Part shown: positions 1-64,000 of the stretch, one piece after another
Numbering within the stretch: position 1 is the stretch's first letter
Layout of the letters: each line of letters starts with the position of its first letter
NCBI GenBank assembly: GCA_965204615.1
Contig: OZ242000.1
Coordinates: 3,223,913 to 3,287,912, forward strand
Length of the DNA: 64,000 bases
Origin: Acidimicrobiia bacterium
GTDB lineage: Bacteria; Actinomycetota; Acidimicrobiia; Spongiisociales; ZC4RG35
Reading direction: 5' to 3'
Notes under the pieces: model-generated
Database searches by the model: none
The model's input: the letters and a program-made list of their open reading frames with translations, nothing else
What the model was told of the DNA's origin: nothing
Position numbers and translations under genes: made by a program

Positions 1-130
1 CAGGGTTTCCCTTTGCGTGATTCAATGCGGTGGGACAAGGCTCGGTGATGCGGATACGTGCGTCGAGCCATGAAAAGTTTCTGTCACACCCTGCCGGTAT
101 TGTGTCGGGCACTGATAGCTGAAAGGATGC

Positions 131-1357
131 ATGATGCCCAATCTGACCTATGAACAAATCCGTGACGCTACTGCTGGTGAGGCGGTGGCTCTTAGATCGG
201 TGACGAGCCTGCAGCCCGCTGGGGGACGGGGTGACAAGGTGTTTCCTCCGACTTATGCGGTTGACTCTCGGGCTGAACATCGGTACGCAGTGGAAGAGCG
301 TCAGGTTGGAGACGAGGTAATGAGGACTGTGCTGTTGGATTCCGTCGCTTCGCAAGCTAACCGGGCGGAGCTCGCCTTGTTGGCCGGATGGGAGGACGGC
401 GAACTGGGTTTTCCGGTGGCGTACGTCGACTTCATGGCAGATGATGAACTCGCGGACATCGGGAAGCTCACCGTTCTGGAAGCGCCACATCGGATCGCTG
501 ATGCCATATTCCGGGACAGTCTTCTGGACGGGACTCTTTTCCGACTATCCAACATCGGAAGGGCGATCACCAATGCTCATTCCCGTGATGCGACCGCGCT
601 GTTTCGTTATTCCCCAACGGCGCTTCTTTTCGGCATGTGGGACTCGACCGGACCCAAGGGAGGCGGGGGATCGAAGTTCCAACGGGCATACGTCTCGGAG
701 ATCGTCGGTTTCAACGCAACGGTGGGCCGCAAAGTAGGTAGCCGTATCGATCCGTTGCAGATCGAACGGGACGCTGCCGTTGCTTTTCAGCACAGGGACC
801 CCGAGCAACGATGGACGTTGGACGAATCAGATGCAGCGCGAGACAAGAAAGGCAATCCCATAAAGGCCGGTGCCGATGGTCGGCCGGCGGAGATCAATCA
901 TGGCAACATCGCTCCCAGCATCAATACCTTGTCGGGCGGGGTAACCATCTCAGAAGCGACGCAGACCATCGTCATTTCTCTGGCTGCTCCCCGACGACTC
1001 CGCTTTGCTGGCCAGAGTCGAGCTGCCGAGGATGCCGCTCGTACCGCGATCGCCGCTTTGGGTGTCGCTGCGGTCGCATACCAGCACGAGATGGACTATG
1101 ACCTTCGGTCTCGCTGCTTGCTCGTCCCCCAGCATTCCCCTCGGCTAGAGGTTATTACGCGGGATGGGTCCGAACCCGAAGTTGTCGGAGTGGATCGAGC
1201 CACGTCCGCGGACTTGCTTCGCCAAGCCGCAGAGGAGGCTCAACAGGCAGGGCTGGGCTGGACAACCTCGGAGTTCCGACTGGAACCGGCGCCTAAATTG
1301 GTGCAGCTCATCAAACAGAGCCGTCGGGTGTCAGCCGACAAGCCTCTTTCGGGATAA
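131..1357 (+). CDS. Type I-U/I-G Cas7-like backbone protein (Csb1 family), tentative
   Basis: First gene of an operon that continues into cas5/6, cas3-HD, cas4-cas1 and cas2. Glycine-rich loop (STGPKGGGGSKFQ) typical of Cas7 RAMPs. Size of 408 aa fits Csb1. Assignment is by context and motif, not alignment. Confidence 0.45.
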   Translation: MMPNLTYEQIRDATAGEAVALRSVTSLQPAGGRGDKVFPPTYAVDSRAEHRYAVEERQVGDEVMRTVLLDSVASQANRAELALLAGWEDGELGFPVAYVDFMADDELADIGKLTVLEAPHRIADAIFRDSLLDGTLFRLSNIGRAITNAHSRDATALFRYSPTALLFGMWDSTGPKGGGGSKFQRAYVSEIVGFNATVGRKVGSRIDPLQIERDAAVAFQHRDPEQRWTLDESDAARDKKGNPIKAGADGRPAEINHGNIAPSINTLSGGVTISEATQTIVISLAAPRRLRFAGQSRAAEDAARTAIAALGVAAVAYQHEMDYDLRSRCLLVPQHSPRLEVITRDGSEPEVVGVDRATSADLLRQAAEEAQQAGLGWTTSEFRLEPAPKLVQLIKQSRRVSADKPLSG

Positions 1358-1360
1358 GCG

Positions 1361-6688
<5,328 letters not shown>

Positions 6689-6838
6689 ATAACCCCCCTG
6701 TGGTGCTGTCAGGGATTCTCTGTCGGTGTTAAGATGGCGCATCGACCACTCAACATCGACTAATCCATCTGTCGAAGCATTTGAGAATGCGAACGGCTGT
6801 AGGATTTCACCTCACCTTCCTATTCAGCCCCAACGACT

Positions 6839-8479
6839 ATGTCTGACGTACCAGCTCTGGTTCCAGTTCGGATGGTCAATGAGTTTGAGTACTGTCCGCG
6901 GCTTTTTTATCTTGAGTGGGTTCAATCTCGGTTCGTGGATAATCCCGATACCGTGGAGGGTCGTTATGTGCATCGGAAGGTCGATCCGGGGGGAGGTCGG
7001 ATCGCCGGACCGGAAGAGGATGACCCGGTGCGGAAGGCCCGGTCTGTGATGTTGGGGTCGGACCGTTTGGGGCTGATCGCCAAGGCGGACATAATCGAGG
7101 GAGGGAATGGCCGGGTGACTCCCGTTGAGGTCAAACGGGGCCGACCGCCCAAGCATGGTCCGGCATGGTCTCCCGAGCTCGTGCAACTGTGTGCGATCGG
7201 GCTGCTGCTCCGTGACAACGGGTACCAGTGCTCCGAGGGCGAGATTTACTTTGCGGAGACCCGCCAGCGGGTGACCATTCCTTTCGATGACGAACTGGTG
7301 GCGAAGACCCTCCGACTCGTGGAGGAGTTGCGGCATGTCGCGTCGGGACCGGACCCGCCTCCACCATTGGTCGACAGCCCGAAGTGCCCCCGTTGTTCCC
7401 TGGTGGGCATCTGCTTACCCGACGAGACCAACCTGCACACAAAGCGCTCCCTGAAGCGGCCCCGCCGGTTGGTGCCCCGCGATCCGTCCGCCCGCCCCTT
7501 GCATATCACCGAGCAGGGTGCGCGGATCGGCGTCAGGGGAGGTCGTGCCGTGGTCTCCAAGCACTACAAGGAAGTCGAATCGGTACGCATGATCGATGTC
7601 TCCCAGGTCTCGGTTTACGGCAACGTTCAACTGAGTTCCCAGTTCATGCGAGCGGCATTCATGCGGGAGATGCCGGTGTGCTGGTTCTCCTACGGTGGAT
7701 GGTTCCAAGGCATCGCCCATGGCCTGCCGTCGAAACATGTCGAACTGCGACGACGCCAAGTAGCCATAGCTGCTCAGGCGGGACTTCCGATCGCTCGACG
7801 GTTGGCCGAAGGAAAGATCCGCAATTCCCGCACCCTTCTTCGCAGAAACGCCAGACAGAATGTAGAGCGGGTCCTGGCACAACTCAACACTCTCGCCCAC
7901 CGGGCTGTATCTGCGCTATCCGTCGAAACCCTTCTCGGTCTGGAGGGAACCGCGGCCCGCCTCTACTTCTCCAAATTCGCCACCATGTTTAAGGACGACG
8001 ATCTCGGCACCTTTGACTTCCAGAGCAGGAACCGACGACCTCCAAGGGACCCGGTCAACTGCCTGCTGTCCTTCGGGTATTCGATGCTGGTCAAGGACTT
8101 CACGGCCACAGCCCTGGCGGTGGGCTTCGACCCATACCTCGGTGTCTACCATCACCCCAGATTCGGACAACCGGCCCTGGCCCTCGACCTGGCCGAGGAA
8201 TTCCGACCTCTCATAGCGGAATCGGTCGTCTTGACTCTCATCAACAACAACGAGATCAGCCGAAACAACTTCGTCATCCGGGCACAAGGGGCAGCGATGA
8301 CCAGCCAGGGACGAAGGACTTTCATCAAAGCCTACGAGCGCCGACTCGACCAAGAAGTGACACACCCCACTTACAAGTACCGGATCACCTACCGCAGAGT
8401 CTTCGAAGTCCAGGCGCGCATGCTCGGCGCCTACCTACTGGGGGAAATACCCGAATACGTACCCTTCATGACGAGGTAA
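6839..8479 (+). CDS. cas4-cas1: Cas4-Cas1 fusion protein
   Basis: N-terminal Cas4 features (EFEYCPRLFYLEW, C-terminal Cys cluster CPRCSLVGIC). C-terminal Cas1 region (GVYHHPRFGQPALALDLAEEFRPLIAE). Confidence 0.85.
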   Translation: MSDVPALVPVRMVNEFEYCPRLFYLEWVQSRFVDNPDTVEGRYVHRKVDPGGGRIAGPEEDDPVRKARSVMLGSDRLGLIAKADIIEGGNGRVTPVEVKRGRPPKHGPAWSPELVQLCAIGLLLRDNGYQCSEGEIYFAETRQRVTIPFDDELVAKTLRLVEELRHVASGPDPPPPLVDSPKCPRCSLVGICLPDETNLHTKRSLKRPRRLVPRDPSARPLHITEQGARIGVRGGRAVVSKHYKEVESVRMIDVSQVSVYGNVQLSSQFMRAAFMREMPVCWFSYGGWFQGIAHGLPSKHVELRRRQVAIAAQAGLPIARRLAEGKIRNSRTLLRRNARQNVERVLAQLNTLAHRAVSALSVETLLGLEGTAARLYFSKFATMFKDDDLGTFDFQSRNRRPPRDPVNCLLSFGYSMLVKDFTATALAVGFDPYLGVYHHPRFGQPALALDLAEEFRPLIAESVVLTLINNNEISRNNFVIRAQGAAMTSQGRRTFIKAYERRLDQEVTHPTYKYRITYRRVFEVQARMLGAYLLGEIPEYVPFMTR

Positions 8480-8659
8480 ATGATGGCCAGAGGAAGAAAG
8501 CGATACCTGGTAGCGTATGACATCAGACACCAAAAGCGTCTACGTCAAGTACACAAGACAATGAAGGCCTACGGGTGGGCCATGCAATACAGCGTTTTCA
8601 TATGCGATCTTGACTTCATAGAACTGGTCGAGATGCGCACCGACCTAGGAGGCTGCTGA
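8480..8659 (+). pseudogene. cas2: cas2 5' portion (54 native codons), truncated by IS insertion after position 8642
   Basis: MMARGRKRYLVAYDIRHQKRLRQVHKTMKAYGWAMQYSVFICDLD is a Cas2 N-terminal half. The ORF is only 59 aa. Its last codons and stop lie inside the IS terminal inverted repeat. Confidence 0.7.
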
Positions 8660-8777
8660 GTATTGGTGTTGGTGGGTGGGGTGTTGGTGGTCTGAGGCTG
8701 GGTGTTGGTGTTCTGTTGGGTTGTGTTTCTTCCCTTGGGGAGGCCGTGGAGGCGGTCGGGGGTGGGTTTCGGGGTGG

Positions 8778-9590
8778 TTAGGTGGGTTTGGCGGCCCAGC
8801 CAACAGGGGTGTGGTGTAGTCCGAGGTTGATGAGGCGTCGTAGGTTGATTGCGGCGATGCGGGTGTGGAGTTGTTGTCGGTTTGGTTCTATGCCCCGGTA
8901 TCTGAGTTTTCGGTTTCCTCGGGCGACGATGTGAGCGATGATCCGTTCCACTGATGGTCGCCAGCGGTTGTAACGGGCGACGGTTTGGGGTTGTTTCCAT
9001 TGTTGTCTGGCTCGGTCGAGCAGCCGATGGTGGGGGTGGATCTGTAGGTGCCGTCCTGTTTTGCTGGTGGTGCAACGACTTCGGTAGGGACAGTCGGTAC
9101 AGACCGCTCTGAAACGGACCTGTCCTGTCGATCCGATGGTGGCGGTGTTACCGGCCGGGCAGGTCACCTTTCGGTGTTCGGGGTCGATCACGAAGTCGTC
9201 GCGGGTGAACTGGTCGGCGCCCAACCGAGGGTTGCGTCTGGCGGGTATCGGTTTGATCGTGGTGATATGACCGGCCTCGGGCTTGGCCAAAGCGGCACGG
9301 ACGTGGCCCGATCCGTAGGCCGAATCGGCGATAACCTCGGTACCCGGTTTGTCCTTTTTTAGCAGTTCCACGCCGGTGGGACCGTCCGGTGTGTTGGCCG
9401 AGGTGATCTCACAGGCAGTGACGATCCCTGTTTCGGGCTCGGCCACGATATGGGCTTTGTAACCGTCCCGACGCTGCGAAGACGTTTTGCGTCCGTGCCG
9501 AGCCTGCGGATCGACGACCGAGATCGTCCGATCCGAAGCGACCCGGCGGGCGATCCTCCATTTTCCCGTCCGGTCGGGGTCGGGTTCCAC
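8778..9590 (-). pseudogene. IS1182/IS5-like DDE transposase, C-terminal half
   Basis: GYKAHI...DSAYGSG...RWRPSVERIIAHIVARGNRKLRYRGIEPNRQQLHTRIAAINLRRL is a typical IS1182/IS5 C-terminus. It begins exactly at the IS256 target-site duplication. Confidence 0.65.
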
Positions 9591-10982
9591 GGGCCTGTCA
9601 AATTGTCTGTGTGAGGGGTTGGGTTCATGGGTTTTATTGGGTTAGGTTCATTCGGTTTGGGAAGTGGATTTCGAGTTGGTTTAGGGCTGTTTTCCAGCCG
9701 TGGGTGCGGGTTCCGAGGTTGCCTCCTCTCTTGTTGGCGATGTTCCGAGCCGCCAGGCGCAGCAGTTTCAGAGCGGATTGGTCGGTGGGGAAATGGCCCC
9801 TGGTTTTGGTGACTTTCCGCAGCTGGTAGTGAACGCTTTCCACCAGGTTGGTGGTGTACACGACCCGGCGAAGCTCGGGAGGGAACCGCAGGAACGGGGT
9901 GAACTCTTCCCAGGCGCGTCGCCATACGCGTATCATCCCCGGGTAGCGGTTTCCCCACTGGTCGTCGAGTTCGTCCAGCGCCTGGGCGGCCGCCTCGGCG
10001 TTCACCGCCGTGTACACGACCCGAAGCCCCTTGGCGATCATTTTGCGGTCTTTCCAGCTGCACAGCCGCATAGAGGCCCGTATCAGGTGGATGACACAGG
10101 TCTGGACCAGCGCCTGAGGCCAGGTGGCCTCGATCGCGTCCGGGAGGCCTTTCAGGCCGTCACAGCACACGATCAGCACGTCCTCGAGGCCTCGGTGGCG
10201 GATCTCGGTCAGCACCGACAGCCAGTATTTGGCGCCTTCTCCGCCGTCGCCGAGCCACACCCCGAGGACGTGTTTGCGACCGTCCACATCGACACCGACC
10301 ACCACGTACGCTGGGCGGTTGATGACAGTACCGTCGGTACGGACCTTGATCACCATGGCGTCTATGTACAAGAGGGGATAGCACCGGTCAAGGGGCCGGT
10401 TCTGCCACTCGGTGAGCTCCTCGACGATCCCGTCGGTGACCTTGGACACCAACGCCGGCGACACATCCACGCCGTACATGCGAGCCAACTCCGAGCGGAT
10501 GTCACGGGTGGACAGACCCCGGGCGTACAACGCCACGATGTTGGCGTTGAAGCCCTCCAGACGCCGGGCGCCCTTGGGAACGATCCTGGGTTCGAACGTA
10601 GCGTTGCGGTCACGGGGCACGTCCAGGTCCACCGCGCCGATCTCGGTCAGGACCTGTTTCGGAGTGGTCCCGTTCCGGCTGTTGCCCGTCCCATGGCCCA
10701 TCGGGTCACCATGCTCATAGCCCAAATGATCAGTCAACTCCTCAGAAAGAGCCCGTTCCAGCACCCGCTTGGTCAACTCGGCCAACACACCGTCAGGACC
10801 CAAAAGGTCCACACCACCCGCCGCAGCGTCCGACACCACAGCCTCCACCAGCTCGTCGGACACCACACCAGCCGGCTCCGTCATCACATGTTCAGTCATA
10901 CATCATCTCCTCTCAGGCCGGGCTCTCACACCAGCCAAACAAATCAGAGAACCCAACCTCACACAGACATGTATACAGGCTC
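9591..10982 (-). mobile_element. IS256-family insertion sequence (1392 bp) nested in the IS1182-like transposase gene
   Basis: Imperfect ~33-bp inverted repeats (GGGCCTGTCAAATTGTCTGTGTGAGGGGTTGGGTTC at the left, matching the reverse complement of the right end). Flanked by an 8-bp direct repeat GGTTCCAC at 9583..9590 and 10983..10990. Confidence 0.8.
9634..10899 (-). CDS. IS256-family (mutator-type) transposase
   Basis: 421 aa with the characteristic IS256 transposase core (DHLGYEHGD...SRNGTTPKQVLTEIGAVDLDVPRDRNATFEPRIVPKG...). Confidence 0.85.
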   Translation of the reverse strand: MTEHVMTEPAGVVSDELVEAVVSDAAAGGVDLLGPDGVLAELTKRVLERALSEELTDHLGYEHGDPMGHGTGNSRNGTTPKQVLTEIGAVDLDVPRDRNATFEPRIVPKGARRLEGFNANIVALYARGLSTRDIRSELARMYGVDVSPALVSKVTDGIVEELTEWQNRPLDRCYPLLYIDAMVIKVRTDGTVINRPAYVVVGVDVDGRKHVLGVWLGDGGEGAKYWLSVLTEIRHRGLEDVLIVCCDGLKGLPDAIEATWPQALVQTCVIHLIRASMRLCSWKDRKMIAKGLRVVYTAVNAEAAAQALDELDDQWGNRYPGMIRVWRRAWEEFTPFLRFPPELRRVVYTTNLVESVHYQLRKVTKTRGHFPTDQSALKLLRLAARNIANKRGGNLGTRTHGWKTALNQLEIHFPNRMNLTQ

Positions 10983-11770
10983 GGTTCCACGTCCTGGCCG
11001 ACTACCACCCCTAACAAACCCACCGCTTCTGACTGTAGATCATCCAGATCAATGTCCCTAACCGTTTCCAGCACCGCCAGCCCGTCGGTGACCAAACGGT
11101 TGATCAACTCCGAGCGACTGTCCGGGTCCGACCAATCACAGGATGGCTTGCTCCCTTGGTAGTAATCATGGGACAACACCACCTCACGCGCTTGGGGGAT
11201 CAGACGGCGGCAGCGGCGAATCTGGGATGTGATCATGGTCACCGTGTCCTGGGTGACCACCGCATCATCCAAAACCGTGGAGTCCAACACCCGGCGGGTG
11301 CGACCCGACAACACCCCCGTCTGGTCCACCACCCTCCTAACCGCGTCGAAGATCCGCTCCGGCTGGTGACTGTTTCTTAGTCTCGCCCGCCACAAAGTCA
11401 ACACCGTGGGATGGAACCCTTCATCGGTCAACGCCAACCCCGCCGCGGCTTTCCAACGAATATCACACCGCAACCGACCGATCGCTTCCCGATCCGACAG
11501 GCCTTCCAACGCCTGTAACACCATCACCGTCGCCACCACCGACCCCGGAACCGATCGACGACCCCGCGGACCGAACAGATCCTCGAACATCCCATCCGGG
11601 AACACTGTCTTGCGGTGCTCGGCCAAAAACCGATGAACCGACCCTTCAGGAACCAGATCACCACACACCGCCATCGCGTCCAACAACTGCCGATCAAAAC
11701 CTTCACTACCCAACATCCCCCGAATTATCTCATAAACCGGCACCCGACACCAGCATTCACCAACCCCCAC
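10913..11770 (-). pseudogene. IS1182-like transposase, N-terminal half (reads through into IS256)
   Basis: FPDGMFEDLFGPRGRRSVPGSVVATVMVLQALEGLSDREAIGRLRCDIRWKAAAGL is an IS1182/IS5-family N-terminal domain. The native part ends at ...GVVVGQDVEP (10991), which is continued by VEPDPDR in the C-half. Confidence 0.65.
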
Positions 11771-11800
11771 CCACCCGAATAAATCAGCAGCCTCCTAGGT

Positions 11801-11932
11801 GCCATCATCAACCACGGTATCGATTCCATCGCCATCATCGATCTCGGTCAACCGGAAGACCGCGGCAGCAAATGCTTCTCTTTCATCGGCCAATCCAACC
11901 CCCTACCAGTCAGCGGACCCGTGATAATCTGA
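11801..11932 (+). pseudogene. cas2: Putative displaced cas2 3' end (C-terminal ~43 codons)
   Basis: An ORF immediately outside the right IS repeat encodes AIINHGIDSIAIIDLGQPEDRG..., resembling the Cas2 C-terminal DS(V/I)R(I/V)Y-LG region. 54 + 43 aa gives a normal Cas2 length. Frame continuity across the junction is not proven. Confidence 0.3.
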
Positions 11933-11959
11933 TGCGAGAGGCCAGGTCCGACCGCCAGT

Positions 11960-12103
11960 ACCAGGCACCGCTCGACAGCCTGCTAGACGTAGAAATAAAG
12001 CACTTTGACAACCGAGTGACAGCCGCTCGAAATCAGCCGCTAAGCCAACCGCTCGCAAACCTTGGGCTAAACCCCAGGTCAACGGCCGAATGACAAGCGA
12101 GCC
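11960..12103 (+). promoter_or_regulatory. Putative CRISPR leader (promoter-proximal region upstream of repeat 1)
   Basis: Lies directly upstream of the best-conserved repeats. It is a locally AT-richer stretch with TTGACA at about 12000. No -10 element could be confirmed. Confidence 0.3.
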
Positions 12104-13109
12104 CCTCCGAGGGCCGATCTCGGCCCTCCTCCATTGCGGCATGCTCCTGGGCATGCTCCTGGGCAGCACTGGCCACCCGAAGATGGCTGCCTCCGAGGGC
12201 CGATCTCGGCCCTCCTCCATTGCGGCCGGCGGCGGCTAGGAAGTCGTTTGCCCATACTTGGCCTCCGAGGGCCGATCTCGGCCCTCCTCCATTGCGGCAT
12301 TCCTTGTTTGAGTATTTCGTAAGCCTCTTCTGCTGCCTCCGAGGGCCGATCTCGGCCCTCCTCCATTGCGGCGAGGCGCTCGCCGATGGGAACACCTGGA
12401 CCCGAGAACCTCCGAGGGCCGATCTCGGCCCTCCTCCATTGCGGCTACCGCGACAATGTGCTCGTCGGGGATTTCCAGTACTACCTCCGAGGGCCGATCT
12501 CGGTCCTCCTCCATTGCGGCTACGCCCGGTACATCGAGGGTCGTCCGATGGCCGCCCTTCCGAGGGCCGATCTCGGCCCTTCTCCATTGCGGCTGGGCCA
12601 ATGCCCGGAAATGGCAAGACTTCCCCGAGCTCCGAGGGCCGATCTCGGTCCTCCTCCATTGCGGCCATGACATCGAGTTCGACCCAGGTGGCGTCCCGGC
12701 CCGCCCTCCGAGGGCCGATCTCGGTCCTCCTCCATTGCGGCTGGTACCTGACGACCAACCCGGGCCATCTGACCGTCCCTCCGAGGGCCGATCTCGGCCC
12801 TCCTCCATTGCGGCGCATAGCACCAGCCCGAAGCCAGACAGCTAACCCAACCTCCGAGGGCCGATCTCGGTCCTCCTCCATTGCGGCGTGTACAGAATCT
12901 CGTCGACCTGCGTCTGGATGGCCAGCCTCCGAGGGCCGATTTCGGCCCTCCTTCATTGCGGCCGGACCTGGAGCAGTCGCCGGTAGAAGTTGTCCGGCCC
13001 TTCGGGGGTCGATTTCGGCCCTCCTTCATTGCGGACCGACCTCTTCGCCTTGATGCCCGTCCAGGTCGTCACCCTTCGGGGGTCGATTTCGGCCCTCCTT
13101 CATTGCGGC
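12104..13109 (+). CRISPR. CRISPR array: 14 repeats of 37 bp (CCTCCGAGGGCCGATCTCGGCCCTCCTCCATTGCGGC) and 13 spacers (35-39 bp, except spacer 1 at 49 bp)
   Basis: Repeats start at 12104, 12190, 12262, 12336, 12409, 12484, 12557, 12629, 12705, 12778, 12851, 12926, 12999 and 13073. R1-R5 are identical; later repeats accumulate substitutions, and R12-R14 are degenerate. Internal palindrome GAGGGCCGA-TC-TCGGCCCTC. The 3' handle-like ATTGCGGC supports plus-strand orientation. Confidence 0.9.
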
Positions 13110-13229
13110 CCAACTTGTGCAGGCGTGGACCTGCCTGCTGAGACTATGTCTGGCATGGAATTGTAGAGAGGGGTTCTGACCTGGGTAAAGGGCGGATATG
13201 AAGTGTTAGGGGAGGGAAACCCACGGGGG

Positions 13230-13680
13230 GAGCGGGCCTCAGGCGGTTCGCGACTTGGGTGTGGCTTCGCCTTCAACTTCTCGGCGGGGCTAGTTGCGGG
13301 CCGGCTTTGGTTAGGGAACCAGGCAGACCTTCCCAGCACTTGGCGGTCGGCCAGGTAGGCGATGGCTGCGGGGGCCTGGTCGAAGGAGAAGACCCAGTCC
13401 ACGTGGGGGTGGATCAGGCCCTGCTCGCACCACTCTTTGAGTTGGACGAGATTGGCGCGGTTCTCTCTGGGGTAGCGTTCCACGAAGTCTCCCCAGAACA
13501 CTCCCACCGCCGAGGCCGATTTCAGGAGGGCCAGGTTGAGCGGCAGACGGGGGATCTTCCCGGCCGCAAAGTCGACCACCAGCAGGCATCCGTTCCACCG
13601 GAGTGAGCGGAAGCAGGTTTCAGTGGCGCAACCGCCCACCGGATCGTAGACCACGTCGGCGCTCTTTCCGTCGGTGAAAC
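13230..13680 (-). pseudogene. Truncated copy A of the qor 3' end (~380 bp, with a 1-bp deletion near the stop) plus conserved downstream element
   Basis: 13301..13680 is about 90% identical to 31591..31970 of the intact qor; the encoded VYDPVGGxATETCFRSLRWNG...ADRQVLGR matches. 13203..13300 carries the shared downstream element (GGGAGGGAA...CGCGACTTGGxTGTGGCTTTCGCC...CGGCGGGGCTAGTT...). Confidence 0.75.
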
Positions 13681-13700
13681 TGCGGACAGCCTCCTAGCGT

Positions 13701-14036
13701 ATGGCCCGTCCCTTCAATGTCGATGTGGTCTCACCGGAGGGGACGCTTTGGGCGGGCGACGCCGAGTTCCTGGTGGCTCGCACCACCGAGGGCGAGATCG
13801 GGATCCTGGCCGGGCACGAGCCGCTGATGGCCGCCCTGTCGGCCGGTCCGGTGCTGATCGACCACGACGGCGACCAGCGGACCACCATTGCGGTGCACGG
13901 AGGTTTCATGCAGGTGGTGGAGAACCGTGTGACCCTGCTAACCGACCGCGCCCGGATCACCGCCGGCGACCGCGCCGAGGCCGCCAAGGAGGCCCTGAGG
14001 CTCACCGAGGGCGACCCCCTCGACTTCGAGGAGTAG
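13701..14036 (+). CDS. atpC: F-type ATP synthase epsilon subunit homologue (orphan)
   Basis: 111 aa: MARPFNVDVVSPEGTLWAGDAEFLVARTTEGEIGILAGHEPLMAAL...IAVHGGFMQVVENRVTLLT closely resembles actinobacterial AtpC. No atpD lies upstream. Confidence 0.7.
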   Translation: MARPFNVDVVSPEGTLWAGDAEFLVARTTEGEIGILAGHEPLMAALSAGPVLIDHDGDQRTTIAVHGGFMQVVENRVTLLTDRARITAGDRAEAAKEALRLTEGDPLDFEE

Positions 14037-14466
14037 GAGAGCCGGGCGGGGACGCGGCTGGATAAGAGGTGGGAGAGGTTGGGAAACAGTCCCCGGCCCG
14101 TGGCTTGACTCGTGTCCCATCTCCCGACCATGATGGACGAAGCTGCAAGAACCTCTGGCCCGGGCACAGACTTACCGGGTCGCGGAATCCATGAGGTAAC
14201 CCGAGTCGCGTGTCCCCGGGGTCGGGGCATGGTCTTTCGCGATTTAACAGCGGCGGGGGTGGCGGGGGAAGGCACCCCATATGTCCGGGCCTGGCCAGCA
14301 CTCAAGGAGCTCAATTCTTGTAACTTGAACCCGATCACCACTTCCTGTGCTCCTGCGGCTACTTAGGGAACATCCATCCGAAGTGGCGATCGACGGGCTC
14401 TGTGTGAAAAATCCACTCCTCAAACCGATCTAGGAAAACCACCAACTTCTGGCTATAGACGCCGTA

Positions 14467-14667
14467 TCAGGAATGCACCACCACATTGGCTCGATCCTCC
14501 GCTTCCAGGCCCCACTCCTCCCAAGCCCGTTCGGACAGATCCGGGGTGAGTTCAACCGCTTCTGACAGGAGCACGGTCTCTAGTGGAGCATCCAAGACTG
14601 CATCAACATCGAAAATGGTGATCCCGTATTTGAGGGCTGATCCAGTTATGTAGGGCCGATAACCCAA
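14467..14667 (-). CDS. Hypothetical protein (66 aa), second of the mini-operon
   Basis: Small ORF tightly coupled to the upstream 95-aa ORF. A toxin-antitoxin-like layout is inferred from arrangement only. Confidence 0.25.
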   Translation of the reverse strand: MGYRPYITGSALKYGITIFDVDAVLDAPLETVLLSEAVELTPDLSERAWEEWGLEAEDRANVVVHS

Positions 14668-14674
14668 GTTATGC

Positions 14675-14962
14675 CTAGCTAACGGGAACTAGATGAGACT
14701 CCACGGCTGCCCTTAGGGCAGGATTCAGGAGGCTGAGGAGATGGTAGCGATCCTCGGTTGGACGATTAGCGATTCGGCGAGCCGCTCTTTCTGGACTGAG
14801 AGCGTTCAAATAGAATCGCCAGTCATCATCTGTATAGGCATCGGCCATGGTATTCGCGATCCGCCGTGCCTGCTCTACTTCCTCCGGTCCGGCGGGCACC
14901 CAGTTGTTGGGTTCACTGCCCAACTGGCAGATAGCCTCTATCTTTTCCGTGGTCCACCTCAT
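14675..14962 (-). CDS. Hypothetical protein (95 aa), first of a two-gene mini-operon
   Basis: The ORF is followed 8 bp later by a 66-aa ORF on the same strand. No recognisable motifs. Confidence 0.3.
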   Translation of the reverse strand: MRWTTEKIEAICQLGSEPNNWVPAGPEEVEQARRIANTMADAYTDDDWRFYLNALSPERAARRIANRPTEDRYHLLSLLNPALRAAVESHLVPVS

Positions 14963-15281
14963 TCACTAAAATTTAGCACCAAGACTCGAAGCCCGTGCTT
15001 CGGTTAGTGACCCGTCTCCCCGCAACCGGAAGGCTAAAGCGTTGTTTTCTTTGAACGGTGAGATCCCGTTCTGGGACACCAATCGCCGCGCCTCTCCTTT
15101 TTGGAGCCCTATCGCGGTTGCGAACCGCGGTCGGAGGCGTAGCACCCGCTGTGGACATTTCAGCGGGAACCGTCCACCGGGCTGACGGCCCTGCGCTTAT
15201 GCCATCAGTGTGACAAGTACTGGCTCAGTTCGGCGAGGTTTCGGTCAATGGCCTCTTGGGCGCGAAGCATCATCAAAGCAC

Positions 15282-15666
15282 CCTCCGGGAGGGAGCCCGA
15301 AGGGGAAGGGAGCAGCGGGCGTTTTTCGCGACTTGGCTGTGGTTTTCGCCGTGGATTTCTCGGCGGGGCTAGTTGCTGGCCGGATTGGCTAGGGAACGAG
15401 ACAGACCCTTCCCAGCACCTGGCGGTCGGCCAGGTAGGCCATGGCAGCGGGGGCCTGGTCGAAGGAGAAGACCCGGTCCACGTGGGGTGGATCGAGCCCT
15501 GTTCGCACCACTCTTTGAGCTGGACGAGATTGGCGCGGTTTTCTCTGGGTAGCCTTCTACGAAGTCTCCCCAGAACGCTCCCACCGCCGAGGCCGATTTC
15601 AGGAGGGCCAGGTTGAGCGGCAGGCGGGGGATCTTGCCGGCCGCAAAGTCCACCACCAGCAGGCGT
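15282..15666 (-). pseudogene. Truncated copy B of the qor 3' end (~270 bp) plus conserved downstream element
   Basis: 15400..15666 aligns to the last ~270 bp of qor (LLVVDFAAGKIPRLPLNLALLKSASAVGAFWGDFVE...). 15282..15400 is the shared downstream element. Confidence 0.7.
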
Positions 15667-15689
15667 CCACAGCAGGAGCGTGACCCCAC

Positions 15690-17186
15690 TCAGCTTTCTC
15701 TTATGGTCGGCGGAACCGGCTCTTTGGATGGTGGGCAGATCGCCGGTTCACGGGTGCGGCACATGAATAGCATGGTTTCCTCCCTCGATGGTGTGGATTG
15801 GAACCCGAATGTGTTGGTTGCCGTTCCGCCTGTTATTCCTTGGTTGTAGGCCCAGCCGATGGGCGCCTGGTACCAGGCGTCGGCGTTTCCGGGAACGTCG
15901 TCATAGTGGTCTTTGCCCAGAGTGCCGTTGGCTGGTTCTCCTTCCGCGCGGTAGAGGAATGCCATGGTTTGTTCTCTGGTAAGGGTGTGGCCCATCCCGA
16001 ATAGGCCGTTCCCGATTCCAGTGGTGATGTGGTTTTCGAAGGCCCAGCCGATCGGGATGTTGGCCCAGTGGTCGTCTGGGACATCGGTGAAGTGGGAGCT
16101 GCCGTCGTACTGGTCTGTTGTGCACTCGTCCGGTGCGTAGGCTCGGCACAGGAAAGTTATCATTTCTTCTCGCTTCAAACCTGACTGAACCCCGAACCGT
16201 CCTTCTCCGACGCCTGCTGTGATCTCCCATGATTGAGCCCACCTCACCGGAACGTAGTAGAAGTCGTCGTAGGGTACGTCGGTGAAAGTCGGGTAGTCGT
16301 CGCCTGGGGCTATCTCGATTATGAAAGTGTCTCCGTACCGTTCGATCACATCGAGTTCGTATCGGTCCGGATCCGTTTCGCTGTCCCCCCAGTAAATACC
16401 TTCGTCGAGACCTAGAACATGAAGCACCGAGTCGTCTGCTCCCGATAGGGCCGGTTTCGTTCGCCTGTCCGCACCCCAACAAGCATCCCTGTAGGGGTTG
16501 TCGCACTGAGCGGCGGATTGGTCGATTAGGTAGACCTCAACGCCTTCTTTCTGGATGAGAGAGTCGTATGACTCCTGAACTCGAACTCCTATGGAATGGA
16601 ACATTCCAGTAGACCAGTGCATGATCACCATCTGAGTGCCGGTTGAACCAATCGGGTTTATTGCATGCAGCGATACATGATCCCAAGGATGAATCTCTAC
16701 TTGGTCGGGCTGAATCCAGCCAGCCGCGTAACGATTCAATACATGAGTGCCCGCCAGAACCGGACGGATAGACCATCCTCTATTGTCCTCGTACCTTGCG
16801 GTCGGCCCTCTGCTCATCACATCCATGGGATTGTCATACTCGTCTATCGTGCCATCGTCATTCAAGGTTTCGCCAGTGAAGGAATGGGGCCAACTGAGCG
16901 TATGCCCGATCTCATGAGCAACGGTGTAAATCAGATTCAAGGCACGAAGGTTATCAAGTGATCCTATCCCGTTCTCGATAGAAGACAGAGCAATGGGAGA
17001 CCATCGCACGCCTACGTTCGTGAACCATCCCATCCATACCTCCCTACCGCTGTCAGGATAAAGGTCATGACACCAATTGATGGAAACACTGTCCCAACAG
17101 TAGGAGCCAGGCCCACCCCAAGACCATACGTTGGAAGCATCATCAATATCCAGCGTGGAAACGACAATCGCTGCATGGTTTCCGCC
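15690..17186 (-). pseudogene. Secreted zinc metalloprotease with C-terminal SLH domains, 3' (C-terminal) portion, cut by IS21
   Basis: HEIGH zinc-binding motif (VAHEIGHTLSWPHSF). Three SLH-like segments (FTDVP..HWA...W....GIT.G.....FG....LTREQ...FLYR). The ORF lacks a signal peptide; it continues on the far side of the IS21 element. Confidence 0.65.
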
Positions 17187-17251
17187 TGATGACGATCAGC
17201 GAAAGTGCCCAGAGTCGATCAGCGAAAGTTCCCACCCTGGGTTGGGTGGTT

Positions 17252-18040
17252 TTAGGCTAGCAGGTCTCCTTTCGGGCGGTGTTTTCTGGCTTGTGCTTGG
17301 TAGCTTCGCAGGCGGTAGCTGTCGCCGGTGATGGTGAACACGACGCTTTTGTGGAGTAGGCGGTCGAGCATGGCAGCGGCGATGGTGTGGTCGGAGAAGA
17401 TCTCTCCCCAGGACGCGACACCGAGGTTGGTGGTGAGAATGATTGATCCTTTTCCGTACCGTCGGGAGATGACCTGGAAGAGTGTGGCGGCGTCTTCTGC
17501 CGGCATGGGCAGGTATCCGAGTTCGTCGATTATCAACACTTTGGGGGTGTTGAAGAACCGCAGGGTTTGGGCCCATCTTCCTTGTAGGGCGGCTTTGCGG
17601 CACCGCGCCGCCAGGTCGGCGGCGGTGGTGTAGTACACCTTGTGTCCGGTGTCCACCGCGGCGCGTCCGAGGATGACCGCCAGCATGGTTTTACCCACGC
17701 CGGGCGGTCCGATGAACAAAACGTTGGTGGCGTCGGCCAGGTAGGCGCCGGTGGCCAGTTCTCTTATGAGTTTCTCGTTGATGCTGGGTTGGGCGGTGAA
17801 ATCGAAGTCTTCCAGTTTCCAGCGGGTGGGGAAGTTCGCCAGTTTGAGACGGGTTTCCCATCTGCGCTGTTCAGTGGTTTCGACTTCTACTCGAAGTAGA
17901 CCTTCCAGGAACTGGGTGTGTCCGGTGTTGTCCTGACGCGCCGTCTCGAGGTGGGTGGGGAGCGCCTCGGCCGCGGCGGGTAGGTCGAGGTAGGCCAGAT
18001 GGCCTCGTAGTTGTTGGTACACCGATTGTTGGTTCATCAC
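17252..18040 (-). CDS. istB: IS21-family helper ATPase IstB
   Basis: Walker A GPPGVGKT and Walker B LIIDELGY, in an IstB-like sequence. Overlaps istA by 4 bp. Confidence 0.85.
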   Translation of the reverse strand: MMNQQSVYQQLRGHLAYLDLPAAAEALPTHLETARQDNTGHTQFLEGLLRVEVETTEQRRWETRLKLANFPTRWKLEDFDFTAQPSINEKLIRELATGAYLADATNVLFIGPPGVGKTMLAVILGRAAVDTGHKVYYTTAADLAARCRKAALQGRWAQTLRFFNTPKVLIIDELGYLPMPAEDAATLFQVISRRYGKGSIILTTNLGVASWGEIFSDHTIAAAMLDRLLHKSVVFTITGDSYRLRSYQAQARKHRPKGDLLA

Positions 18041-19332
18041 AGCCCCCGGTTTTGTTGGTCGATGTGCCGCTGATAAACCTCCAGGTCTATCACCGTTTCT
18101 GTGTACAGATCAGCTCCGATACCCGAAGCGATAGCCAAAGCCGCTGCCGATGGCGGACGGTTGGGTTTGGGTTTGCAGGGTGGTTTGGTAGTGAACTCGG
18201 CCAGGACCACGTTCTCCAAAGCAGCGGTGTGTTCGGGTAGCCGTACCACCCGTCCCATACCGCGGGGTGCCTGCTGGTGGGTAGCGACCAGCCGGCCACT
18301 GGCCGAGAACATGCTGATAGTGGGGTCACCCAGCCGCCAACGGACGGTGACCTGGGTTCCTATCACCCCTGGTGGCACCGAGTATCGGTTACCGCGTACC
18401 GATACCAGCCCGTTGGAAGCCACCCTGCGCTCCAGGACCCCTTCCGCCGGGTAAGCCACCAGGGGCAGCTCGAGGAGAGGCTCGGTCTCGGCCAGTTCCC
18501 CCACGGTGCTCTCGCCTCGTGGACGGGCGTCGCCCACCGTTTGGCAGAAGCTGTCCAGGCTGTGCTGTGCCTGGGCGATGCTGGTCACCGCCGCGGTGCG
18601 CCACCACCGCTGAGAGACATAGTGAATGGCCTTTTCCACCACGCCTTTCCGTTGAGGACGGCGCGGTGGGCACGGATCGACAACCACCCCGTAATGCTTG
18701 GCTACCCCAACGAACGACGGCTGGATACGACCGCCGGCGGCGACCACGGTCGCCATCCGATCCACCCGCCACCGCCGCGGGGTGCCCCCCAGGCGTCTCA
18801 ACACCTGGTCGAGACCCTCCACCAAATGGGGTTGGTCCTGGCGGGACGTGATCCACGCCCGAAAAGCGCCCGAGTGCGACAACACACCCACCAACACATG
18901 AGCCGTGGCTCCCCACGGGGCATCACGCAGCTCCACCCAATCCCATTGACACTCCTCACCCGGCGGATGATCGATGATCGCAGTGGCACGGCCCCTGGTG
19001 CCCGCACAAGCGCCACACAACGGCCGCAGGCCCCGGTTGCGGATCTTCCGCACGAACGTCGGGTAACTCTGCGAATAGCCCAAAGCCACCACCTCGTCGA
19101 ACAGCGCCGACCCCCACACATGCGGATCATCAGACAACCGCTGCCGCACATACGCCTCGAACTCATCAAACAAATCCGCCCCCGCCCGGGCACGCTGACC
19201 GGGCACCCGATCGCCCGACAGATACGCTCGCACGGTACGGCGGCTCTTACCAACATGACGGGCAATAGCCGAGATCGACCACCCCCGCCTCCTCAAAGCA
19301 TGAACTTCCACGCACTCCTCCAGTACCAACAT
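18037..19332 (-). CDS. istA: IS21-family transposase IstA
   Basis: N-terminal HTH (WSISAIARHVGKSRRTVRAY) followed by an integrase-core-like region. 431 aa. Confidence 0.85.
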   Translation of the reverse strand: MLVLEECVEVHALRRRGWSISAIARHVGKSRRTVRAYLSGDRVPGQRARAGADLFDEFEAYVRQRLSDDPHVWGSALFDEVVALGYSQSYPTFVRKIRNRGLRPLCGACAGTRGRATAIIDHPPGEECQWDWVELRDAPWGATAHVLVGVLSHSGAFRAWITSRQDQPHLVEGLDQVLRRLGGTPRRWRVDRMATVVAAGGRIQPSFVGVAKHYGVVVDPCPPRRPQRKGVVEKAIHYVSQRWWRTAAVTSIAQAQHSLDSFCQTVGDARPRGESTVGELAETEPLLELPLVAYPAEGVLERRVASNGLVSVRGNRYSVPPGVIGTQVTVRWRLGDPTISMFSASGRLVATHQQAPRGMGRVVRLPEHTAALENVVLAEFTTKPPCKPKPNRPPSAAALAIASGIGADLYTETVIDLEVYQRHIDQQNRGL

Positions 19333-19476
19333 AAGGGGCAGGGCTCCTCTCCACAGCTAGGAAATGTGACAATCCCTTAGCTTGGAGAGAGCCCTACCCA
19401 ACAACGGGCATTTACCCCCAGGAGGTGGGAACTTTCAGTGATCGAGACTGGGAACTTTCAGTGATCGCCAACACGC

Positions 19477-19879
19477 CTGTCGACCGATTGCTGACCGAAG
19501 TCAAACAGTCTTGTTGGTAGTTGGCTCGAACATACCCTCCGGGAACGAAGGACAAAGCATATTCTCCTTCTGACATCCAGGAGTAATACGGGGGCAACTC
19601 AGCATTCAGGAGTCCCGTTACGTTCTCAGGCGTCAGATCAAGAGAACCATGAACCTCGTCACACACCCATACCTCGAACCGGTCAGGCGCGGTTGTTCGA
19701 TACGACGTGAGTCCAAAGTTGGCCACCAGCCCCAGCGGGTCGGCCATATACGGATCGGGATCGGCCGACTGCAAAACCACCCGGTCAGTCACCGACAGAG
19801 CACTAGAGGGAGCAGGCAGGACAGCCATCAACAAGCCAGCAAGGAACACCACCCGCAACGTGCCCAAAAGGCTCCTCAT
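19477..19879 (-). pseudogene. Metalloprotease 5' (N-terminal) portion with signal peptide, separated from its 3' part by IS21
   Basis: MRSLLGTLRVVFLAGLLMAVLPAPSSA signal peptide. The ORF runs into the IS21 end. Together with 15690..17186 it would encode a precursor of ~630 aa. Confidence 0.6.
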
Positions 19880-19886
19880 CTCGATG

Positions 19887-20759
19887 TCAGCGCCTCTTGG
19901 AGGTCCCGGGGCTGGTGGGAGGTCCGAGGATCCCGTGTTGTTGGAGGCGTCGGCGGAGGGTCTCTAACAGAGGCTTCGTCACGTCGCGTCTGTACTTGTC
20001 CCGGACTATGGCAGGCAGGCCGACAACAAGAGTTCCGGCGATTGGTCCCCTCACCAGCTGAACTTCTCGGTAGGTGCGGCTCAGGCGCCTGTTGATCGTC
20101 TTCTCGTAGTCCGGCCGCCGCCGCTGACCGCTTTCTCTGAGAATCGTCCTCCACGGAACTCCACCAACCTGATTCGCCAGCGTTACGATGCAACGGAGCC
20201 TGGGACGAGCTGAACAGAGCAGTCGCCAACCAATCTCCTCGCCTCGTTCCCGGAGAGTCGGCGGAACATCGGAAAGCACCGAAGCCCGGAAGGGAACGAT
20301 GTTCATAGACGGTGTATCCCGAAGGAACCCAATGGCCTCCGGGCTGAGTCGCCCCTCCGGACTTGGGGTCGGGTCCTCTACAACCGCCACCGCTTCGCTC
20401 GCCGACGCCCCCACACAGATCATGGCTATCGCCTGGATCACACGCTGTAACCGAGCCGCGCCCACCTCCGCGCCCCAGCGGTCATCCAAATAAGCCGAAT
20501 ATCGGGGGTCGCGGAACGGGCGAACAGCATCATCGGGATGGGCGTGCCGGGGGCCACCTGCGGGGTTCATACCCACTATCGCAAACCCACTGCCCTGCTC
20601 GAAGCTCTCCACACTGGAATAGAGAAGCCGATAATTCAGTGTTCCGGTCTCCAATCCCAGCCATCCCTCCTCCTCGCACAGGGACCCACACTCTCCCGCC
20701 AGAGCCTCAAGCTCTGAACGCAGCCCCATCACGCTCCCTTCCAAAACCTGTCCAGACAT
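19887..20759 (-). CDS. Hypothetical protein (290 aa) immediately upstream of the metalloprotease gene
   Basis: Seven bp separate it from the metalloprotease start. No recognisable motifs. Confidence 0.4.
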   Translation of the reverse strand: MSGQVLEGSVMGLRSELEALAGECGSLCEEEGWLGLETGTLNYRLLYSSVESFEQGSGFAIVGMNPAGGPRHAHPDDAVRPFRDPRYSAYLDDRWGAEVGAARLQRVIQAIAMICVGASASEAVAVVEDPTPSPEGRLSPEAIGFLRDTPSMNIVPFRASVLSDVPPTLRERGEEIGWRLLCSARPRLRCIVTLANQVGGVPWRTILRESGQRRRPDYEKTINRRLSRTYREVQLVRGPIAGTLVVGLPAIVRDKYRRDVTKPLLETLRRRLQQHGILGPPTSPGTSKRR

Positions 20760-20799
20760 GATACCGAGAAAGACGCCCCGGCGGAACGAGACACCATCT

Positions 20800-20935
20800 G
20801 GGGGAGGGAAGCCCGCCGAGGGAGGGGACCGGCGGGCGATTCTCGCGACTTGGCTGTGGCTTTCGCCGTCAACTTCCCGGCGGGGCTACTTACCCGCCTG
20901 CTTTGGGTAGGGAACCAGACTGGCCCATTCCTTGT
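20800..20935 (-). repeat. Copy C of the qor-downstream element with only ~15 bp of the qor 3' end
   Basis: GGGGAGGGAAGCCCGCCGAGGGAGGGGACCGGCGGGCGATTCTCGCGACTTGGCTGTGGCTTTCGCCGTCAACTTCCCGGCGGGGCTACTT...TTTGGGTAGGGAACCAGAC aligns to the downstream element of copies A and B, including the qor stop-codon region. Confidence 0.65.
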
Positions 20936-20970
20936 TCTCCAACAGGTCTCTGTAGCATCGGGGCGGTCTC

Positions 20971-22905
20971 ATGAGATTCCGTGATCGGTTGGGTCTGGTT
21001 TCGGCTGCTGCGGCCGTGTCCCTTCTTTTGGTTGGTGTCCCATCGGTTTTCGGGCAGACGGCTCCGGACTTTGAGGATGTTCCCGAGGGTCATGTTGCGG
21101 AGGAAGCTATCTCATGGGCCGCCGACAATGCGGTAACGGAAGGCGTGGGCGACAACCGCTTCGGGATCGGCCAGACCCTTACCCGCTACGAAATGGTCAC
21201 ATTCCTGTGCCGAGCGTACGATCCCGCCAGTTGTCAGAGCGGCGTGAGGGGAAGCGATAGTTTCGATGACGTGCCTTCCGATCACTGGGCCGACCACTCG
21301 GTGGGTTGGGCGGCCGACCGTGGGATAACCAGCGGGGTCAGCGCCACGGAGTTCGGGGGTTCCCAGACGCTCACCCGTGAACAGATGATCACGTTCCTCT
21401 ACCGCGCAGAAGGGTCACCGACCGGCGGATCGGACGGAAGTGACGTGTTCCAGGACGGGCCCGACCGGAGCCATTGGGCGAGCCTCCCGATAGGTTGGGC
21501 ATACGACCAGGGAGTGACCGGTGGGATCGCCGCAGGAACATTCGGGTTCGGCACCAAGGTGTCACGAGAAGAAATGGTGCTGTTCCTGTGCAGGACGGTG
21601 GCGCCCGGGACGTGTCAACCGTCACAGGATCCCCTCCCCTCGAGTGTCGTTCACCCGTCGCCGACAACCACCACTAGGACGCCTACCACCCAACGCATGG
21701 CCTACTCCACCTTCTCTCCCAACCCTGGAGTGTGGGTGGAGGACGCGGACGGTACCAACAAACGACACCTACACGACAGTGGAGCCAACTTACGGTGGTC
21801 GTCCGACGGCACCAGAGTCGCCTACGGCGCCAGGGAAGGGTTGTGGGTGGCAAACGTGGACGGCACCCACAAACAACTCCTCGTCGAAGACGGCTCTTAT
21901 CACAAGTGGTCTCCCGACGGCACCAGGATCGCCTACAAAACCAGGGACGACGAGTTATGGGTGATAGGAGCGGACGGCACCGACAAGCAACAGCTCGGCC
22001 GAATCGACTCCATCTTCTTCCTCGACAGCTACCACTTCGTGTGGTCACCGAACGGTTCCAGAATCGCCTATCGGACCAAGGACCGTTCCTTGTGGGTGGC
22101 GGACGCCGACGGGACCAACAAACGACAACTCATGTACCGCAACAAGGGTTACAGGCTGCTGTGGTCACCCGACAGCGCCAAAGTCGCCTATTTCACCAGC
22201 GACGGCGAGTTGTGGATCGCGGACGCCGACGGGACCAACCAACGGCAACTGGGCGAGAGCGCCTATTCTCCGCGGTGGTCACCCGACGGCACCAGAATCG
22301 CCTACACCAGCCGCAGCGACAGGACATCGGGGCAGGTGATGTGGGTGGCGGATGCCGACGGGACCAACAAACGCCAACTCGGCGAACTCTTCAGCGGTAC
22401 AAGTCTGCGGTGGTCGCCCGACGGCACCAAGATCGCCTACCACAAAACCGGCGGCGCGTTCTGGGTGATGAGCGCCGACGGGACCAACAAACAACAACTC
22501 CACGACGATATTCATCACAATATCGCCCCGTGGTGGTCACCCGACAGCACCAAGATCGCCTACGGACAGAACGAGTTGTGGATCGCGGACGCCGACGGGA
22601 CCAACCAACAACAAATCGCCGAAGTCGCTCATACTCCGCGGTGGTCGCCCGACAGCACCAAGATCGCCTACCAAGCCGGCGATGGGTTATGGGTGGTAGA
22701 CGCCGACGGGACCAACCAACAACAAATCACCAATCCCGCCCAACACTACGTCTCCGTCACTGATCTGCTCTGGTCACCCGACAGCACCAAAATCGTCTAC
22801 TGGACCGGCTCATCAGGCCTATGGGTGATCGACGCCGACGGGACCAACCAACGAATAATCGCAGAATCCAGCCACGCCTACCAGCAGATATGGAGTCCCC
22901 GGTAA
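20971..22905 (+). CDS. Secreted S-layer-homology (3x SLH) protein with ~14 PD40/TolB-like beta-propeller repeats
   Basis: Signal peptide. N-terminal SLH motifs (FEDVPEGHVAEEAISWAADNAVTEG...; FDDVPSDHWADHSVGWAADRGITSG...). Repeated WSPDGT.IAY....LWV.DADGTN..QL units. Confidence 0.75.
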   Translation: MRFRDRLGLVSAAAAVSLLLVGVPSVFGQTAPDFEDVPEGHVAEEAISWAADNAVTEGVGDNRFGIGQTLTRYEMVTFLCRAYDPASCQSGVRGSDSFDDVPSDHWADHSVGWAADRGITSGVSATEFGGSQTLTREQMITFLYRAEGSPTGGSDGSDVFQDGPDRSHWASLPIGWAYDQGVTGGIAAGTFGFGTKVSREEMVLFLCRTVAPGTCQPSQDPLPSSVVHPSPTTTTRTPTTQRMAYSTFSPNPGVWVEDADGTNKRHLHDSGANLRWSSDGTRVAYGAREGLWVANVDGTHKQLLVEDGSYHKWSPDGTRIAYKTRDDELWVIGADGTDKQQLGRIDSIFFLDSYHFVWSPNGSRIAYRTKDRSLWVADADGTNKRQLMYRNKGYRLLWSPDSAKVAYFTSDGELWIADADGTNQRQLGESAYSPRWSPDGTRIAYTSRSDRTSGQVMWVADADGTNKRQLGELFSGTSLRWSPDGTKIAYHKTGGAFWVMSADGTNKQQLHDDIHHNIAPWWSPDSTKIAYGQNELWIADADGTNQQQIAEVAHTPRWSPDSTKIAYQAGDGLWVVDADGTNQQQITNPAQHYVSVTDLLWSPDSTKIVYWTGSSGLWVIDADGTNQRIIAESSHAYQQIWSPR

Positions 22906-23232
22906 GACCTGGAAAACCGGTCGTCCTTTGTCGAAGTGACTCGCCACCGGATCGGGCTGGGGGCTGACAGCGAACAAGTCCGGTCGAGTATGGACCCAGC
23001 CGAGCGGTTCGGGCCCGTTGACGAGGACACCGGCCGGCGGAAGGGATGATAAGCTGGCGTTGCACCTCGGGGTGGTGGGTGACAGCAAGCGGGCGCTACG
23101 GTACTTCGTCGCACCTCGTCAGACGATCACAATCGCAAATGAACGCTGCTGTGGTTTCATGAGCATCTACCTCGATAGTTAATTATGGTTGCCGGGCGTC
23201 CTCCTGAGGTTCCGCCGATGCTCCTATGTTTG

Positions 23233-24471
23233 TCAAATCGGGTTTGGGTGGGGTGGGAGGGTGGTGAGCCATTGGTGGTATCGGGTGGCGAGGTGGTGGT
23301 CGTGGTGTTGGCCTCGTTCGAGTTGGGAGATGCGTGTTGGGTAGGTTCGGAGGGTTTCGGCGGCGTGGTTTAGGGTTGTTCCGGCGTTTTTGCGTAGGCA
23401 GCGAAGGTCGTTGCCGTGGAGCGTGGGGTGTGGGTTGGTGAGCAGGTGGTAGATCTCTCGGGCGATGTGGCGTTTGAGGCAGCGGATGATTTCTTTTCGG
23501 GTTTTGCCTTCGGTTCGGCGTTTTTCGGCGTATTCGATGGTTGGCTGGTGCCAGCGCATGCGGGTGGTAGCGATCCGCCAGAGTGCCTGGTTGGCTTGGC
23601 GGTTCCCGCCGCGGTTGAGGCGATGGCGTACGATCCGTCCCGACGAGGCTTGGACCGGGCTTACGCCGCACAGGGCAGCGAAAGACGCTTCGGTGCGCAT
23701 GCGTTCGGGGTTGTCCCCAGCTGTGATCAGCAACGCGGCGGCGGTGTCCGCGCCGATCCCGGGAGCGGAGAGCAGCGCCGGGTTGGTCTCGGCGCAGAGA
23801 CGTTTGATGTCGGTATCGAGGTCTTGTATCTCGGCGGTGAGCGATTGGTGTCGGCGGGCCAAGACCCGGAGTGCTTTCTTGGCATAGGCAACAGTGGTCT
23901 GGGCTGTGCCGGGACGAAAACCGGCACAGATCTTGATCCGGGCTTTGCCCGAAACGCCGCTAAGTTGGTGTTTTACCTGCTCGGGAGCTGTCACCACCAG
24001 AGCATGCAACTGGTTTTTGGCCTGGGTGCGTGCCTTGACCGCCGAACGGCGGGCCACCTGGAGCATCCGTATCCCCTCGACCGGACCGTTTCCGCTTTTG
24101 GGTACCCCGGTGGCCTGTCCGTTGAGAACCGACCGAGCCGCGGCCTGGGCGTCGGTGGCGTCGGTCTTGCCCAACCGGCGGCGTAGCTGCCGATTGGGAC
24201 GGTTCACCTCTATCACCTCGACACCGGTCCCGGTTAGATAACGGGCCAGGCCGGCGCCGTAACTACCGGTGCCCTCCACACCGACCCCAACCACACGACC
24301 CTGAGACTGAAGCCAGTCGCCCAGTTGTTCATAACCGGCCGCATCGGCGTCGAACGGGGAAGTACCCAAGACTCGACCGGTGCTGTCCACCACCGCTGCC
24401 ACATGAACATCCCGATGGGTATCCACCCCACCGTACACTTGTTGACTCTCTGACATGAACAGTTCCTCCAA
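23233..24471 (-). CDS. IS110-family transposase
   Basis: N-terminal DEDD-type motifs (VYGGVDTHRDVHVAAVVDSTGRVLG; VGVGVEGTGSYGAGLARYL). 412 aa. Confidence 0.85.
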   Translation of the reverse strand: MEELFMSESQQVYGGVDTHRDVHVAAVVDSTGRVLGTSPFDADAAGYEQLGDWLQSQGRVVGVGVEGTGSYGAGLARYLTGTGVEVIEVNRPNRQLRRRLGKTDATDAQAAARSVLNGQATGVPKSGNGPVEGIRMLQVARRSAVKARTQAKNQLHALVVTAPEQVKHQLSGVSGKARIKICAGFRPGTAQTTVAYAKKALRVLARRHQSLTAEIQDLDTDIKRLCAETNPALLSAPGIGADTAAALLITAGDNPERMRTEASFAALCGVSPVQASSGRIVRHRLNRGGNRQANQALWRIATTRMRWHQPTIEYAEKRRTEGKTRKEIIRCLKRHIAREIYHLLTNPHPTLHGNDLRCLRKNAGTTLNHAAETLRTYPTRISQLERGQHHDHHLATRYHQWLTTLPPHPNPI

Positions 24472-24781
24472 AACGGGATAGAATTCGGCCTATTCACCAG
24501 ACCCGCTGGCGGATGGACAGACCACTCTGTGAGTATTAGGGGGGCCTCGTGGAGGTTGTCAGGAATGGCGTCAGCGGCGGTGTCGTGACCCAAGACCACT
24601 CTGACCTTTGTGTCTTACACGTGATATGTCCGACACCGCCGTGGCGCCTTCTGGGCGTTCCGTTGCTGGCCTGATCAGAAGCTTGTCCACCCCCTTGGGG
24701 GTGTGACCCATCACAGTGTTGCCGTCACGGTTTGCGCCTTCTTGGGGCAATAACCCAGTTTGCACAAGAAGGGAGTTTCTT

Positions 24782-25825
24782 ATGTTGGCCACAATGGTAG
24801 ATCATGTGATCGGGATCGATCCTGATCGTGACCGGGTCACCGCCTCGGTAGTGGACACGTCCACTACCGGAGAACAGGCATCTGCGGTGTTCGCTACTAC
24901 CCGGGTGGGGTATGACCGGCTGTTGGAATGGGCCAATCGGTATACCACCGTCTCTGATCGGGTGTGGTCGGTGGAAGGCACGGGCAGTTACGGAGCAGGC
25001 GCAACAGCCTATCTCACTTCGCGGGGTGAGTGGGTGACCGAGTTCAACGATCCCATCCCCACCCGCGACGGCGCCAAGACCGACGCTTTGGACGCCCGAC
25101 GCGCCGCCCGCCAGGCGCTGGGTCGCCGGTGGCCATCGGTCCCGCGGGCTCGTGGAGACCGAAAAGCCCTACGAGTGTTGGAAACGACCCGCAACAGCGC
25201 CAAAAACGACAAAATAGCGGCTATCCACCAACTCAAAGCTCTCCTGGTCACCGCACCAGTCGATCTTCGTGACCAACTCCGAGGGCTGACCACTGCTGCT
25301 CTGGTCACCAAATGCGCACGGTTCCGACTCGCATCGGCGCCGGTCACCGAACACACCGCCACCAAGCAGGCTATGCGTTCTCTGGCCCGACGCATACGCA
25401 CTCTCGCCACCGAAATCGCAGAACTGCGCACAGCAATCAACGAACTGGTCAACTCTGTGGCCCCCCAACTGTTGAACCAGCCCGGGGTAGGCCCGATCAC
25501 CGCCGCGCAGGTATACATCGCCTGGTCCCACAAAGGCCGATGCCGCAACGAAGCCGCGTTCGCTCGCCTCGCCGGCGTCGCACCCCTAGAAGCCTCCTCC
25601 GGGCTACACACCCGCCACCGGCTCAACCGGCACGGCGACCGGACCCTCAACCAGGCAATCCACACCATCGCTATCACCCGCTCCCGGGCCTGCCCCAAAA
25701 CCCGCGCCTACATCGCCAAACGCATCAGCCAAGGAAAAACCACCCGCGAAGCCCGCCGGTGTCTCAAACGCTACATCGCCCGCCAGCTCTACCGACTGCT
25801 CGAAAACCCACCCCCACCCGCCTAA
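24782..25825 (+). CDS. IS110-family transposase (second copy, divergent from the first)
   Basis: VIGIDPDRDRVTASVVDTST...WSVEGTGSYGAGATAYL. RBS AAGAAGGGAG lies upstream of the ATG at 24782. The ORF-track start at 24716 is probably too far upstream. Confidence 0.8.
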   Translation: MLATMVDHVIGIDPDRDRVTASVVDTSTTGEQASAVFATTRVGYDRLLEWANRYTTVSDRVWSVEGTGSYGAGATAYLTSRGEWVTEFNDPIPTRDGAKTDALDARRAARQALGRRWPSVPRARGDRKALRVLETTRNSAKNDKIAAIHQLKALLVTAPVDLRDQLRGLTTAALVTKCARFRLASAPVTEHTATKQAMRSLARRIRTLATEIAELRTAINELVNSVAPQLLNQPGVGPITAAQVYIAWSHKGRCRNEAAFARLAGVAPLEASSGLHTRHRLNRHGDRTLNQAIHTIAITRSRACPKTRAYIAKRISQGKTTREARRCLKRYIARQLYRLLENPPPPA

Positions 25826-26072
25826 CGGCCGAACCAGCTCTCCACCCCAAAAACACGATTTGGAGAACATAGAAGCATCACGATGAAATGGAGAAGCAAA
25901 GCTCCTATCAGGTCACATCCGCCTACGGGTCGGTGAAACATCCCTCAGCCGACAAACAGGCCGACAGATCGGCGGCAAGGCACAAAGCCAGGTTTAGCGT
26001 GGGTCAGACCCGCCCCGGCCAAGGGACCCCTACAAGTATGAGTGGTTTGGCGGATGGTTGGTGCGGACGAAG

Positions 26073-29000
26073 CTATGGTGAGGCGTCGCCGGGTTCGGTG
26101 ACGTCGATCACGATCACCGATATTTTGCGCTTTTCTTCGGGTTCGAGTTGGCTTTCGAGGCGTTGTCGTAATTCCTGGGGAGTGGTCGGTCGCCGGCCGG
26201 AGGGCGGGGGTGTGGTCCGATCGGCGCCGAACCACAGGACGAGGAAGACCCCGTATCCGGAGGTGGAGGGATCGGTTGTGTATCTGTTGATCAGTTGGTT
26301 GCGAAGGGCGCTCCACAGATTGCGGTGAGAGTTCTTCTTGATCTCGACCGGCACGTTGAATCCTTTGAAGGTCGCTCGGATGTCGGATCTCTTTGCTCCG
26401 GCATATCGGCCCTCCGGCGATACATCGATCCTGGAGGGAAGTCGGTGATTCAGGGCTTGGAGCAGGGCATCGCGGCAGGAGTCCTCCGGGTTGCTGTTGG
26501 TGGGGCGTCCGTAGGAGTCTTCGTTCCAGAATTGACGCCATAGGTTGGCGCTGTCTCCGCGAATGTGTTCGGAGATCGTTTCAAACTGATCGCAGAGCAG
26601 GGCGGCCAGGTCGGCCGGGTTCGCCGGTTCCTGATTGGTGAGGGTCCGTTGGACTTCTTCAACTCCCGGATGGTTGAAAGAGGCTTCGCGGTACACAGCC
26701 CTTTGGGCTTCCTGTGCCCACAGCAATTGATCTCGCCACCGTACGAGTTTGGAGTCTTCCACCAGATCCGCCAGTTCTCGGTGGGTTTCGGCATCCTCCA
26801 TGGAGCCCAGTTGCCTGATGATGTCACTTATGAGTTCGGAGGTGCCGATTTCGAGCGTGACCAGTCCCTCCGGCACCCGGGGCCGGTAGGAGGGCGCCAA
26901 AATGCGGACCAGGTTGGCCAGCATCTCTGCGTTCCACTCGCCGGATACCATCCGGCGGCGACCCGCATACCTGGGAGAGTTGCTCAGGAACTCGGCCAGA
27001 TGTCGGACGCGTCTCTCGTCGCCGCCAAGTACGTAATCCTTCAGTTGTTGCATGCGCGGTTCGGTGGACAACATGGCAGCCACTGTCATCCATCTGACCC
27101 GCTGACCGACATCGAGACTCTTCAAAGCCAGCCTTTCCTTGGCCATGACCAGGAGCGCCGCGTCATCGGGGCGGCTGAGCGCTTTCCCCAGAAGTTGGTC
27201 GAATTGTCGGGTTTGCTTCCTGGGTATCCGGGTGGGAAAGGCGTCAAGCAGCCTCAGTCTGGCCTCGTCCACCAGGCTGTCGTGGCCTGGAAGAAGGTCC
27301 AGTTCCTCGACCGTGGGTAGGTGTTCCTTACCGTTGCGCAGGTCCGCCACCGCGCATCGGTGCACAGTATCGAGCACCAGGTCCGGGTTCTGTCGGAACC
27401 ACATGTCACGGCACTCCCGAGTTTCCTCGCGGCCCAGGGGAAAGCAGTAATACAGTGTCAGGGCCTGTCGCATCCGGGCGGCCTCCAGTGCCAGGGCAGG
27501 TTCCGGGCCGGTCGCCAGAAAATGCATGCTTGCCTGAACGGGGTAGGCAAGGTATGGCATGCGTGATTGGGAGTGGAGCGAGAAGGTCTCATCCACTCCG
27601 GGAAGGTCATGGCGCCACAAAGCGCCCCGGAGGGCGGCCATGACGGCATCGGCAAGTTGTGGGTCTCCTCCGATGAAATCTCGGACCCGCTCGTAGGGCG
27701 TCCCCTGTTCAATGTTTCGAAACTGTCCGAAGTAAGCCAGTGCCAGGGTGTGAAGATTGGCGGGGGAGAAGGTGTTGTTCCGCAGTTCCGTTTCCTGCGA
27801 ACGAAGGAGACCGGCCCACTCCTCTCGCTGGCGTCTTTCTTCCATCCGTTGCTGCTCTCTGCGTTGGTCCTCCCGTTGTCGCCAATCCTCCTCGGGTGAT
27901 GGAGCCAAGGCGGTCTGACGCTGCCGGTGAAGCTCGTCGAGTTCCCCTGCCAGCCGCGCATGTCCGCGCAGTCGCTCGCGCATCATTTCAAGGGTCAGTC
28001 CTTCGCTGATGGAGGAGTATTCCAACGCGTGGTAGGCGTCTCTCAGGAGTATCCGTGAGGATGCCGGCCGTGTATCGGCCAGATTGACTGCCTGCTCAAG
28101 ATACCAGAGTCCCAGGTCGGCGGGAGGCCTGCTGTGGTACAGCACCTTTGCGAAAGATAGGGGATAGGACGCCGCGTCGCCGTCGGGATTGTCCGGTTCG
28201 AGCCACTTGAGGATGATCTCCTTTTGAAGTTGGGGTCTTGCTTCCAACCATGCTCGTATTTCGTCGGCATCTTCTTTGTCCGCGGGTCTCCACCTGATCC
28301 TGGAGTGATAAGTGGCGGTCAGCCAGTTGTAGAGACGGTCTGTTTCGATTTCATCTCCTATCGCATTCAAGGCGCGTGCCAGGAGTCGAGGCGGCAGTTC
28401 CTCGAATCTTGAGTCTTCCAGAGATCGAGCGATGTCGGCGGCGTCTTCGCACAGCGCATCAAGGAGTTCCGCCAACTGTTGGCCGGATGACTTGTCGAGG
28501 AGGGTGTGGTTCCAGAAGATCCAGAAACTGCCGAAAAGGTTCTTTCTGTTGCGGGGCGCCACATACCTCCAGACCCGGTGGGGAGAAACCTGGTCAGGAT
28601 AAAGGAATCTCAGCAGTGTTCCCCGCATCTGGTCACCGGGGTCGGCGAGCTCTGAGGCTTGGCTCTTTTCCAGTAGCCCTATGAGCTTCTGTGCCCGTGT
28701 TTCGGTGGGCGGGGCGATGTTGAGATAGGCGTCGAGAGCATCCTTTCTCACCCACGGGGACCTCCCCGCGTCGTCAACGATGGCATGGAGGCTCGGGACC
28801 AGGGTTGCCAGCGATTCCAGATCCCGGTCCGCGTGTTCCAGTATTCCGGCCAGGAACTTGACCATCCGGTCGGCCGCAGGGGTGGGTTCTCGACCATTGA
28901 GCAGGTCATCGATGATGGGGATCATGTCCCGGGAGACCAGGGAGCGGAAGGTCCAGGCCGCGTATTCGTTATGGACGGTTCGGGCGTCTGTCGGGCTGGG

Positions 29001-30224
29001 ACCTGACAGAGGCTCCTTTGTCGCGAATGAGGCCAAGGACCGGAGTAGGCGTGTCTTGTCGGTTTTGGTTATTCCGCTGATGTCCCCGTACAGCCCGACA
29101 CCCACCGGATCGGCGTCGATGAGCAGGCCACGGGCCTCCCGGGAATGTGTCGCCAGCCAAGCGGACAGACCGCGCAGCGGGGTAACCACCCGTCCGTCGC
29201 CGGGACTGCTCATCAGGGCCGTCACTCTTCGGGCCGGGAGTCCTTCTTCGATGAGCTCGGCCAGGTAGCGGCCCCCCAGGAACTCGGCCACCTGCCGGTG
29301 GACGGGACGGAATAACCCCTCTCCCGCGGCGGCGAACAGTTTGGTGGCCAATGCTCTCCTGAGACGCTCGGGTGCGATCTTCGTGCCCTCGCTGACCTGA
29401 TCCGAATCCATGAAGGACGGGCTGGTTCCTCGGAGGAACGAATATGCTTCGATGTCGGCCAGCAAAGCCAGCGCACACAGATAGCCGATGGCCGTCCTTA
29501 CCTCGGTGGGCGGCGCCGGGGCGGCAATCACATGCTCCGAATTCTGTTCGGCCGCCAACTCTCGGCAGGCCATTTCGAACGTTTCGCGCCTGCTTCGGGG
29601 CCAGCCTTCGCCTTTCCTGGTCGCGTCCACGACCAACTGCAGGGTCAGAGGATTCTTCAGGAGGGGCCAGATTCCCCGATGCCGCGACTCTTCCAGGAAC
29701 TCATCCACGTCCCCCGAGAGCGCTGATCTCAGAATCTCTTTCACCGACATCTCATCGAGGGGTTGCAAGTGGACGACGGTGACCTCTCCGTCCGCGGGGG
29801 CCACCAGAGCCAGTTTCTCACGGTCGTTGCTACCGAGCCAGTCCGCTTCCCGACAGGAGATGCGGAACCCCGGAGGGCGGAGCCTGTCCAGCCGTCGCCG
29901 GATTCTGTCCAAGGGAACGCGGGAGTCTCTCGCTCCCGCCCGCACCTCGTCCAGGCCGTCGATGAAGAGAATCTTTTCCCGCCACTCCGGATGCGAGTCG
30001 ATGTCAAAGTATATGAAATCGCGGGCGGGTATGTATGCGGCGCCGCTTCCCAGCGCTTGGCGCTCCTTCATGAACTCGGTTGTTTTGCCGGCGCCGGGAT
30101 CGCCGAGCAAAACCAGCGCGGGCCGTGACCGGAACGCACTGAACGGCATGCTTTCTCCACGGAAGGTTTCACCTCGACCGTCTAGGTGGACCTCGGTGCA
30201 AACTCGTCCAACCAAGGTGCTCAT
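26073..30224 (-). CDS. Large NACHT-like STAND NTPase (1383 aa) with long helical C-terminal region and putative C-terminal PD-(D/E)xK nuclease-like domain
   Basis: Walker A GDPGAGKT and Walker B ILFIDGLDEV (the hhhhDGhDE NACHT signature). Downstream RISCRE (sensor-1-like) and NPLTLQLV (GxP-like). About 900 aa of helical, charge-rich repeats. C-terminal ...SDIRATFKGFNVPVEIKK... fits a D...ExK motif. Start overlaps the upstream stop (ATGA). Confidence 0.7.
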   Translation of the reverse strand: MSTLVGRVCTEVHLDGRGETFRGESMPFSAFRSRPALVLLGDPGAGKTTEFMKERQALGSGAAYIPARDFIYFDIDSHPEWREKILFIDGLDEVRAGARDSRVPLDRIRRRLDRLRPPGFRISCREADWLGSNDREKLALVAPADGEVTVVHLQPLDEMSVKEILRSALSGDVDEFLEESRHRGIWPLLKNPLTLQLVVDATRKGEGWPRSRRETFEMACRELAAEQNSEHVIAAPAPPTEVRTAIGYLCALALLADIEAYSFLRGTSPSFMDSDQVSEGTKIAPERLRRALATKLFAAAGEGLFRPVHRQVAEFLGGRYLAELIEEGLPARRVTALMSSPGDGRVVTPLRGLSAWLATHSREARGLLIDADPVGVGLYGDISGITKTDKTRLLRSLASFATKEPLSGPSPTDARTVHNEYAAWTFRSLVSRDMIPIIDDLLNGREPTPAADRMVKFLAGILEHADRDLESLATLVPSLHAIVDDAGRSPWVRKDALDAYLNIAPPTETRAQKLIGLLEKSQASELADPGDQMRGTLLRFLYPDQVSPHRVWRYVAPRNRKNLFGSFWIFWNHTLLDKSSGQQLAELLDALCEDAADIARSLEDSRFEELPPRLLARALNAIGDEIETDRLYNWLTATYHSRIRWRPADKEDADEIRAWLEARPQLQKEIILKWLEPDNPDGDAASYPLSFAKVLYHSRPPADLGLWYLEQAVNLADTRPASSRILLRDAYHALEYSSISEGLTLEMMRERLRGHARLAGELDELHRQRQTALAPSPEEDWRQREDQRREQQRMEERRQREEWAGLLRSQETELRNNTFSPANLHTLALAYFGQFRNIEQGTPYERVRDFIGGDPQLADAVMAALRGALWRHDLPGVDETFSLHSQSRMPYLAYPVQASMHFLATGPEPALALEAARMRQALTLYYCFPLGREETRECRDMWFRQNPDLVLDTVHRCAVADLRNGKEHLPTVEELDLLPGHDSLVDEARLRLLDAFPTRIPRKQTRQFDQLLGKALSRPDDAALLVMAKERLALKSLDVGQRVRWMTVAAMLSTEPRMQQLKDYVLGGDERRVRHLAEFLSNSPRYAGRRRMVSGEWNAEMLANLVRILAPSYRPRVPEGLVTLEIGTSELISDIIRQLGSMEDAETHRELADLVEDSKLVRWRDQLLWAQEAQRAVYREASFNHPGVEEVQRTLTNQEPANPADLAALLCDQFETISEHIRGDSANLWRQFWNEDSYGRPTNSNPEDSCRDALLQALNHRLPSRIDVSPEGRYAGAKRSDIRATFKGFNVPVEIKKNSHRNLWSALRNQLINRYTTDPSTSGYGVFLVLWFGADRTTPPPSGRRPTTPQELRQRLESQLEPEEKRKISVIVIDVTEPGDASP

Positions 30225-31483
30225 GCCGGTTCCAGCCAGTAATCAGCAGGTGCTGCCAGGAACTCGTGGAGAGGGCGGCCACCGGATCCGACAACCACAG
30301 ACCCAAGAGGCCGGAAACGCCCCTCGATTTCGGCCAATCCCGAGAGCGCCAAGGGCCCCTTTCCGGTCTTCACCTCAATCCCCACCACGCGTGGTCCTCT
30401 TTGCAGGACGAAATCCACTTCATGACTCCCGGACCTCCAGTAATAGACCGAAGTGGACGGCCCGGCCGTATTGACCAGGTGAGCCCCTACGGCGCTCTCG
30501 ACCAGACGCCCCCAATACCTCCGGTCCGCACGCGCCTCTTCGAAGCCGTACCCCCACGCGGCAGTCATCAGAGCCGTGTTGAGCACGTTCAGCTTCGGTG
30601 TGGAAGCCTTGGCGGAAATCCGGCGAGTGGTGTATTTTGAGAGACCCGCCAACAGCCCCGCATCCGAGAGCAGCTTCAGATAGCGGGTAAGGGTCGTGGT
30701 GTTTCCGGCATCCTGAAGTTGACCCAGCATTTTGTTGTACGACAGCACCTGTCCCGAGTACAGACACCCTATGTCGAACAGGCGCTTCAAGAGCGACGGC
30801 TTGTGCACTCTGGTCATCGCCAGCACGTCACGCTCGATGATGGGTTCCACCAGAGCCCCCTGCACATAAGTCATCCACCTCTCCGGGTCGTGTGCCCGCG
30901 ATGCTGCCCCCGGGTAACCGCCGAAGTAGATGTACCGGTCCAAATCGAACCCGAAGGCCTCGGCCATTTCCAGATACGACCAATGTGTGAAACGGATCGG
31001 CTCGAACCGTCCCGCCAGGCTCTCATTCAAGCCCGCCTGCATCAACAGAGGAGCGGAACCCAGGACCACCACATGGAGGGGGCAACCGCTGGTCCGGTCG
31101 GCGTCCCATAGTCCCTTCACGACATCAGACCACCCTTCGATCCTCTGTATCTCGTCCAGGACCAGGACCAAACCGTCTTCCGACTGCCATGCCCGGTGAC
31201 GAGAGTCCTGCCACACACCCACCAGCCAGGACGCGTCTTTCACCACCGGCAACGAAGCGACAGCGTCGCTGCCCGTGGGCGGCCACGGTCTCGCCCTCTC
31301 CACTACGGGCTCATCCACCGCCACATATAGACTCGGACGGCCAACAGAGGACAAAGCCTGGCGAGCCGCAACAGTCTTGCCGGTCTGGCGCGGGCCGAAG
31401 ATAGCCAACAGCCGCTCGGGCGGCTCGGCCAGCCTCTCAATCAGAGTCCCTACCTGTGAACGGCGGAAATCACTCATCCCCAC
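30221..31483 (-). CDS. AAA+ ATPase, COG1373-like (AAA_14 plus DUF4143-like C-terminal domain)
   Basis: Walker A GPRQTGKT and Walker B LVLDEIQ. C-terminal SGSHEVDFVL...GIEVKTGK resembles the DUF4143 / PD-(D/E)xK-like module. Translationally coupled to the NACHT gene. Confidence 0.7.
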   Translation of the reverse strand: MGMSDFRRSQVGTLIERLAEPPERLLAIFGPRQTGKTVAARQALSSVGRPSLYVAVDEPVVERARPWPPTGSDAVASLPVVKDASWLVGVWQDSRHRAWQSEDGLVLVLDEIQRIEGWSDVVKGLWDADRTSGCPLHVVVLGSAPLLMQAGLNESLAGRFEPIRFTHWSYLEMAEAFGFDLDRYIYFGGYPGAASRAHDPERWMTYVQGALVEPIIERDVLAMTRVHKPSLLKRLFDIGCLYSGQVLSYNKMLGQLQDAGNTTTLTRYLKLLSDAGLLAGLSKYTTRRISAKASTPKLNVLNTALMTAAWGYGFEEARADRRYWGRLVESAVGAHLVNTAGPSTSVYYWRSGSHEVDFVLQRGPRVVGIEVKTGKGPLALSGLAEIEGRFRPLGSVVVGSGGRPLHEFLAAPADYWLEPA

Positions 31484-31506
31484 CAGGATACAAGAATCCA
31501 GGTGTA

Positions 31507-31545
31507 GTTATTGAGTGATTTTACTCAATAACTACACACGCCACC
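31507..31545. terminator. AT-rich perfect palindrome (15-bp arms, 6-nt loop) between qor and the ATPase gene; possible terminator or recombination site
   Basis: GTGTAGTTATTGAGT-GATTTT-ACTCAATAACTACAC. Strongly AT-rich in a ~65% GC context. Lies 45 bp downstream of the qor stop. No U-tract. Confidence 0.4.
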
Positions 31546-31590
31546 TACGAAGATTCAACAGAAAAGACCGACGGGTTGCCGGGCAGATCT

Positions 31591-32565
31591 CTAGGGAACC
31601 AGGCAGACCCTTCCCAGCACCTGGCGGTCTGCCAGGTAGGCCATGGCTGCGGGGGCCTGGTCGAAGGAGAAGACCCGGTCCACGTGGGGGTGGATGAGGC
31701 CCTGTTCGCACCACTCTTTGAGCTGGACTAGATTGGCGCGGTTTTCCCTGGGGTAGCGTTCCACGAAGTCTCCCCAGAACACTCCCACCGCCGAGGCCGA
31801 CTTGAGGAGGGCCAGGTTGAGCGGCAGGCGGGGGATCTTGCCGGCCGCAAAGCCCACCACCAGCAGGCGTCCGTTCCAACGGAGTGAGCGGAAGCACGTT
31901 TCAGTGGCGGAACCGCCCACGGGATCGTAGACCACGTCGGCGCCCTTTCCGTCGGTGAAACTGCGGATCGCCTCCCGTAGGTCATCGCGGTCGTAGCGGA
32001 TGGCGACATCCGCCCCGCGTTGCAGAACGAACTCCGCCTTCCTCTCCGAGGACACCGCCGCCGCCACCCGGCATCCCAGTAGCTTGGCAATTTCGACCGC
32101 GGCGATTCCCACTCCACCGGCCGCGCCCAGCACCACCACCGTCTCTCCTTCGGACACCGCGGCCCGGTCGACCAGGGCATGGTAGGAGGTTCCGTAGGCG
32201 GTCATGAAGGACGCCGCCTCGATGTCGGTCAGGTTGTCGGGCGCCGGTGCGGTCCGGGAGACGTCGGTCACCACCGTTTCGGCGAAACAACCCACCCCGG
32301 CGAACATCACCACCCGGTCTCCCACCGACACCGAGTCCACCCCGGGTCCCACCTCGGTGACCGTGCCGGCTCCCTCGAAGCCGGGAATGAAGGGGAGGTC
32401 CGGCTTCACCTGGTAGTGCCCCGACACCACCAGGATGTCGGCGAAGTTGACTCCCGACCCTCCCAGGGCGATCTTGACCTGCCCGGGTCCGGGCGTCGGT
32501 TCGGGGACCTCGGTGGCCACCAGACCGGCCGGTCCCTTCCAATCTGTGCACAGAACGGCTTTCAC
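31591..32565 (-). CDS. qor: NADPH:quinone oxidoreductase / zinc-type alcohol dehydrogenase-like (MDR family), intact copy
   Basis: 324 aa. GGSGVNFADILVVSGHY...LGAAGGVGIAAVEIAKLLG (Rossmann GxGxxG). Its 3' third is the sequence repeated at 13.3, 15.4 and 20.9 kb. Confidence 0.8.
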   Translation of the reverse strand: MKAVLCTDWKGPAGLVATEVPEPTPGPGQVKIALGGSGVNFADILVVSGHYQVKPDLPFIPGFEGAGTVTEVGPGVDSVSVGDRVVMFAGVGCFAETVVTDVSRTAPAPDNLTDIEAASFMTAYGTSYHALVDRAAVSEGETVVVLGAAGGVGIAAVEIAKLLGCRVAAAVSSERKAEFVLQRGADVAIRYDRDDLREAIRSFTDGKGADVVYDPVGGSATETCFRSLRWNGRLLVVGFAAGKIPRLPLNLALLKSASAVGVFWGDFVERYPRENRANLVQLKEWCEQGLIHPHVDRVFSFDQAPAAMAYLADRQVLGRVCLVP

Positions 32566-32593
32566 GGGCTTTTAGGTTAGGGACTTGCATCGC

Positions 32594-33214
32594 TTAGTTG
32601 ACGACAATGCCGCCAACTAGTGATACTGTTCCGCGATGTCCGCTCGCGCCGCTCCGCCAAGAGGCGGTGTGGGTCTTACAACGGAAGTTTGTATGGCGCA
32701 TCGCATCGGGAAGAGCCCCTCCCGACCCCGGGAAACCCCGGGCGCCTATGTTTCGAGCGGCGTTCACATCCCGGTCCAACTCCAATCCGCAACGCTGACA
32801 GGAAAACACCCTGAGGCGTAGAGGCATTTCTGTCTGTGCCCGCAGATGGAGCAGTCGGTGGATGTGGACTTTGGGTTGGCCCTCTCATACCGGACACCAG
32901 CTTTCCAGGCTTTGTATTCCAGTATCTTGTCGAGGGCCGACCACCACTGGTCGGATAGCTTTCTTGAGTATCTCTTTGCCCTGGGACTGGGACAACCCAT
33001 CCGGGAACTTCTCCCTCTCAGGGTTGTGATGCTCTTTCCACCACGCGTAAGTGCCCTTCCAGGACTCCAGGGCGGCGTTGTACAACTCCGAGCACATCCC
33101 GAATATCACGGTCAGACGGCGATGCTGCGACGCCGAACACTTGGCCGGGAGGCGGAAGGTCTGCACCATCTGGGACAAATAGAGAAGATGCGAGGGAGGT
33201 GTGACAGGCATCAA
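32594..33214 (-). pseudogene. tnpB: Decayed IS605/IS1341-type tnpB (OrfB) remnant in three frame-disrupted pieces
   Basis: Fragments carry TnpB-like features: ...RRLTVIFGMCSELYNAALESWKGTY...; ...KAWKAGVRYERANPKSTSTDCSICGH...; and the C-terminal zinc ribbon CQRCGLELDRDVNAARNI. Total length is far shorter than an intact ~400-aa TnpB. Confidence 0.5.
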
Positions 33215-33318
33215 CCAACTGCAGGTAACCTGACGGGAAAGATCCGGCTCCCATCGGTGATCTCCGTAACGCCGAGGGGCACCCTGCGTCTTGCAACATA
33301 GAGCGGGTTGGAAGGAAC

Positions 33319-34188
33319 ATGGACAGACCGGACTTTTCCGGACGAGTTCTCCGAGCTATAGCCAAAGAATATCGGGACGAGATGGGTCCCGCTCGTGCCG
33401 AGCAATTGGCTTCGCGGGCGATAGCCCGGGCGGGGGAACGCTCCCGAAGGTATCAGCGGATAGGAGTGCTGGCGTCCGGTGCGGCCCTGGCCGCCTCCCT
33501 GGTGGTGGCGGGAGTGGCGGTGTTGACCGGCGGTTCGGATTCGCTGGCTCCGCCGGACCCCGAGTCCACCCCGGTGGCGTCCGGTTCGGTCTCAGGCGAT
33601 GGGGTGAACGTTCCGACCCTGACCAGGGAGGGGCTGATGGAGGCTCTCGATCTGATCGACCAGCAGAGGGAGTTGGAAGCCGCCGAGATGGTGGTGGCGG
33701 CTCTCTCCTACATCGAAGAGTCGGTTGCGAGCGCCGACGTGGTCCCGTCGGAAGCCATCATCGAGGCATTGTCGCCACCCGATCCACCCCCTGAGGGAGC
33801 GCAGACCCCCACCACCTCCCCCTCGGCATCGCAAAGCGCCTCACCTGAGGAGGACATATACGCCTACGGTCCTCAGCCGTCGGGACAGGAGGAGGCTTCC
33901 AACGGCCCGGTGTACGAGACGCCCGAGTCCCACCCCGGGGAGGAGGTGGCCGAGGCCACGCTCCGGGATGTGGCGGCGGATCCCGCGGCCATCGGAGAAC
34001 TCGGGCAGATGCTGAAGCTCGAGGTGGAGGAATTGCTGGGTGTGCTCGATGTCTCCGATTCGGATCCGGACGCCATCAACGACGCGGTCGAGGAAGTGGA
34101 GAAGGCCGTGGCGCCGATCCTGGAATATCATTCCCAGGACGAACCGACGATTCTCATCCCCACCGGCGGTGATGAAGAACAAGAATGA
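33319..34188 (+). CDS. Single-pass membrane protein with acidic, Pro/Glu-rich extracytoplasmic region (possible anti-sigma-like partner)
   Basis: TM helix IGVLASGAALAASLVVAGVAVL. Low-complexity acidic C-terminus. Located directly upstream of the ECF sigma gene. Confidence 0.4.
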   Translation: MDRPDFSGRVLRAIAKEYRDEMGPARAEQLASRAIARAGERSRRYQRIGVLASGAALAASLVVAGVAVLTGGSDSLAPPDPESTPVASGSVSGDGVNVPTLTREGLMEALDLIDQQRELEAAEMVVAALSYIEESVASADVVPSEAIIEALSPPDPPPEGAQTPTTSPSASQSASPEEDIYAYGPQPSGQEEASNGPVYETPESHPGEEVAEATLRDVAADPAAIGELGQMLKLEVEELLGVLDVSDSDPDAINDAVEEVEKAVAPILEYHSQDEPTILIPTGGDEEQE

Positions 34189-34294
34189 CACGGATCCCGG
34201 CTGACCGGCGGGAACGGGATGGGTCTCTGAACAGACCTCCCCTCTTCCAAATTACCCGATCCTGAGCACCCAAAGCTATACCGTGGGCTGAATT

Positions 34295-35272
34295 GTGTCT
34301 GCGGAATCATCCCAGTGGCCTCCCGCGCTTGCCGAGGCGACCGCGGCGCGCGATGGCGACCAAGCCGCGCTTGGCTCCATCCTGACCAAGGGGCTGCCTC
34401 GGCTGGTGGCCTTCTTCCGGGGCCAGGGCCTCTCCCTGGCGGACGCCGAGGATGTGGCGAGCGACGTCTGCGAGTCCCTGGTGCGCTCCATCGGCCGCCT
34501 GAGGGCGCCCCAGGCCTTCGAGGCGTGGTTCTGGAGAATCGCCCGCTCCAAGTTCCACGACCACCTGCGACGGCGCCATCGGCCCCTCCCGGCGCCCGAT
34601 TTGGAGACCAGCAGGATGCAGCCCGAGGAGCATGCCCTGGACCGGGAGGACTTCCGAACGGTGCGGCTCGCATTCGCGCGCCTCGGTGCACGGGACCGGG
34701 AGCTGCTGTGGCTGCGCGAGGTGGAAGGTCTCTCCCATGCGGAGATCGGAGGCAGGGTATTCAAGAGGGAGGGCTCGGTGAGGGTGGCGATGCACCGGGC
34801 GCGGCGGCGGTTCGAGCAACTGTTGGAGGAGGAACAGCACAGGTCCCGCTCCCCGGAGTCCTACCAGGCGCCGGTGGTGTTGTTCATGGCCGCCGGCGAC
34901 TCCGACCGTTCCCAGATGGCCGCCGCCCTGCTGCGCACGATGGCCGCCGGTCCGGTGAGGGTGTACAGCGGCGGGTCGTCGCCCGCCTCGCGGGTGGACC
35001 CGAAGGCGGTGGCGGTCCTCTCGGAACGGGGAATAGACATCGCCGAGGCGCAACCCGCCCGGTTGAGCGCGGCGATGATCGAGGCGGCGGAGGTGGTGGT
35101 GGACCTCGGCGAGGAGAGTTCTCCGGTCACGGTGGGCAAGCGTCTCGTGCGGTGGCAGGTGGAGTCGCCGCGGGGAAAGGGCATCGAGGAAATGAGAAGA
35201 GCGCGGGACGAGATCGAGCGCCAGGTGTGGGAATTAATGATCACCTTGAACATCGAACCGCGAAAATTATGA
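34295..35272 (+). CDS. ECF sigma-70 factor fused to a C-terminal LMW-PTP/ArsC-fold domain lacking the catalytic cysteines
   Basis: The sigma-2 region (DAEDVASDVCESLVRSIGRL...FEAWFWRIARSKFHDHLRR) and sigma-4 region (ELLWLREVEGLSHAEIGGRVFKREGSVRVAMHRARRRF) are both present. The C-terminus aligns to ArsC/LMW-PTP (VLFMAAGDSDRSQMAAALL...VRVYSGGSSPA...GIDIAEAQPARL...). Its CX5R P-loop reads AAGDSDR. Confidence 0.6.
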   Translation: MSAESSQWPPALAEATAARDGDQAALGSILTKGLPRLVAFFRGQGLSLADAEDVASDVCESLVRSIGRLRAPQAFEAWFWRIARSKFHDHLRRRHRPLPAPDLETSRMQPEEHALDREDFRTVRLAFARLGARDRELLWLREVEGLSHAEIGGRVFKREGSVRVAMHRARRRFEQLLEEEQHRSRSPESYQAPVVLFMAAGDSDRSQMAAALLRTMAAGPVRVYSGGSSPASRVDPKAVAVLSERGIDIAEAQPARLSAAMIEAAEVVVDLGEESSPVTVGKRLVRWQVESPRGKGIEEMRRARDEIERQVWELMITLNIEPRKL

Positions 35273-35371
35273 AATTGGGGGTTACCGATATAGGGTTTTT
35301 GTGGCATAGTGAAAAAGGCAGGCCTGTTTCTTCGATGAGAAACGAAGCGAAAGAGGGATAGAGACCCGGCA

Positions 35372-36367
35372 GTGGTATCGCGATCGACCCTGAAAAAAAG
35401 TCAGGACACCAGAACGGAACGGCGGGTGCGCATAACCGATCAGATAACGGATGAGCGCGGCCGGCTGACTTCCGACCTGGTTGCCCAGTACCTGTCGGCC
35501 ATCAGTGAAACCGACCTGTTGGACGCCCAGCAGGAGGTGGAGTTGGCCCAGTTGATGGAGGCGGGTCGCCAGGCGGAGACGAAGCTGGAGACGGGCGAGT
35601 ACGAGACCTCCTCGGAAAAGAGACGCCTCGACCGGCAGAAGCGCCGCGGGGCGGCGGCGAAGAACCAGTTCGTGCAAGCCAACCTGCGGCTGGTGGTGCA
35701 CAATGCCCGTCGCTATCAGGGAGTGAGGGGAATCGACTTCCTGGACCTGGTGCAGGAAGGCAACCTGGGTCTGATCCGGGCGGTCGAGAAATTCGACTGG
35801 CGCAAAGGATTCAAATTCTCCACCTACGCAACTTGGTGGATCAAGCAGGCCATAACCCGGGCCATTGCCGACAAGTCCCGTACCGTGAGGATCCCCGCCC
35901 ACCTTCACGACACCTTGGCCAAGGTCCGACTGGCCCAGGGAATCCTGAAGGGAAAGCTCGGGCGTCTGCCCAATCCCGAGGAGATATCCCGGGAGACCGG
36001 CATCCGCATAGACCATGTGGAGCAGGCCCTGGTGCTGTCCGACACCGTCTCCCTGGAGGAGCCGGTGGGAGAGGACGGAGCACAGCGGGGCGACTTCATA
36101 GAGGACGGCGACGCCGATGATCCCGAGGCGATCGCCGAGGCCACCAGCGTGGCGATCGCCATGCGCAACTCCATCAAGAAGCTTCCCGATCGGGAGCGAA
36201 AGATCATGGAACTGCGGTACGGATTGGAGGATGGGATTCCCAAGGGACTGGATGAGATCGGAAGCCACTTCCAACTCACCCGGGAGCGGATCCGCCAGCT
36301 GGAGAAGTTGGCGCTGTGCCGGTTGCGACATCCCTCCTATGGGATACGCCAGCAGGATCTCATCTAG
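35372..36367 (+). CDS. Sigma-70 family RNA polymerase sigma factor (group 1/2, RpoD/SigB-like, lacking region 1.1)
   Basis: Region 2 [19 protein letters not shown], region 3 [13 protein letters not shown], region 4 [15 protein letters not shown]...[16 protein letters not shown]. Confidence 0.8.
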
Positions 36368-36472
36368 GAGAATCCCCGCCTGGAACAAGCCTGTCTCCTG
36401 TGACAAGGAGGGGCAAGCTGTCGGCGTCTCCGACGGCGGCTCTCGAAACAACGCTGTCGTAGGCCTGCGAGG

Positions 36473-37846
36473 GTGGCATGTGAGGCGGCTTTGTTAGGGC
36501 AGGCATCCCGTCTCCGGTTCACGACAGGCGTTCTCCTGATGTTGGGGATCATGCTCTCTCTGGCCGCCCCGGCGATCGGCCAGTCGTCGGAGACGGTGGG
36601 CGCCAGGCTGCGCTACCAGAACGAGGAGGGAGAAAGGGTGCCGGTGGAGGGGGTGCGACTGTCGGTGACGACTCTCGACGGGGCCGAGATCGGATCGGGG
36701 ATCACCGACGAGGCCGGAGTCTTCGAGGTACCCGTGCCCGGCCCGGACTTCTATTCGGTGACCCTCGACGTCAGCACCCTTCCCGCGGGAATCCGGCTGC
36801 GCGAACCGGAACGGACCACGGTCGAGGTGGAGGTCCTGGAGGGCCGGGCCGGCAGGGTGATCTTCTCGCTGCTGGCGGGGGAGGCCCAGCCCATGGAGGA
36901 GAGTGGCGGGATATCGCTGCGGCGGGTGGCCCAACTCACCACCGAGGGGATCAAGCTGGGGCTGTTCCTGGGCATGGCGGCCATCGGGCTCTCCCTGGTG
37001 TTCGGCACCACGGGGTTGGTCAACTTCGCACACGGGGAGATGGTCACCTGGGGGATGCTCTCTGCCTACTTCTTCAATTACTACGGACTGGCCGGGGCGA
37101 TCGGATTCATGGCCGGGTGGTGGCCGCCCTTCGGTCAGGGGGTGAATCTGATACTGGCGGCCGTGATGGCGGTGATCATCGGAGGCGCCACCGGCTATCT
37201 GATGGACCGGTGGGTCTTCGGTCCTCTGCGGACCCGCGGGGTCAGTCTCATAGCCCAGATGGTGGTGACCATCGGGCTCTCCATCCTGGCTCGCTACATA
37301 TTCCTGTTCATCTTCGCCGGGAACCTGCGGTTCTTCCGCGACTACTCTGCCCAGAGCGCCCTGCAGATATGGATCATCGAGATCACCCCCAAGGACCTGA
37401 TCACGGTGATCCTGTCGGTGATGATCCTCATCGGAGTGGGGTTTTTCTTACAGCGCACCCACACCGGGAAGGCCATGCGGGCGGTGGCCGACAATCGCGA
37501 CCTGGCCGAGTCGTCGGGGATAAACGTGCAGCGGGTCATCAGAATCGTGTGGATAGGAGCGGGGGCGCTGGCCGGATTGGGCGGCGTGTTCATCGGACTG
37601 GCCGAGCAGTTGAGTTGGCTGATCGGTTTCCGGATGCTGCTCCTGATCTTCGCGGGGGTGGTCCTGGGAGGACTGGGAACCGCCTACGGGGCCTTGCTGG
37701 GGTGTCTCCTGGTGGGGGTCGGCATCCAACTCTCCACTCTGTTCATCCCGGTTGAGTTGAAGAACATCGGCGCCCTGGTGGTGCTGGCTCTCGTCCTGGT
37801 GCTGCGTCCCCAGGGCATCCTGGGCAGGAGGGAGCGGTTCGGGTAG
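36473..37846 (+). CDS. livH: Branched-chain amino-acid ABC transporter permease (LivH-like) with ~150-aa N-terminal signal peptide plus extracytoplasmic beta-sandwich-like extension
   Basis: C-terminal 300 aa is LivH-like (LGLFLGMAAIGLSLVFGTTGLVNFAHGEMVTWG...). The N-terminal extension has a signal peptide and a Cna-B/carboxypeptidase-regulatory-like segment (GVRLSVTTLDGAEIGSGITDEAGVFEVPV). Confidence 0.7.
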   Translation: MACEAALLGQASRLRFTTGVLLMLGIMLSLAAPAIGQSSETVGARLRYQNEEGERVPVEGVRLSVTTLDGAEIGSGITDEAGVFEVPVPGPDFYSVTLDVSTLPAGIRLREPERTTVEVEVLEGRAGRVIFSLLAGEAQPMEESGGISLRRVAQLTTEGIKLGLFLGMAAIGLSLVFGTTGLVNFAHGEMVTWGMLSAYFFNYYGLAGAIGFMAGWWPPFGQGVNLILAAVMAVIIGGATGYLMDRWVFGPLRTRGVSLIAQMVVTIGLSILARYIFLFIFAGNLRFFRDYSAQSALQIWIIEITPKDLITVILSVMILIGVGFFLQRTHTGKAMRAVADNRDLAESSGINVQRVIRIVWIGAGALAGLGGVFIGLAEQLSWLIGFRMLLLIFAGVVLGGLGTAYGALLGCLLVGVGIQLSTLFIPVELKNIGALVVLALVLVLRPQGILGRRERFG

Positions 37847-37848
37847 CC

Positions 37849-38859
37849 ATGACGCTGGCAGCGATCGACTGGGGTTTCATCCTGATCCAGACGGTGGAGA
37901 CATCCCTGGGTTTGGAGGCCGCGGTGTACGCGCTGGCCGCGGTGGGGCTCAATGTCCACTTCGGGTACGCCGGGCTCCTCAATTTCGGGCAGGTGGGCTT
38001 CGTGGCGATGGGCGCCTACGGGATGGGACTGTCGGTGACTCTCTGGAACCTGAATCCCCTGCTGGCGGTACTGGTGGGAATGGGATTCGCGACTGTCTTC
38101 GCGCTCATCCTGGGCGCTCCCACCCTTCGCCTGAGGGGCGACTACCTGGCGATCGTCACGATCGCCGCCGCGGAGATAATCCGGATTCTCGCTCGCTCCA
38201 CCACCCTGGGCGACATCACCCGGGGTGCGGAGGGACTTCACGGGTTCATCGGACCCTTCCGGGATCTGAACCCCTTCGATCCCAGCACCGAATACGGCAT
38301 CGGACCCCTCCAGGTGGGGGGCAACCAGTTCTTTGCGATCGTGCTGGGATGGGGCGTGACGGCCATCTGCCTGGTGCTGGTCTGGCGGTTGATGCGCAGT
38401 CCATGGGGAAGGGTCGTGAAGGCCATCCGGGAAGATGAGGACGCGGCGCGGGCCCTCGGTAAGAACGCCTACTGGTACAAGCTCCAGGCGCTGATCCTGG
38501 GTGGGGTGATCGGCGGGATGGCCGGCATGGTGCAGGCCATCGGGAAGGCCACCATCCAGCCCGACTCCTTCGTGCCCGCCTACACCTTCTTCTTCTGGAC
38601 GGTGTTGATCCTGGGAGGCGTGGGACGGATCTGGTCTCCGGTGGTGGGCGCCATGATCTTCTGGGCGATGCTCACCTTCTTCCAGGGGACCCTCATCGCC
38701 CTGGTGAACGAGGGTCTGATACCCACGGCGCTCATGGACCCGACCCAGGTGAACCAGATCCGCTTCATGCTGGTCGGGGTGGGGCTGGCGCTGCTGATGG
38801 TGTTCCGACCACAGGGCATATTCGGGTCCAGAGAGGAAATGATGCTGGATGCCCGGTAG
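37849..38859 (+). CDS. livM: Branched-chain amino-acid ABC transporter permease (LivM-like)
   Basis: Polytopic membrane protein. Gene order is livH-livM-livG-livF. Confidence 0.75.
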   Translation: MTLAAIDWGFILIQTVETSLGLEAAVYALAAVGLNVHFGYAGLLNFGQVGFVAMGAYGMGLSVTLWNLNPLLAVLVGMGFATVFALILGAPTLRLRGDYLAIVTIAAAEIIRILARSTTLGDITRGAEGLHGFIGPFRDLNPFDPSTEYGIGPLQVGGNQFFAIVLGWGVTAICLVLVWRLMRSPWGRVVKAIREDEDAARALGKNAYWYKLQALILGGVIGGMAGMVQAIGKATIQPDSFVPAYTFFFWTVLILGGVGRIWSPVVGAMIFWAMLTFFQGTLIALVNEGLIPTALMDPTQVNQIRFMLVGVGLALLMVFRPQGIFGSREEMMLDAR

Positions 38860-39769
38860 AAGTGTTTTCTCGCGGTGGGGAAGGATCCGGCGTCGTGAGG
38901 CGTTCGAACCCGATTTGGGGTGGGTACTGGAGGCGTCTCGCAGCAAGTGGATGGCAGAGCACACCACGGGCGTGACCAAGCCCGATCCCGCCCTGGTGAT
39001 CAAGAATCTGCGCCGGGCCTTCGGTGGCCTCATGGCGGTGGACGTGGACCATCTGGAGATCCAACGGGGAGTGATAACCGCCCTGATAGGTCCCAACGGA
39101 GCGGGCAAGACCACTCTCTTCAACCTGCTCACCGGCTTTGACCGCCCCGATTCGGGGTCGGTGCTCTTCGACGGGCGGGACATCGAACGGATGGGATCGC
39201 ATGAACGAGCCCGGAATGGCTTGGTACGCACCTTTCAGCTCACCAAGGCGCTCACCAAGCTCTCTGTGTTGGAGAACATGAAGCTGGGCGCCAAGGGCCA
39301 GGTGGGAGAGGGATTCGTCCGTTGCCTCTTCCCTCCACTGTGGCGGGCCCAGGAGAAGGCCATCGAGGAAAGAGCCATGGAACTTCTGGAGCGATTCTCC
39401 CTGGCTCACATGGCGTCGGACTACGCCGGCACCCTCTCGGGCGGCCAGCGCAAACTCCTGGAGATGGCCCGGGCTCTCATGTCCCGTCCGGCGGTGGTGA
39501 TGCTGGACGAACCGGTGGCGGGCGTCAATCCGGCTCTGACCCAATCCCTGCTGGAGCACGTCAGGGGGTTGCCCCGCGAGGGCATGACGGTGATCTTCGT
39601 GGAGCATGACATGGACGTGGTCTGGGACATCTCCGACTGGGTTGTCGTGATGGCGGAGGGAAGGGTGATCGCCGAGGGCCTGGCGGAGGACATTGGAAAG
39701 AACCGGGCCGTGATCGATGCCTATCTCGGTTCCGGTGAGGGGATCGAGAACGGCGAGGCCTCGGAATGA
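38849..39769 (+). CDS. livG: ABC transporter ATP-binding protein (LivG-like)
   Basis: Walker A GPNGAGKTTL, signature LSGGQRKLLEMARAL, Walker B VVMLDEP. Confidence 0.8.
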   Translation: MPGRSVFSRWGRIRRREAFEPDLGWVLEASRSKWMAEHTTGVTKPDPALVIKNLRRAFGGLMAVDVDHLEIQRGVITALIGPNGAGKTTLFNLLTGFDRPDSGSVLFDGRDIERMGSHERARNGLVRTFQLTKALTKLSVLENMKLGAKGQVGEGFVRCLFPPLWRAQEKAIEERAMELLERFSLAHMASDYAGTLSGGQRKLLEMARALMSRPAVVMLDEPVAGVNPALTQSLLEHVRGLPREGMTVIFVEHDMDVVWDISDWVVVMAEGRVIAEGLAEDIGKNRAVIDAYLGSGEGIENGEASE

Positions 39770-40512
39770 GCGCACCGTCGGGATCCGGTCCGCCGCTGGT
39801 GGAGTTGCGTCAACTGGTGGCCGGTTACCTGCCTGGGGTGGACATCCTGAGAGAGGTCGATCTTCTCCTCTATCCGGGTGAGATGATCGGGATAATCGGT
39901 CCCAACGGGGCGGGTAAGTCCACCCTGCTGAAGGCCCTGTTCGGGTTGCTGGAGGTTCGCTCGGGTGACGTGATCTTCAGAGGCGAATCCATCACCGGCC
40001 TCAACGCACACCAATTGGTGGCGAAGGGGATGGGATACGTGCCGCAACTCGACAATGTGTTTGCGGCGCTGACCGTGATGGAGAACCTGGAGGTGGGGGC
40101 GTACCTGGAGCCGGACAGGACCACCGAGCGCATGGAGAGGGTGGTGAACTTCTTCCCCAGGCTGGGAGAGCGTCTCGGGCAGCGAGCCGGGCTCCTGTCA
40201 GGTGGTGAACGGCAGATGCTGGCCATGGGACGGGCACTGATGATGAATCCCGACGTGCTGCTGCTGGACGAGCCGTCGGCGGGACTCTCTCCCGTGCTGC
40301 AGGACCAGGTCTTCACTCGGGCGAGGGACATCAACCGATCGGGAGTGGCGGTGATCATGGTGGAGCAGAACGCCCGCCGGTGCCTGCAGATCTGCCACCG
40401 CGCATACGTGCTGGACCATGGCCGCAATGCATACACGGGGACCGGGCGGAGCCTTCTCAATGACCCGAAGGTGATCGAACTCTACCTGGGCACCCTGGCC
40501 CGGGGAGATTGA
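39766..40512 (+). CDS. livF: ABC transporter ATP-binding protein (LivF-like)
   Basis: GPNGAGKSTLLKAL, LSGGERQMLAMGRALM, LLLDEPSAGL. Confidence 0.8.
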   Translation: MSAPSGSGPPLVELRQLVAGYLPGVDILREVDLLLYPGEMIGIIGPNGAGKSTLLKALFGLLEVRSGDVIFRGESITGLNAHQLVAKGMGYVPQLDNVFAALTVMENLEVGAYLEPDRTTERMERVVNFFPRLGERLGQRAGLLSGGERQMLAMGRALMMNPDVLLLDEPSAGLSPVLQDQVFTRARDINRSGVAVIMVEQNARRCLQICHRAYVLDHGRNAYTGTGRSLLNDPKVIELYLGTLARGD

Positions 40513-40585
40513 TCGACACAACTCTCAACATTCCGAGCAGGCCGGGTTCCCTGTGGACTTGGGAAGGTCTCGGTCGGTTTCGGGT

Positions 40586-42736
40586 TCAGGGTTGGGGGAT
40601 GAAGCTGGTGTTTCCTTCTCCCCAGATGTGGGGTCGGATGGCTACTCCGTTTATGAACAGGGCTGCTTCGGCGCGGGTGGCGTCCCGGTTGGGACAGAAC
40701 CGGGTGTGGTGGCATCCGGGTACCACCAGGAAGTCGGTCAGCCAGACCACCCCGTCGGAGTAGAAGTCTTCGGGTTGCACGTCGATGTAGAAGGAGGGCT
40801 GTCCCTGGTAGTCGGCTTCGGTGTGTCGGTACAGCAGGGTGGCCATCTGTCCTCTGGTGAGGGGGTCGGTGGGACAGAACCGCCAGGTGGGGTCGCCGTG
40901 GGCGCCGGGGGTGCATCCGATGGTGATCTGGTTGGAGACGGCCCAGCCGATGGCCTGGTCGGAGTAGCCGCCTTCTGTGACGTCGGCGAAGGCTTCCGAG
41001 CCCTGGTAGGTGGGGGTGGGTTTCCCGGCGGCTCTCCATAGGAAGGTGACGAATTGTTGGCGGGTGAGGGTCTGTTCGGGACAGAATCTGTCGGGTGCGC
41101 ATCCGGTGGTGACCCGGTGGAGGATCATCCAGGTCACGGCTGACTCGTACCACGCCCCTTCGGAAACGTCCTCGAACAGTTCCGAAGCTCCCGGCGGCAG
41201 GCTCTCGCTCACAGCCGTCTCCCCCCCGCCGCCGCCACCGGCGCTTCCCCCGCCGCCACCGGCGCTTCCCCCGCCGCCACCGGCGCTTCCCCCGCCGCCG
41301 CCGCCGGCGCTCCTGCCCCCGCCACCGGCGCTTCCGCTTCCGCCACCAGAGCTCCCACCACCACTCCGGGTCTGCTGTTGTGCCCGGCCGTGGTACCGCG
41401 CCACCGCGAAATCGTAGTTGCCGCCGATGCCGCTGTTCCCGGCCACCAGTATCTTCCCGTCGGGCTGCAGCGCCAAAGCGTACACCTGGTCTTCGCCGCC
41501 GATGTCCGTGCGCACCACCCCGTCGCCCCCGAACGACGTGTCCAGCGATCCGTTCGCGTTGTACCGCACCACCAGTTGGTCGTGGGAGGCGGGGGCGTCC
41601 CCGAGGGCGGCGTCGTAGAGGTACCCGGCCACCAGTATCTTCCCGTCGGGCTGCACCCCGCCCGCATAGCCGTACTCGCCGTAGCCCAGATCTGTGCGCA
41701 CCTTACCGTCGCCCCCGAACGATGTGTCCAGCGATCCGTCCGGGTTGTACCGCGCCACCTCGAAGTCCACCTCATCGTTGGTGTCGCTGAAACTGCGGCC
41801 CATCGCTACGATTTTCCCGTTGGGCTGCACCGCCAATTTGTAGATTCGGTCATTGCCGTTGCCGAAGTGCGTGGTCACCTTGCCGTTTGTGCCGAACGAT
41901 GTGTCCAGGGATCCGTTCTTGTTGTACCGCGCCAGCGCAAAATCCGATGAAACCTCTCCGCCGGGCTTGCTGGTGTAGCTGTACCCGGCCGCTACGATCT
42001 TCCCGTCGGACTGCAACGCCAGCGCCTGGCTTTGGTCACCCTGGGTCTTGCCCTGGGGGGGGGCGAACTCGGTAGTTACCTTGCCGTTTGTGCCGAAGGA
42101 GGTGTCCAGCGACCCGTCGGCGTTGTATCGCGCCACCCCGAAGTCGTAGGTGCCGCCGACAGTGACGGACCCGCTCACCACGATCTTCCCGTCGGGCTGC
42201 ACCGCCACCCCAAAGGCGTAGTCAAACCCGCCGTTGAAGTCGGTGGTCACCTTGCCGTTTGTGCCGAAGGAGGCGTCCAGCGTACCGTTTGCGTTGTATC
42301 GCGCCATCATGAAATCGTCGGAACGACGAGTGAAAGTGTGCCCGACGACCACGATCTTCCCGTCGGGCTGCAACGCCATTGAGTGAATGTGGGCGTGGTA
42401 GCCGAAGTCGGTGGTCACCTTGCCGTTTGTGCCGAAGGAGGTGTCCAGCTTTCCAGCAGCGTTGTACCGGACCACCGCGAAATCGAAACTGTGCCCTTCC
42501 TGTGTGTACCCGGCCGCCACGATCTTCCCGTCGGACTGCACGGTCACTGCACGGAGGTGCTCATGGAGGTTGTCGAAGTCGGTGGTGACTATGCCATCTC
42601 CGCCGAAGGACAGGTCCAGCGAGCCTGCGGAGACGGCCTGGGCCTGAGCGGGCACGGACGGCGTCTGAGAGACGAGGATGAGGAGCAGGCCCAGCAGCAG
42701 CCAGGCCCGTGGCGGGCGATCAGCCGCAAGCATCAC
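40586..42736 (-). CDS. Secreted delta-60-repeat beta-propeller protein with Gly/Ser-rich linker and C-terminal SLH domains
   Basis: Signal peptide. More than 10 repeats of DTSFG(T/G)(N/D)GKVTTDF (delta-60 repeat signature). GGGS linker. SLH-like C-terminal modules (FEDVSEGAWYESAVTWMILHRVTTG...; FADVTEGGYSDQAIGWAVSNQITIG...). Confidence 0.65.
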   Translation of the reverse strand: MMLAADRPPRAWLLLGLLLILVSQTPSVPAQAQAVSAGSLDLSFGGDGIVTTDFDNLHEHLRAVTVQSDGKIVAAGYTQEGHSFDFAVVRYNAAGKLDTSFGTNGKVTTDFGYHAHIHSMALQPDGKIVVVGHTFTRRSDDFMMARYNANGTLDASFGTNGKVTTDFNGGFDYAFGVAVQPDGKIVVSGSVTVGGTYDFGVARYNADGSLDTSFGTNGKVTTEFAPPQGKTQGDQSQALALQSDGKIVAAGYSYTSKPGGEVSSDFALARYNKNGSLDTSFGTNGKVTTHFGNGNDRIYKLAVQPNGKIVAMGRSFSDTNDEVDFEVARYNPDGSLDTSFGGDGKVRTDLGYGEYGYAGGVQPDGKILVAGYLYDAALGDAPASHDQLVVRYNANGSLDTSFGGDGVVRTDIGGEDQVYALALQPDGKILVAGNSGIGGNYDFAVARYHGRAQQQTRSGGGSSGGGSGSAGGGGRSAGGGGGGSAGGGGGSAGGGGGSAGGGGGGETAVSESLPPGASELFEDVSEGAWYESAVTWMILHRVTTGCAPDRFCPEQTLTRQQFVTFLWRAAGKPTPTYQGSEAFADVTEGGYSDQAIGWAVSNQITIGCTPGAHGDPTWRFCPTDPLTRGQMATLLYRHTEADYQGQPSFYIDVQPEDFYSDGVVWLTDFLVVPGCHHTRFCPNRDATRAEAALFINGVAIRPHIWGEGNTSFIPQP
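41215..41340. repeat. Tandem ~21-bp nucleotide repeat (CCGCCGCCACCGGCGCTTCCC) encoding the GGGGSAG linker
   Basis: At least four near-perfect tandem copies are visible within the delta-60/SLH gene. Confidence 0.55.
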
Positions 42737-43109
42737 ACACAGGGCCCTCTAAACAAGGTAAGGGGCGTAACGGGCATGGCCGCCCTCAGCAAGCGGCGCA
42801 CCCAACTGCTGTTGCTCCCGGTGTTGAACATGGCTGCCATACCTCCTATTAGCAACGGGTCTGAGACGAATGTACCCGCCTATCTCTATCACACATGTAA
42901 TATTCAGTGGCTTTTTGTATGATAGGCATATGGAATCCTGGTACAACCGGGCCGGGAACGGCTCCAACGCACCCAGCCCAGGAGGGAAGATCCGGTGAGC
43001 GCAGACCAGCGGGACCGGGACCACGAGACCGGCCTGCGCATCAACTGACAGCCCGGACTTCGACACGGCGCTCCAGGGCGTCCTCGACTCGTCTTTCCGA
43101 CGTAGTTTT

Positions 43110-44429
43110 CTACCCGCCTGCGAAGACGTACTCGTCGAGTGCGGAGTCGGGACGCTCGCCGCCGCTGTAGGTGGCGATGCGGAAACTGGCCGCCGCCGGC
43201 TCTCCGGCGTCCACGAACTCGTACGGTCCACCGACGCCGTCGTAGTCGGGATCACCACCGCCTTCGATGACGTCCCTGCAATCGGCGAAGCTGGTGCACT
43301 TGGCGCCACCCCGGGTCACGTCGTTGATCTGCGCCCCGATATCCACCGGGTTGTCGGAGTCGGCCACCAGGGCGGCCAGCGCCACGATCACGATCGCGTC
43401 GTAGGTCTCTGCGCCATAGGCGTAGATCTCTTGCACACCACCCTCATAGGCCCCGTCCAGCCGGGTGGTGAAGTCCGCGATGGCCGTCAGGTTCACCGAA
43501 GGCTCGGTACCGCGCATACCCGTGATGATCGACGGATCGGAAAGCTCGGTTCCGATACCGCCGATGTTTCCATCCACACCGTACACGTTGGTGGCCGACG
43601 TCGGGCCGATGCCCCGCTCATGCATGGTCACCAGGATCGTCGCTGACTCCTGGAAACCGATCACCACAATGGCGTCGGGACCGACGCCCGCCAGTTGGTC
43701 CACCTCGGCGTCGAAGTTGTCGGTGCCGGGTGCGTAGGCGATGAACGGGTCGACAGTGCCGCCCAGGTTCTCGAAGTTCTCCCTGAACGAGTCGGCCAGC
43801 CCCTGCCCATAGGACTCCTGGCGGTAGATCACCCCGGCGATCTCGTTGCCTTCCGACGCCACCAGGTCCGCCAGGACCTTGCCCTGCAGCAGGTCGGAGG
43901 GAGCGGTGCGGAAGTAGAGACCGTTGTCGTCATAGGTAGTGAAGTCCGGTGAGGTGTTCGCCGGAGAGAAGTGGATCACGTTGTTGCCGGTGATCTTGTC
44001 GATCACCAGCTTGGAGACGGCCGAACTGGCCGCTCCGATGATGGCGTCCACCTCCAGGGCGAGGAGCCTGTCGACCTCGGGGTTGGCGATGTCCTGGTTG
44101 GTGTCGCCCGAGTCGCCCTCGTGCAGCACCACGTCCACTCCGAACACCCCGCCGGCCGCGTTGATGTCATCGAGGGCCAACCGGGCGCCGGCGACTACCG
44201 GAGGACCAAGGAAAGCCAGGTCACCGGTGACCGGCAACAGGGTACCTATCACCAAGGGGCCCGCGCCCGTCTCCCCAACCGGGGGTTCCTCCGTGGGGGC
44301 CGCGGTGGTGGCGGGCGCCTGGGTGGTGGTGACGGTCTCCTCCTGGGCGTCCCCTCCGCAGGCAGCCGCCACAAGCGCCACCACCAATATGATGGCCGCC
44401 GACTTCGGATAACTCGTGATTCTGTGCAT
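43110..44429 (-). CDS. ABC transporter substrate-binding lipoprotein, LivK/LivJ-like (periplasmic binding protein type 1)
   Basis: Likely start at MHRITSYPKSAAIILVVALVAAACGG (lipobox). The ORF-track start at 44693 is probably too far upstream. LPVTGDLAFLGPPVVAGARLALDDINAAGGV is LivK-like. Confidence 0.65.
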   Translation of the reverse strand: MHRITSYPKSAAIILVVALVAAACGGDAQEETVTTTQAPATTAAPTEEPPVGETGAGPLVIGTLLPVTGDLAFLGPPVVAGARLALDDINAAGGVFGVDVVLHEGDSGDTNQDIANPEVDRLLALEVDAIIGAASSAVSKLVIDKITGNNVIHFSPANTSPDFTTYDDNGLYFRTAPSDLLQGKVLADLVASEGNEIAGVIYRQESYGQGLADSFRENFENLGGTVDPFIAYAPGTDNFDAEVDQLAGVGPDAIVVIGFQESATILVTMHERGIGPTSATNVYGVDGNIGGIGTELSDPSIITGMRGTEPSVNLTAIADFTTRLDGAYEGGVQEIYAYGAETYDAIVIVALAALVADSDNPVDIGAQINDVTRGGAKCTSFADCRDVIEGGGDPDYDGVGGPYEFVDAGEPAAASFRIATYSGGERPDSALDEYVFAGG

Positions 44430-44601
44430 TTGCTCTGACCGTCCCTTCTTCAGCAGTCCTTCCCGCGGAGGTGGCCCAAATCGGGGAGATGGATGGCAAC
44501 TTCGAGTGAGCCACATGGTCAGTAATAATGGTAATGATGTATGCAGTGCCCGACCCCGTGGCATCGTTCGATTTGTCGGTATAGGATGTCTTTCGACCGC
44601 T

Positions 44602-46338
44602 CTACCGGATGACCGCCACCACCGCGCCGGTCGCCACCGAATCGCCGGCTTCGATGCGGAGTTCCACCACATTGCCATTCTTGCCGGCCGCAACCGCGTT
44701 CTCCATCTTCATGGCCTCCAGCACGCAGATGGTGTCGTCGGCGTCGACCCGGTCGCCCACTTTGACGTTGACCTTGACGATGGTGCCCTGCATGGGAGCG
44801 GTGACCGCCCCGTCGGAGGCGACCGCCGGTCCCTTGGCGGGCTTGGGAGGGCGGCGCCGCACCTTGGCCGCCCGGTCCTCCTGGCCGACGTCGGGCTCCC
44901 AGTAGGAGACCACGAACCGGCGACCGCTTATCTCCACCGTCATGTCCTGGCGGACCACCCCTTCCTCTTCCGGCAGGGACTCCGCGACATCCGGGGCCGT
45001 GGGGGACAGATTGATCTCGGTCTCCAGCCAGTCGGTGTGGTGGCGGGCGGAGATGAAATCGGGATGGTCGAGCACCGCCCTGTGTACCGGGATGGTGGTG
45101 GGCACGCCGGTGATCTCGTACTCGTCCAGGGCCCGCCTGGCGCGGCTGATGGCCTGGGTGCGGGTGGGCGCCCATACCACCAGCTTGGCCAGCAGGTTGT
45201 CGTAATAGCGGGGGACGGTGACGCCCGCCCTGACCCAACCATCCACCCGCACTCCCGGCCCGGCGGGTTCGCGGTAGCTGACGATCCGCCCCGGGGTGGG
45301 CAGGTAGTCGCGATAGGGGTCCTCGGCGTTGATCCGCATCTCGATGGCGTGGCCGTCCGCTCGCAGGCCTATCGCCGAAGTGGGGCTTCCGGCCGCGATT
45401 CGCAGTTGCTCCCGCACCAGGTCCACGCCGGTGACCATCTCGGTGACGGTGTGTTCCACCTGCAGCCGCGTGTTCATCTCCAGAAAGTAGAAGGATCCCT
45501 CCGAGTCCACCAGGAACTCCACGGTTCCGGCGCTGCGATACTCACAGGCCCGGGCGATCCTCAGAGCCGCCTCACCCAGCTCGGTGCTCTGGGAGAGATT
45601 CAAGATCGCCGACGGGGCCTCCTCGATGAGCTTCTGGTGCCTGCGTTGAACCGAGCAGTCCCGCTCACCCAGATAGACGAAGTTGTGATGGTTGTCCACC
45701 AGGATCTGAGCCTCGATGTGGTGGACATCGGTCAGCATCTTCTCGACGTACACCTCGGGACTGCCGAAGAAGGCGTCGGCCTCCCGCTGGGCGGACGCCA
45801 ATGACTCCTGTATCTGCGAGGGGTGGTTCACAGTGCGCATGCCGCGTCCCCCGCCGGCCCTGGACGCCTTGATCAACACCGGGTAGCCCAGCCGGTCGGC
45901 CGCCGCCCTGATCTCGGTGGGGTCTTCCAGGGGAGACCCGGTTCCGGGGACCACCGGCACTCCCGCCTCGGTGGCTATCCGCCGGGACGCCACCTTGTCG
46001 CCCATGGCGGCGATGGCCGCGGGAGGTGGACCGACCCAGATCAGGCCGGCATCGGTGACCGCCTGGGCGAACTCGGCGTTCTCGGACAGGAAGCCGTACC
46101 CCGGATGGATGGATTCGGCGCCCGTCTCGGCGGCCACCCCCAGGATCCGTTCCATGTTCAGGTATGACTTTCCGGCCGGGGCGGGTCCGATGTTCCAGGC
46201 CTGGTCGGCCAACTGGGCGTGATAGGCGTCCCGGTCCGGCTCGGAGTAGACGGCGATGGTTCTCAGGCCGGCCTCGCGGGCGGTGCGAATGATCCTGACC
46301 GCAATCTCGCCGCGGTTGGCGACCAGAACCGACTTCAC
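44602..46338 (-). CDS. Biotin-dependent acyl-CoA carboxylase alpha subunit (biotin carboxylase + BCCP)
   Basis: MKSVLVANRGEIAVRIIRTAREAG... is the biotin carboxylase region. The C-terminal biotinyl domain has the EAMKM motif. Confidence 0.85.
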   Translation of the reverse strand: MKSVLVANRGEIAVRIIRTAREAGLRTIAVYSEPDRDAYHAQLADQAWNIGPAPAGKSYLNMERILGVAAETGAESIHPGYGFLSENAEFAQAVTDAGLIWVGPPPAAIAAMGDKVASRRIATEAGVPVVPGTGSPLEDPTEIRAAADRLGYPVLIKASRAGGGRGMRTVNHPSQIQESLASAQREADAFFGSPEVYVEKMLTDVHHIEAQILVDNHHNFVYLGERDCSVQRRHQKLIEEAPSAILNLSQSTELGEAALRIARACEYRSAGTVEFLVDSEGSFYFLEMNTRLQVEHTVTEMVTGVDLVREQLRIAAGSPTSAIGLRADGHAIEMRINAEDPYRDYLPTPGRIVSYREPAGPGVRVDGWVRAGVTVPRYYDNLLAKLVVWAPTRTQAISRARRALDEYEITGVPTTIPVHRAVLDHPDFISARHHTDWLETEINLSPTAPDVAESLPEEEGVVRQDMTVEISGRRFVVSYWEPDVGQEDRAAKVRRRPPKPAKGPAVASDGAVTAPMQGTIVKVNVKVGDRVDADDTICVLEAMKMENAVAAGKNGNVVELRIEAGDSVATGAVVAVIR

Positions 46339-47880
46339 AGCGGTATGTTCCCGTGCTTCTTGCTGGGCAGACTTTCCCGCTTGGTGCGGAGCATCTCCAG
46401 GGCCGCGATGAGATGGGCGCGGGTCTCACGCGGCTCGATCACCGCGTCCACCAGGCCCAGTTCGGCCGCCTTGTAGGGGTTGTTGAACTCCTCCTCGTAC
46501 TCCCGCACCAACTCCAGGCGGCGTTGCTCGGGATCCTCCGCGGCGGCGATCTCCCGCCGGAAGATCACGTTCACGGCGCCCGATGCGCCCATCACCGCGA
46601 TCTCGGCGGATGGCCAGGCAAAGACGGTGTCGGCCCGGATCCCCCGGGCGTTCATCACCAGGTAGGCCCCCCCGTAGGCCTTGCGGGTGATCACCGACAC
46701 CCGGGGTACGGTGGCCTCGCAGTAGGCGTAGAGCAACTTGGCGCCGTGACGGATGATGCCGCCGTGTTCCTGGTCCACCCCCGGGAGGAACCCGGGAACG
46801 TCCACGAAGGTGACCAGGGGAATGTTGAAGGCGTCGCAGAAGCGGACGAACCTCGCGCCCTTCTCCGCCGCGTCGATGTCCAGGGTCCCGGCCAGAACGG
46901 AGGGCTGGTTGGCGACCACCCCCACGGTGTGGCCGTCGAGACGGCCCAGGCCCACCAGGATGTTCTGCGCCCAGTGCTCGTGCACCTGGAAGAAGTCTCG
47001 GTCGTCGAGGACCGTCTCGATCAGGGCGATCATGTCATAGGGCTGGTTTGAGGAGTCGGGAATGATCTGGTCCAGCAGATCGTCGGTGCGGGTGGACGAG
47101 TCGGTGGGGGTGAAGTAGGTGGGGAGCTCCAGGTTGTTCTGGGGCAGGAAGGAGAGCAGGTACCGGACGCCGTCGAGGGCTGCCACGTCCTCTGAGAAGA
47201 CGAAATGCACCACGCCCGAGGTGGAGGCGTGCACCATTGCTCCTCCCAGTTCCTCGAAGGTGACCTCCTCGCCGGTGACCGCCTTGATCACGTCGGGTCC
47301 GGTGATGAACAGGTGGCTGGTCTCGGTCACCTGTATCACGAAGTCGGTGAGGGCCGGGGAGTAGACGGCGCCGCCCGCGCAGGGTCCCATGATCACCGAG
47401 ATCTGGGGGATCACCCCCGAGGCGCGGACGTTGCGCTCGAAGATTCTCCCGTAGCCGTCCAAAGAACCCACGCCCTCCTGGATGCGGGCCCCTCCGGAGT
47501 CCTTGAGGCCGATGAGAGGCGCTCCGGCTCGCATCGCCATGTCCATTATCTTGCAGATCTTGTCCGCCACCGCCCGGCCGAGGCTTCCCCCGAAGGTGGT
47601 GAAATCCTCGGAGAACACGAACACGGTCCGCCCGTCGATCTTCCCCCAGCCGGTCACCACCGCGTCGCCGAGCGGGCGGCGGTTCTCCACCCCGAAGCCG
47701 CGCGCCGAGTGCCGCACGAAGGAGTCGACCTCACAGAAGGTGTCCTGGTCCAGCAGGTGGGCGATCCGCTCGCGGGCGGTGAGCTTGCCCCGCTCGTGCT
47801 GGCGGTCTACGGCTCTCCGGTCGAGCGCGCCCGCCTGGCTTCGCATCTTGCGCAGATGTTCGATTCTCTGTTCGGTTCCC
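46335..47880 (-). CDS. Acyl-CoA carboxylase carboxyltransferase beta subunit (PccB/AccD5-like)
   Basis: RQHERGKLTARERIAHLLD...VTGWGKIDGRTVFVFSEDFTTFGGSLG. The start is uncertain: GTG at 47880 or ATG at 47846. The ORF-track start at 47984 would overlap birA. Confidence 0.75.
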
Positions 47881-47916
47881 ACCCCGGCTACACCTCTTCG
47901 ATAGGCTCTGTCATAC

Positions 47917-48630
47917 TTGGACTTGGGGAATGGCTCTTTGGCTACACCATATTCTTTGATCCGGCTGTCTGTTACGGGTTCCACACAGGACGACGCCCGC
48001 CGAGCTTATCGGGGAAGACCCGTGGTCGTGGTATCTGACCGTCAGGAATATGGTAGGGGAAGGAGGGACCGGACCTGGATCAGCGCTCCGGGGGCGGTGG
48101 CGGTCTCGGTTGCCTGCGAGCCGCGGTGGCCCGCCGGTCGCTGGGGGTTGCTGTCCCTGCTGGCGGGTCTGCTGGCGGCGGAGGCCCTGGGTGGAAGGGT
48201 CTCCCTGAAGTGGCCCAATGACCTTCTGGTCGGGGAGGAGAAGGTGGGTGGCGTGCTGGTGGAGGGGAGCGGCCGGGTGGCGGTGGCGGGATGCGGGATC
48301 AACCTGTGGTGGCCCGACTCTCCCCGGGGGATGACCGGCCTGGACGAGCATCCCCCCTCGGATTCCCGCCGGGAGGAGTTCGCCCACGCCTGGGCGGGAG
48401 GGTTCCTGGAAGCCGCGCTCGATCCGGGGGGAGGAGCCTTCTCGCTCGACGACTACCGCCGCAGATGCGTGACGCTCGGCCAATGGGTGAGGTGGGGCGC
48501 CGAAGCCGTGGGACGGGCGGTCGGCGTCAACTCCGAAGGGGAGTTGGTGGTGGAGAACGCCGACGGGCGCAGAAGCCTGCGCTCCGAGGAGGTCGCCCAC
48601 ATCCGGGGCGCCTCCGGAGGGAGGGACTAG
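47917..48630 (+). CDS. birA: Biotin--protein ligase
   Basis: GRGRRDRTWISAPG...LKWPNDLLVGEEKVGGVLVE (KWPND motif). Divergent from the carboxylase operon. Confidence 0.75.
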   Translation: MDLGNGSLATPYSLIRLSVTGSTQDDARRAYRGRPVVVVSDRQEYGRGRRDRTWISAPGAVAVSVACEPRWPAGRWGLLSLLAGLLAAEALGGRVSLKWPNDLLVGEEKVGGVLVEGSGRVAVAGCGINLWWPDSPRGMTGLDEHPPSDSRREEFAHAWAGGFLEAALDPGGGAFSLDDYRRRCVTLGQWVRWGAEAVGRAVGVNSEGELVVENADGRRSLRSEEVAHIRGASGGRD

Positions 48631-49358
48631 CCCAGGTCCAGGGTCCGGGGTGCGGGGAGGTGGGAGGTGAAGAACCCGGCGAGGCGCGCCAGGGCGTCCA
48701 TCGCCGCACCCTCGTCGTAGTTGGGGTGGTTCTCGTCGACGAAACCGTGCCCGACTCCCTCATAGAGCAACCAGGCGCCGGCGGGGTTGCGGTCCTGGGC
48801 GTTGTCCACCGTCCCGGGATCGATCAGTTCGTCACCGGCGGCGTAGATGCCCAGAACGGAGGCTCCCAGCCGCTCCAACTGCTCTGCGGTGGGGTAGCGT
48901 CGTTGCTCGTCCCCGGTCAATGACCCGTAGAGGACGGCCACCGGGCCAACCCAGCTTCGCAGTGCGGCGGCCATCAGTGCCACCCTTCCCCCCGCCTCGA
49001 TTCCGAGCACCCCCACCCGGTCGGCCATGGCCCAATCGAGGTCCTCGTCGCTGAGAAAGCGCCGCGTCTCGTCCAGTTGGGCCAGCAGGTCCGAGTCGCC
49101 CATCCCGTGGTGGACGCCGTTCGATGACGCCGGCCCGAGGTTCAGGGCGAGAGTCACGATTCCCTGCCGGGCCAGGTGCCGGGAGACGCTCTTGACGTGT
49201 GAGGAGACTTTTCCGGGACCACTCGCGATCAGCACCACCGGAAAGCGGCCAACCGCGTCGGGTCGAGCCAGGTAGTCGGACCGATAGGTACTCCCGGCCG
49301 GGGTGGAGTAGGTACCGTACATCACCGAGTAGGTTCCCTCATGGGGAAGAACCGCCAA
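48627..49358 (-). CDS. Alpha/beta hydrolase, dienelactone-hydrolase-like
   Basis: VVLIASGPGKVSSHVKSVSRHLARQGIVTLALN...IGVLGIEAGGRVALMAA. Fold-level call only. Confidence 0.45.
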   Translation of the reverse strand: MAVLPHEGTYSVMYGTYSTPAGSTYRSDYLARPDAVGRFPVVLIASGPGKVSSHVKSVSRHLARQGIVTLALNLGPASSNGVHHGMGDSDLLAQLDETRRFLSDEDLDWAMADRVGVLGIEAGGRVALMAAALRSWVGPVAVLYGSLTGDEQRRYPTAEQLERLGASVLGIYAAGDELIDPGTVDNAQDRNPAGAWLLYEGVGHGFVDENHPNYDEGAAMDALARLAGFFTSHLPAPRTLDLG

Positions 49359-49452
49359 AGCTGACCCTCCTGGGTTGGTGTTACTTTCGAAAAAGGGTAG
49401 CGGTTCCCCGGTCGGCTATTTTCAACATGATCGAGTATCTGAGAACTTCGGA

Positions 49453-50358
49453 ATGGAACGGACAGTGACCCGGCGGGCGGTTGTCACCGGGGGAGCGGGG
49501 TTCATCGGCGCCCACCTCTGTGAGATGCTGGTGCGCGGCGGCTGGAGGGTTCTCTCCCTCGACGACTGCTCCACCGGCTCTCCGGAGAACCTGGAGAGGG
49601 CGCGCTCTGTGGGAGTCGAGACCCTCGACGTGGACATAACCACCCCGGACCTGGACGGGGCTATGGCGGAGGCCCGCCCGCAGGTGGTGTTCCATCTGGC
49701 GGCGATGTCGTCGGTGACCCTCTGCGCACGGGACCCGGAGCGATGCAGAACCGTGAACGTGGAGGGGACCGCCCGAGTGTGGGAGGCCGCCGGCCGGAGC
49801 GGGGCGGAGAAGTTGGTGAACGTCTCGTCGCTGGCCGTCCACGGAGTCTCCCCCGACGCATACGGGAGCAGCAAGCTGGCCGCCGAGACGCTCCTTGCCC
49901 GGCGGGCGTCCTCGGCGCGGATGCGGCTCACCACCCTGCGTCCCGCCAATGTCTACGGACCTCGCCAGCCCGGCGACGGGGAGTCGGCGGTGGTGGCCAC
50001 CTGGTTGGGGGCCATGGCGCGGGGAGAGCCGTTGTTCCTGGACGGCGACGGCCGCCAGACCAGGGACTTCCTCTACGTGGACGACGCGGTGGCGGCGATG
50101 GTCCTGGCCGCCGACCGGGCGGACGGAGACACGCTGGAGCTGGGCAGGGGCGTGGAGACGTCGCTGGTGTCGCTTCTGGACACGATGGCCGCCACGACCG
50201 GATGGCAGGGGCGTCCCGGCAGTCGCCCGGCGCGGCCGGGAGACATCAGGCGGTCGGTGGTGGATCCCCGTCCCGCCGGGGATCGGCTCGGCTGGGAACC
50301 CCGAACGGGGTTGGAGGAGGGTCTGCGCCTCACCTGGGAGTGGATGTCCGCCGGCTAG
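49453..50358 (+). CDS. NAD-dependent epimerase/dehydratase family protein
   Basis: VVTGGAGFIGAHLCEML Rossmann motif. Probable start at MERTVTRRAVV. YxxxK region present. Confidence 0.7.
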   Translation: MERTVTRRAVVTGGAGFIGAHLCEMLVRGGWRVLSLDDCSTGSPENLERARSVGVETLDVDITTPDLDGAMAEARPQVVFHLAAMSSVTLCARDPERCRTVNVEGTARVWEAAGRSGAEKLVNVSSLAVHGVSPDAYGSSKLAAETLLARRASSARMRLTTLRPANVYGPRQPGDGESAVVATWLGAMARGEPLFLDGDGRQTRDFLYVDDAVAAMVLAADRADGDTLELGRGVETSLVSLLDTMAATTGWQGRPGSRPARPGDIRRSVVDPRPAGDRLGWEPRTGLEEGLRLTWEWMSAG

Positions 50359-50374
50359 GCCGGCGGACCCGGGT

Positions 50375-51079
50375 TCACCGGAACAGGTCCTCGGAGGCCG
50401 GGCGTATCAGTTCGGTGGCCGAGCCGTCCCCGGCCGGAAGTGAAAGCCCGCGGACAATCGCCACCGGGATGCCGCCGACCTTGCCCTTGACCAGGTCGGC
50501 CGCGGCGGCGATCTCGTCGGCCACCGCCACCTCGGTCACCTCCAGGACCCGGTCATGATCATCCGGGGTGCCCCTCATGTCGCGGATCGGCCTGAATCCC
50601 GCCACCCCGATCGCCACATCGGTCAGGCCCCGTCGGAAGGGCCGGCCGAAGGTGTCGGTGATCACCACCGCCACCTCCACGCCGAACCGCCGGATCAGTC
50701 GGGAACGGATCCTGCGCGCCGACCGGTCCGGGTCCACGGGGAGCAGGACGGCCCGACCGGGACCGACGTTCGAGCGGTCCACCCCGGCGTTCGCGCAGAT
50801 GAAGCCATGCCGGGTCTCGGTGATGACCAGGTCGCCCCGGCGGCGGAGGACGGCTGCCGCCTCCGACTCCACCAGACGGCGATGGCTGTCCGGACCGTCG
50901 TCCTCCAACTCCACCATTCTTCCCTCGGCCTTGGAGACCACCTTGTGGGTCACCACCACCACATCTCCGGTGTGCAGGCCCAGGCCGGATTCGGTCAGCA
51001 GGTCGCCGATCAGGAGAGCGAGATCGTCCCCCTCCGATATCTCGGGAAGTCCGCTCACCGGGTGGATGCTGATCGTCAC
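50375..51079 (-). CDS. cofE: Coenzyme F420-0:L-glutamate ligase (CofE-like)
   Basis: VTISIHPVSGLPEISEGDDLALLIGD...FICANAGVDRSN. The GTG start overlaps the cofD stop (GTGA). The ORF-track 515-aa call merges frames. Confidence 0.65.
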   Translation of the reverse strand: MTISIHPVSGLPEISEGDDLALLIGDLLTESGLGLHTGDVVVVTHKVVSKAEGRMVELEDDGPDSHRRLVESEAAAVLRRRGDLVITETRHGFICANAGVDRSNVGPGRAVLLPVDPDRSARRIRSRLIRRFGVEVAVVITDTFGRPFRRGLTDVAIGVAGFRPIRDMRGTPDDHDRVLEVTEVAVADEIAAAADLVKGKVGGIPVAIVRGLSLPAGDGSATELIRPASEDLFR

Positions 51080-52014
51080 AGCGACTCCATGATTTCGGCG
51101 GCCAGCCGGGCGGCGGCGGCGGGTTCTGCTATTCGAGTGTCGGTCGCCCAGGCACGAAGGCCCAGGTCGGAGAGGAAGCCGACGTCCTCTGCGTCCCCTG
51201 TGTCCACCACCATGCCCGACAGCAGACCCCGGTAGGCCTCGGCCACGCCCCGGTTGCCGGGCGGGAGGCCGAGGCCGTCCATCACGTCGGCGGCCGGACC
51301 CTTGAGGGCCTTTCCTCCGAAGAGCGGGCTGACCGCGATCACCGTGTCGGCCGACTCCAGGGCGGATCGGATGCCGGGTACGGCCAGAATCGGCCAGATC
51401 GAGAGGGGAGGGTTGGATGGTGCGATGACCACCGCTCGGGCTCCGTGGATCGCCTCGATCACTCCCGGAGCGGGCCGGGCGGCCTCCGCCCCGTCGAAGC
51501 GGAGCCCACCGATCCGGTCGCGGTGCCGGCGGCGCACGAAGTAGTCCTGGAAGTCGAGCCACTCCCCTTCTATGGTGCGCAGCTTGGTGCGAAGCGCCTG
51601 GTCGGTGGCGGGGAGCAGCTTCATCCCGATGTCGAACGCGGAGGCGATCTCGTCGGTGATGAGGCTGAGCGGCTGTCCCTCCCTGATTCGCATGGTCCGC
51701 AACAGGTTGGTGGCCAGGTCCCGGTCGCCCAATCGGAACGTGGTGTCGAGCGGGAACGCCGAGAGGGCGTCCATGACCTCCCAGGTCTCGTCGGCCACCC
51801 CCCAGCCCTGGGGACCCTCGGCCTCGGCGAGGGTGTAGACGACCGTGTCCAGGTCGGGGGCGACGTACACCCCGTACACCCAGTCGTCGTCCCCGGTGTT
51901 CACCACCACCGTGGTGTCCCATCCTTCCAGCCGCGAGAACCCTCGCGCCAGTCGCGCTCCTCCCACTCCTCCGGAAAGGAGCAGCACTCCCGGCTTTTCG
52001 TCAAGCGTTCTCAT
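51076..52014 (-). CDS. cofD: 2-phospho-L-lactate transferase (CofD-like, F420 biosynthesis)
   Basis: MRTLDEKPGVLLLSGGVGGARLARG... and overall CofD-like sequence. Confidence 0.7.
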   Translation of the reverse strand: MRTLDEKPGVLLLSGGVGGARLARGFSRLEGWDTTVVVNTGDDDWVYGVYVAPDLDTVVYTLAEAEGPQGWGVADETWEVMDALSAFPLDTTFRLGDRDLATNLLRTMRIREGQPLSLITDEIASAFDIGMKLLPATDQALRTKLRTIEGEWLDFQDYFVRRRHRDRIGGLRFDGAEAARPAPGVIEAIHGARAVVIAPSNPPLSIWPILAVPGIRSALESADTVIAVSPLFGGKALKGPAADVMDGLGLPPGNRGVAEAYRGLLSGMVVDTGDAEDVGFLSDLGLRAWATDTRIAEPAAAARLAAEIMESL

Positions 52015-52045
52015 TGTCGGTTCGTATTCCTAGCATTGGCGTCTG

Positions 52046-54811
52046 TTGATGACGGGCACAGCCTCCTCTTCGGATCCCATCGTGCGCCCAACCCGGACTC
52101 CCAACATTGCGGTGGTTCTGATGGCGGAGGGCGACCCGCTTGAGTCACCGGTTGACCGGGTGGCGGAAAAGGACTGGATCACCCGGCTAATAGTGGTGGG
52201 CAAAGACTCCGAGGCCAAACGGGAGGCGGATCGACTGGGCGCCCTCCACCGCGAGAACCTGGAGGCGGTGGCGAGGGCTCTGCCCGCCGACGTCGAATAC
52301 GTCTGGATTCTGGCGGGCCGGGCCCGACCGGAGGCGGGGGCTCTGGCGGCCCTGGTGCAGGTGGCGGTCAACCATCAGGTGGCCTTGGTGGGGTCGAAGA
52401 TTCTGTCCTCCGAGGACTCCGAGCGGCTCCTGTCCGTGGGGAGCGCCACCGACCTCTTCGGAGTGACCTTCTCGGGCCTGGATGACTCAGAACTCGACTT
52501 CGCCCAGTACGACGTGGTCAGGGAGGTCTCCAACCTGTCTCCGGTCTCCCTCCTGATTCGTCGCCGGCTGCTGGCCGTGCTGGGCGGGTTCGACGAATCG
52601 CTGCCCCCCGTCTCGGCCGGGCTGGACCTGTGCCAGCGGGTGCGACTCGCCGGAGGGCGGGTGGTGGTGGCCCCGTCGTCACGGGTCCTCTATCCCTCCG
52701 CGCTGTTTCCCCGCTTCGCGGGCTGGAGGGAGCGGGCCGGACGGATGCGCGCCATGTTCAAGGTGTACCGGCTGATGACCCTGGCATGGGCAATCCCGCT
52801 GGACGTGCTGCTGAACCTCGGTGAGGGATTGTTCAGCCTGGTCCTGGGAAGACCGGGCCGCCTGGCGGGCTTTCTGGCCGCCGTGGGTTGGAACATCTGG
52901 AGGTTTCCCTCGGCGCTTTCCCGTCGGATGAGGGCACAGAAGTTCCGAGCGGTCGGCGACGAGGACATTTTCCGGTATCAGATGTCGGGCTCGGTGACCC
53001 TCCGGGAGGTGGGATCGGAGATCGGGCGGAGAATCGGGGACTTCGGCCCCGAGGAGAGGTCCTGGGCGGTGATGCTGACCTCCCGGCTGCGAAGGGGGGC
53101 GCCCCTCGCGGCCCTGCTCGCCTTTCTCTATGTGGCGGTGGCCTCCCGGAACCTGTGGCTGGTCGGGCTGCCTTCGGTCGGGTTCACCTTTCCGTCCGGC
53201 GACGACTCCGGGGTGCTGGCCGCCTACGCGGGGGGATGGAACGAGACCGGACTGGGGACCTCGCTTCCTCCCCATCCCGCAGCCGCGTTCACGGCGTTCG
53301 TCGAATGGCTGACCCTGGGGTGGTCGGGCTCCCAGGTCCTGGTGACCGGCATCGCTCTCCTGGCCGGCCTGCTGGGATCGGCCCGGCTGTTCCGCACCAT
53401 GGGAGTCGCATCCGCAGGCTCCTATGCCGGAGCGGCCGTCTACCTGCTGGGGTCCGCCACCGCCTCGGTGCTTGCACATGGCTATTGGCCGCTGGTGATC
53501 GCCCTGGGCGCCCTTCCGTGGTCGGTGTCGGCTGCGGTGCGGCCCTGGCCGGACCGCAGACGGGCGCGGATCGGGGATCTGGCCGCCGTCTCCCTGGCCT
53601 GTGCGTTGCTGGCGGCGTCCGCGCCGGTGGCGGTGGCTGTCCCGGTGGCGGTGGTCCTGCTGGGCTGCGCGGCCGGGGTCGGCTGGTCATGGGGTTCGGT
53701 GCCCCGGGTGCTGTTGGGAGCGGTGGTGGGCCTGTCGGCGGTGGGGACCTATCTGTGGGCGAATGACCTGGACATCTGGTCTCACGGTCCCTCGCTGGCC
53801 TGGGAGGCGGATTGGGTTTTTTGGGGAGGGGTGGCCGCCGCAGGCCTCCTGGCCGTGATATTCGGCGGGGGCTCCCTGCGGGGCGCGACGGGCGTCGGCC
53901 TGGCGTTGAGCGGAGCAGGTCTGTGGGTGGGACACCTCCCGCAATGGGAAGTGGCCCTGGCCGGAGCGGTCCTGGCCGCGGTGGGTGCGGGGACGACGGT
54001 GGCGGCGGCGGTTGCGGCGGGAGTCAGGGAGGGGAAGGAGCGCCGCCGCATGGGGGGTTTGCCGGCGCTGGCGGTGGGTTTGGTGGTGCTGGGCTTTTCC
54101 CTGCCCGCCCTGGAGGGCGGAAGGGCGGGGTTGGCCGAGGACCGGTGGAGCGGCCGTCTCGACTTCGCAGCCAGCCTGGCTGACCCCGGGGACGGGAGTC
54201 GCCTGCTCCTGATCGGAGCGGAGGGGTCCCTGCCGGGGATGGAGAGGGAGGCGGACGGGTTCTCATACCGACTCATAAAGGCCGGGCCTCCCACCCTGGA
54301 ACAGGCTTGGCTCGCCCCTCCGGAGGTGGGCGACCAGGCCCTGGCGGAAGTCGTCTCCCTGCTCTCGGGCTCTCGTCCGCTGCGGCCCGGGCAACTCCTG
54401 GCGCCCTTCGGGGTGAGGTGGGTGGTGGTCTCCCAGGACACCGGTTTCTCCCGGTACCTCTCGGGCCAGGTCGACATGCGCATCCTCTCGGAGTCGGCGG
54501 ATTCGGTCGTGTATGAGAACCTGGTGGCCCTTCCCCGTTCCGACGGGCCGTACGTGGGCGCCTGGGACTCCGTCGCTCCCGACCGGGTGGAGGGCCCCGA
54601 CTTTCCGGGAAGGATCCGCATAGGGGACAACGCCCATCCCCGCTGGGGTCCCGACTGGACCCAGCAGTCGTGGTGGAACACCATCTCCGGCGCCGAAGGA
54701 GCGGGGAACTTCACACCTGATCCCGTGGAGCGGAGGTTGGGTTGGTGGGGTGGGGGACTGTTGATCGCATTGGCGGGGCTGGTCTGGTGGGGGAGGGGGG
54801 CGTCCCGATGA
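52046..54811 (+). CDS. Family-2 glycosyltransferase fused to a large polytopic membrane domain
   Basis: N-terminal GT2-like region (NIAVVLMAEGDPL...VALVGSKILSSED...CQRVRLAGGRVVVAPSS), followed by >12 predicted TM helices. Confidence 0.55.
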   Translation: MMTGTASSSDPIVRPTRTPNIAVVLMAEGDPLESPVDRVAEKDWITRLIVVGKDSEAKREADRLGALHRENLEAVARALPADVEYVWILAGRARPEAGALAALVQVAVNHQVALVGSKILSSEDSERLLSVGSATDLFGVTFSGLDDSELDFAQYDVVREVSNLSPVSLLIRRRLLAVLGGFDESLPPVSAGLDLCQRVRLAGGRVVVAPSSRVLYPSALFPRFAGWRERAGRMRAMFKVYRLMTLAWAIPLDVLLNLGEGLFSLVLGRPGRLAGFLAAVGWNIWRFPSALSRRMRAQKFRAVGDEDIFRYQMSGSVTLREVGSEIGRRIGDFGPEERSWAVMLTSRLRRGAPLAALLAFLYVAVASRNLWLVGLPSVGFTFPSGDDSGVLAAYAGGWNETGLGTSLPPHPAAAFTAFVEWLTLGWSGSQVLVTGIALLAGLLGSARLFRTMGVASAGSYAGAAVYLLGSATASVLAHGYWPLVIALGALPWSVSAAVRPWPDRRRARIGDLAAVSLACALLAASAPVAVAVPVAVVLLGCAAGVGWSWGSVPRVLLGAVVGLSAVGTYLWANDLDIWSHGPSLAWEADWVFWGGVAAAGLLAVIFGGGSLRGATGVGLALSGAGLWVGHLPQWEVALAGAVLAAVGAGTTVAAAVAAGVREGKERRRMGGLPALAVGLVVLGFSLPALEGGRAGLAEDRWSGRLDFAASLADPGDGSRLLLIGAEGSLPGMEREADGFSYRLIKAGPPTLEQAWLAPPEVGDQALAEVVSLLSGSRPLRPGQLLAPFGVRWVVVSQDTGFSRYLSGQVDMRILSESADSVVYENLVALPRSDGPYVGAWDSVAPDRVEGPDFPGRIRIGDNAHPRWGPDWTQQSWWNTISGAEGAGNFTPDPVERRLGWWGGGLLIALAGLVWWGRGASR

Positions 54812-56097
54812 GGGGAGTGGCGGTTGCGATGGTGGGCCTGGTGCTGGGGGTGTTGGCCTGGGCGCTCTCGGTGGAGTCCTCCCCCGTCTCGGTCCCGGCG
54901 CCGGTCGCCGGAGCCCGGTTGGGATCCGACCATCTGCTCTGCCCGCTGGCCGACTTCGTCCGCTCCGAGAGCGAGATCTCACTCCATTCCGGCCGGATGG
55001 AACCCATCCCCCTGTGGGACGTGGCGGAAGGCGAGTGGTCGTCCCTGGGGGCGGCGGACCTGGATGGAGACGGGCAGTGGCGAGGCGCGGCGCCTGCCGG
55101 GAACAGCGCCTTCCTGGTTGAAACCGGCCCGGGACCGTCGGGAGGCGGGATCACCAACGCCGCTCCGGAGGCCATCTCCGCCTGGACGTGCGGGCAGACC
55201 TCCGACCGACTGGTGGCCCTCGGCGGCGCCACCCTCGCAGATGATCGTCTGGACATGGTCCTCTACAACCCCTACGTGTTGGATTCGTTGGTGCAGGTGG
55301 TCGTCACCAGCGAACTGGGGGAGGACACGCCTCCCGCCCTCCGGGAGATCTACGTGCCGGCCGGAAAGACGGTGGAGATGACCCTGGATGAGCCGTTGCG
55401 CCTTCGCCGGTCATTGGCGGTGATGGCGGATTCGCATCCCGGACGCATCTCCCTGTTGTTGCGGCAGACCGGAAACGGTGACACCGCCATGACCGAGGGG
55501 GTGGCGCCCCACAGCGACTGGTGGCTGCCGGTTCCCGATCTGGGCCAGCGCGAGACCCACCTGGTCATTGCCTCCTCCTCCGGATCGCCCTTCACCTACC
55601 GGTTGGACCTCATGACCGAATCCGGCCCGCTGCCCGCATTCGTGGAGGAGGATTTCCTGCCCGGCCAACTGGTGTCCATACCGTTGTCGTCCTTGCCCGG
55701 GGGAGTGACCGGGATCGGGGTGGTCGGCACGGTTCCCCTGGTTGCCGGGTTGCGCATGGAGGGCGAGGGGCTGCTGGCCGTCGGTCCGGGAGTCCCGGAG
55801 ACCTCCGGCAGATGGTTCCTCCCGGCGGCCGGAGACGGCGCCGGAGGCGAGGCCCGGGCCTGGATCCTGAATCCGTCGGCAGTGGAGACGAGGGTGTCGA
55901 TCTCGGCGGGCAGTTTCTCCTTTACGATCACGGTTCTGCCCGAATCGGTCCACTCCTTCGACCTGGGCAAGTTGAGAGGATCGGTGGAGGGCAACCCTGG
56001 CTATCTGGTCGAGGCCCAGGAGGAGATCGCGGTGGTGATGACCACCCGACTTCCGGGGGGCGCCGCCTCGGTCGCGGTCGGCGCGCCGGTGGGCTGA
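54808..56097 (+). CDS. Hypothetical protein with N-terminal TM/signal segment
   Basis: The ATG at 54808 overlaps the upstream stop. MRGVAVAMVGLVLGVLAWALS signal-like N-terminus. No motifs. Confidence 0.35.
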   Translation: MRGVAVAMVGLVLGVLAWALSVESSPVSVPAPVAGARLGSDHLLCPLADFVRSESEISLHSGRMEPIPLWDVAEGEWSSLGAADLDGDGQWRGAAPAGNSAFLVETGPGPSGGGITNAAPEAISAWTCGQTSDRLVALGGATLADDRLDMVLYNPYVLDSLVQVVVTSELGEDTPPALREIYVPAGKTVEMTLDEPLRLRRSLAVMADSHPGRISLLLRQTGNGDTAMTEGVAPHSDWWLPVPDLGQRETHLVIASSSGSPFTYRLDLMTESGPLPAFVEEDFLPGQLVSIPLSSLPGGVTGIGVVGTVPLVAGLRMEGEGLLAVGPGVPETSGRWFLPAAGDGAGGEARAWILNPSAVETRVSISAGSFSFTITVLPESVHSFDLGKLRGSVEGNPGYLVEAQEEIAVVMTTRLPGGAASVAVGAPVG

Positions 56098-57698
56098 TGG
56101 CCGCGCGACTCCCCCTCTACACCGGCGCAATCACACGGCTGGCCGGCTGGGATCGGGCCGTCCGGCGGTGGGAGGAGCGAGGCCTGGTGGACAGGCTCTG
56201 GGCATCGGACCCGTCCGTCTGGGGAACGTCGGCGCCCGGCGCGGACCAGTGGCTCGGATGGCTCGATCTTCCCCACACCATGGGTGATCGGTTGGGAGAC
56301 ATGGTCCGTCTGGCCGAGGATGCGGCTTCGGAGGGTGTGGCGGATGTGGTGCTGCTGGGCATGGGAGGTTCCAGCCTGGCTCCCGAGGTGTTCGGCGAGG
56401 TGTTCGGCTCCGCGCCGGGCCGTCCCCGCCTCACGGTGCTCGACTCCACCCACCCCGAGGCGGTGACGTCGCTGCGTTCCCGCATCGAGCCGTCCCGGAC
56501 CCTCTTCGTGGTCTCCTCCAAGTCGGGCACGACGGTGGAGACCCTGTCGTTCTACAGGTTCTTCTGGGACCTGTGCTCCGGGGAGGGCGCCCGGTTCGCC
56601 GCCATCACCGACCAGGGCACCCCGCTGGACCGCCTGGGACGAGAGCGCGGTTTCCGGGCGGTGTTCAACGCACCGGCCGATGTGGGAGGACGGTTCTCGG
56701 CACTCAGCGCCTTCGGCCTGGTTCCCGCCGCGCTGATCGGGGTGGACCTGCCATCCCTGCTGGAAAGAGCCCGGGGGTCAGCGGAGAGGGGAAGGCTGGG
56801 CACAGCCCGGAACCCGGCGGTGGGCCTGGGGTTGGCCATGGGCGCCGCCGCAGCCGCGGGAATGGACAAGTTGACGCTGCACACCACCGAGAGCCTGGCG
56901 GCCTTTCCCCCCTGGATGGAGCAACTGGTGGCCGAGAGCCTCGGCAAGAACGGGGTGGGGATAGTCCCGGTGGCCGGAGAACCGGTCCTCGAAGGCGGTC
57001 TCTACGGCGACGACCGTCTCTTCTTGGTGTGGGAGTCCGACGGAGAGCCTCCCGTCGGTCTCCCGGTGGGTCTTGGTGGAGCGCGGATCGAGGTGGAAGA
57101 CCGACTGGACCTGGGTGCGGAGATGATCCGTGCGGAGTTGGCGGTGGCCGCCGCCGCCGAGGTGCTGGGAGTGAACCCCTTCGATCAGCCCGACGTGGAA
57201 GAGGCCAAGCGCCTGGCGACGGAGGCGATGGGTCGGGACGCCTCCACGGCCGGCACCGACCTGGCGCCTGCGCAGTCAACCGGAACGAGGGCGTCGATCC
57301 GACAGATGGTGGAGGAACTGGGATCCGGTGATTACCTGGGCATCCATGCCTATCTTCCCCCGGGAGCGGGGATCGAGCGGAAGATCGGCGAGATCCGGCG
57401 GCGGGTCACCGAGATCAGCGGGGCGGCCACCACCTTCGGCTACGGTCCCCGGTATCTCCATTCCACCGGGCAGGTCCACAAGGGAGGTCCCCCGGGCGGG
57501 TCCTTTCTGCAGATAGTGGACGATCCCTCATCGGAGGTGCAGGTTCCCGAGACCGAATTCGGCTTCTCCAGGCTGATCGCCGCCCAGGCAGAGGGCGACC
57601 ACCTGGCTCTCCGGGGAGCGGATCGCAGAGTGCTGCGGGTGACATTGGGGTCGGACCGCACCGGTGGCCTCGAGGCGATCGCGGAGAGTCTCGGCTGA
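56097..57698 (+). CDS. pgi: Glucose-6-phosphate isomerase
   Basis: PGI signatures (VLLGMGGSSLAPE; FVVSSKSGTTVETL; DVGGRFSALSAFGL). Start is the ATG overlapping the upstream TGA. The 725-aa track ORF is an out-of-frame-overlap artefact. Confidence 0.7.
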   Translation: MAARLPLYTGAITRLAGWDRAVRRWEERGLVDRLWASDPSVWGTSAPGADQWLGWLDLPHTMGDRLGDMVRLAEDAASEGVADVVLLGMGGSSLAPEVFGEVFGSAPGRPRLTVLDSTHPEAVTSLRSRIEPSRTLFVVSSKSGTTVETLSFYRFFWDLCSGEGARFAAITDQGTPLDRLGRERGFRAVFNAPADVGGRFSALSAFGLVPAALIGVDLPSLLERARGSAERGRLGTARNPAVGLGLAMGAAAAAGMDKLTLHTTESLAAFPPWMEQLVAESLGKNGVGIVPVAGEPVLEGGLYGDDRLFLVWESDGEPPVGLPVGLGGARIEVEDRLDLGAEMIRAELAVAAAAEVLGVNPFDQPDVEEAKRLATEAMGRDASTAGTDLAPAQSTGTRASIRQMVEELGSGDYLGIHAYLPPGAGIERKIGEIRRRVTEISGAATTFGYGPRYLHSTGQVHKGGPPGGSFLQIVDDPSSEVQVPETEFGFSRLIAAQAEGDHLALRGADRRVLRVTLGSDRTGGLEAIAESLG

Positions 57699-58001
57699 AC
57701 CCGGGAACTCGGGAAGAAAAAACGAAACGAATTCGTTAAAGGGATGTCTTAGTTAATTACAAGGCACAAAGAGGACTGGAACCCCACTAGAATTCTGAAG
57801 GCCCGGAAGACGAAAACGAGGAGAAGCTTTTGAGGCATTACACAGCAACCGGGACAGGCCCGGCACCTGTGCTTGCTTGGTCTATCCCACATGTCGGCCA
57901 CGTAGCGCCCCCGAGGGCGAAGCGTGGTGCGACAATTTTCCCAAGAAAAGGTGCGGACCGTTAGGCGATGATTTGACCGACCAAAACCCCCATTGTCAGC
58001 G

Positions 58002-58030
58002 GAGCCGCCAAATAGGCGGCTCTTTTGTTT
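58002..58030 (+). terminator. Intrinsic-terminator-like hairpin (8-bp GC stem, 5-nt loop, TTTTGTTT) 10 nt upstream of the whiB start
   Basis: GAGCCGCC-AAATA-GGCGGCTC followed by TTTTGTTT, then GGAGACCCAAATG. Confidence 0.4.
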
Positions 58031-58040
58031 GGAGACCCAA

Positions 58041-58400
58041 ATGGAACTGAACACACGAATCGATGTTTTGAGGGAGATCCTGGAGAGCAGTGGCGCCTGC
58101 TACGGCAGCGGCGACACCTCCAGCTTCTTCACCAATGAAAGTGAAGCTGTGCGGGTTGCCCAGTTGATCTGCGGGACCTGTCCGGTGGACGCTCGGGCTG
58201 CCTGTCTCGAGTACGCCCTGACCACCAACATGGAGTACGGGGTGTGGGGAGGCATCCTCTTCTGGGACGGCCATGCCTACTACCGGAAGAGGCCCCCGGG
58301 GCGTCCCCGTGCCGACGAGGCAGCCCTGCCGGTGGAAGCCTCGAAGGAGGACCTGTGGTCCCTGGTGGACGAACTGTCGCCCATGAGGAAGACCGCCTGA
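58041..58400 (+). CDS. whiB: WhiB-family (Wbl) redox-sensing transcription factor
   Basis: Four conserved Cys (GACYG...ICGTCPVDARAACLEYAL) and the GVWGG turn. Confidence 0.75.
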   Translation: MELNTRIDVLREILESSGACYGSGDTSSFFTNESEAVRVAQLICGTCPVDARAACLEYALTTNMEYGVWGGILFWDGHAYYRKRPPGRPRADEAALPVEASKEDLWSLVDELSPMRKTA

Positions 58401-58429
58401 TCCTCAGGTCGTAACATGGAGTAGCGACC

Positions 58430-58502
58430 GGGCGTTTAGCTCAGATGGAAGAGCGCTTCCCTTACAAGGAAGAGGTCGGCGGTTCGATTCCGTCAACGCC
58501 CA
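58430..58502 (+). tRNA. tRNA-Val (anticodon TAC)
   Basis: Cloverleaf is consistent: acceptor GGGCGTT/AACGCCC, D-arm GCTC-AGATGGAA-GAGC, anticodon stem CTTCC/GGAAG with loop CTTACAA, T-arm GGCGG-TTCGATT-CCGTC. CCA is not encoded. Confidence 0.85.
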
Positions 58503-58553
58503 CACCCTGCCCTCCTGTTTGCCATGGGGACTGCCGGCCCGCTGGCATGTTTC

Positions 58554-58961
58554 CTAGTAGGGCCACAGGTGGTCGTACATGAACTCGGCTAGGAGTTCTT
58601 CTTCCCGCTCGCCTTTCGGGCTGGCGGCGAATCCCAGAACCGCCTGGTAGGCGTCCTCGGAAGAGCACACGAGTTCCAGCCCGTTGGCCAGGGCGAACAG
58701 ATTCGCCGTGCCCCACCCGGTTCGCTTGTTGCCGTCCACGAACGGGTGAATGAACACGATGCTGGCCGTGTAGCAGGCCGCCAGGCGGGCCATGTTGTCC
58801 ATGCTTCCGTAGTACCAAAGCCTCTGAGGTCTCGTTATGGCCTGTTCGAGAAGCCCTTGGCTTCTGATTCCGTGCCTACCACCGTGGTTCTCTATGGCGG
58901 TGTGGTGGAACCAGACCACCTCCTCGACAGGAACCCATACCGGCCCCTCCTCATGCCCCAT
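58554..58961 (-). CDS. doc: Doc/Fic-family toxin (death-on-curing)
   Basis: Fic/Doc motif HPFVDGNKRTG. Start at MGHEEGPVWV... Confidence 0.7.
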   Translation of the reverse strand: MGHEEGPVWVPVEEVVWFHHTAIENHGGRHGIRSQGLLEQAITRPQRLWYYGSMDNMARLAACYTASIVFIHPFVDGNKRTGWGTANLFALANGLELVCSSEDAYQAVLGFAASPKGEREEELLAEFMYDHLWPY

Positions 58962-58969
58962 GTCTATCT

Positions 58970-59224
58970 CTAAGCGTCGGCCAGCTTTTGAAGAAGTTCG
59001 CTGTCTCTTTCCAGGATTTCCTCGGACCACCGGCGGAAGTCCTCAGCGGTGGGCGGAGTGTCGCGCAGGGGAATGCCGTTGTCCACCCGGTGACGGAACT
59101 CTTCTTCGGGTGTCCTGCCGTTCGAGCAGAGCCGTTCGTCGATCATGTAGGGCCTCGGGTTTCGATGCCCGAATTGTAGCGCCATCTCTCGGCTGGCGGG
59201 AAGGGTTGGCGGACAGAGAGCCAC
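58970..59224 (-). CDS. Putative cognate antitoxin (Phd-like position)
   Basis: Small ORF ending 9 bp upstream of doc. Assignment is by position only. Confidence 0.3.
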   Translation of the reverse strand: MALCPPTLPASREMALQFGHRNPRPYMIDERLCSNGRTPEEEFRHRVDNGIPLRDTPPTAEDFRRWSEEILERDSELLQKLADA

Positions 59225-59688
59225 GGCCCCACCTCTCCAATAGCTCGAATTCGGCCTGGGATCAAGAGGAAACCTGGGTGCTCATCTGTCGTGCCAGGTG
59301 TTGTCCGGCGAGCCCGTTTCAGGAGTTCAGCCGGAAAGCCGTTAGTGATTTAGGACGCTGACGGGCCGGTTCATCCGTTTTTCCCGTCATCAGCCCGGTC
59401 GATGTGGGCCGGACACGCTGGCCAGGCGCCGCTTGAAGGCTAACCGCGGGGCGCCGGCTCCAGTACCTGATCGAGGCGTTGCCGCCGCTGCTGCGGGCCG
59501 AACGCGTCGGTGAGTAGGGTGTCCATACGATGACATGACCCACACCAGCCCCGCTCGCGTACTCGCGGTTGGAGCGAGGCTGTTGGGTCGCTGCCCGGCA
59601 ATCGCGCCTCTCGTTTTCCGCCCGGGAGGAGCCAACCTCGACTATGGACGAGAGTCGGGTAGGCCGGTGGTAGTTTGCTGCGGCTCCT

Positions 59689-61875
59689 TCAGCTTGGTAG
59701 CCAACCCAAGAGGGCGATTCGGCCGTATTCAGGCTGGGCAACAACACTCCATTGGTTACCGCCGTCGCTATCCGTGATCCATAGCGCGGATACAGAGCGC
59801 GGTAGGGGTCCGGCTTCGTCGAATCTGACGGGGGACAGAGTCGAGTAGGCGATACGTTTGCCGTCGGGTGACCAACGAAAGTCTCCTACCTCGTCGACCA
59901 GTTTCCTCTTGTTCTTTCCATCAGCGTCCGCAATCCATAGTTGTGTAGAAACGGGGAAATATGGATCGGTCCATAACTCTCTGGAAATGTCGGATACTTC
60001 TTCAAAGATATCGGAGGGTAGGACGGGACTGTTGGGGTCTTCTTCTTCCAGAATGTAGGCAAAGGACTGATTGTCCGGCGACCATCGGACATTCAGAATC
60101 CGACCGTATCTCGGGTCTCCCGTGTAGAGATCCCGCTGTCTTATCGTGTCCCCGGTGAGCGTGTTGAACACGAACCCTTCACGGTTGTCAGAAACCAGAT
60201 GTGCACTATCCGGTGCCCAGTCAAGGTAGTTGCACTTGCTGATGCCTAGGTTCATGATCGTCTCACCGTTGGCGGCGTCCGCCACGATGAACTGGGTTCC
60301 GATACCATAACCCCTAACGTAGGCGAATCGGCTACCGTCGGGCGACCACCGTAGCTTGGCCGAGCCTGGAAGGTTGCCCAAGCCTGCCGTCAGCAACTTG
60401 ACCCTGTTGCTACCGTCGATGTCCATTATCCAGAGATCCTGGTGAACACCGTTGGGGTTCTCCGCTATCCAGGACACCCTCCGGCCATCCGGCGTGAACT
60501 CCACGTATCGGGCATTGGATTCATCAACATCGATCGTGACCTGGCCACCACTCTCAAGGTCCTCGACAACAGTATGGACATAAACCCGTTCTCCGCCGAC
60601 CTCATCGAAGACACTGTAGAGAGCGAGCCTCCCATCAGGAGAGAACCGCCAGAGAAGACCGATGGACCGTTTGTCCTGCCCATCACTTCTCTCGATCCAG
60701 TTCGAACCTCCGGCGCCTCCAGCAGTGTTGTACACCAGGTATCTCGAGTCGGGCGACCACCGGAAATTGAAGGACCATCGGCCCAGGGAACGGACCTCGC
60801 GAACGTTTTGGCCATCCGTGCCCATCACATAGGCCTTGTCCCTTGCCCCGTAGGCGACCCACCTGCCGTCCGGTGAGAATATCGGATGAGCACCGCCATG
60901 ACTGCTGTACGATCCTATGGCCTCCCTGCCGCCTTGCAGCCCGGCCATCCATATCTGGTTCCCGAACCCATAGCTGTCCACGTAGTCGGGGTCTGCCGTG
61001 GAGTAGGCAAGGCGGTAGCCGTCGGCCGGCGACGTGGCGCCGGGAAGCGGAACGAGCTTCAGAGCACGAGCCAGGAACGTCGCCATCTGGGCCCGGGTCA
61101 CCGGCCGGTCGGGACAGTAGCGCCCCTGACCGCATCCGGCGGTGATCCCTGCCGCGGCGAGCTTGTCGATGTTCTCCGCGTGCGGGCTGTCGGCAGTGTC
61201 GGAGAACCGACCGGGCGCCCCGCCGGGCAACTCGAACGCCCGGGCCAAGAAACTTGCCATCTGAGCGCGGGTCACCGACTGGTCCGGGCAGTAACGCGGA
61301 GGGTCCTCAGAGCACCCTCTCGTTACTTCGAGATCGGCCAGCCGGTTCGTGTAAGGCGCCCACCATCGAACGGGACTCACATCGGTGAAGCTCGACACCC
61401 CGGACGGATCAGGGTCCGCCCCGTCAACGGCTCGCACCAGCCACACGGCCATCACCCATCTCAGCAGCGGATCGTCAGGACAGAACAAACCCCCGTCACA
61501 GTCGGTGCCGGCGAGGATGCCCCGACCATCAGAAGCCAGGGCAGCGATCGACCTGGCATGAACCCCTCCCTCAACATCGGGATAGCCACCCGCCTGGGCC
61601 GCCGCGGGCACACCGGACGCCAGCAATACCATCACCACCGCGACCACGGACCCGATCAGCCGGCCACCCGCTTTCGGTCGATCACCCCTCCGCCCGAGCG
61701 GGAATAGACAGTCAGGCGCCGTATGTTCTCCGTAAGTGATCCGACCAGGCATGGGCATCCTCACTTGTTGTAACTCTCGTAAACGGCCCGCGTCCAAGCC
61801 GTTGAAGCAATCCCGTAGGTTCTCGTCGGTCCTTGGATTGGGGGTGAGGCCTTGCTGGGATCGGTGAGTTACCAA
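59689..61875 (-). CDS. Secreted SLH-domain protein with PD40/TolB-like beta-propeller repeats
   Basis: The signal peptide starts near MPMPGRITY...VVAVVMVLLASGVPAAAQA, so the true start is probably downstream of 61875. SLH motifs (PDVEGGVHARSIAALASDG...; FTDVSPVRWWAPYTNRLADLEVTRG...). Repeated W/F-SPDG units. Confidence 0.6.
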   Translation of the reverse strand: MVTHRSQQGLTPNPRTDENLRDCFNGLDAGRLRELQQVRMPMPGRITYGEHTAPDCLFPLGRRGDRPKAGGRLIGSVVAVVMVLLASGVPAAAQAGGYPDVEGGVHARSIAALASDGRGILAGTDCDGGLFCPDDPLLRWVMAVWLVRAVDGADPDPSGVSSFTDVSPVRWWAPYTNRLADLEVTRGCSEDPPRYCPDQSVTRAQMASFLARAFELPGGAPGRFSDTADSPHAENIDKLAAAGITAGCGQGRYCPDRPVTRAQMATFLARALKLVPLPGATSPADGYRLAYSTADPDYVDSYGFGNQIWMAGLQGGREAIGSYSSHGGAHPIFSPDGRWVAYGARDKAYVMGTDGQNVREVRSLGRWSFNFRWSPDSRYLVYNTAGGAGGSNWIERSDGQDKRSIGLLWRFSPDGRLALYSVFDEVGGERVYVHTVVEDLESGGQVTIDVDESNARYVEFTPDGRRVSWIAENPNGVHQDLWIMDIDGSNRVKLLTAGLGNLPGSAKLRWSPDGSRFAYVRGYGIGTQFIVADAANGETIMNLGISKCNYLDWAPDSAHLVSDNREGFVFNTLTGDTIRQRDLYTGDPRYGRILNVRWSPDNQSFAYILEEEDPNSPVLPSDIFEEVSDISRELWTDPYFPVSTQLWIADADGKNKRKLVDEVGDFRWSPDGKRIAYSTLSPVRFDEAGPLPRSVSALWITDSDGGNQWSVVAQPEYGRIALLGWLPS

Positions 61876-62525
61876 ACTCGCCGGTCCAGGAAGGCTTCAA
61901 TGTCTGATGTTACGTCCGTTCGTCTGCACTTGTCGAGTGTTGGGGTGAGGCGAGTGCTCGTTGACTCTGTTGACGGCCTTGATTTTGAGGTTGAATCGAT
62001 CCCGGGCTGATCGAGGTGTCAACGTTGTGGGTTCCGCCGTGACACGCGTCGGTGCCGGCGAGCGAAGCGGATCCGCGATCTATCCGTGAACTCTGAACAG
62101 CTTCGAGACGTAGATGGGGACCGATGAGCAGATGCCCCAGCCGAGGAAGAAAAGACGACCCTTCCACAAACCGAGGCAGTGACGACGACCGTTCCGCCAA
62201 CTGAGGATGCGTCGACGGTTCCGACGACTGTGCCTGCTGGTGCGGCGGAGTTTGAATCTGCCCTGGATCGCCCTGTCCCGGCCAAGCGAGGCTTCTCTGA
62301 CGATCAGTGAACCGCCCCGGCTTTTTATCGGAGAGTGTTTGGTGTGAGTGCTTTTCCTGTTGCTTTGTGGTGGTTGTGGTCGAGGCCTCGTTCGAGTCTC
62401 GAGATGTGGATTGGGTGGGTTTGGAGGGCTTGGGCGGCCTGGGTGAGGGTGATGCGGTGTTTTTGGCGTAGGCAGCCGGAATTCCCCCGGTCTGGGGAAC
62501 ACCCACCAATATGAATGGTTGGTGT

Positions 62526-64000
62526 TTAGTTGTTTTCTAGGAGGTTGACGGTGCGGTGGAGGAAGGTGACGATTTGCGCGCGGGTGACGGTTCCGTCGGG
62601 CCCGAACAGGTCTTCGCCGACTCCGGTAGTTATTCCGTTCGTGAAGGCCCAACCGATCGATCGGTCTGCATCATGTCCAGCAGGGACATCATCGAAGAAT
62701 TCAGATCCTGTGGCTGCCGTGCGGGATGACCATGCCTGTGATAGCACCGTGGTGTGATGGTAGAGGTCGTGAGTGAGTTGTTGCGGATTGGATCCGTCTC
62801 TGTTTGCGATGAACAGGTGCGTCACACCCAGGTCACTGTTATACACCATTCGGGTTCCATCCGGCGACCAGCTGACTCCCCGGGTGTTGTTGACACCAGA
62901 AGTCAACTGACGTTGGTTGGTACCGTCAGTATTCATGACAAAGACTTCCAGAAGTTCATTTCTGGAACTGTTGAAAGCGATCTGAGCACCGTCGGGCGAC
63001 CAACTCGGATACTCGTCAACATGGTTGTTGCTGGTGAGTTGACGCTCACCGGTTCCGTCAGCTTTCATGACGAAGATTTCCGGTTCCCCGCCTCGGCTAC
63101 TTTGGAAAGCGATCTGAGTACCGTCGGGCGACCAACTGGGATGGCCGCCCCTGGCGATTTGTCGTTCGCCGGTTCCGTCCGCGCCGATTAGGAAGACCTG
63201 CCACCCGCTTCCCCGTTCACTGCTGAAGGCGATCTGAGTGCCGTCCGGCGACCAGGTGGGAGACCAATCCCAGTGCGTGTTGTTGGTGAGTTGCCGCTGG
63301 TCGGTACCGTCGGCGTTCATCACAAAGATCTCGAAATCGCCGTCCCTGTCACTTTGGAAAGCGATCTGGGTGCCGTCCGGCGACCAGCTGGCTTGTATGT
63401 CAGTGTGGGTGTTGTGGGTGAGTTGCCGGACATTGGTGCCGTCGGCATTCACTATGAAGATCTCCCAATCGGAGTCGCTGTCCGGGTTACTGTGAAACGC
63501 TATGGTTCCCTCCGCTCCGGGCACCGGTGGAGCAGGGTCGTCTCGAAGGAACCTGACCATTCGGTGCAAGAAGGTAACGATCTCCGCGCGGCTAACTGTC
63601 CCGTTGAGATCGAAACCGTCGTCTCCTTCATCAGCAATGATGCCGTTGGCCACAGCCCAACCGATCGCCTCGTCAGCCCAATGCCCGGCAGGAACATCAT
63701 CGAACAGATCAGACCCCGTCGTTCCAGGTCGAGACGACGACCACGCCTGTGATAGTACAGAGTCATGGTATGTGTTGTGGGTGACCTGACGTTGGTTGGT
63801 GCCGTCCGCGTCCATCACAAACACCTCAAAGTCGCCGTCCCTGTCACTACCGAAAGCGATCTGGGTGCCGTCCGGCGACCAACCACCCGTGAAGTCTCTT
63901 GACGTGTTGTGCGTGAGCTGACGAACATCAGTCCCGTCCGCGTTCATCACAAACACCTCAAAGTCGCCGTCCCTGTCACTAGGAAAGGCGATCTGGGTGC
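62526..64000 (-). CDS. PD40 beta-propeller / SLH-domain protein, partial (N-terminus beyond window end)
   Basis: Repeated FxSDRDGDFEIFVMNADGT..RQLT units. SLH-like modules (FDDVPAGHWADEAIGWAVANGII..., FFDDVPAGHDADRSIGWAFTNGITTG...). The ORF continues to the window edge. Confidence 0.6.
   Translation of the reverse strand, partial: TQIAFPSDRDGDFEVFVMNADGTDVRQLTHNTSRDFTGGWSPDGTQIAFGSDRDGDFEVFVMDADGTNQRQVTHNTYHDSVLSQAWSSSRPGTTGSDLFDDVPAGHWADEAIGWAVANGIIADEGDDGFDLNGTVSRAEIVTFLHRMVRFLRDDPAPPVPGAEGTIAFHSNPDSDSDWEIFIVNADGTNVRQLTHNTHTDIQASWSPDGTQIAFQSDRDGDFEIFVMNADGTDQRQLTNNTHWDWSPTWSPDGTQIAFSSERGSGWQVFLIGADGTGERQIARGGHPSWSPDGTQIAFQSSRGGEPEIFVMKADGTGERQLTSNNHVDEYPSWSPDGAQIAFNSSRNELLEVFVMNTDGTNQRQLTSGVNNTRGVSWSPDGTRMVYNSDLGVTHLFIANRDGSNPQQLTHDLYHHTTVLSQAWSSRTAATGSEFFDDVPAGHDADRSIGWAFTNGITTGVGEDLFGPDGTVTRAQIVTFLHRTVNLLENN

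Follow-up and report, generated by a model that had tools for sequence, protein, structure and literature searches.

The window, by which we mean the whole stretch of 64 kb that was analysed, contains a type I-G CRISPR-Cas operon followed by a leader and a CRISPR array; the source is an uncultured, Acidimicrobiia-like bacterium. The last gene of the operon is cas2, and this gene is cut in two by an IS1182-family insertion after codon 56/57. The operon, leader and array are made up as follows.

131..1357, plus strand: csb1/cas7g, backbone subunit, intact (Pfam Cas_GSU0053 174 bits; TIGR02570 75.1 bits, cutoff 38)
1361..3025, plus strand: csb2, a Cas5-Cas6 fusion, intact (TIGR02165 305.6 bits, cutoff 45; Pfam Cas_GSU0054)
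2997..5750, plus strand: cas3g, helicase with a C-terminal HD nuclease, intact (TIGR02621 748.9 bits, cutoff 400)
5747..6688, plus strand: "Cas3-extension family" protein of 313 aa, intact (NF049934 272 bits, cutoff 65; no Pfam match)
6839..8479, plus strand: cas4g/cas1g fusion (integrase and prespacer-trimming nuclease), intact (NF049935 764.9 bits, cutoff 560, profile 1-546/546)
8480..8648, plus strand: cas2 5' fragment, native codons 1-56 and the first base of codon 57
11799..11932, plus strand: cas2 3' fragment, from the last two bases of codon 57 to residue 100 and the stop codon
11933..12103, plus strand: CRISPR leader, 171 bp, uninterrupted
12104..13109, plus strand: CRISPR array, 14 repeats of 37 nt and 13 spacers

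The cas ORFs other than cas2 are full length when compared with the NCBIfam profiles. Cas3g, Csb1/Cas7g, Csb2 and the Cas4-Cas1 fusion all score above their cut-offs, and judged from these profile matches the system is of type I-G, formerly named I-U. No large subunit (Cas8g/Csx17) could be recognised in the window. In two relatives (L032 and L033) an ORF of ~745 aa follows cas3 at the place where the window has the 313-aa NF049934 protein. In another relative, L001, just two ORFs lie upstream of csb1, one of 48 aa and one of 345 aa on the minus strand, the latter without a Pfam match on record.

Twelve of the CRISPR repeats are good and the last two (12999-13035 and 13073-13109) are degenerate, which places the degeneration away from the leader. 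When the spacers were compared with the window only self-hits were obtained, i.e., there is no self-targeting within the 64 kb. The insertion lies ~300 bp upstream of repeat 1, and a preliminary description of this DNA considered that the leader context may be altered. This was not borne out: the interval from the cas2 stop to repeat 1 is identical to that of the uninterrupted L001 at 167 of 171 positions (98%), and it is also conserved with L002.

It should be noted that the surrounding region is rich in IS elements, with an IS21 and two genes of IS110 type in 26 kb. A scan for promoters and terminators at positions 8300-12200 gave one site of each kind, about the number expected by chance and both inside the nested IS described below; neither the leader nor the IS ends gave any site, and such a scan is uninformative for this high-GC organism. 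An Rfam scan of the whole window gave only one tRNA.

The 5' ORF of cas2 (8480..8659) runs into the IS and meets a stop codon at 8657-8659. Its product has 59 aa and ends with TDLGGC-stop, as the preliminary description had it. The 54 native Cas2 codons given there were, however, too few; native sequence goes through Leu56, and Gly57 is kept by coincidence, so that the stub consists of 57 Cas2 residues and 2 foreign ones. On the other side of the insertion the frame 11801..11932 encodes AIINHGIDSIAIIDLGQPEDRG... and was said to resemble a Cas2 C-terminus. That this is indeed what it encodes can be seen from a tblastn search, in which Cas2 residues 1-57 were found at 8480-8650 and residues 56-100 at 11795-11929. 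The 3' fragment contains no ATG, GTG or TTG before V98 and has an in-frame TAA just upstream (11781-11783); without a usable start codon it is untranslatable. No second cas1 or cas2 was found in the 64-kb window.

When the two fragments are joined in frame (8480..8648 with 11799..11932), keeping a single copy of the palindrome at the junction, a Cas2 of 100 aa is obtained. The join originally proposed, 8480..8642 with 11801..11932, had to be rejected because it is frameshifted and reads MRTGHHQPRYRF...; the idea that joining restores a Cas2 was right, but neither the literal join nor the length of ~97 aa. As had been suggested, the rejoined translation was aligned to Cas2 family models, and its C-terminal part does align: the match to Pfam CRISPR_Cas2 (PF09827, cutoff 23.8) grows from 50.0 bits over profile positions 2-50 for the truncated ORF to 62.7 bits over positions 2-70 of 74, and TIGR01573 gives 36.1 bits for the rejoined protein (cutoff 24.5). 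A homology search found 438 homologs; with one of them, an intact Cas2 of 99 aa (P0001), the rejoined protein shares 97% identity across 99% of its length. The junction EMRTDLG|AIINHG is unbroken in 11 aligned intact homologs and exact in P0001, the closest of them, and D14, the conserved Asp which ends β1, is invariant in an alignment of 12 Cas2 sequences.

The AlphaFold model of the rejoined protein predicts β1 at residues 7-14, α1 at 18-28, β2 at 32-34, β3 at 39-44, α2 at 46-57, β4 at 66-71 and β5 at 83-86. The ferredoxin-like order β1α1β2β3α2β4 is thus present in the model, with pLDDT 85-93 over residues 11-70. With this model the top Foldseek matches were all Cas2 chains, the best being 7MI4_E and 7MID_D with 38-39% identity. 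The stub has lost the C-terminal half of Cas2: it keeps β1-α1-β2-β3-α2 and a Gly-Cys, and β4, β5 and the C-terminal tail are missing.

Between the cas2 fragments lie two insertion sequences, one inside the other.

8645..8648, no strand: CTAG target, left copy (a single ACCTAGGT is present in the empty site of L001)
8649..11794, minus strand: IS1182-family insertion sequence, 3146 bp, or 1746 bp without the nested element; ends GAGGCTGCTGA... and ...TCAGCAGCCTC
8778..9590, minus strand: IS1182-family transposase, C-terminal part (Pfam DDE_Tnp_1_6 74.8 bits, DDE_Tnp_1 59.5 bits)
9583-9590(1), no strand: nested-IS duplication GGTTCCAC(G), left copy of an 8-9 bp direct repeat
9591..10982 (left edge 9591/2), minus strand: IS256-family insertion sequence of 1391-1392 bp; its transposase (421 aa, 9634..10899) is intact
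10913..11770, minus strand: IS1182-family transposase, N-terminal part (Pfam DUF772 51.7 bits), the last 26 codons coming from the nested IS
10983-10990(1), no strand: nested-IS duplication GGTTCCAC(G), right copy of the 8-9 bp direct repeat
11795..11798, no strand: CTAG target, right copy (CTAG flanks both sides of complete copies elsewhere)

A perfect inverted repeat of 17 bp is found at 8643-8659 and 11784-11800, exactly at the coordinates first reported. A 16-mer of this repeat occurs in just two places in the 64 kb, where 0.03 would be expected, and none of 100 shuffles gave at least two matches. The repeat was taken to delimit an insertion of 3158 bp, but seven of the 17 bases (ACCTAGG / CCTAGGT) belong to native cas2, where they form part of the 8-bp palindrome ACCTAGGT. 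The real element is the 3146 bp from 8649 to 11794, to which an apparent 4-bp CTAG duplication has to be added. The inverted repeats are therefore the ends of the IS only as far as their inner 11 bp are concerned, while the outer bases belong to the cas2 target. The terminal inverted repeats of the element have their first 11 bp perfect and 37 identical positions in a gapped alignment.

The same boundaries are given by independent copies of the element in other genomes (L003-L026), which have the ends GAGGCTGCTGA...TCAGCAGCCTC in common (GGCTGCTGA, with at most one mismatch). Eight complete copies (L003, L005-L008, L015, L017 and L021) read GAG[GTA]CTGCTGA...TCAGCAG[CA]CTC, and each of the eight is bordered by CTAG on either side, with unrelated DNA further out. 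The L004 copy also has CTAG on both flanks, but its 3' end is CCAGCAGCCTC. In all, the ends are common, with at most 1-2 substitutions, to nine complete independent copies and to six copies of which only the 5' end is present. The preliminary description proposed to look for a target-site duplication at the junctions; CTAG is present on both sides in the window and is single in the empty site. A 6-bp duplication (CCTAGG) would also fit the window copy; it is excluded by L003, L005, L006 and L007, in which the bases outside CTAG differ between the two sides. The 4-bp duplication is an apparent one, because CTAG is a palindrome and is equally compatible with a duplication of 4, 2 or 0 bp, sizes which are inseparable by sequence. 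CTAG is rare in the window (36 per 64 kb, or 0.17 of the expectation). A literature search for the IS1182 family together with CTAG turned up no account of a member that targets CTAG.

Both parts of the transposase gene of the outer element are on the minus strand, and the split IS1182-family transposase was correctly recognised from the beginning. The designation of the whole as a composite element was not correct, as we are dealing with a nested pair in which an IS256-family element lies inside the IS1182-family element. The transposase of the inner element matches Pfam Transposase_mut with 381.5 bits and NCBIfam NF033543 with 393.3 bits (cutoff 150). Elements of the IS256 family (ISfinder) are about 1.3-1.5 kb long, have imperfect terminal inverted repeats and give target duplications of 8-9 bp. 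The nested element has the length, the imperfect repeats (31 identical positions) and the duplication of this family. When it is excised in silico together with one copy of the duplication, a single ORF of 538 codons appears, whose product and intact homologs are colinear through the junction VGQDVEP|DPDR, and the transposase restored in this way scores 313.8 bits against NCBIfam NF033551 (cutoff 270, profile 10-487/488). Its protein identity to copies in public genomes is at most 83%.

Comparison with an uninterrupted locus had been recommended, and one was found in L001, which is 97% identical to the window over 8650 bp and has the empty site with a single ACCTAGGT. The match breaks exactly at window positions 8649/11794 with an overlap of 6 bp, and the sequence of L001 at this place is GCGCACCGACCTAGGTGCCATC. 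The effector genes of L001 are intact and its cas4-cas1 carries a 1-nt deletion, a frameshift which could be an assembly error. A 380-aa minus-strand gene called "inside" this cas4-cas1 is not an insertion; it is a gene-calling artefact of the 1-nt deletion, and in length the region equals its counterpart in the window. In the relatives L029-L033 both cas4-cas1 and cas2 are intact, and in related Acidimicrobiia near-identical Cas2 proteins (83-85%) are found beside two different effector architectures. Exact-sequence look-ups of the truncated Cas2, of Cas4-Cas1 and of the IS256 transposase gave none on record, and no match was obtained in one metagenome scan with the 24-mer that immediately precedes the insertion point. 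The insertion is known from one assembly.

These observations suggest the following history. The IS1182-family element transposed into the CTAG within ACCTAGGT, in codons 55-57 of cas2, and the IS256-family element would later have inserted into the transposase gene of the first one. We infer this order; the IS256 insertion could have come first if the pair later moved in trans. The inner insertion splits the transposase gene at codon ~243, so that the outer IS cannot make its own transposase and is not autonomous. Judging from the perfect duplications, the intact inner transposase and the absence of further lesions in the cas2 fragments, both insertions are recent.

A Cas2 dimer forms the structural bridge of the Cas1-Cas2 integrase, here Cas4/Cas1-Cas2. 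With a truncated Cas2 the uptake of new spacers should therefore have ceased at this locus, and by analogy with the known Cas1-Cas2 complexes spacer acquisition from the window locus has very probably been lost. The preliminary description concluded that cas2 is disrupted and that adaptation would be impaired; the disruption is plain, and the known complexes argue strongly for the impairment. Since effector genes, leader and array have all remained intact, interference is probably still possible and would be retained using the 13 existing spacers. To this explanation as a whole, a nested IS pair which has split cas2, with adaptation lost and interference kept, we assign a probability of about 90%.

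Adaptation could have survived if another CRISPR-Cas locus of the genome provided in trans a Cas2 that is compatible, or Cas1 and Cas2 together. The 64 kb that are visible contain no such second cas1 or cas2, but they are only a part of the genome, and the occurrence of the near-identical Cas2 with two effector architectures points to multiple or exchangeable modules in the lineage; we regard trans supply as unlikely, although it is the least unlikely of the alternatives considered. That the assembler misplaced a repeated IS inside cas2 is hardly credible. Such an error might be expected in an IS-rich region, and the insertion was found in no other public contig, but both junctions are base-precise and lie at the characteristic CTAG target of the element with the expected duplication. 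The nested IS256 element has its own 8-9-bp duplication, and a mis-join would not yield matching duplications at two nested levels.

The loss of cas2 might also have been selected, for instance against the uptake of self-targeting spacers, so that adaptation was selectively switched off in an IS-rich lineage and interference kept. The lesion hits the adaptation module alone and leaves interference genes, leader and array intact, and L001 has an independent deletion in cas4-cas1 with its effector genes untouched. Against this, the L001 frameshift may not be real, L029-L033 retain an intact adaptation module, no spacer matches the window, and two lesions are too few for statistics. The scarcity of CTAG also means that the IS had few targets, one of which happened to be in cas2. 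Selection thus seems improbable, somewhat more so than trans supply, and the chance insertion of a nested IS pair remains the preferred reading. Should the lesion pattern be met again in numerous strains, selection against the uptake of spacers would be indicated, e.g., owing to an autoimmunity cost in a mobile-DNA-rich symbiont genome.

For annotation, cas2 at this locus is a pseudogene in two pieces with no intact translatable gene, and the 3.15 kb between the pieces are two nested IS and not three transposase fragments. The locus should be scored as probably "interference-only". For IS biology it provides a base-precise example of the IS1182 family with a known empty site and a rare CTAG target, in a previously unnamed family member in Acidimicrobiia. 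For CRISPR biology there is nothing new, as this is an ordinary gene inactivation and IS-mediated cas decay is already well documented.

In Shigella and E. coli, IS elements, frameshifts and truncations inactivate cas genes in an ongoing degradation of the locus while the arrays persist (Touchon and Rocha, 2010, PMC2886076). The window resembles these loci in having an IS-inactivated cas gene and a persisting array; it differs in that the enterobacterial loci are of type I-E, with IS1/IS600-type elements and decay in almost all cas genes, whereas its own locus is of type I-G with a single recent lesion in cas2 only. Of the same subtype is the type I-G locus of Mycobacterium heckeshornense, csb1-csb2-cas3-hypothetical-<IS1380>-cas1-cas2 (PMC10333696), which shares the unusual gene order with a small unnamed protein after cas3 and has a transposase adjoining the adaptation genes. 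There, however, the IS1380 lies between genes, upstream of cas1, whereas in the window an IS1182-family element with a nested IS256-family element lies inside cas2.

The outer element resembles the IS1182 family (NF033551, which includes IS1272) in having one long DDE transposase, with DUF772 at the N-terminus and DDE_Tnp_1_6 at the C-terminus, and in its terminal inverted repeats. Some members of the family prefer palindromic targets, and IS1272 replaces stem-loops without duplication (PMC5678879); the window element differs from it in that its target is the short palindrome CTAG, of which 4 bp are apparently duplicated. Structurally, the rejoined Cas2 is best matched, over its full length, by the type I-G Cas4/Cas1-Cas2 integrase of Geobacter sulfurreducens (PDB 7MI4 and 7MID), which has the same Cas4-Cas1 fusion as partner. 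The G. sulfurreducens proteins are intact and active, whereas the Cas2 of the window breaks off where helix α2 ends.

In a type I-G CRISPR-Cas locus, cas2 has been pseudogenised by an IS; the event is real, recent, precisely resolved and of an ordinary kind. The preliminary description of it was correct in substance; its boundaries, codon count and proposed join were off. The genes upstream of cas2 form a type I-G (formerly I-U) operon, in which each ORF is full length against its own NCBIfam model.

Features of the locus (window positions; strand where recorded)
131-1357: csb1/cas7g (NCBIfam, Pfam)
1361-3025: csb2 (NCBIfam, Pfam)
2997-5750: cas3g (NCBIfam)
5747-6688: 313-aa "Cas3-extension family" protein (NCBIfam)
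6839-8479: cas4g/cas1g fusion (NCBIfam)
8645-8648 and 11795-11798: CTAG copies flanking the outer IS
8649..11794: outer IS1182-family element, 3146 bp (collinearity with L001, ends of independent copies)
8778..9590, minus strand: transposase fragment, DDE_Tnp_1_6/DDE_Tnp_1
9591/2..10982: complete IS256-family element (NCBIfam NF033543, 393.3 bits, cutoff 150)
9634..10899: intact 421-aa Mutator-type transposase, separating the two fragments
10913..11770, minus strand: transposase fragment, DUF772

The ORF at 8480..8659 encodes a stub of 59 aa which ends in TDLGGC-stop, as first reported, and the frame from 11801 translates as AIINHGIDSIAIIDLGQPEDRGSKCFSFIGQSNPLPVSGPVII-stop. These are the fragments of a single cas2 gene cut in two. 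Against Pfam CRISPR_Cas2 the stub scores 50.0 bits (profile 2-50) and the protein rejoined in silico 62.7 bits (profile 2-70 of 74), which bears out the Cas2-like C-terminus proposed for the 11801 frame; the rejoined protein also passes TIGR01573. A search of the database with it found 438 homologs, the top match being an intact 99-aa protein, 97% identical at 99% query coverage, and the junction ...EMRTDLG|AIINHG... is unbroken and conserved in its alignment to 11 intact homologs. The AlphaFold model built on this alignment has the elements β1 7-14, α1 18-28, β2 32-34, β3 39-44, α2 46-57, β4 66-71 and β5 83-86, and among solved structures the rejoined protein best matches the Cas2 chains in 7MI4 and 7MID, both type I-G Cas4/Cas1/Cas2 complexes (38-39% identity). 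Native cas2 runs through Leu56 instead of the 54 codons counted earlier, Gly57 being kept by coincidence. The join 8480..8642 + 11801..11932 had to be rejected because it loses the frame; the in-frame join is 8480..8648 + 11799..11932, so that the fragments do restore a Cas2, of 100 aa and not ~97 aa.

The sequence ACCTAGGAGGCTGCTGA at 8643-8659 has its exact reverse complement at 11784-11800, and the 16-mer core of this 17-bp inverted repeat is confined to the two sites in the 64-kb window (mean of 0.03 matches in shuffled sequences, none of 100 reaching two). The proposed 3158-bp insertion bounded by these repeats is nevertheless too long, since 7 of the 17 bases are cas2 sequence, which mimics part of the repeat because the target is palindromic. 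The uninterrupted locus needed for comparison is found in the relative L001, whose contig encodes the 97%-identical 99-aa Cas2. L001 and the window are collinear over 8650 bp (97% identity); the match ends at 8649 and restarts at 11794 with a 6-bp overlap. Its empty site, GCGCACCG ACCTAGGT GCCATC, holds one copy of an 8-bp palindrome, and the window junctions read ...ACCTAG|GAGGCTGCTGA.........TCAGCAGCCTC|CTAGGT....

The ends of the element were judged from relatives of its restored transposase in species-representative genomes (26 loci, mostly Acidimicrobiia MAGs, protein identity up to 83%). Eight complete independent copies (L003, L005, L006, L007, L008, L015, L017, L021) end in GAG[GTA]CTGCTGA...TCAGCAG[CA]CTC and have CTAG on each flank with unrelated sequence further out; another copy, L004, also has CTAG on each flank but CCAGCAGCCTC as its 3' end. 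These flanks rule out a 6-bp duplication and place the outer IS at 8649..11794, a net insertion of 3150 bp. CTAG stands at both junctions and once in L001; as it is palindromic, a target-site duplication of 4 bp, one of 2 bp (TA) or none (cut CT|AG) fit all copies equally, and 4-bp CTAG is the conventional description. An alignment of the two ends of the element, some 45 bp long and with indels, has 37 identical positions and is perfect over the first 11.

The minus strand between the cas2 fragments carries two fragments of one transposase. The element called "composite" is indeed an outer IS1182-family IS, and is better described as one of a nested pair, with a complete IS256-family element inside it. 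The latter has imperfect terminal repeats (31 identical positions) and is flanked by GGTTCCAC(G) as a direct repeat (9583-9590(1) and 10983-10990(1)). Once it is deleted in silico along with one copy of the repeat, the fragments form one 538-codon ORF. This ORF reaches 313.8 bits with the equivalog model of the IS1182 family (cutoff 270), confirming the family assigned to the split transposase, and is colinear with intact homologs over the scar ...VGQDVEP|DPDR.... The outer IS, 1746 bp without its guest, can no longer produce its own transposase.

Only one assembly shows the insertion, and the 24-mer preceding the insertion point had no match in a metagenome scan; the two duplications, nested and base-precise, speak strongly against mis-assembly. 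Both insertions look recent: each is flanked by a perfect duplication, the transposase of the inner element is intact and the cas2 fragments have no further lesions.

Why cas2 was hit can be explained by the target preference of the element and a rare site present there by chance. CTAG is strongly depleted in the window (36 sites per 64 kb, 0.17 of the base-composition expectation), and one of the five sites in the cas operon is the Leu56 codon CTA with the following G. This site is variable: it is present in L001 and the relatives L032 and L033, and absent from L002 and L029-L031, in which the codon is CTC. Since cas4-cas1 and cas2 are intact in other relatives, the insertion is a sporadic strain-level event. 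TTAA (0.11) and TATA (0.19 of expectation) are also strongly depleted in the window, and GATC is 2.15-fold over-represented. L001, in which cas2 is intact, lacks 1 nt of cas4-cas1 at ~9512 (window ~7992; ATGCTCAA-AACGAC vs ATGTTTAAGGACGAC), so that the Cas1 part is frameshifted and the gene caller reported a spurious 380-aa minus-strand ORF; the missing base reflects either an error in the assembly or an independent lesion of the adaptation module.

Downstream of cas2 the 37-nt repeat CCTCCGAGGGCCGATCTCGGCCCTCCTCCATTGCGGC is present in 12 copies within 12104-12962, with two further degenerate copies at 12999-13035 and 13073-13109. The repeats degenerate away from cas2, and 11933-12103 (171 bp) is thus the leader. 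The leader-proximal (newest) spacer, 12141-12189, is 49 bp compared to 35-39 bp for all others; in it a 12-bp sequence (ATGCTCCTGGGC) is duplicated in tandem, and with one copy removed the spacer would have a normal 37 bp.

In the modelled fold the stub would stop at the C-terminal end of helix α2, without β4, β5 and the C-terminal tail. The 3' fragment is not separately translatable, because an in-frame TAA lies just before it inside the IS and no ATG, GTG or TTG precedes Val98. No second cas1 or cas2 is found in the 64-kb window. The Cas1-Cas2 integrases studied to date, among them the type I-G Cas4/Cas1-Cas2 complex that gave the best structural match, all use a Cas2 dimer as the bridge between two Cas1 dimers; on this basis the truncation would very probably abolish spacer acquisition. 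An altered leader context, also suggested earlier, is unsupported, as the leader is identical to that of L001 at 167 of 171 positions; with its intact effector genes, the locus probably still interferes through the 13 spacers that it has.

Cas2 proteins 83-85% identical to the rejoined one sit behind two effector layouts: csb1-csb2-cas3-(300-313 aa "Cas3-extension") in the window (131-8479), L001 and L029-L031, and cas3-(~745 aa ORF)-cas7-csb2 in L032 and L033. The former layout has no recognisable Cas8g/Csx17.

The surroundings are rich in repeats and mobile elements. Two further copies of the 3' end (31591-31975) of a zinc-dehydrogenase gene (31591-32565, minus strand) lie in the same orientation at 13312-13694 and 15389-15668 (93-94% identity). 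One of them directly adjoins the CRISPR array at its far, degenerate end, and sequence adjoining the partial copies has a weaker repeat (~80%) near 20.8 kb (~20801-20931). The pattern resembles serial insertion at this 3' end, and one of several stacked islands may carry the CRISPR-Cas locus. The first 26 kb hold at least five IS elements including the two in cas2, among them an IS21-type pair at 17252-19332 (istA-like 18037-19332, istB 17252-18040) and two mutually facing IS110-family transposase genes (23233-24471, 24716-25825). A 1383-aa ORF without a Pfam match (26073-30224, minus strand) overlaps the upstream AAA_14/DUF4143 ATPase gene (30221-31483) by 4 bp; both are located between the dehydrogenase gene and the two IS110 genes. 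Five SLH-domain (S-layer-homology) proteins are encoded at 15690-17033, 20971-22905, 40586-42736, 59689-61875 and 62526-63956, four of them also with PD40, DUF5122 or other beta-propeller repeats; internal DNA repeats lie in 22161-22678, 42064-42541 and 63277-64000.

IS insertions, frameshifts and truncations of cas genes are long documented, and in Shigella they hit almost all cas genes (PMC2886076). Both the phenomenon and the two IS families are already known, the elements described here being unnamed members from uncultured Acidimicrobiia. Some IS1182-family members favour palindromic targets, and IS1272 replaces stem-loops without duplication (PMC5678879), whereas the CTAG-flanked outer IS seems to behave more conventionally. 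The type I-G locus of Mycobacterium heckeshornense, in which an IS1380 element interrupts beside cas1-cas2 (PMC10333696), has the same gene order as the locus in the window.

What the first reader, a model, noticed from the sequence alone, without database searches (positions are those of the whole stretch)
12104..13109. CRISPR array with leader-proximal conservation, degenerate distal repeats and an atypical 49-bp first spacer
Repeats R1-R5 are identical and mutations accumulate toward R12-R14; for example GATTTCGGCCCTCCTTCATTGCGGA in the last units. This places the leader at the 12.0 kb side, the same orientation as the cas operon. Spacer 1, the most recently acquired, is 49 bp versus 35-39 bp for the others. 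It contains an internal direct duplication (ATGCTCCTGGGC twice), which is unusual for a ruler-based I-U adaptation machinery. One hypothesis is that the duplication reflects aberrant integration, perhaps linked to the disrupted cas2; a replication slip after acquisition is an alternative. The array ends only ~120 bp from the first qor-fragment repeat.
Basis: seen in the sequence. Interest (0 to 1): 0.5.

Follow-up and report, generated by a model that had tools for sequence, protein, structure and literature searches.

The report
CRISPR array with one duplicated spacer
This is an ordinary type I-G CRISPR array whose newest spacer is 12 bases too long because a short stretch was copied twice, most likely a DNA copying slip and not a fault of the spacer-capturing enzymes.

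Summary
There are 14 repeats of 37 nt (12104-13109) and 13 spacers of 35-39 nt, except spacer 1 (12141-12189), which is 49 nt. The array follows a type I-G cas operon on the + strand. Its 171-nt leader is conserved in ten related loci. The repeat hairpin is supported by covariation. cas2 is split by an IS1182-family element that itself carries an IS256; a 97%-identical relative (L018) shows the empty site.

Spacer 1 is a 37-nt spacer plus a perfect 12-nt tandem duplication. The periodic run (12138-12165, 2.3 copies) starts in the last three bases of repeat 1, so the ancestral sequence had GGCA arms 12 nt apart. That is the signature of microhomology-mediated slippage. Removing one copy gives a normal length. 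None of 204 spacers from related arrays exceeds 46 nt, and related arrays capture tandem-repeat targets at normal length.

No protospacer, self-target or strain sharing spacer 1 was found. A slip during integration repair, and an assembly artefact, remain possible. Interest is low.

The parts
131..1357 (+). csb1/cas7g (408 aa)
   Evidence: Pfam Cas_GSU0053 at 3e-51 and TIGR02570. 98% aa identity to L018.
1361..3025 (+). csb2 (Cas5-Cas6 fusion, 554 aa)
   Evidence: TIGR02165 at 8e-91, full length.
2997..5750 (+). cas3g helicase-nuclease (917 aa)
   Evidence: TIGR02621 at 1e-224, covering model positions 1-854 of 854.
5747..6688 (+). Type I-G 'Cas3-extension family' protein (313 aa)
   Evidence: NF049934 at 7e-81.
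6839..8479 (+). cas4-cas1 fusion (546 aa), intact
   Evidence: NF049935 at 4e-230, covering model positions 1-546 of 546.
8483..8649 (+). cas2, 5' fragment (about 56 codons)
   Evidence: The ORF at 8480-8659 reads MMARGRKRYLVAYDIR...EMRTDLG and then runs into the IS. It is colinear with intact cas2 of L001, L012 and L018.
8650..11793 (-). IS1182-family element inserted in cas2. It has terminal inverted repeats and is flanked by a direct CCTAGG (8644-8649 and 11794-11799).
   Evidence: A perfect 17-nt inverted repeat lies at 8643-8659 and 11784-11800. The transposase is in two halves, 8778-9590 and 10913-11770, matching NF033551. L018 gives the empty site. An intact homologous IS is in L007.
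9591..10982 (-). IS256-family element nested inside the IS1182 element, with an 8-bp target duplication GGTTCCAC (9583-9590 and 10983-10990)
   Evidence: Transposase at 9634-10899, Transposase_mut at 5e-114 and NF033543. Boundaries and target duplication.
11800..11932 (+). cas2, 3' fragment, with stop codon at 11930-11932
   Evidence: Joining 8483-8649 to 11800-11932 gives a 99-aa Cas2 that is 97% identical to P0133.
11933..12103 (+). Leader (171 nt) with a conserved TTGACA box at 12004-12009
   Evidence: Alignment A1 of 10 loci: 85% mean column identity from the cas2 stop to R1.
12104..13109 (+). CRISPR array: 14 repeats of 37 nt and 13 spacers
   Evidence: The 8-bp hairpin with a 4-nt loop folds at -17.2 kcal/mol. 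Five of its 8 pairs show compensatory changes across related arrays.
12141..12189 (+). Spacer 1, 49 nt: an inferred 37-nt spacer plus a 12-nt tandem duplication (copies at 12141-12152 and 12153-12164)
12138..12165 (.). Perfectly periodic run (period 12, 28 nt). It shows GGCA microhomology arms, the left one made of the last 3 nt of R1 plus spacer base 1.
   Evidence: This is the only candidate site with arms of at least 4 nt at the R1|S1 junction in the de-duplicated sequence.
12926..13109 (+). Degenerate distal repeats R12-R14 with spacers 12 and 13
   Evidence: R12 has T16 and T28. R13 and R14 share T4, G7, T11, T16 and T28. R13 also has A37.

Best explanation
The region is a genuine, leader-first type I-G (formerly I-U) CRISPR array, presumably transcribed from the + strand. 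Each 37-nt repeat forms an 8-bp hairpin. New spacers of about 36 nt were measured out by Cas4/Cas1-Cas2 and inserted next to the leader.

Spacer 1 was captured as a normal 37-nt spacer (ATGCTCCTGGGCAGCACTGGCCACCCGAAGATGGCTG). A later slipped-strand event during DNA synthesis duplicated 12 nt. The slip occurred between two GGCA tetranucleotides 12 nt apart: one formed by the last three repeat bases plus spacer base 1, the other at spacer bases 10-13. This microhomology-mediated tandem duplication gave the 49-nt spacer.

The insertion of an IS1182-family element (itself hit by IS256) into cas2 is an independent event. It stopped, or at least crippled, further acquisition by this locus, and it did not cause the long spacer.

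Shown: the array anatomy, orientation, cas content, IS insertion with empty site, the exact tandem structure with microhomology, and the length range in relatives.

Inferred: the slippage mechanism, the order of events, and the consequence for the crRNA. The crRNA now carries a 12-nt insertion in the PAM-proximal half of the guide, so it probably no longer recognises its original target.
For: - Array, repeats and spacer lengths.
- Type I-G genes on the + strand directly upstream.
- The order cas2 stop, about 170-nt leader, R1 is conserved in 10 loci.
- Hairpin covariation (5 of 8 pairs change on both sides, 97.7% of cells paired). All window variants keep the stem through G.U pairs, which exist only in the + strand RNA.
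- Perfect 2.3-copy period-12 run at 12138-12165, beginning inside R1. Deleting one copy gives 37 nt, inside the array's own 35-39 range.
- 204 spacers from 9 related non-redundant arrays span 34-46 nt with a mode of 36; none reaches 47.
- Related array L012, with an identical repeat, holds 36-37-nt spacers that contain 8-nt tandem repeats. Repeat-bearing targets are therefore captured at normal length.
- In the studied I-U system the predominant spacer length is 36 bp, and deleting cas2 gives a sharp drop in acquisition: PMC6547450.
- Tandem duplications in microbes, bacteria included, are predominantly flanked by microhomology of 3 bp or more: bioRxiv 10.64898/2026.02.28.708716.
- The cas genes are uninterrupted full-length matches, so local consensus quality is good.
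Against: - No relative carrying spacer 1 was found, so the 37-nt ancestral state is inferred and not observed. L018 ends inside R1. No spacer is shared with any fetched array.
- No protospacer was found in phages, plasmids, IMG/VR, the window or the fetched loci. The target's own sequence at this site is therefore unknown.
- Position is suspicious for a random slip. It lies in the newest of 13 spacers, exactly at the repeat-spacer junction. Only 4 of 7,320 candidate microhomology sites in the window lie in S1, and only two perfect young short duplications exist in 64 kb. This is a post-hoc argument, but it leaves room for an origin coupled to integration.
- The sequence probably comes from a metagenome-assembled genome. 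Relatives carry long-read-style contig names. A consensus or minor-variant artefact cannot be excluded.
Confidence: 0.65

Rival explanations
1. Integration-coupled slip. The duplication arose while the cell repaired the integration intermediate. After the spacer is joined, the new leader-proximal repeat is a single-stranded, hairpin-prone gap. A repair polymerase fills it from the leader into the 5' end of the spacer. Strand displacement followed by re-pairing of the nascent ...GGC(A) end with the repeat-end GGC(A) would loop out 12 nt and fix a duplication exactly at the R1|S1 junction. Spacer 1 would then have been 49 nt from the first replication after acquisition.
For: - The duplication lies in the newest spacer (1 of 13) and its register includes the R1|S1 junction.
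- Only one of 7,320 candidate sites in the window lies at that junction, and only two young perfect duplications exist in 64 kb.
- The microhomology arm uses repeat bases.
Against: - I found no report of such events in the papers I searched or read.
- None of 204 spacers in related arrays shows an over-length spacer with an internal duplication.
- The statistical argument is post hoc, from a scan that selects oddities.
- By established knowledge, not tested here, prespacers have recessed 5' ends, so the nick is probably not at spacer base 1.
Confidence: 0.12
2. Assembly or consensus artefact, or a minority allele. The true dominant sequence has a 37-nt spacer, and the extra 12 nt comes from a mis-polished or minority read set in a metagenome assembly.
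For: - The window's Cas4/Cas1 is identical to a protein recorded on a 3,332,550-bp contig from NCBI/ENA.
- Sister contigs from the same kind of project have names giving 3x-10x coverage.
- The leader-repeat junction has one more C than the 97%-identical L018. A homopolymer difference is typical of long-read consensus errors.
Against: - A clean, perfect 12-nt tandem duplication is not a usual error mode. This rests on general knowledge of sequencing errors.
- All five upstream cas genes are full length without frameshifts.
- 12 of the 13 other repeats are also preceded by C, so the junction C may be real.
Confidence: 0.1
3. True over-length capture. The adaptation complex integrated a 49-nt prespacer. 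Either the ruler failed, for example with a defective Cas2, or the target itself carries the ATGCTCCTGGGC tandem repeat.
For: - The length control in this Cas4/Cas1 clade is not absolute. The L007 array has 19 older spacers of 38-46 nt next to 8 newer ones of 35-38 nt, and the first spacer of L009 is 46 nt.
- cas2 is broken in this locus.
- A 95%-identical Cas4/Cas1 (P0001) is recorded on a contig of the same length. A second module might therefore act in trans.
Against: - It needs two coincidences: an over-length capture, and a perfect tandem repeat whose unit equals the excess length and whose periodicity extends 3 nt into the repeat.
- Tandem-repeat targets are captured at normal length in L012.
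- Loss of cas2 gives a sharp drop in acquisition in I-U; long spacers were not reported (PMC6547450).
- The truncated Cas2 keeps only about 56 of 99 residues.
- 49-50 nt exceeds every one of the 204 related spacers.
Confidence: 0.06

Closest known systems
Type I-G (formerly I-U) CRISPR-Cas of Geobacter sulfurreducens, with a Cas4/Cas1 fusion and spacers of about 36 bp
   Same: It has csb1/cas7g, csb2 (Cas5-Cas6), cas3g, a cas4-cas1 fusion and cas2, all matching the subtype-specific NCBIfam models. The array lies downstream of cas2 behind a leader. The repeat is 36-37 nt and ends in ATTG.... Spacers centre on 36-37 nt, as reported for that system (PMC6547450).
   Different: - The gene order is csb1-csb2-cas3-313 aa-cas4/1-cas2.
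- No large (about 745-aa) protein, such as lies between cas3 and csb1 in L004/L005/L013 and which I take to be cas8u2, was found among the ORFs scanned in 1-12000.
- A 313-aa 'Cas3-extension family' protein is present.
- cas2 is interrupted by nested IS elements.
- Neither the PAM nor the crRNA processing site is known for this locus.
Microhomology-mediated tandem duplication, also called slipped-strand mispairing
   Same: There are two perfect tandem copies of a short unit (12 nt). The inferred single-copy ancestor is flanked by 4-nt direct repeats (GGCA). This matches the working definition of arms of at least 4 bp and units of 10-500 bp in bioRxiv 10.64898/2026.02.28.708716.
   Different: The single-copy allele has not been observed. 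One microhomology arm straddles a CRISPR repeat-spacer junction, in the newest spacer.
Engineered type I-E and I-Fv Cascade complexes with lengthened spacers
   Same: A +12-nt spacer equals two 6-nt Cas7 steps. Such crRNAs assemble into larger Cascade complexes in E. coli, S. thermophilus and Shewanella (PMC5009729, PMC6859484, PMC4937334).
   Different: In those experiments the added bases matched the target. Here the added 12 nt repeat the guide's own first 12 nt, so they would mismatch the original protospacer. Extended I-E guides are sensitive to mismatches in the extension (PMC5009729). Nothing is known for I-G.

Membership tests
CRISPR array | At least three near-identical direct repeats of 23-55 nt, regularly interspaced by unique spacers of similar length | tested here: met
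   14 repeats of 37 nt and 13 unique spacers; 12 of them are 35-39 nt. No spacer is duplicated or shared with another array.
CRISPR array | Adjacent cas genes and a leader between the last cas gene and the first repeat | tested here: met
   A type I-G operon lies at 131-8479, followed by a split cas2. The 171-nt leader is conserved in 10 loci.
CRISPR array | Repeat structure conserved by covariation in related arrays | tested here: met
   In the 8-bp stem, 5 pairs change on both sides and 97.7% of cells are paired; 0 of 500 shuffles reach the observed covariation score.
CRISPR array | Spacers match mobile genetic elements (protospacers with a PAM) | tested here: inconclusive
   No credible match in 50,697 phage records or 72,556 plasmids. 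None in IMG/VR for S1 (two halves) or S2-S5. None in the window or the fetched loci.
CRISPR array | Transcription and processing into crRNAs | not testable with these tools
   There is only indirect support: a conserved TTGACA box in the leader and G.U-compatible variants on the + strand. The promoter scan found no full sigma-70 match on the + strand.
Type I-G (I-U) CRISPR-Cas | Signature genes cas3g, csb1/cas7g, csb2 (cas5-6) and the cas4-cas1 fusion | tested here: met
   TIGR02621 at 1e-224, TIGR02570, TIGR02165 at 8e-91 and NF049935 at 4e-230. All score above their curated cut-offs.
Type I-G (I-U) CRISPR-Cas | Intact cas2 | tested here: not met
   cas2 is split at codon ~56 by a 3.1-kb nested IS. 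The intact allele is seen in L018.
Type I-G (I-U) CRISPR-Cas | Large subunit cas8u2/csx17 | tested here: inconclusive
   No counterpart of the roughly 745-aa protein that lies between cas3 and csb1 in L004/L005/L013 (taken to be cas8u2) was found among the ORFs scanned in 1-12000. A 313-aa NF049934 protein sits between cas3 and cas4/1. Loci L007-L012 and L018 share this compact order with unrelated genes upstream.
Microhomology-mediated tandem duplication | Perfect head-to-tail copies whose inferred single-copy ancestor is flanked by short direct repeats | tested here: met
   Period 12, 2.3 copies, 100% identity, at 12138-12165. This implies 4-nt GGCA arms.
Microhomology-mediated tandem duplication | Single-copy allele present in relatives or in the population | not testable with these tools
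   The closest relative, L018, ends inside R1. The source genome could not be retrieved. No other locus shares the spacer.
Aberrant over-length spacer acquisition | The whole spacer is a contiguous copy of the target | not testable with these tools
   No protospacer was found. The internal structure argues against it: the excess length equals the duplicated unit.

The most novel reading that the evidence does not exclude
The 12-nt duplication is a scar of spacer integration itself. Repair synthesis fills the single-stranded, hairpin-forming repeat gap, runs into the newly joined spacer, slips on repeat-end microhomology, and creates an over-length, probably dead spacer. Such products would be visible only at the leader end, before they are lost. 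If this is general, post-integration gap repair would be an unrecognised source of defective spacers.
Probability: 0.1. Interest if true: 0.45.

Novelty: new member of a known kind. Interest (0 to 1): 0.15.

Why it matters
It matters little on its own. The locus is one more type I-G CRISPR-Cas system from an uncultured bacterium, with its adaptation module knocked out by insertion sequences. The long spacer is explained by a common mutation type.

The case is still useful as a caution. Over-length spacers in assembled arrays should be checked for internal tandem duplications before they are read as evidence about the acquisition ruler.

The only wider point would be the integration-coupled reading. 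If junction-adjacent duplications turned out to be enriched in newest spacers across many arrays, that would point to error-prone gap repair after integration, a step of CRISPR adaptation that is still poorly characterised.

Tried and rejected
- **Source and sister strains.** An exact look-up of the window's Cas4/Cas1 and of its 95% paralogue P0001 found nothing on record. The genome-contig scan with the repeat gave only L001, a Gemmatimonadetes MAG whose contig ends at R1. The metagenome scan gave only L002, which holds other spacers.
- **Related loci.** Twelve look-ups gave 16 related loci. None shares a spacer with the window. The closest, L018 (97% identical), stops inside R1.
- **Protospacers.** blastn of the whole array against phages and plasmids gave only sub-threshold hits, mostly overlapping repeats. 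Six IMG/VR scans for S1-S5 gave 0 hits.
- **Self-targeting.** No match at up to 9 mismatches in the window. The only hit is a 15-nt chance match of S8 at 45981-45995.
- **Rfam.** Only weak CRISPR-DR20 hits, 19-20 bits against a gathering score of 42, all on the + strand.
- **Promoter scan.** No + strand sigma-70 consensus in the leader.
- **A first fuzzy-regex array parser** timed out and was replaced by other parsers.
- **Rejected: S1 as two spacers fused by loss of a repeat.** The two 12-mers are identical and tandem, and the remainder is a single 37-mer.
- **Rejected: a 36-nt repeat for this array.** Twelve of the 13 spacer-to-repeat junctions have C before CTCCG. Spacer lengths match the family mode only with a 37-nt repeat.
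- **Rejected: the 49-nt spacer as part of a general long-spacer regime** like the one in L007. The other 12 spacers here are 35-39 nt.

Full report
**1. What is there**

Reading 11700-13700, the repeat finder and an explicit parse show 14 copies of the 37-mer CCTCCGAGGGCCGATCTCGGCCCTCCTCCATTGCGGC.
- They are separated by 13 unique spacers of 35, 37, 36, 38, 36, 35, 39, 36, 36, 38, 36 and 37 nt, plus the first spacer of 49 nt (12141-12189).
- No other copy of the repeat exists in the 64-kb window on either strand.
- R1-R5 and R10 equal the consensus. R6, R8, R9 and R11 carry one shared change (C21T). R7 has two changes and R12 two. R13 has six and R14 five.
The quoted string ending in GCGGA is R13 only.

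**2. Context and orientation**

Upstream on the + strand lies a complete set of type I-G (formerly I-U) genes, each above the curated cut-off of its subtype-specific model:
- csb1/cas7g at 131-1357
- csb2 at 1361-3025
- cas3g at 2997-5750
- a 313-aa 'Cas3-extension family' protein at 5747-6688
- the cas4-cas1 fusion at 6839-8479

cas2 starts at 8483 but is cut after about 56 codons.
- A perfect 17-nt inverted repeat (8643-8659 and 11784-11800) bounds an IS1182-family element.
- Its transposase, on the - strand, is itself split (8778-9590 and 10913-11770) by an IS256-family element at 9591-10982. That element has an 8-bp target duplication, GGTTCCAC.
- Joining 8483-8649 to 11800-11932 restores a 99-aa Cas2 that is 97% identical to P0133.
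- The contig that encodes P0133 (L018) is 97% identical to window 1-8649 and continues directly into window 11794-12133.

The 171 nt between the cas2 stop (11930-11932) and R1 align with the same interval of nine other loci at 85% mean identity. The alignment includes an invariant TTGACA box. This fixes the leader at the 12.0-kb side.

The repeat folds into an 8-bp stem with a 4-nt loop.
- Across repeat variants of related arrays, five of the eight pairs change on both sides and 97.7% of cells stay paired.
- The window's own variants keep the stem only through G.U pairs, which exist in the + strand RNA and not in its complement.
- Leader position, cas orientation, distal degeneracy and G.U variants therefore all agree.

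**3. Repeat length**

In most related arrays the base before CTCCG varies, so those repeats are 36 nt. In the window it is C at 12 of 13 junctions. In L002 it is C at 5 of 5.
- With a 37-nt repeat, the window's spacers (35-39 nt) match the family mode.
- With 36 nt they would be 1 nt long.

**4. Spacer 1**

Its sequence is ATGCTCCTGGGC, ATGCTCCTGGGC, then AGCACTGGCCACCCGAAGATGGCTG.
- Tandem Repeats Finder reports period 12, 2.3 copies and 100% identity at 12138-12165.
- The perfect periodicity begins in the last three bases (GGC) of R1 and ends one base (A) past the second copy.
- The single-copy ancestor ...GCGGC|ATGCTCCTGGGCAGC... therefore had GGCA at both ends of a 12-nt unit. That is the substrate of slipped-strand or microhomology-mediated tandem duplication.
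- A recent survey finds that most microbial tandem duplications, including those in bacteria, carry microhomology arms of at least 3 bp (bioRxiv 10.64898/2026.02.28.708716).
- Removing one copy gives 37 nt, inside the array's own range.

**5. How unusual is 49 nt**

I fetched arrays next to Cas4/Cas1 proteins 85-92% identical to the window's.
- After removing redundant and error-ridden contigs, 204 spacers remained.
- In the 36-nt convention they measure 34-46 nt with a mode of 36. None reaches 47, and S1 would be 50.
- S1 is also the only spacer with a tandem unit longer than 8 nt.
- Two spacers of L012, whose repeat is identical to the window's, contain 8-nt tandem repeats yet are 36 and 37 nt long. 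Targets with tandem repeats are thus measured normally.
- The clade's ruler is not rigid. L007 has 19 older spacers of 38-46 nt followed by 8 newer ones of 35-38 nt, and the first spacer of L009 is 46 nt.
- Even so, nothing there resembles an excess that equals an internal duplicate.

**6.

'Aberrant integration linked to the disrupted cas2' is not supported, for three reasons.
- A failing ruler should give a longer contiguous copy of the target. It should not give a perfect duplication whose unit equals the excess and whose periodicity runs into the repeat.
- In the G. sulfurreducens I-U system, deleting cas2 caused a sharp drop in acquisition, and spacer length (36 bp) did not even depend on Cas4 catalysis (PMC6547450).
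- The truncated Cas2 retains barely half the protein.

The alternative, a replication slip, fits every feature.

The order of the IS insertion and the duplication cannot be determined.

A 95%-identical Cas4/Cas1 (P0001) is recorded on a contig of exactly the same length (3,332,550 bp) as the window's own protein P0126.
- The genome may therefore hold a second I-G locus that could act in trans.
- Neither locus could be fetched.

**7. What remains open**

The position is striking: the newest spacer, with a register that includes the repeat-spacer junction.
- In the de-duplicated window there are 7,320 candidate sites with arms of at least 4 nt. Of these, 126 lie in the array, four in S1 and one at the junction, which is the one used.
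- Only two perfect young short duplications exist in the 64 kb. The other is at 56384-56408.
- This is a post-hoc argument on a finding selected for oddity.
- It does leave room for a slip during gap-filling of the integration intermediate, which I give about 0.1.

An assembly artefact or minority allele also cannot be excluded, because the source looks like a metagenome-assembled genome. However, the cas genes show no frameshifts, and a clean 12-nt duplication is not a typical consensus error.

**8. Targets**

None were found.
- The whole array searched by blastn against 50,697 phage and 72,556 plasmid records gave only sub-threshold hits, mostly overlapping repeats.
- Exact scans of IMG/VR with two halves of S1 and with pieces of S2-S5 gave nothing.
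- No spacer matches the rest of the window at up to 9 mismatches or the fetched loci. The only hit is a 15-nt chance match of S8.
- There is therefore no evidence of self-targeting within what could be searched. The rest of the genome was not available.

**9. Likely consequence (inferred)**

Lengthened guides are tolerated by type I-E and I-Fv Cascades, which add Cas7 subunits per 6 nt (PMC5009729, PMC6859484, PMC4937334).
- A +12 crRNA could therefore still be packaged.
- The inserted 12 nt sit in the PAM-proximal half of the guide and would mismatch the original protospacer.
- Spacer 1 is probably no longer effective against its original target.

**10. Verdict**

- This is a real and ordinary type I-G CRISPR array, with its adaptation module inactivated by nested IS elements.
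- The 49-nt spacer is best explained as a normal 37-nt spacer that suffered a 12-bp microhomology-mediated tandem duplication.
- Interest is low. Novelty is limited to a new member of a known kind.

Noticed in passing
window 8643-11800; L018 10150-10180: Nested insertion sequences lie in cas2: an IS256-family element (9591-10982, target duplication GGTTCCAC) inside an IS1182-family element (8650-11793, flanked by CCTAGG). The 97%-identical relative L018 has the empty site. No other copy of either IS occurs in the window.
   Followed up: yes
L018 8358-9997 (cas4/1): The closest relative has an intact cas2, but its cas4-cas1 differs from the window's by a single 1-nt gap and is called only as a 138-aa C-terminal fragment, so it appears frameshifted. 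It is 93.6% identical in DNA here, against about 97% elsewhere. The effector genes are 97-98% identical in protein and intact. Two close relatives therefore carry different lesions in the adaptation module. The frameshift could also be an assembly error.
   Followed up: partly
window 131-8479 versus L004/L005/L013 3000-11650: Cas4/Cas1 (86-89% identity), the leader and the repeat are shared between loci whose effector modules are entirely different. One order is csb1-csb2-cas3-313 aa. The other is cas3-745 aa-csb1-466 aa. Cas3 is only 27% identical and csb1 is not detectably similar by BLASTP. This suggests exchange of the adaptation-plus-array module between effector cassettes. It also raises the question of how two very different Csb2 proteins handle the same repeat.
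   Followed up: partly
window 12104-13109 (repeat variants): Seven of the nine distinct repeat substitutions are C-to-T on the + strand and none is G-to-A. C21T recurs in R6, R8, R9 and R11 but not in R7 or R10, which simple copying from the first repeat cannot produce. Both stem C-to-T changes hit the inner C of a GGCC. R13 and R14 share five substitutions and R12 shares two of them. Possible causes are recurrent deamination at a methylated site, transcription-strand bias, or recombination between arrays.
   Followed up: no
L007 12116-14221; L009 12115-12447: One related array has two spacer-length regimes: the newest 8 spacers are 35-38 nt and the older 19 are 38-46 nt, with identical repeats throughout. 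Another array has a 46-nt first spacer followed by spacers of 35-36 nt. The length setting of this Cas4/Cas1 clade seems able to shift.
   Followed up: partly
not in the window (proteins P0001 and P0126): A Cas4/Cas1 95% identical to the window's is recorded on a contig of the same length (3,332,550 bp) as the window's own protein. The genome probably holds a second type I-G locus. The DNA could not be fetched.
   Followed up: partly
window 13210-13694, 15287-15668, 20801-20931, 31591-31975: There are dispersed copies (80-94% identical) of the 3' part of a zinc-binding dehydrogenase gene. The intact copy is at 31591-32565 on the - strand. The first fragment starts 100 bp after the array. The ORF at 13100-13654 (-) hits ADH_zinc_N_2.
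   Followed up: partly
window 12098-12108 versus L018 10464-10474: The leader-repeat junction reads GCGAGCCCCTCCG in the window, but has one C fewer in L018 and in eight of the nine other aligned loci; L009 has two fewer. This goes with the 37-nt repeat (not 36 nt) of this array, although a homopolymer miscall is possible.
   Followed up: partly
window 56384-56408: This is the only other perfect young tandem duplication in the window: CGAGGTGTTCGG, twice.
   Followed up: no
L008 15105-17099: A related array is interrupted by a roughly 2-kb insertion carrying a DDE transposase between two repeats. L009 and L012 also have transposase genes directly after their arrays. IS hits in and around this CRISPR family appear frequent.
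   Followed up: no

Follow-up and report, generated by a model that had tools for sequence, protein, structure and literature searches.

The analysed stretch (the window, 64,000 nt) comes from a metagenome-derived 3.33-Mb contig of an Acidimicrobiia bacterium whose lineage is uncultured and known only from metagenomes. In this sponge-associated species atpC and the quinone-oxidoreductase gene qor are convergent core genes, and the DNA between them is a strain-variable island that carries SLH surface proteins and a NACHT (EruA-like)/PDC-S01 defence module. From left to right the part of the window at issue here reads CRISPR-eA-qA | atpC-N1-eB-qB | block 2-eC-qC | SLH-PD40...NACHT-ATPase-qor, where e denotes copies of a ~100-nt element, q denotes fragments of qor and the bars mark junctions A, B and C. 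The type I-G CRISPR-Cas system sits just beyond the duplicated atpC copy, with its cas locus at 131-8479 and three transposase genes between that locus and the CRISPR array. Long open reading frames elsewhere in the window are intact. The features are as follows.

12089..13117, no strand: CRISPR array with 37-nt repeats, at least 14 copies, part of the type I-G cas locus
13203..13309, minus: element copy eA, native-type qor 3' flank, abutting the degenerate-repeat end of the CRISPR array
13310..13694, minus: fragment qA, a pseudogene piece covering the final 385 nt of qor at 93.5% identity with the intact copy
13689..13694, no strand: junction A, 6-nt microhomology GCCTCC, qor position -385 (antisense) joined to the atpD stop/atpC start
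13701..14036, plus: atpC copy, allele P0196, separated from atpD (Pfam ATP-synt_DE_N; cluster look-up)
14037..15289, no strand: N1 spacer (strain comparison)
about 15290..15388, minus: element copy eB (alignment, direct reading)
15389..15668, minus: fragment qB, the last 280 nt of qor, 94.6% identical to the intact copy
15669..15686, no strand: junction B, 9-nt filler ACAGCAGGA then GCGTGACCC (sequence comparison)
15690..20759, minus: block 2, IS21-interrupted SLH-domain protein and a hypothetical gene (Pfam; strain comparison)
17189..19467, minus: IS21 with 6-bp target duplication CGCCTG, istA at 18037-19332 and istB at 17252-18040
about 20800..20908, minus: element copy eC, in the same position in L059, L065 and L068
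20909..20920, minus: fragment qC, about 11 nt, TAGGGAACCAG; junction C runs on to 20925
20971..22905, plus: SLH-PD40 beta-propeller protein (Pfam; synteny)
23219..26043, no strand: two IS110-family elements in a small palindrome CCGCCG/GTTTGGCGG, at 23233-24471 (minus) and 24716-25825 (plus)
26073..31483, minus: defence module, 1383-aa NACHT protein (EruA-like) and AAA_14/DUF4143 ATPase (PADLOC PDC-S01)
31484..31590, no strand: palindrome region, a perfect 15-bp inverted repeat at 31495-31545 that lies upstream of the ATPase gene, and an element vestige beside the qor stop codon
31591..32565, minus: intact qor, NADPH:quinone oxidoreductase family, 324 aa from GTG (Pfam ADH_N/ADH_zinc_N)

The original prediction had described three same-strand pieces of the qor 3' end dividing three cargo blocks, with CRISPR-Cas just past the first piece. 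Repeat finding, alignment and direct sequence reading established that all three pieces are real, with small corrections leading to the coordinates above; the gene content of the blocks was as described, and eA does abut the end of the CRISPR array. Intact qor is called as 309 aa in the public annotation, matches an NCBIfam PIG3-family subfamily model below its cutoff, and shares 97-99% nucleotide identity with the conspecific strains L059 and L060. The fragments have no present function. Fragment qA carries one 1-nt homopolymer deletion, a TAG to TAA change of the stop codon and seven private amino-acid changes, and its 184-aa read-through frame is a singleton found only on the source contig, while qB carries two 1-nt homopolymer deletions. 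Differences between fragments and intact qor fall mostly at third codon positions (4/2/19 and 2/3/10 for positions 1/2/3), a bias consistent with DNA that came in from another strain. Changes private to the fragments are evenly spread (4/1/5 and 2/2/3), as expected from decay.

These private changes also bear on whether the window is an assembly artefact, in which the long contig would string together haplotypes from a mixture of strains. The source is a 3.33-Mb metagenome-derived contig, no other assembly shows junctions A and B, and each of the three frameshifts in qA and qB is a 1-nt homopolymer deletion, which sequencing errors can produce as well. We nevertheless consider an artefact highly improbable: the private nonsynonymous substitutions of qA and qB are missing from all 11 functional qor alleles, overlap-based mis-joining cannot yield a microhomology of 6 nt or a filler junction, junction C is identical in three independent assemblies, and the other long frames of the window are unbroken.

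As had been noted, a conserved element of ~100 nt lies on the gene-downstream side of each fragment. Its copies are about 80% identical to one another, and a search with a 25-nt core allowing at most 3 mismatches recovered two of the three (B and C), against none expected from shuffled sequences. This sequence belongs natively to the 3' side of qor and is not DNA of a mobile element: it adjoins intact qor in the conspecific strains L056, L058, L059, L061 and L063, copy eA is homologous to L056 12615-12679, where that sequence is in native position, and the element is the border of the homology (element, qor and right flank) conserved in all strains. Beside the intact gene in the window the element is absent and a palindrome stands instead, as originally reported, except that a vestige of 14-20 nt (TTGCCGG...) persists there. 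Since L059 and L062 keep both the palindrome and the full element beside qor, the window and L060 carry a deletion of ~130 nt. No covarying or extended palindromic fold was found in the element (12 pairs, 0 compensatory, -8.5 kcal/mol), and there was no Rfam match. An integron cassette array was considered and rejected, given that no IntI was found and the element lacks a structured attC-like fold.

When the qor-atpC spacer was compared across eight strain-level contigs, it proved hypervariable, ranging from 12 nt to about 6 kb where a contig spans it. The empty-site comparison suggested with the original prediction turned up empty or near-empty variants: L001 and L007 have only 12-96 nt between qor and atpC, and L061 has ~1 kb between atpC and the element beside qor. 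In L056 the atp operon, ending in atpC, is followed by the SLH-PD40 gene alone, then the element and qor; this gene is also the native neighbour of qor in L058, L059 and L063. The L059 and L065 arrangement runs from atpC through a flank (n1) joined to block 2, then eC, qC and the SLH-PD40 gene, to qor, so that block 2 is native locus content in strains of this type. In L060 the SLH-PD40 gene is followed by the NACHT and ATPase genes, which adjoin qor, whereas in L063 the defence module occupies a different position, its palindrome being joined to a 70-nt stub of the atpC 3' end followed by the SLH-PD40 gene, element and qor. The L063 joint is likewise illegitimate but independent of the others, and what it left behind is a stub of atpC, not a qor fragment. 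The blocks of the window are alternative alleles of one locus in conspecific strains. Within block 2, the SLH-domain protein (15690-17033, resuming at 19412-19879) is followed by a 290-aa hypothetical gene (19887-20759); the empty site of its IS21 is present in L065, and that of the IS110 elements in L060. Among the ~10 strain-level contigs we did not find the parental alleles predicted by the explanation that we favour below, namely CRISPR-element-intact qor, full N1-element-intact qor and block 2-element-intact qor.

The junctions could be read directly. Junction A was resolved by a three-way comparison of the window, the atpD|atpC boundary of L056 and the L056 qor, and it retains the atpD stop codon. 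At junction B the filler ACAGCAGGA repeats CAGCAGG from the end of qB just upstream, and the 9-mer GCGTGACCC that follows matches the final 9 nt of the n1 flank, which is joined to block 2 in six other contigs (L059, L062, L065, L066, L067 and L068). Junction C connects qC with the distal portion of the atpC/SLH-PD40 spacer, at a point about 45 nt ahead of the SLH-PD40 start; it has little clear microhomology and is ambiguous as an illegitimate joint. Junctions A and B occur only in the source genome, and junction C, as noted, is shared. The 5' ends of the fragments differ (qor positions -385, -280 and -11), and the far end of the element is roughly common to them. All three joints lie inside the last 385 nt of qor, which may be a matter of ascertainment.

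The original prediction had read this arrangement as serial site-specific integration of islands at a single attB in the qor 3' end. On that reading the integrase genes would have to be outside the window, or gone. Same-strand, 5'-truncated 3' fragments downstream of an intact gene, relatives with empty sites, and an 11-nt direct repeat (TAGGGAACCAG) flanking 20921-31590 all agree with such a history. Serial acquisition and displacement at one locus stands; the site-specific part does not. The differing fragment ends leave no shared crossover core, every copy includes about 100 nt of native chromosomal flank, and junction A is a microhomology with atpD/atpC. The would-be island bounded by the 11-nt repeat holds the SLH-PD40 gene, the native qor neighbour in L056, L058 and L063; atpC is likewise native, and other strains have block 2 and the NACHT module as resident alleles of the locus. 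With a second, allelic atpC on the source contig, much of the locus is there in duplicate, in heterologous form. When the large open reading frames between 1 and 35 kb were all scanned with Pfam, no block had a tyrosine or serine recombinase inside or beside it, in agreement with the earlier remark that no integrase is visible; the mobile-element genes there are transposases only (IS21, IS110, IS256/Mutator, DDE and DUF772), all away from the junctions. Integration at an attB is thus largely refuted already, and we give it very little probability.

A less improbable alternative, if still an unlikely one, is that intragenomic, microhomology-mediated tandem duplications of segments that reach from the island interior, or from atpC, to the qor 3' end were followed by gene gain and loss in each copy independently and, later, by allele replacement when other strains recombined homologously with this one. 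Junction A looks exactly as a duplication joint should, the end of a unit (qor) meeting the start of a unit (atpC) across 6 nt of microhomology, and the decay-type private changes in the fragments indicate age. The source contig also has two atpC copies, P0196 in the window and P0198 elsewhere, but the contents of the two units differ, the first lying largely outside the window. Moreover, residues 95-96 distinguish the two copies, and each of them occurs in other strains as the only allele, linked to the operon; with two population alleles on one contig, the duplicated locus is heterologous. What lies to the left of one element copy never duplicates what lies to the left of the next (CRISPR, N1, block 2 and the palindrome/ATPase region, in turn). 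Spacer N1 begins with 36-240 nt of conserved atpC 3' flank, common to L056, L059 and L061, and its remainder (14276-15286) is unique to this genome. Three duplications would be needed, each with precise replacement of content up to the element edge.

The explanation that we favour, with somewhat better than even confidence, is that the locus grew by head-to-tail stacking of its alternative alleles, with one homologous crossover and one illegitimate joint per event. Each unit of element plus fragment would be the scar of one event that joined in a piece of this locus derived from another strain. The homologous crossover would have been placed in qor or its conserved right flank, while the illegitimate joint, of microhomology or filler type, would have landed within the resident qor 3' end. 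The incoming chunk would have brought a new intact qor 3' end and its own island content, and the resident truncated 3' end, with its flank and island content, would have been displaced outward; three nested events could produce the present layout. We infer the order of these events, the route of DNA transfer and the route of recombination; the last may have been linear homology-facilitated illegitimate recombination (HFIR) or Campbell-type entry of a circularised fragment, with the same product either way. Against this explanation count the missing parental alleles, the occurrence of junctions A and B in the source genome only and the scant microhomology at junction C. L059-type strains might also just as well have arisen by deletion, through the GCGTGNCCC repeat, from an ancestor that resembled the window.

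Serial displaced 3' ends are known from rhs, CDI and T6SS effector-immunity loci, for which HFIR has been proposed (Kirchberger et al. 2017, PMC5361080, where Jackson et al. 2009 are cited). Like those arrays, the locus has an intact gene and, behind it on the same strand, a series of old 5'-truncated 3' ends with their downstream DNA, a conserved 5' part or flank serving as homologous anchor beside a variable region, illegitimate opposite joints (6 nt at junction A, a 9-nt filler at junction B) and no integrase. It differs in that qor is a housekeeping-type oxidoreductase whose 3' end is neither polymorphic nor toxic, so that the displaced pieces are functionless; the variable payload is the neighbouring island rather than the tip of the gene, and the incoming DNA comes in large pieces, up to about 18 kb, that bring along atpC, the core gene of the opposite flank. 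HFIR in natural transformation (de Vries & Wackernagel 2002; Prudhomme et al. 2002; Meier & Wackernagel 2003, as cited in PMC5361080 and PMC3240628) similarly combines a one-sided homology anchor with a short GC-rich microhomology, as in the 6 nt of junction A, or filler on the other side. Events in the laboratory are mostly small, with recipient DNA being replaced, whereas here the illegitimate joint lies inside the homology and part of the anchor is duplicated. Island arrays at tRNA and tmRNA 3' ends share the division of successive blocks by target-gene fragments and the empty sites in relatives; unlike them, the present array has no integrase, no fixed core and variable fragment lengths, its repeats reach into native flank, and its cargo consists partly of the locus's own genes. 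Microhomology-mediated tandem duplication resembles junction A in joining unit end to unit start across 6 nt, but the two units here differ in content and in their atpC population alleles.

The claim of a new attB in a protein-coding gene is therefore removed, and in its place stands a documented example of integrase-free growth of a strain-variable defence and surface-protein island. As an annotation caution, serial 3'-end fragments alone do not prove site-specific integration. Partial duplicates of a flanking core gene would record nested recombination between co-existing strains and, as direct repeats of 100-490 nt, could mediate later loss of blocks. For sponge symbionts, qor-atpC is a hotspot with clear presence/absence alleles across samples. 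We put at about even the chance that the defence and surface-protein island of this uncultured sponge symbiont grows by stacking whole alleles from conspecific strains with no dedicated recombinase; if true, the locus would offer a datable nested series of core-gene 3' scars, a record of homology-facilitated illegitimate recombination in a natural population.

Repeat searches of the 12-34 kb interval, together with direct reading and alignments, established that three truncated copies of the qor 3' end (qA, qB and qC) are real, lie on the same strand as the intact quinone oxidoreductase gene and are each accompanied by a copy of a conserved element of ~100 nt (eA, eB and eC) on their gene-downstream side, as the original prediction had described. 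Its listing of the contents of the intervening blocks also agrees with our domain searches.

Features of the window around the qor fragments
131-8479, type I-G cas genes
12089-13117, CRISPR array
13203-13309, element copy eA
13310-13694, same strand as qor, fragment qA (385 nt, 93.5% identity to the intact gene)
13701-14036, window copy of atpC
about 15290-15388, element copy eB
15389-15668, same strand as qor, fragment qB (280 nt, 94.6% identity to the intact gene)
17189-19467, IS21 element splitting an SLH-domain gene (6-bp target duplication CGCCTG), with a hypothetical gene beside the interrupted gene
about 20800-20908, element copy eC
20909-20920, same strand as qor, fragment qC (about 11 nt, TAGGGAACCAG)
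between junction C and the IS110 elements, SLH-PD40 protein gene
23219-26043, two IS110-family elements, back to back in a small palindrome (CCGCCG / GTTTGGCGG)
26073-31483, genes for a 1383-aa NACHT protein and an AAA_14/DUF4143 ATPase, the latter matching PADLOC PDC-S01 (a candidate system)
31591..32565, minus strand, intact qor (ADH_N and ADH_zinc_N domains)

The type I-G (I-U) cas set comprises Csb1/GSU0053, Csb2/GSU0054, Cas3, a Cas8g/Cas3-extension protein and a Cas4-Cas1 fusion, with three transposase genes (DDE_Tnp_1, IS256/Mutator and DUF772) between it and the array, whose trailer end is marked by three degenerate repeats closest to eA. The IS110 pair consists of two different elements, for which L060, a contig from another strain of the species, retains the exact empty site. 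Against the NCBIfam antiphage model EruA the 1383-aa protein scored 826 bits, short of the equivalog cutoff (1000). A palindrome formed by a perfect 15-bp inverted repeat (31495-31545; GTGTAGTTATTGAGT...ACTCAATAACTACAC) lies immediately upstream of the gene for the PDC-S01 ATPase. It is conserved at 84-90% identity in strain-level contigs L059, L062 and L063, although L059 has no ATPase gene, and may act as operator or terminator. No tRNA and no Rfam feature was found across the region, and exact-protein look-ups of the window qor (324-aa form) and of the 1383-aa and 290-aa proteins returned no match.

When comparing the fragments with intact qor, we counted differences at codon positions 1/2/3 of 4/2/19 for qA and 2/3/10 for qB, against 1/0/12 between intact qor and its allele in L056. 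The reading that third-position bias alone proves an origin in other strains was tempered once private and shared changes were separated: site by site, the functional alleles are themselves polymorphic at most of the third positions that differ, and the fragment-private changes are spread evenly (4/1/5 in qA, 2/2/3 in qB). Private lesions include three 1-nt homopolymer deletions, and seven amino-acid changes in qA and four in qB are absent from every functional allele. The three frameshifts are all single-base deletions in G3, C5 and C4 homopolymers (~13330, 15495 and 15553), compatible with both natural slippage and long-read error. Private changes thus look like decay and shared changes like population polymorphism, and from the site split, the deletions and the private amino-acid changes together we conclude that the fragments are old pseudogene pieces derived from alleles other than the present intact qor. 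A search with the qA ORF found no match beyond the source contig.

Relatives with 78-90% qor identity, all sponge-associated Acidimicrobiia MAGs, are syntenic with window 33-45 kb upstream of qor; beyond qor, across a spacer of 12 nt (L007) or 96 nt (L001), come a convergent atpC and the rest of the atp operon. Exact-protein look-ups also yielded strain-level contigs (95-99% nucleotide identity), which were compared by BLAST; n1 denotes the flank preceding block 2, which holds the SLH protein gene and the 290-aa hypothetical (15690-20759 in the window).

Layouts of the qor–atpC locus in strain-level contigs
L056, L057, L058: atpD-atpC-210-nt spacer-SLH-PD40-element-qor
L061: atpD-atpC-~1 kb-element-qor
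L059/L064, L065, L066-L068: atpD-atpC-n1/block 2 (without IS21)-eC-qC-SLH-PD40-..., continuing in L059 as palindrome-element-qor
L060: SLH-PD40-NACHT-ATPase-palindrome-qor, without the IS110 elements and, like the window, without the element
L063: NACHT-ATPase-palindrome / last 70 nt of atpC-spacer-SLH-PD40-element-qor

These layouts indicate that qor–atpC is a hypervariable locus and that the supposed cargo blocks of the window are its alternative contents. The element, which sits beside intact qor in L056-L059, L061 and L063, is the native 3' flank of that gene. Its reported absence downstream of intact qor holds for the window, where a loss of ~130 nt relative to L059, shared with L060, has left only a short vestige. 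The NACHT/ATPase pair is the direct neighbour of qor both in the window and in L060; in L063 SLH-PD40 separates it from qor, so this module moves within the locus. No counterpart of the CRISPR-Cas block (131-13117) was found in any fetched strain-level locus, nor any match to the 85 nt between array and eA or to the unique part of N1, the spacer (14037-15289) after the window atpC. The SLH gene split by IS21 is an intact 632-aa ORF in L065 and L068.

A 25-nt core of the element, at ≤3 mismatches, matched eB and eC (2/3 copies) and no shuffled sequence; blastn did not find the element in relatives whose qor is about 80-90% identical, a weak common motif (TCGCGAAAA...CCCTCCC) seen by eye in L002, L003 and L005 being all that could be recognized, and two scans of JGI metagenome contigs (element pattern; element/qor-stop junction) gave 0 matches. 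As Rfam at gathering threshold had no match in the element and RNAalifold on nine copies showed no covarying structure, an sRNA, riboswitch or attC was dropped, and an integron-like array was rejected because neither an IntI in the window nor any attC-like structure was found.

Junction A (13689-13694), the 5' end of qA, reads ...GAAACTGCGGACAGCCTCCTAGCGTATGGCC, with qor antisense on the left, the atpD stop and atpC start on the right and an overlap of GCCTCC, and its sequence identifies it as an illegitimate joint of the microhomology type. The window keeps the stop codon of atpD but not the gene itself. At junction B, the end of qB at 15668 is followed by a 9-nt filler (ACAGCAGGA) repeating CAGCAGG from the qB end just upstream, and then by a 9-mer (GCGTGACCC) equal to the last 9 nt of n1 in six other contigs. 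Junction C joins the element and 11 nt of qor with the distal portion of the spacer between atpC and SLH-PD40, and is real and inherited, being identical in L059, L065 and L068. L063 contains another, independent illegitimate joint (palindrome / atpC -70) where a stub of atpC was left, not a piece of qor; a qor/atpC joint in L062 was discarded, as it spans a 10-N scaffold gap. An assembly artefact is unlikely, given joints without overlap usable by an assembler, private substitutions in the fragments and the recurrence of junction C in independent assemblies, though read-level confirmation is still desirable for junctions A and B.

The original prediction explained the fragments by serial integration at an attB in qor. 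Site-specific integration is not supported: the window has no integrase, the fragments lack a common core, the repeats run on into native flank, microhomology accounts for junction A and the 'cargo' includes native genes.

Two different sequences of the atpC cluster lie on the 3,332,550-nt source contig, which also carries the window qor and the qA ORF: P0196, the window copy, is the allele of L056 and L057, and P0198 is the one linked to the atp operon in L059 and L065-L068. Evidently, this genome carries two heterologous versions of the locus that runs from atpC as far as the 3' end of qor. The main rival explanation is microhomology-mediated tandem duplication within the genome, with later turnover of content and replacement of alleles. 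It accounts for the two atpC copies and the form of junction A, but requires more steps and leaves the differing DNA beside each element copy unexplained.

The data fit a nested stacking of alternative alleles of the locus. Each event would join a chunk of another strain's locus at two points, one by homologous crossover within qor or the flank to its right and the other by an illegitimate joint within the resident qor 3' end, and would displace outward the truncated resident copy of that end together with its native flank and the island content already there. The same topology has been proposed for 3'-displacement arrays at rhs and T6SS effector-immunity loci, with homology-facilitated illegitimate recombination as the suggested cause (PMC5361080). 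Entry of a circularised fragment through one crossover would lead to an identical product. More than one order of the three events is conceivable, as junction C can pass from strain to strain by homologous exchange and L059-type strains could have arisen by deletion via the GCGTGNCCC repeat. None of the single-copy parental alleles predicted by such stacking was seen among the strain-level contigs compared.

Variation extends beyond qor–atpC. The interval 40519-43107, about 8 kb from qor, is a second strain-specific SLH surface-protein insertion, holding an SLH and DUF5122 beta-propeller gene (40586-42736, minus strand) where L058-L061 have about 55-120 nt unmatched to the window. A further small indel polymorphism, containing a short ORF, lies upstream of qor: about 355 nt (32790-33144) that the window shares with L059 and L063 are missing in L056 and partly missing in L058, L060 and L061. 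The homologue of the gene at 43113-44708, single in the window, is a tandem pair in L003, L006 and L061.

The site is a hypervariable defence and surface-protein locus with recombination scars, and offers a clear and instructive case of genome plasticity of a familiar type rather than a new mobile-element mechanism.

Follow-up and report, generated by a model that had tools for sequence, protein, structure and literature searches.

The two-gene locus analysed here is understood, with moderate confidence, as an antiphage module in which a divergent sensor of the Erebus/Avs10 family is joined to an ATPase serving as its functional partner. The Erebus/Avs10 family as such is known; within the accessible literature, it is the link to a COG1373 ATPase gene that constitutes the new element. 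The locus lies in a window of 64,000 nucleotides, the whole stretch of DNA analysed, from an Acidimicrobiia bacterium. Its surroundings agree with the defence-island setting put forward in the preliminary description, in that CRISPR-Cas and IS elements are both present: type I-U/I-G-like cas genes at 131-8479, a CRISPR-like array at 12336-13111 and two IS110 transposases at 23233-25825, with qor located at 31591-32565. The qor-fragment scars reported along with them were not seen in 22900-33400.

Results

Anatomy of the large protein

26073..30224, minus strand: large gene, Erebus/Avs10-family NACHT STAND protein; open reading frame of 1383 aa, ATG start
28905..30137, minus strand: NACHT NTPase module (NBD-HD1-WHD), residues about 30-440
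30078-30104, minus strand: Walker A GDPGAGKTT, residues 41-49, conserved in 40 homologues
29946-29969, minus strand: Walker B LFIDGLDE, residues 86-93, conserved in 40 homologues
29259-29300, minus strand: WHD motif HRQVAEFLGGRYLA, within the NACHT module
26655..28904, minus strand: variable central region, residues 441-1190, presumed ligand sensor; assigned from pairwise identity, no Pfam match
26076..26552, minus strand: C-terminal PD-(D/E)xK restriction-endonuclease-like domain, residues about 1225-1383
26337-26384, minus strand: putative catalytic motif D1281 ... E1294-x-K1296, within SDIRATFKGFNVPVEIKK, conserved in 40 homologues

The reading frame of 1383 aa and all motifs previously attributed to it are present, and Walker A and Walker B are invariant or nearly so in the homologue alignments. 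Both satisfy the NACHT-type pattern (GxxGxGK[ST]; D-[GAS]-h-D-E), the definition of which, with a tiny residue after the Walker B Asp and a downstream acidic pair, is said to go back to Koonin and Aravind in 2000. A fold search returned NACHT proteins as the nearest neighbours of the N-terminus, which adopts an NBD-HD1-WHD fold with a conserved His in the WHD, in agreement with the earlier assignment as a NACHT-type STAND NTPase. The Pfam NACHT model gave no match at E up to 1, and AAA_22 alone was returned, weakly (E 0.012); the large protein has diverged beyond the reach of the Pfam model, and the missing match counts for less than the fold evidence. In the parts open to testing, the preliminary interpretation held throughout; of the findings named beforehand as speaking against it, neither a lack of NACHT similarity nor a failure of the two genes to co-occur elsewhere was encountered. 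Homologues of about 1380 aa number more than 2349, and homologues of the large protein carry the precomputed Pfam assignment PF28130 (DUF8371). For both proteins of the locus, PDB sequence searches retrieved only P-loop noise, whether run with profiles or with one sequence at a time.

At the C-terminus, the fold search recovered a restriction-endonuclease-like alpha/beta core with D ... (D/E)xK on adjacent strands, in line with the PD-(D/E)xK domain claimed there, and the domain is predicted to be a nuclease that may have cleavage activity. The part in between had been characterized as helical, charge-rich repeats. The label of repeats is not retained: residues 481-1179 are without Pfam match, and nowhere does the protein vary as much as in its central region, with a mean pairwise identity there of 31-37% as compared to 57% in the NBD and 54% in the nuclease. 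It is presumed to be the sensor.

Relationship to known NLR-like antiphage proteins

The NCBIfam model NF058535 ('NACHT domain-containing antiphage protein EruA') matches the large protein with 826.4 bits (E 6e-248), and the alignment is full-length (residues 26-1376 against profile positions 16-1318 of 1318), which identifies the protein as a divergent member of a known family rather than a new NLR. The score lies below the equivalog cutoff of 1000 bits, as do those of the close relatives (819-840 bits). Scores above the cutoff are reached by proteins from Paracoccus (1321 bits) and Bradyrhizobium (1035 bits) as well as by the paired locus L172 (1040 bits); the Bradyrhizobium protein is colinear with the large protein at 26% identity over 1328 aa. 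EruA presumably corresponds to Erebus, judging from the names and from the sister relation of EruA and HyoA; the literature searched gave nothing relevant for the names EruA and HyoA. Avs10, composed of Erebus, Hypnos and bNACHT64, senses the phage major capsid protein; in the characterised proteins a TPR-like sensor binds this HK97-fold protein, and antiphage activity has been demonstrated for the Avs10/Erebus family (Lee et al., Nature 2026, PMC13581612). By transfer from Avs10, the large protein may likewise sense a capsid protein. Given the very divergent sensor region and the EruA score below cutoff, its trigger may differ from that of the studied homologues.

With the Erebus/EruA proteins it shares the length class of about 1300-1400 aa and the colinear arrangement of N-terminal NACHT, central sensor and C-terminal PD-(D/E)xK, and the stand-alone members of that family have the Walker A/B, SCRxxDW, HRxxxEFL and D...ExK motifs in common with it. 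It differs in belonging to a separate clade, only about 26% identical to the cutoff-passing proteins, and in the COG1373 ATPase that is encoded upstream and translationally coupled in this clade, whereas the sampled proteobacterial members lack an upstream partner. Hypnos (NCBIfam NF058534, 'HyoA') is a related NACHT antiphage protein and partly colinear (residues 142-1376 against profile 195-1428), but the match is far weaker, and membership in Hypnos was rejected at 155 bits against a 1200-bit cutoff. The combination of STAND NTPase, variable sensor and nuclease-type effector is also that of Avs1-4 and other bNACHT proteins, for which the expected logic is ligand-induced oligomerisation followed by abortive infection. 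The canonical Avs layout proceeds from N-terminal effector via central STAND NTPase to C-terminal sensor; in the large protein the effector is not N-terminal, the NTPase starting from about residue 30 and the nuclease occupying 1225-1383. What the preliminary description saw as a reversal of typical Avs/NLR layouts is no novelty, for the protein is a member of a named and experimentally studied family and the order NTPase-sensor-nuclease is a trait of Erebus/Avs10.

The COG1373 ATPase

30221..31483, minus strand: COG1373-type ATPase gene (AAA_14 plus DUF4143), PADLOC PDC-S01 candidate; open reading frame of 420 aa, GTG start
31373..31396, minus strand: Walker A GPRQTGKT, residues 30-37, from conservation
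31145..31162, minus strand: Walker B VLDEIQ, residues 108-113, D110 and E111 invariant
30368..30421, minus strand: PD-(D/E)xK-like motif at the DUF4143 C-terminus, E355-V-D357-F-V ... E370-V-K372, from conservation

The small gene had been described as encoding a P-loop ATPase of 420 aa. The open reading frame and both domains stand (AAA_14, 1.3e-17, 64.4 bits, cutoff 27; DUF4143, 2.1e-26, 93 bits, cutoff 28.1); the start codon is revised, translation probably beginning at the ATG at 31477 rather than the GTG to give 418 aa. A 98%-identical relative is called at that length, and a -10-like hexamer positioned 7 nt upstream fits the ATG. Sequence conservation is pronounced, with 105 of 420 positions at least 97% conserved among 77 partner ATPases. 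Walker A residues G30, P31, R32, Q33, G35, K36 and T37 are invariant in the partner alignment, as are E355, E370, V371 and K372 of the C-terminal motif, D357 being at least 90% conserved. The C-terminus yields weak matches to YraN/UPF0102, and DUF4143/COG1373 has been placed in the PD-(D/E)XK superfamily (Steczkiewicz 2012, PMC3424549). The ATPase may further contain a wHTH domain that binds the palindrome described below; for the presumed segment Pfam gives no HTH and nothing beyond DUF4143.

PADLOC model PDLC04791 (PDC-S01) matches the small protein over its full length (6e-153, 507 bits). The composition of ATPase plus PD-(D/E)xK is that of PDC-S01, which reportedly ranks fourth in frequency among the predicted defence genes of prokaryotes (PMC12988326). 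PDC-S01 is an unvalidated candidate, and the one heterologous test found in the literature gave no protection. It is defined as a single-gene candidate, whereas the window ATPase belongs to a distinct clade whose members stand in operon with an NLR-like sensor.

Conservation of the gene pair

30221..30224, minus strand: ATGA overlap of ATPase stop and large-gene start, from the sequence

Both reading frames of the two-gene operon are found as first described, and the junction reads GGCATGAGC, where the TGA of the ATPase and the ATG of the large gene overlap by 4 nt. Of 79 related loci, at least 70 retain an overlap of the form (A/G)TGA; an SD-like tetramer upstream of the large gene occurs in only 32% of loci. 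Co-occurrence across genomes, as proposed, is extensive: among 80 related genome loci, which span about ten phyla, 77 have the ATPase gene directly upstream on the same strand. The carriers are dozens of bacteria, mostly sponge-associated, and some genomes have two copies of the pair (L006/L008, L049/L078). The idea that the pairing is confined to sponge MAGs was given up in view of L172 (an IMG/VR contig) and L098, both of them paired, with sensors about 30% identical. A third conserved gene was not found, no other gene family being common to more than 9 loci.

Pairwise distances of ATPase and sensor are correlated with r = 0.84 (reached by 0 of 2000 Mantel permutations), a co-divergence that is also expected from simple tight linkage. 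The ATPase is the more conserved of the two (mean distance 0.38 compared to 0.57). ATPases at 52% identity and above have the sensor downstream, and about 64 relatives at roughly 50% are stand-alone. Neighbour-joining trees of about 100-160 sequences separate paired from unpaired members almost perfectly for both proteins, with 3 nested losses, and indicate that the pairing arose once. Proteobacterial plasmid relatives of the sensor lack the upstream partner; on a Paracoccus plasmid, a DUF4143 gene of another subtype is situated downstream of the EruA gene. Considering these unpaired relatives together with the 3 nested members of the paired clade that lost the partner, the sensor can evidently exist without the ATPase. 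Paired and unpaired sensors show the same catalytic motifs and no clade-specific insertions, and the sensor sequence carries no signal of dependence on the ATPase.

The preliminary description knew of no described system with this pairing, and the searchable literature, two key papers on the topic excepted, agrees with it. DefensePredictor and the Nature 2026 text do not mention a pairing of the COG1373 ATPase with Erebus/Avs10, and the latter text contains no mention of DUF4143 or an operon.

Regulatory elements

31502..31537, no strand: perfect palindrome with 15-bp arms, GTGTAGTTATTGAGT-N6-ACTCAATAACTACAC, upstream of the ATPase gene, from a repeat search
31485..31490, minus strand: -10-like hexamer TATCCT, 7 nt upstream of ATG 31477, from positional conservation
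25960..25973, minus strand: candidate terminator-like stem-loop, about 100 nt downstream of the large-gene stop

In 51 of 88 paired loci, and in 49 of 72 that are unpaired, the palindrome core TGAGTAA-ww-TTACTCA occurs no more than 70 nt upstream of the ATPase start; elsewhere in 2.0 Mb it turned up just 4 times. The arms are longer in the paired clade. The palindrome is interpreted as an operator-like site. An RNA hairpin was dropped as a candidate, G-T mismatches (65) being not clearly above A-C mismatches (44); with so weak an excess, and with symmetric change explained equally well by the operator of a homodimer, a DNA operator is preferred. A TAnnnT hexamer ending at -7 or -8 from the start codon occurs in 75 of 157 loci, with a sharp positional peak, and suggests that the ATPase transcript is leaderless. 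The -10 assignment is a deduction from position, as a generic sigma-70 scan retrieved no promoter in the region. Evidence for the terminator is weak, the stem-loop count in the region not exceeding the expectation from shuffled sequence. Rfam gave no RNA family within 25800-31800, and terminal repeats or a target-site duplication were not found around the window cassette.

Discussion

Mechanistic proposal and alternatives

By analogy with Avs10/Erebus, the central region of the large protein would bind a phage protein, which in the studied homologues is the HK97-fold major capsid protein; the NACHT module would then oligomerise with ATP, and the clustered nuclease domains would cut DNA, with the effect that infection is aborted. 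The sensor gene appears to have come to lie, by capture, behind an ATPase-nuclease gene of the COG1373 type (AAA_14-DUF4143) with which it co-evolves, and to which it would owe the palindromic operator and the apparently leaderless promoter, its own translation proceeding through termination-reinitiation at the conserved (A/G)TGA overlap. The ATPase is most likely a functional partner that controls how much of the toxic sensor is made, and probably also a co-effector or licensing factor together with the sensor on DNA. A stronger proposal is offered tentatively, as possible yet doubtful: the COG1373 (PDC-S01) ATPase-nuclease could be an obligate second component of the NLR-like receptor, which controls the sensor level by binding its own operator, and which acts on DNA in physical association with the activated Erebus-like oligomer, for instance in loading or licensing the nuclease.

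Alternatively, the locus could represent a tandem of two independent single-gene systems, an Erebus-like sensor-nuclease and a PDC-S01 ATPase-nuclease, that travel together by tight linkage only. Sensors and ATPases do each occur alone elsewhere, the studied Avs10/Erebus homologues were apparently tested as single genes, all motifs of the sensor persist in paired and unpaired members alike, and the DUF4143 gene of another subtype downstream of the Paracoccus EruA gene resembles adjacency in a defence island. We nonetheless regard such a tandem as rather unlikely. Unrelated neighbours in defence islands normally reshuffle; here, at least 70 of 79 loci, distributed over about ten phyla, share a fixed order, strand and 4-nt overlap, and no other neighbour is conserved, both trees indicate a single origin with only 3 losses, and the sensor gene in most loci is without its own promoter or a clear SD motif.

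This last feature would equally suit an ATPase unit that is just an expression chassis or regulator, keeping the toxic sensor low and autoregulated while the ATPase protein has no role in sensing or killing. The palindrome and the -10 box are parts of the ATPase unit and recur upstream of stand-alone ATPases, and the longer palindrome of the paired clade is in keeping with that. Binding of the palindrome by the ATPase is, however, itself a supposition, a pure repressor would need neither the Walker A/B nor the PD-(D/E)xK motifs that are invariant in the paired clade, and the ATPase surpasses the sensor in conservation; the chassis is distinctly improbable. More improbable by far is that the COG1373 gene and its palindrome form a selfish or mobile unit with the sensor as cargo, spreading horizontally among sponge symbionts and not for host defence. 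The cassette does sit in unrelated flanks in many phyla, at two copies in some genomes, and stand-alone ATPase units are located inside a Thermus ABC-transporter cluster and beside integrase genes on Coxiella plasmids; against this, the unit comprises no transposase or integrase, the single palindrome is at the 5' end only, terminal repeats and target-site duplications were not found around the window cassette, and the sensor family has demonstrated antiphage activity (PMC13581612). A two-gene antiphage module with the ATPase as functional partner of the sensor is the explanation that we retain.

Biological implications

Erebus/Avs10 proteins are bacterial relatives of animal NLRs and have apparently been treated as self-contained single-protein sensors. 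The existence of a large, coherent lineage in which the sensor is joined to a second ATPase-nuclease suggests that an accessory motor can be required by NLR-like receptors, or else sets their dose. If the ATPase were indeed an obligate component, the locus would represent a two-component bacterial NLR system, and it would offer the first functional context for PDC-S01, which among the candidate defence genes of prokaryotes still uncharacterised is one of the most abundant. The conserved partner and the conserved operator provide concrete handles on PDC-S01, a gene without demonstrated function. The spread of the module across about ten phyla, with carriers that are mostly apparent sponge symbionts, provides a clear instance of immune cassettes being shared horizontally within one host-associated community.

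Operon and genomic surroundings

The ORF listing contains two adjoining genes at exactly the positions where the preliminary description had placed a two-gene antiphage operon:

26073..30224, minus strand, large gene, 1383 aa, ATG start
30221..31483, minus strand, small gene (ATPase), 420 aa, GTG start

The junction reads GGC-ATGA-GC, the stop of the small gene and the start of the large gene sharing four bases, and the two-gene observation is thus borne out, ATGA overlap included. The surroundings of the operon likewise agree with that description:

131-8479, type I-U/I-G-like cas genes (GSU0053, GSU0054, Cas3 with HD domain, Cas4-Cas1 fusion)
12336-13111, CRISPR-like array with a period of roughly 73 nt
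17252-19332, IS21 element (istA/istB) between two SLH-domain genes

The mobile elements around the operon are of the IS5-like, Mutator and IS21 types, plus two IS110 copies; immediately upstream lies a quinone-oxidoreductase-like gene that is intact. Insertion sequences stand between the cas locus and the array (131-13111); there, an IS5-like DDE transposase is seemingly interrupted by a Mutator-family transposase (8778-11770). The SLH-domain protein genes on either side of the IS21 element occupy 15690-17033 and 20971-22905. One of their products joins SLH with PD40/WD40-like beta-propeller repeats, which accounts for a 111-nt tandem repeat at 22528-22728. The long minus-strand ORF 40586-42736 contains, at 41223-41347, about 5.5 tandem copies of a GC-rich 21-nt unit, CCGCCGCCACCGGCGCTTCCC.

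The large protein

The large protein gave only a weak AAA_22 match in Pfam-A and no match to the PADLOC models. The NCBIfam profile NF058535 ('NACHT domain-containing antiphage protein EruA') aligned with it end to end (profile positions 16-1318 of 1318; E 6e-248), at a score of 826 bits that falls below the equivalog cutoff of 1000 bits; the sister model HyoA matched more weakly. A Bradyrhizobium plasmid protein above the EruA cutoff is colinear with the window protein but only 26% identical to it, and from this comparison the large protein is best described as a divergent Erebus/Avs10 member, not a new kind of NLR. EruA and HyoA presumably abbreviate Erebus and Hypnos; a literature search under the two abbreviations returned nothing relevant. 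The names Erebus and Hypnos reportedly go back to a 2024 paper of van den Berg and colleagues (Cell Host Microbe 32:1427). 'Avs10 (Erebus/Hypnos/bNACHT64)' constitutes one STAND family in Lee et al., Nature 2026, which triggers cell death upon HK97-fold major capsid proteins, the TPR-like sensor wrapping the A-domain of the capsid protein (PMC13581612). Another preprint still terms the Erebus mechanism 'unclear'.

Homology search revealed more than 2349 relatives, nearly all of about 1380 aa, and these carry the recent Pfam entry PF28130 (DUF8371). Conserved in 40 homologues are the Walker A motif GDPGAGKTT (residues 41-49), the NACHT-style Walker B motif LFIDGLDE (residues 86-93), SCREADWLG, the winged-helix motif HRQVAEFL with its conserved His (H309/R310) and, at the C-terminus, E1247, D1281, E1294-x-K1296 and Q1310...Y1315. 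Mean pairwise identity across 77 relatives is 57% in the NBD, 54% in the nuclease and 31-37% in residues 441-1190, a profile consistent with a diversifying sensor flanked by a switch and an effector that are both conserved. Conserved motifs and identity profile uphold the anatomy initially proposed (NTPase, centre, nuclease), the central 'repeats' not being confirmed. The 'reversed' layout holds as an order but not as a novelty, since NTPase-sensor-nuclease is a trait of the Erebus/Avs10 family.

The small protein

The small protein is a COG1373 ATPase (AAA_14 and DUF4143, each above the Pfam cutoff), matched over its full length by the PADLOC single-gene candidate PDC-S01 (model PDLC04791, 6e-153). 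According to PMC12988326, PDC-S01 joins an ATPase with a PD-(D/E)xK domain and ranks fourth in frequency among predicted prokaryotic defence genes. The only heterologous test of PDC-S01 found in the literature showed no protection. DUF4143/COG1373 has been placed in the PD-(D/E)XK superfamily (PMC3424549). Walker A (GPRQTGKT), Walker B (LDE) and the C-terminal motif E355-V-D357 ... E370-V-K372 are invariant or nearly so in partner and stand-alone relatives. Given this conservation, the module comprises two P-loop NTPases as well as two PD-(D/E)xK domains, which are both apparently intact. Stand-alone ATPases about 46% identical to that of the window occur in unrelated contexts, namely inside an ABC-transporter gene cluster on Thermus oshimai pTHEOS01 (locus L087, 4989-6179) and, on Coxiella burnetii pQpDG (locus L086, 4968-6203), next to an integrase fragment in the midst of Dot/Icm effector genes.

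Pairing across genomes

When one genome per species was scanned, the ATPase gene (53-87% identical) lay directly upstream of the sensor gene, on the same strand, in 77 of the best 80 loci (sensor identity 37-78%). At least 70 of 79 loci had an (A/G)TGA overlap. SD-like tetramers preceded the sensor gene in only 32% of loci, a scarcity that fits translation of the sensor by termination-reinitiation. No other gene family in the flanks was common to more than 9 loci, and the conserved unit therefore consists of exactly two genes in otherwise variable contexts. Pairwise distances of sensor and ATPase were correlated (Pearson r = 0.84; 0 of 2000 Mantel permutations as high), with mean distances of 0.38 for the ATPase versus 0.57 for the sensor identifying the former as the more conserved partner. 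Reciprocally, metagenome loci whose ATPase was at least about 52% identical to the window ATPase had a sensor directly downstream; about 64 relatives from soil, peat and groundwater, at 48-53% identity, were stand-alone. In the neighbour-joining tree of 161 ATPases, one side held 86 of 87 paired members and the other held 63 of 64 unpaired ones.

Seven proteobacterial plasmid proteins group together as a clade in the sensor tree; six lack a COG1373 neighbour and the seventh, from Paracoccus, is followed by a DUF4143 gene of unrelated subtype. On the opposite side, a P2-like prophage sensor is basal and unpaired, followed by the divergent paired loci L172 and L098 and then by a clade of 85 members within which the partner has been lost in three nested cases. 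The L172 sensor exceeds the EruA cutoff (1040 bits), and its ATPase partner is 50% identical. Catalytic motifs are the same in paired and unpaired sensors, and no clade-specific insertions were seen between them. The most parsimonious interpretation is that an Erebus-type sensor gene was captured once, behind a COG1373 gene, and that the pair was then co-inherited and spread widely by horizontal transfer.

Several of these loci have individual features. On Paracoccus sediminicola plasmid p2 (L090, 3914-9144), an EruA gene (1321 bits) and a 105-nt gap precede the DUF4143 protein, which is of another PDC-S01 subtype (PDLC04790); the two families may have come together independently a second time here, or may be neighbours by chance within a defence island. 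The prophage gene (L173, IMG/VR UViG_2838054893_000003, 7315-11430; 805 bits to EruA) lies between homologues of tail gene D (4253-5416) and replication gene A (14266-16308) and adjoins a TPR protein, a setting that resembles a phage-encoded defence hotspot. The L172 module (IMG/VR UViG_3300037067_027608, 370-3338) adjoins ABC-3C components (MComp1, SMC_N/AAA_21 ATPase), another defence-island context.

Carriers include Acidimicrobiia, Chloroflexota, Latescibacterota, Acidobacteriota, Gammaproteobacteria, Nitrospinota, Nitrospirales, Gemmatimonadota, Opitutales, Rhodothermales and Tectimicrobiota. The best 80 genome matches (L003-L082) are nearly all MAGs, from about ten phyla, and many carrier MAGs bear sponge-symbiont names in their record titles (Candidatus Poriferisocius, Poriferisodalis, Spongiisociaceae, Porisulfidus). 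Judged from these titles, the cassette looks to be shared horizontally within sponge microbiomes. Some genomes hold the cassette twice: L006 and L008 share a contig, and L049 and L078 a genome.

Elements upstream of the ATPase gene

Two candidate control elements precede the ATPase gene:

31485-31490, -10-like hexamer TATCCT, the window copy of TAnnnT
31502-31537, perfect palindrome with 15-bp arms, GTGTAGTTATTGAGT-N6-ACTCAATAACTACAC, just upstream of the ATPase

A palindrome core, TGAGTAA-ww-TTACTCA, precedes the ATPase start by no more than 70 nt in 51 of the 88 paired loci and in 49 of the 72 unpaired ones, whereas the rest of 2.0 Mb has only 4 copies. Because it precedes paired and unpaired ATPases alike and is rare elsewhere, the palindrome belongs to the ATPase unit. 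The core was not found upstream of the stand-alone Thermus and Coxiella ATPases. Complementarity in the paired clade reaches about 9-11 bp past the core (62-79% Watson-Crick), giving much longer arms than in the unpaired group, which shows no complementarity beyond the core and has additional direct half-sites instead. Rfam returned no match in 25800-31800. Mismatches within the palindrome (65 G-T versus 44 A-C) show no clear excess of G-T; an RNA hairpin is therefore disfavoured, and we favour a predicted DNA operator for a symmetric dimer. The ATPase itself may bind there, being the only protein common to all units with the site; an HTH model search of the ATPase gave no match.

In 75 of 157 loci the TAnnnT hexamer ends 7-8 nt ahead of the start codon; its position in the window suggests a leaderless transcript from the ATG at 31477. 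This ATG is likely the true ATPase start (418 aa), considering the hexamer position and a 98%-identical relative called at 418 aa. Core and hexamer travel with the COG1373 ATPase subfamily, paired or not, across many phyla and habitats.

Discussion

The interpretation as an antiphage operon is supported. Building on the demonstrated anatomy, folds, family relationship, conserved coupling and co-divergence, a mechanism may be proposed in which the operon would be transcribed from its own operator-controlled promoter. Translation would begin with the ATPase, and reinitiation would then yield the sensor in a low and constant proportion. A phage protein (a capsid protein in studied homologues) would be bound by the sensor's central region, the NACHT module would oligomerise, and the C-terminal nuclease would cut DNA.

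A working partnership of ATPase and sensor is the most likely reading, held by a modest preference, because the motor and nuclease motifs of the ATPase are intact and the coupling is strict; such a partnership could combine control of dosage with a function as co-effector or licensing factor. Chief among the rivals, with a smaller though appreciable chance, is the view that these are two independent defence genes in permanent linkage: sensor and ATPase each occur alone elsewhere, and the sensor bears no sequence sign of dependence. Less likely than both, and improbable, is a purely regulatory 'chassis' role of the ATPase; a selfish mobile unit with the sensor as cargo also ranks below both and seems very improbable indeed. 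Undescribed in the accessible literature is the obligate, ancient and widely transferred coupling of an Erebus/Avs10 sensor to an ATPase-nuclease of the PDC-S01 type that brings a conserved putative operator of its own.
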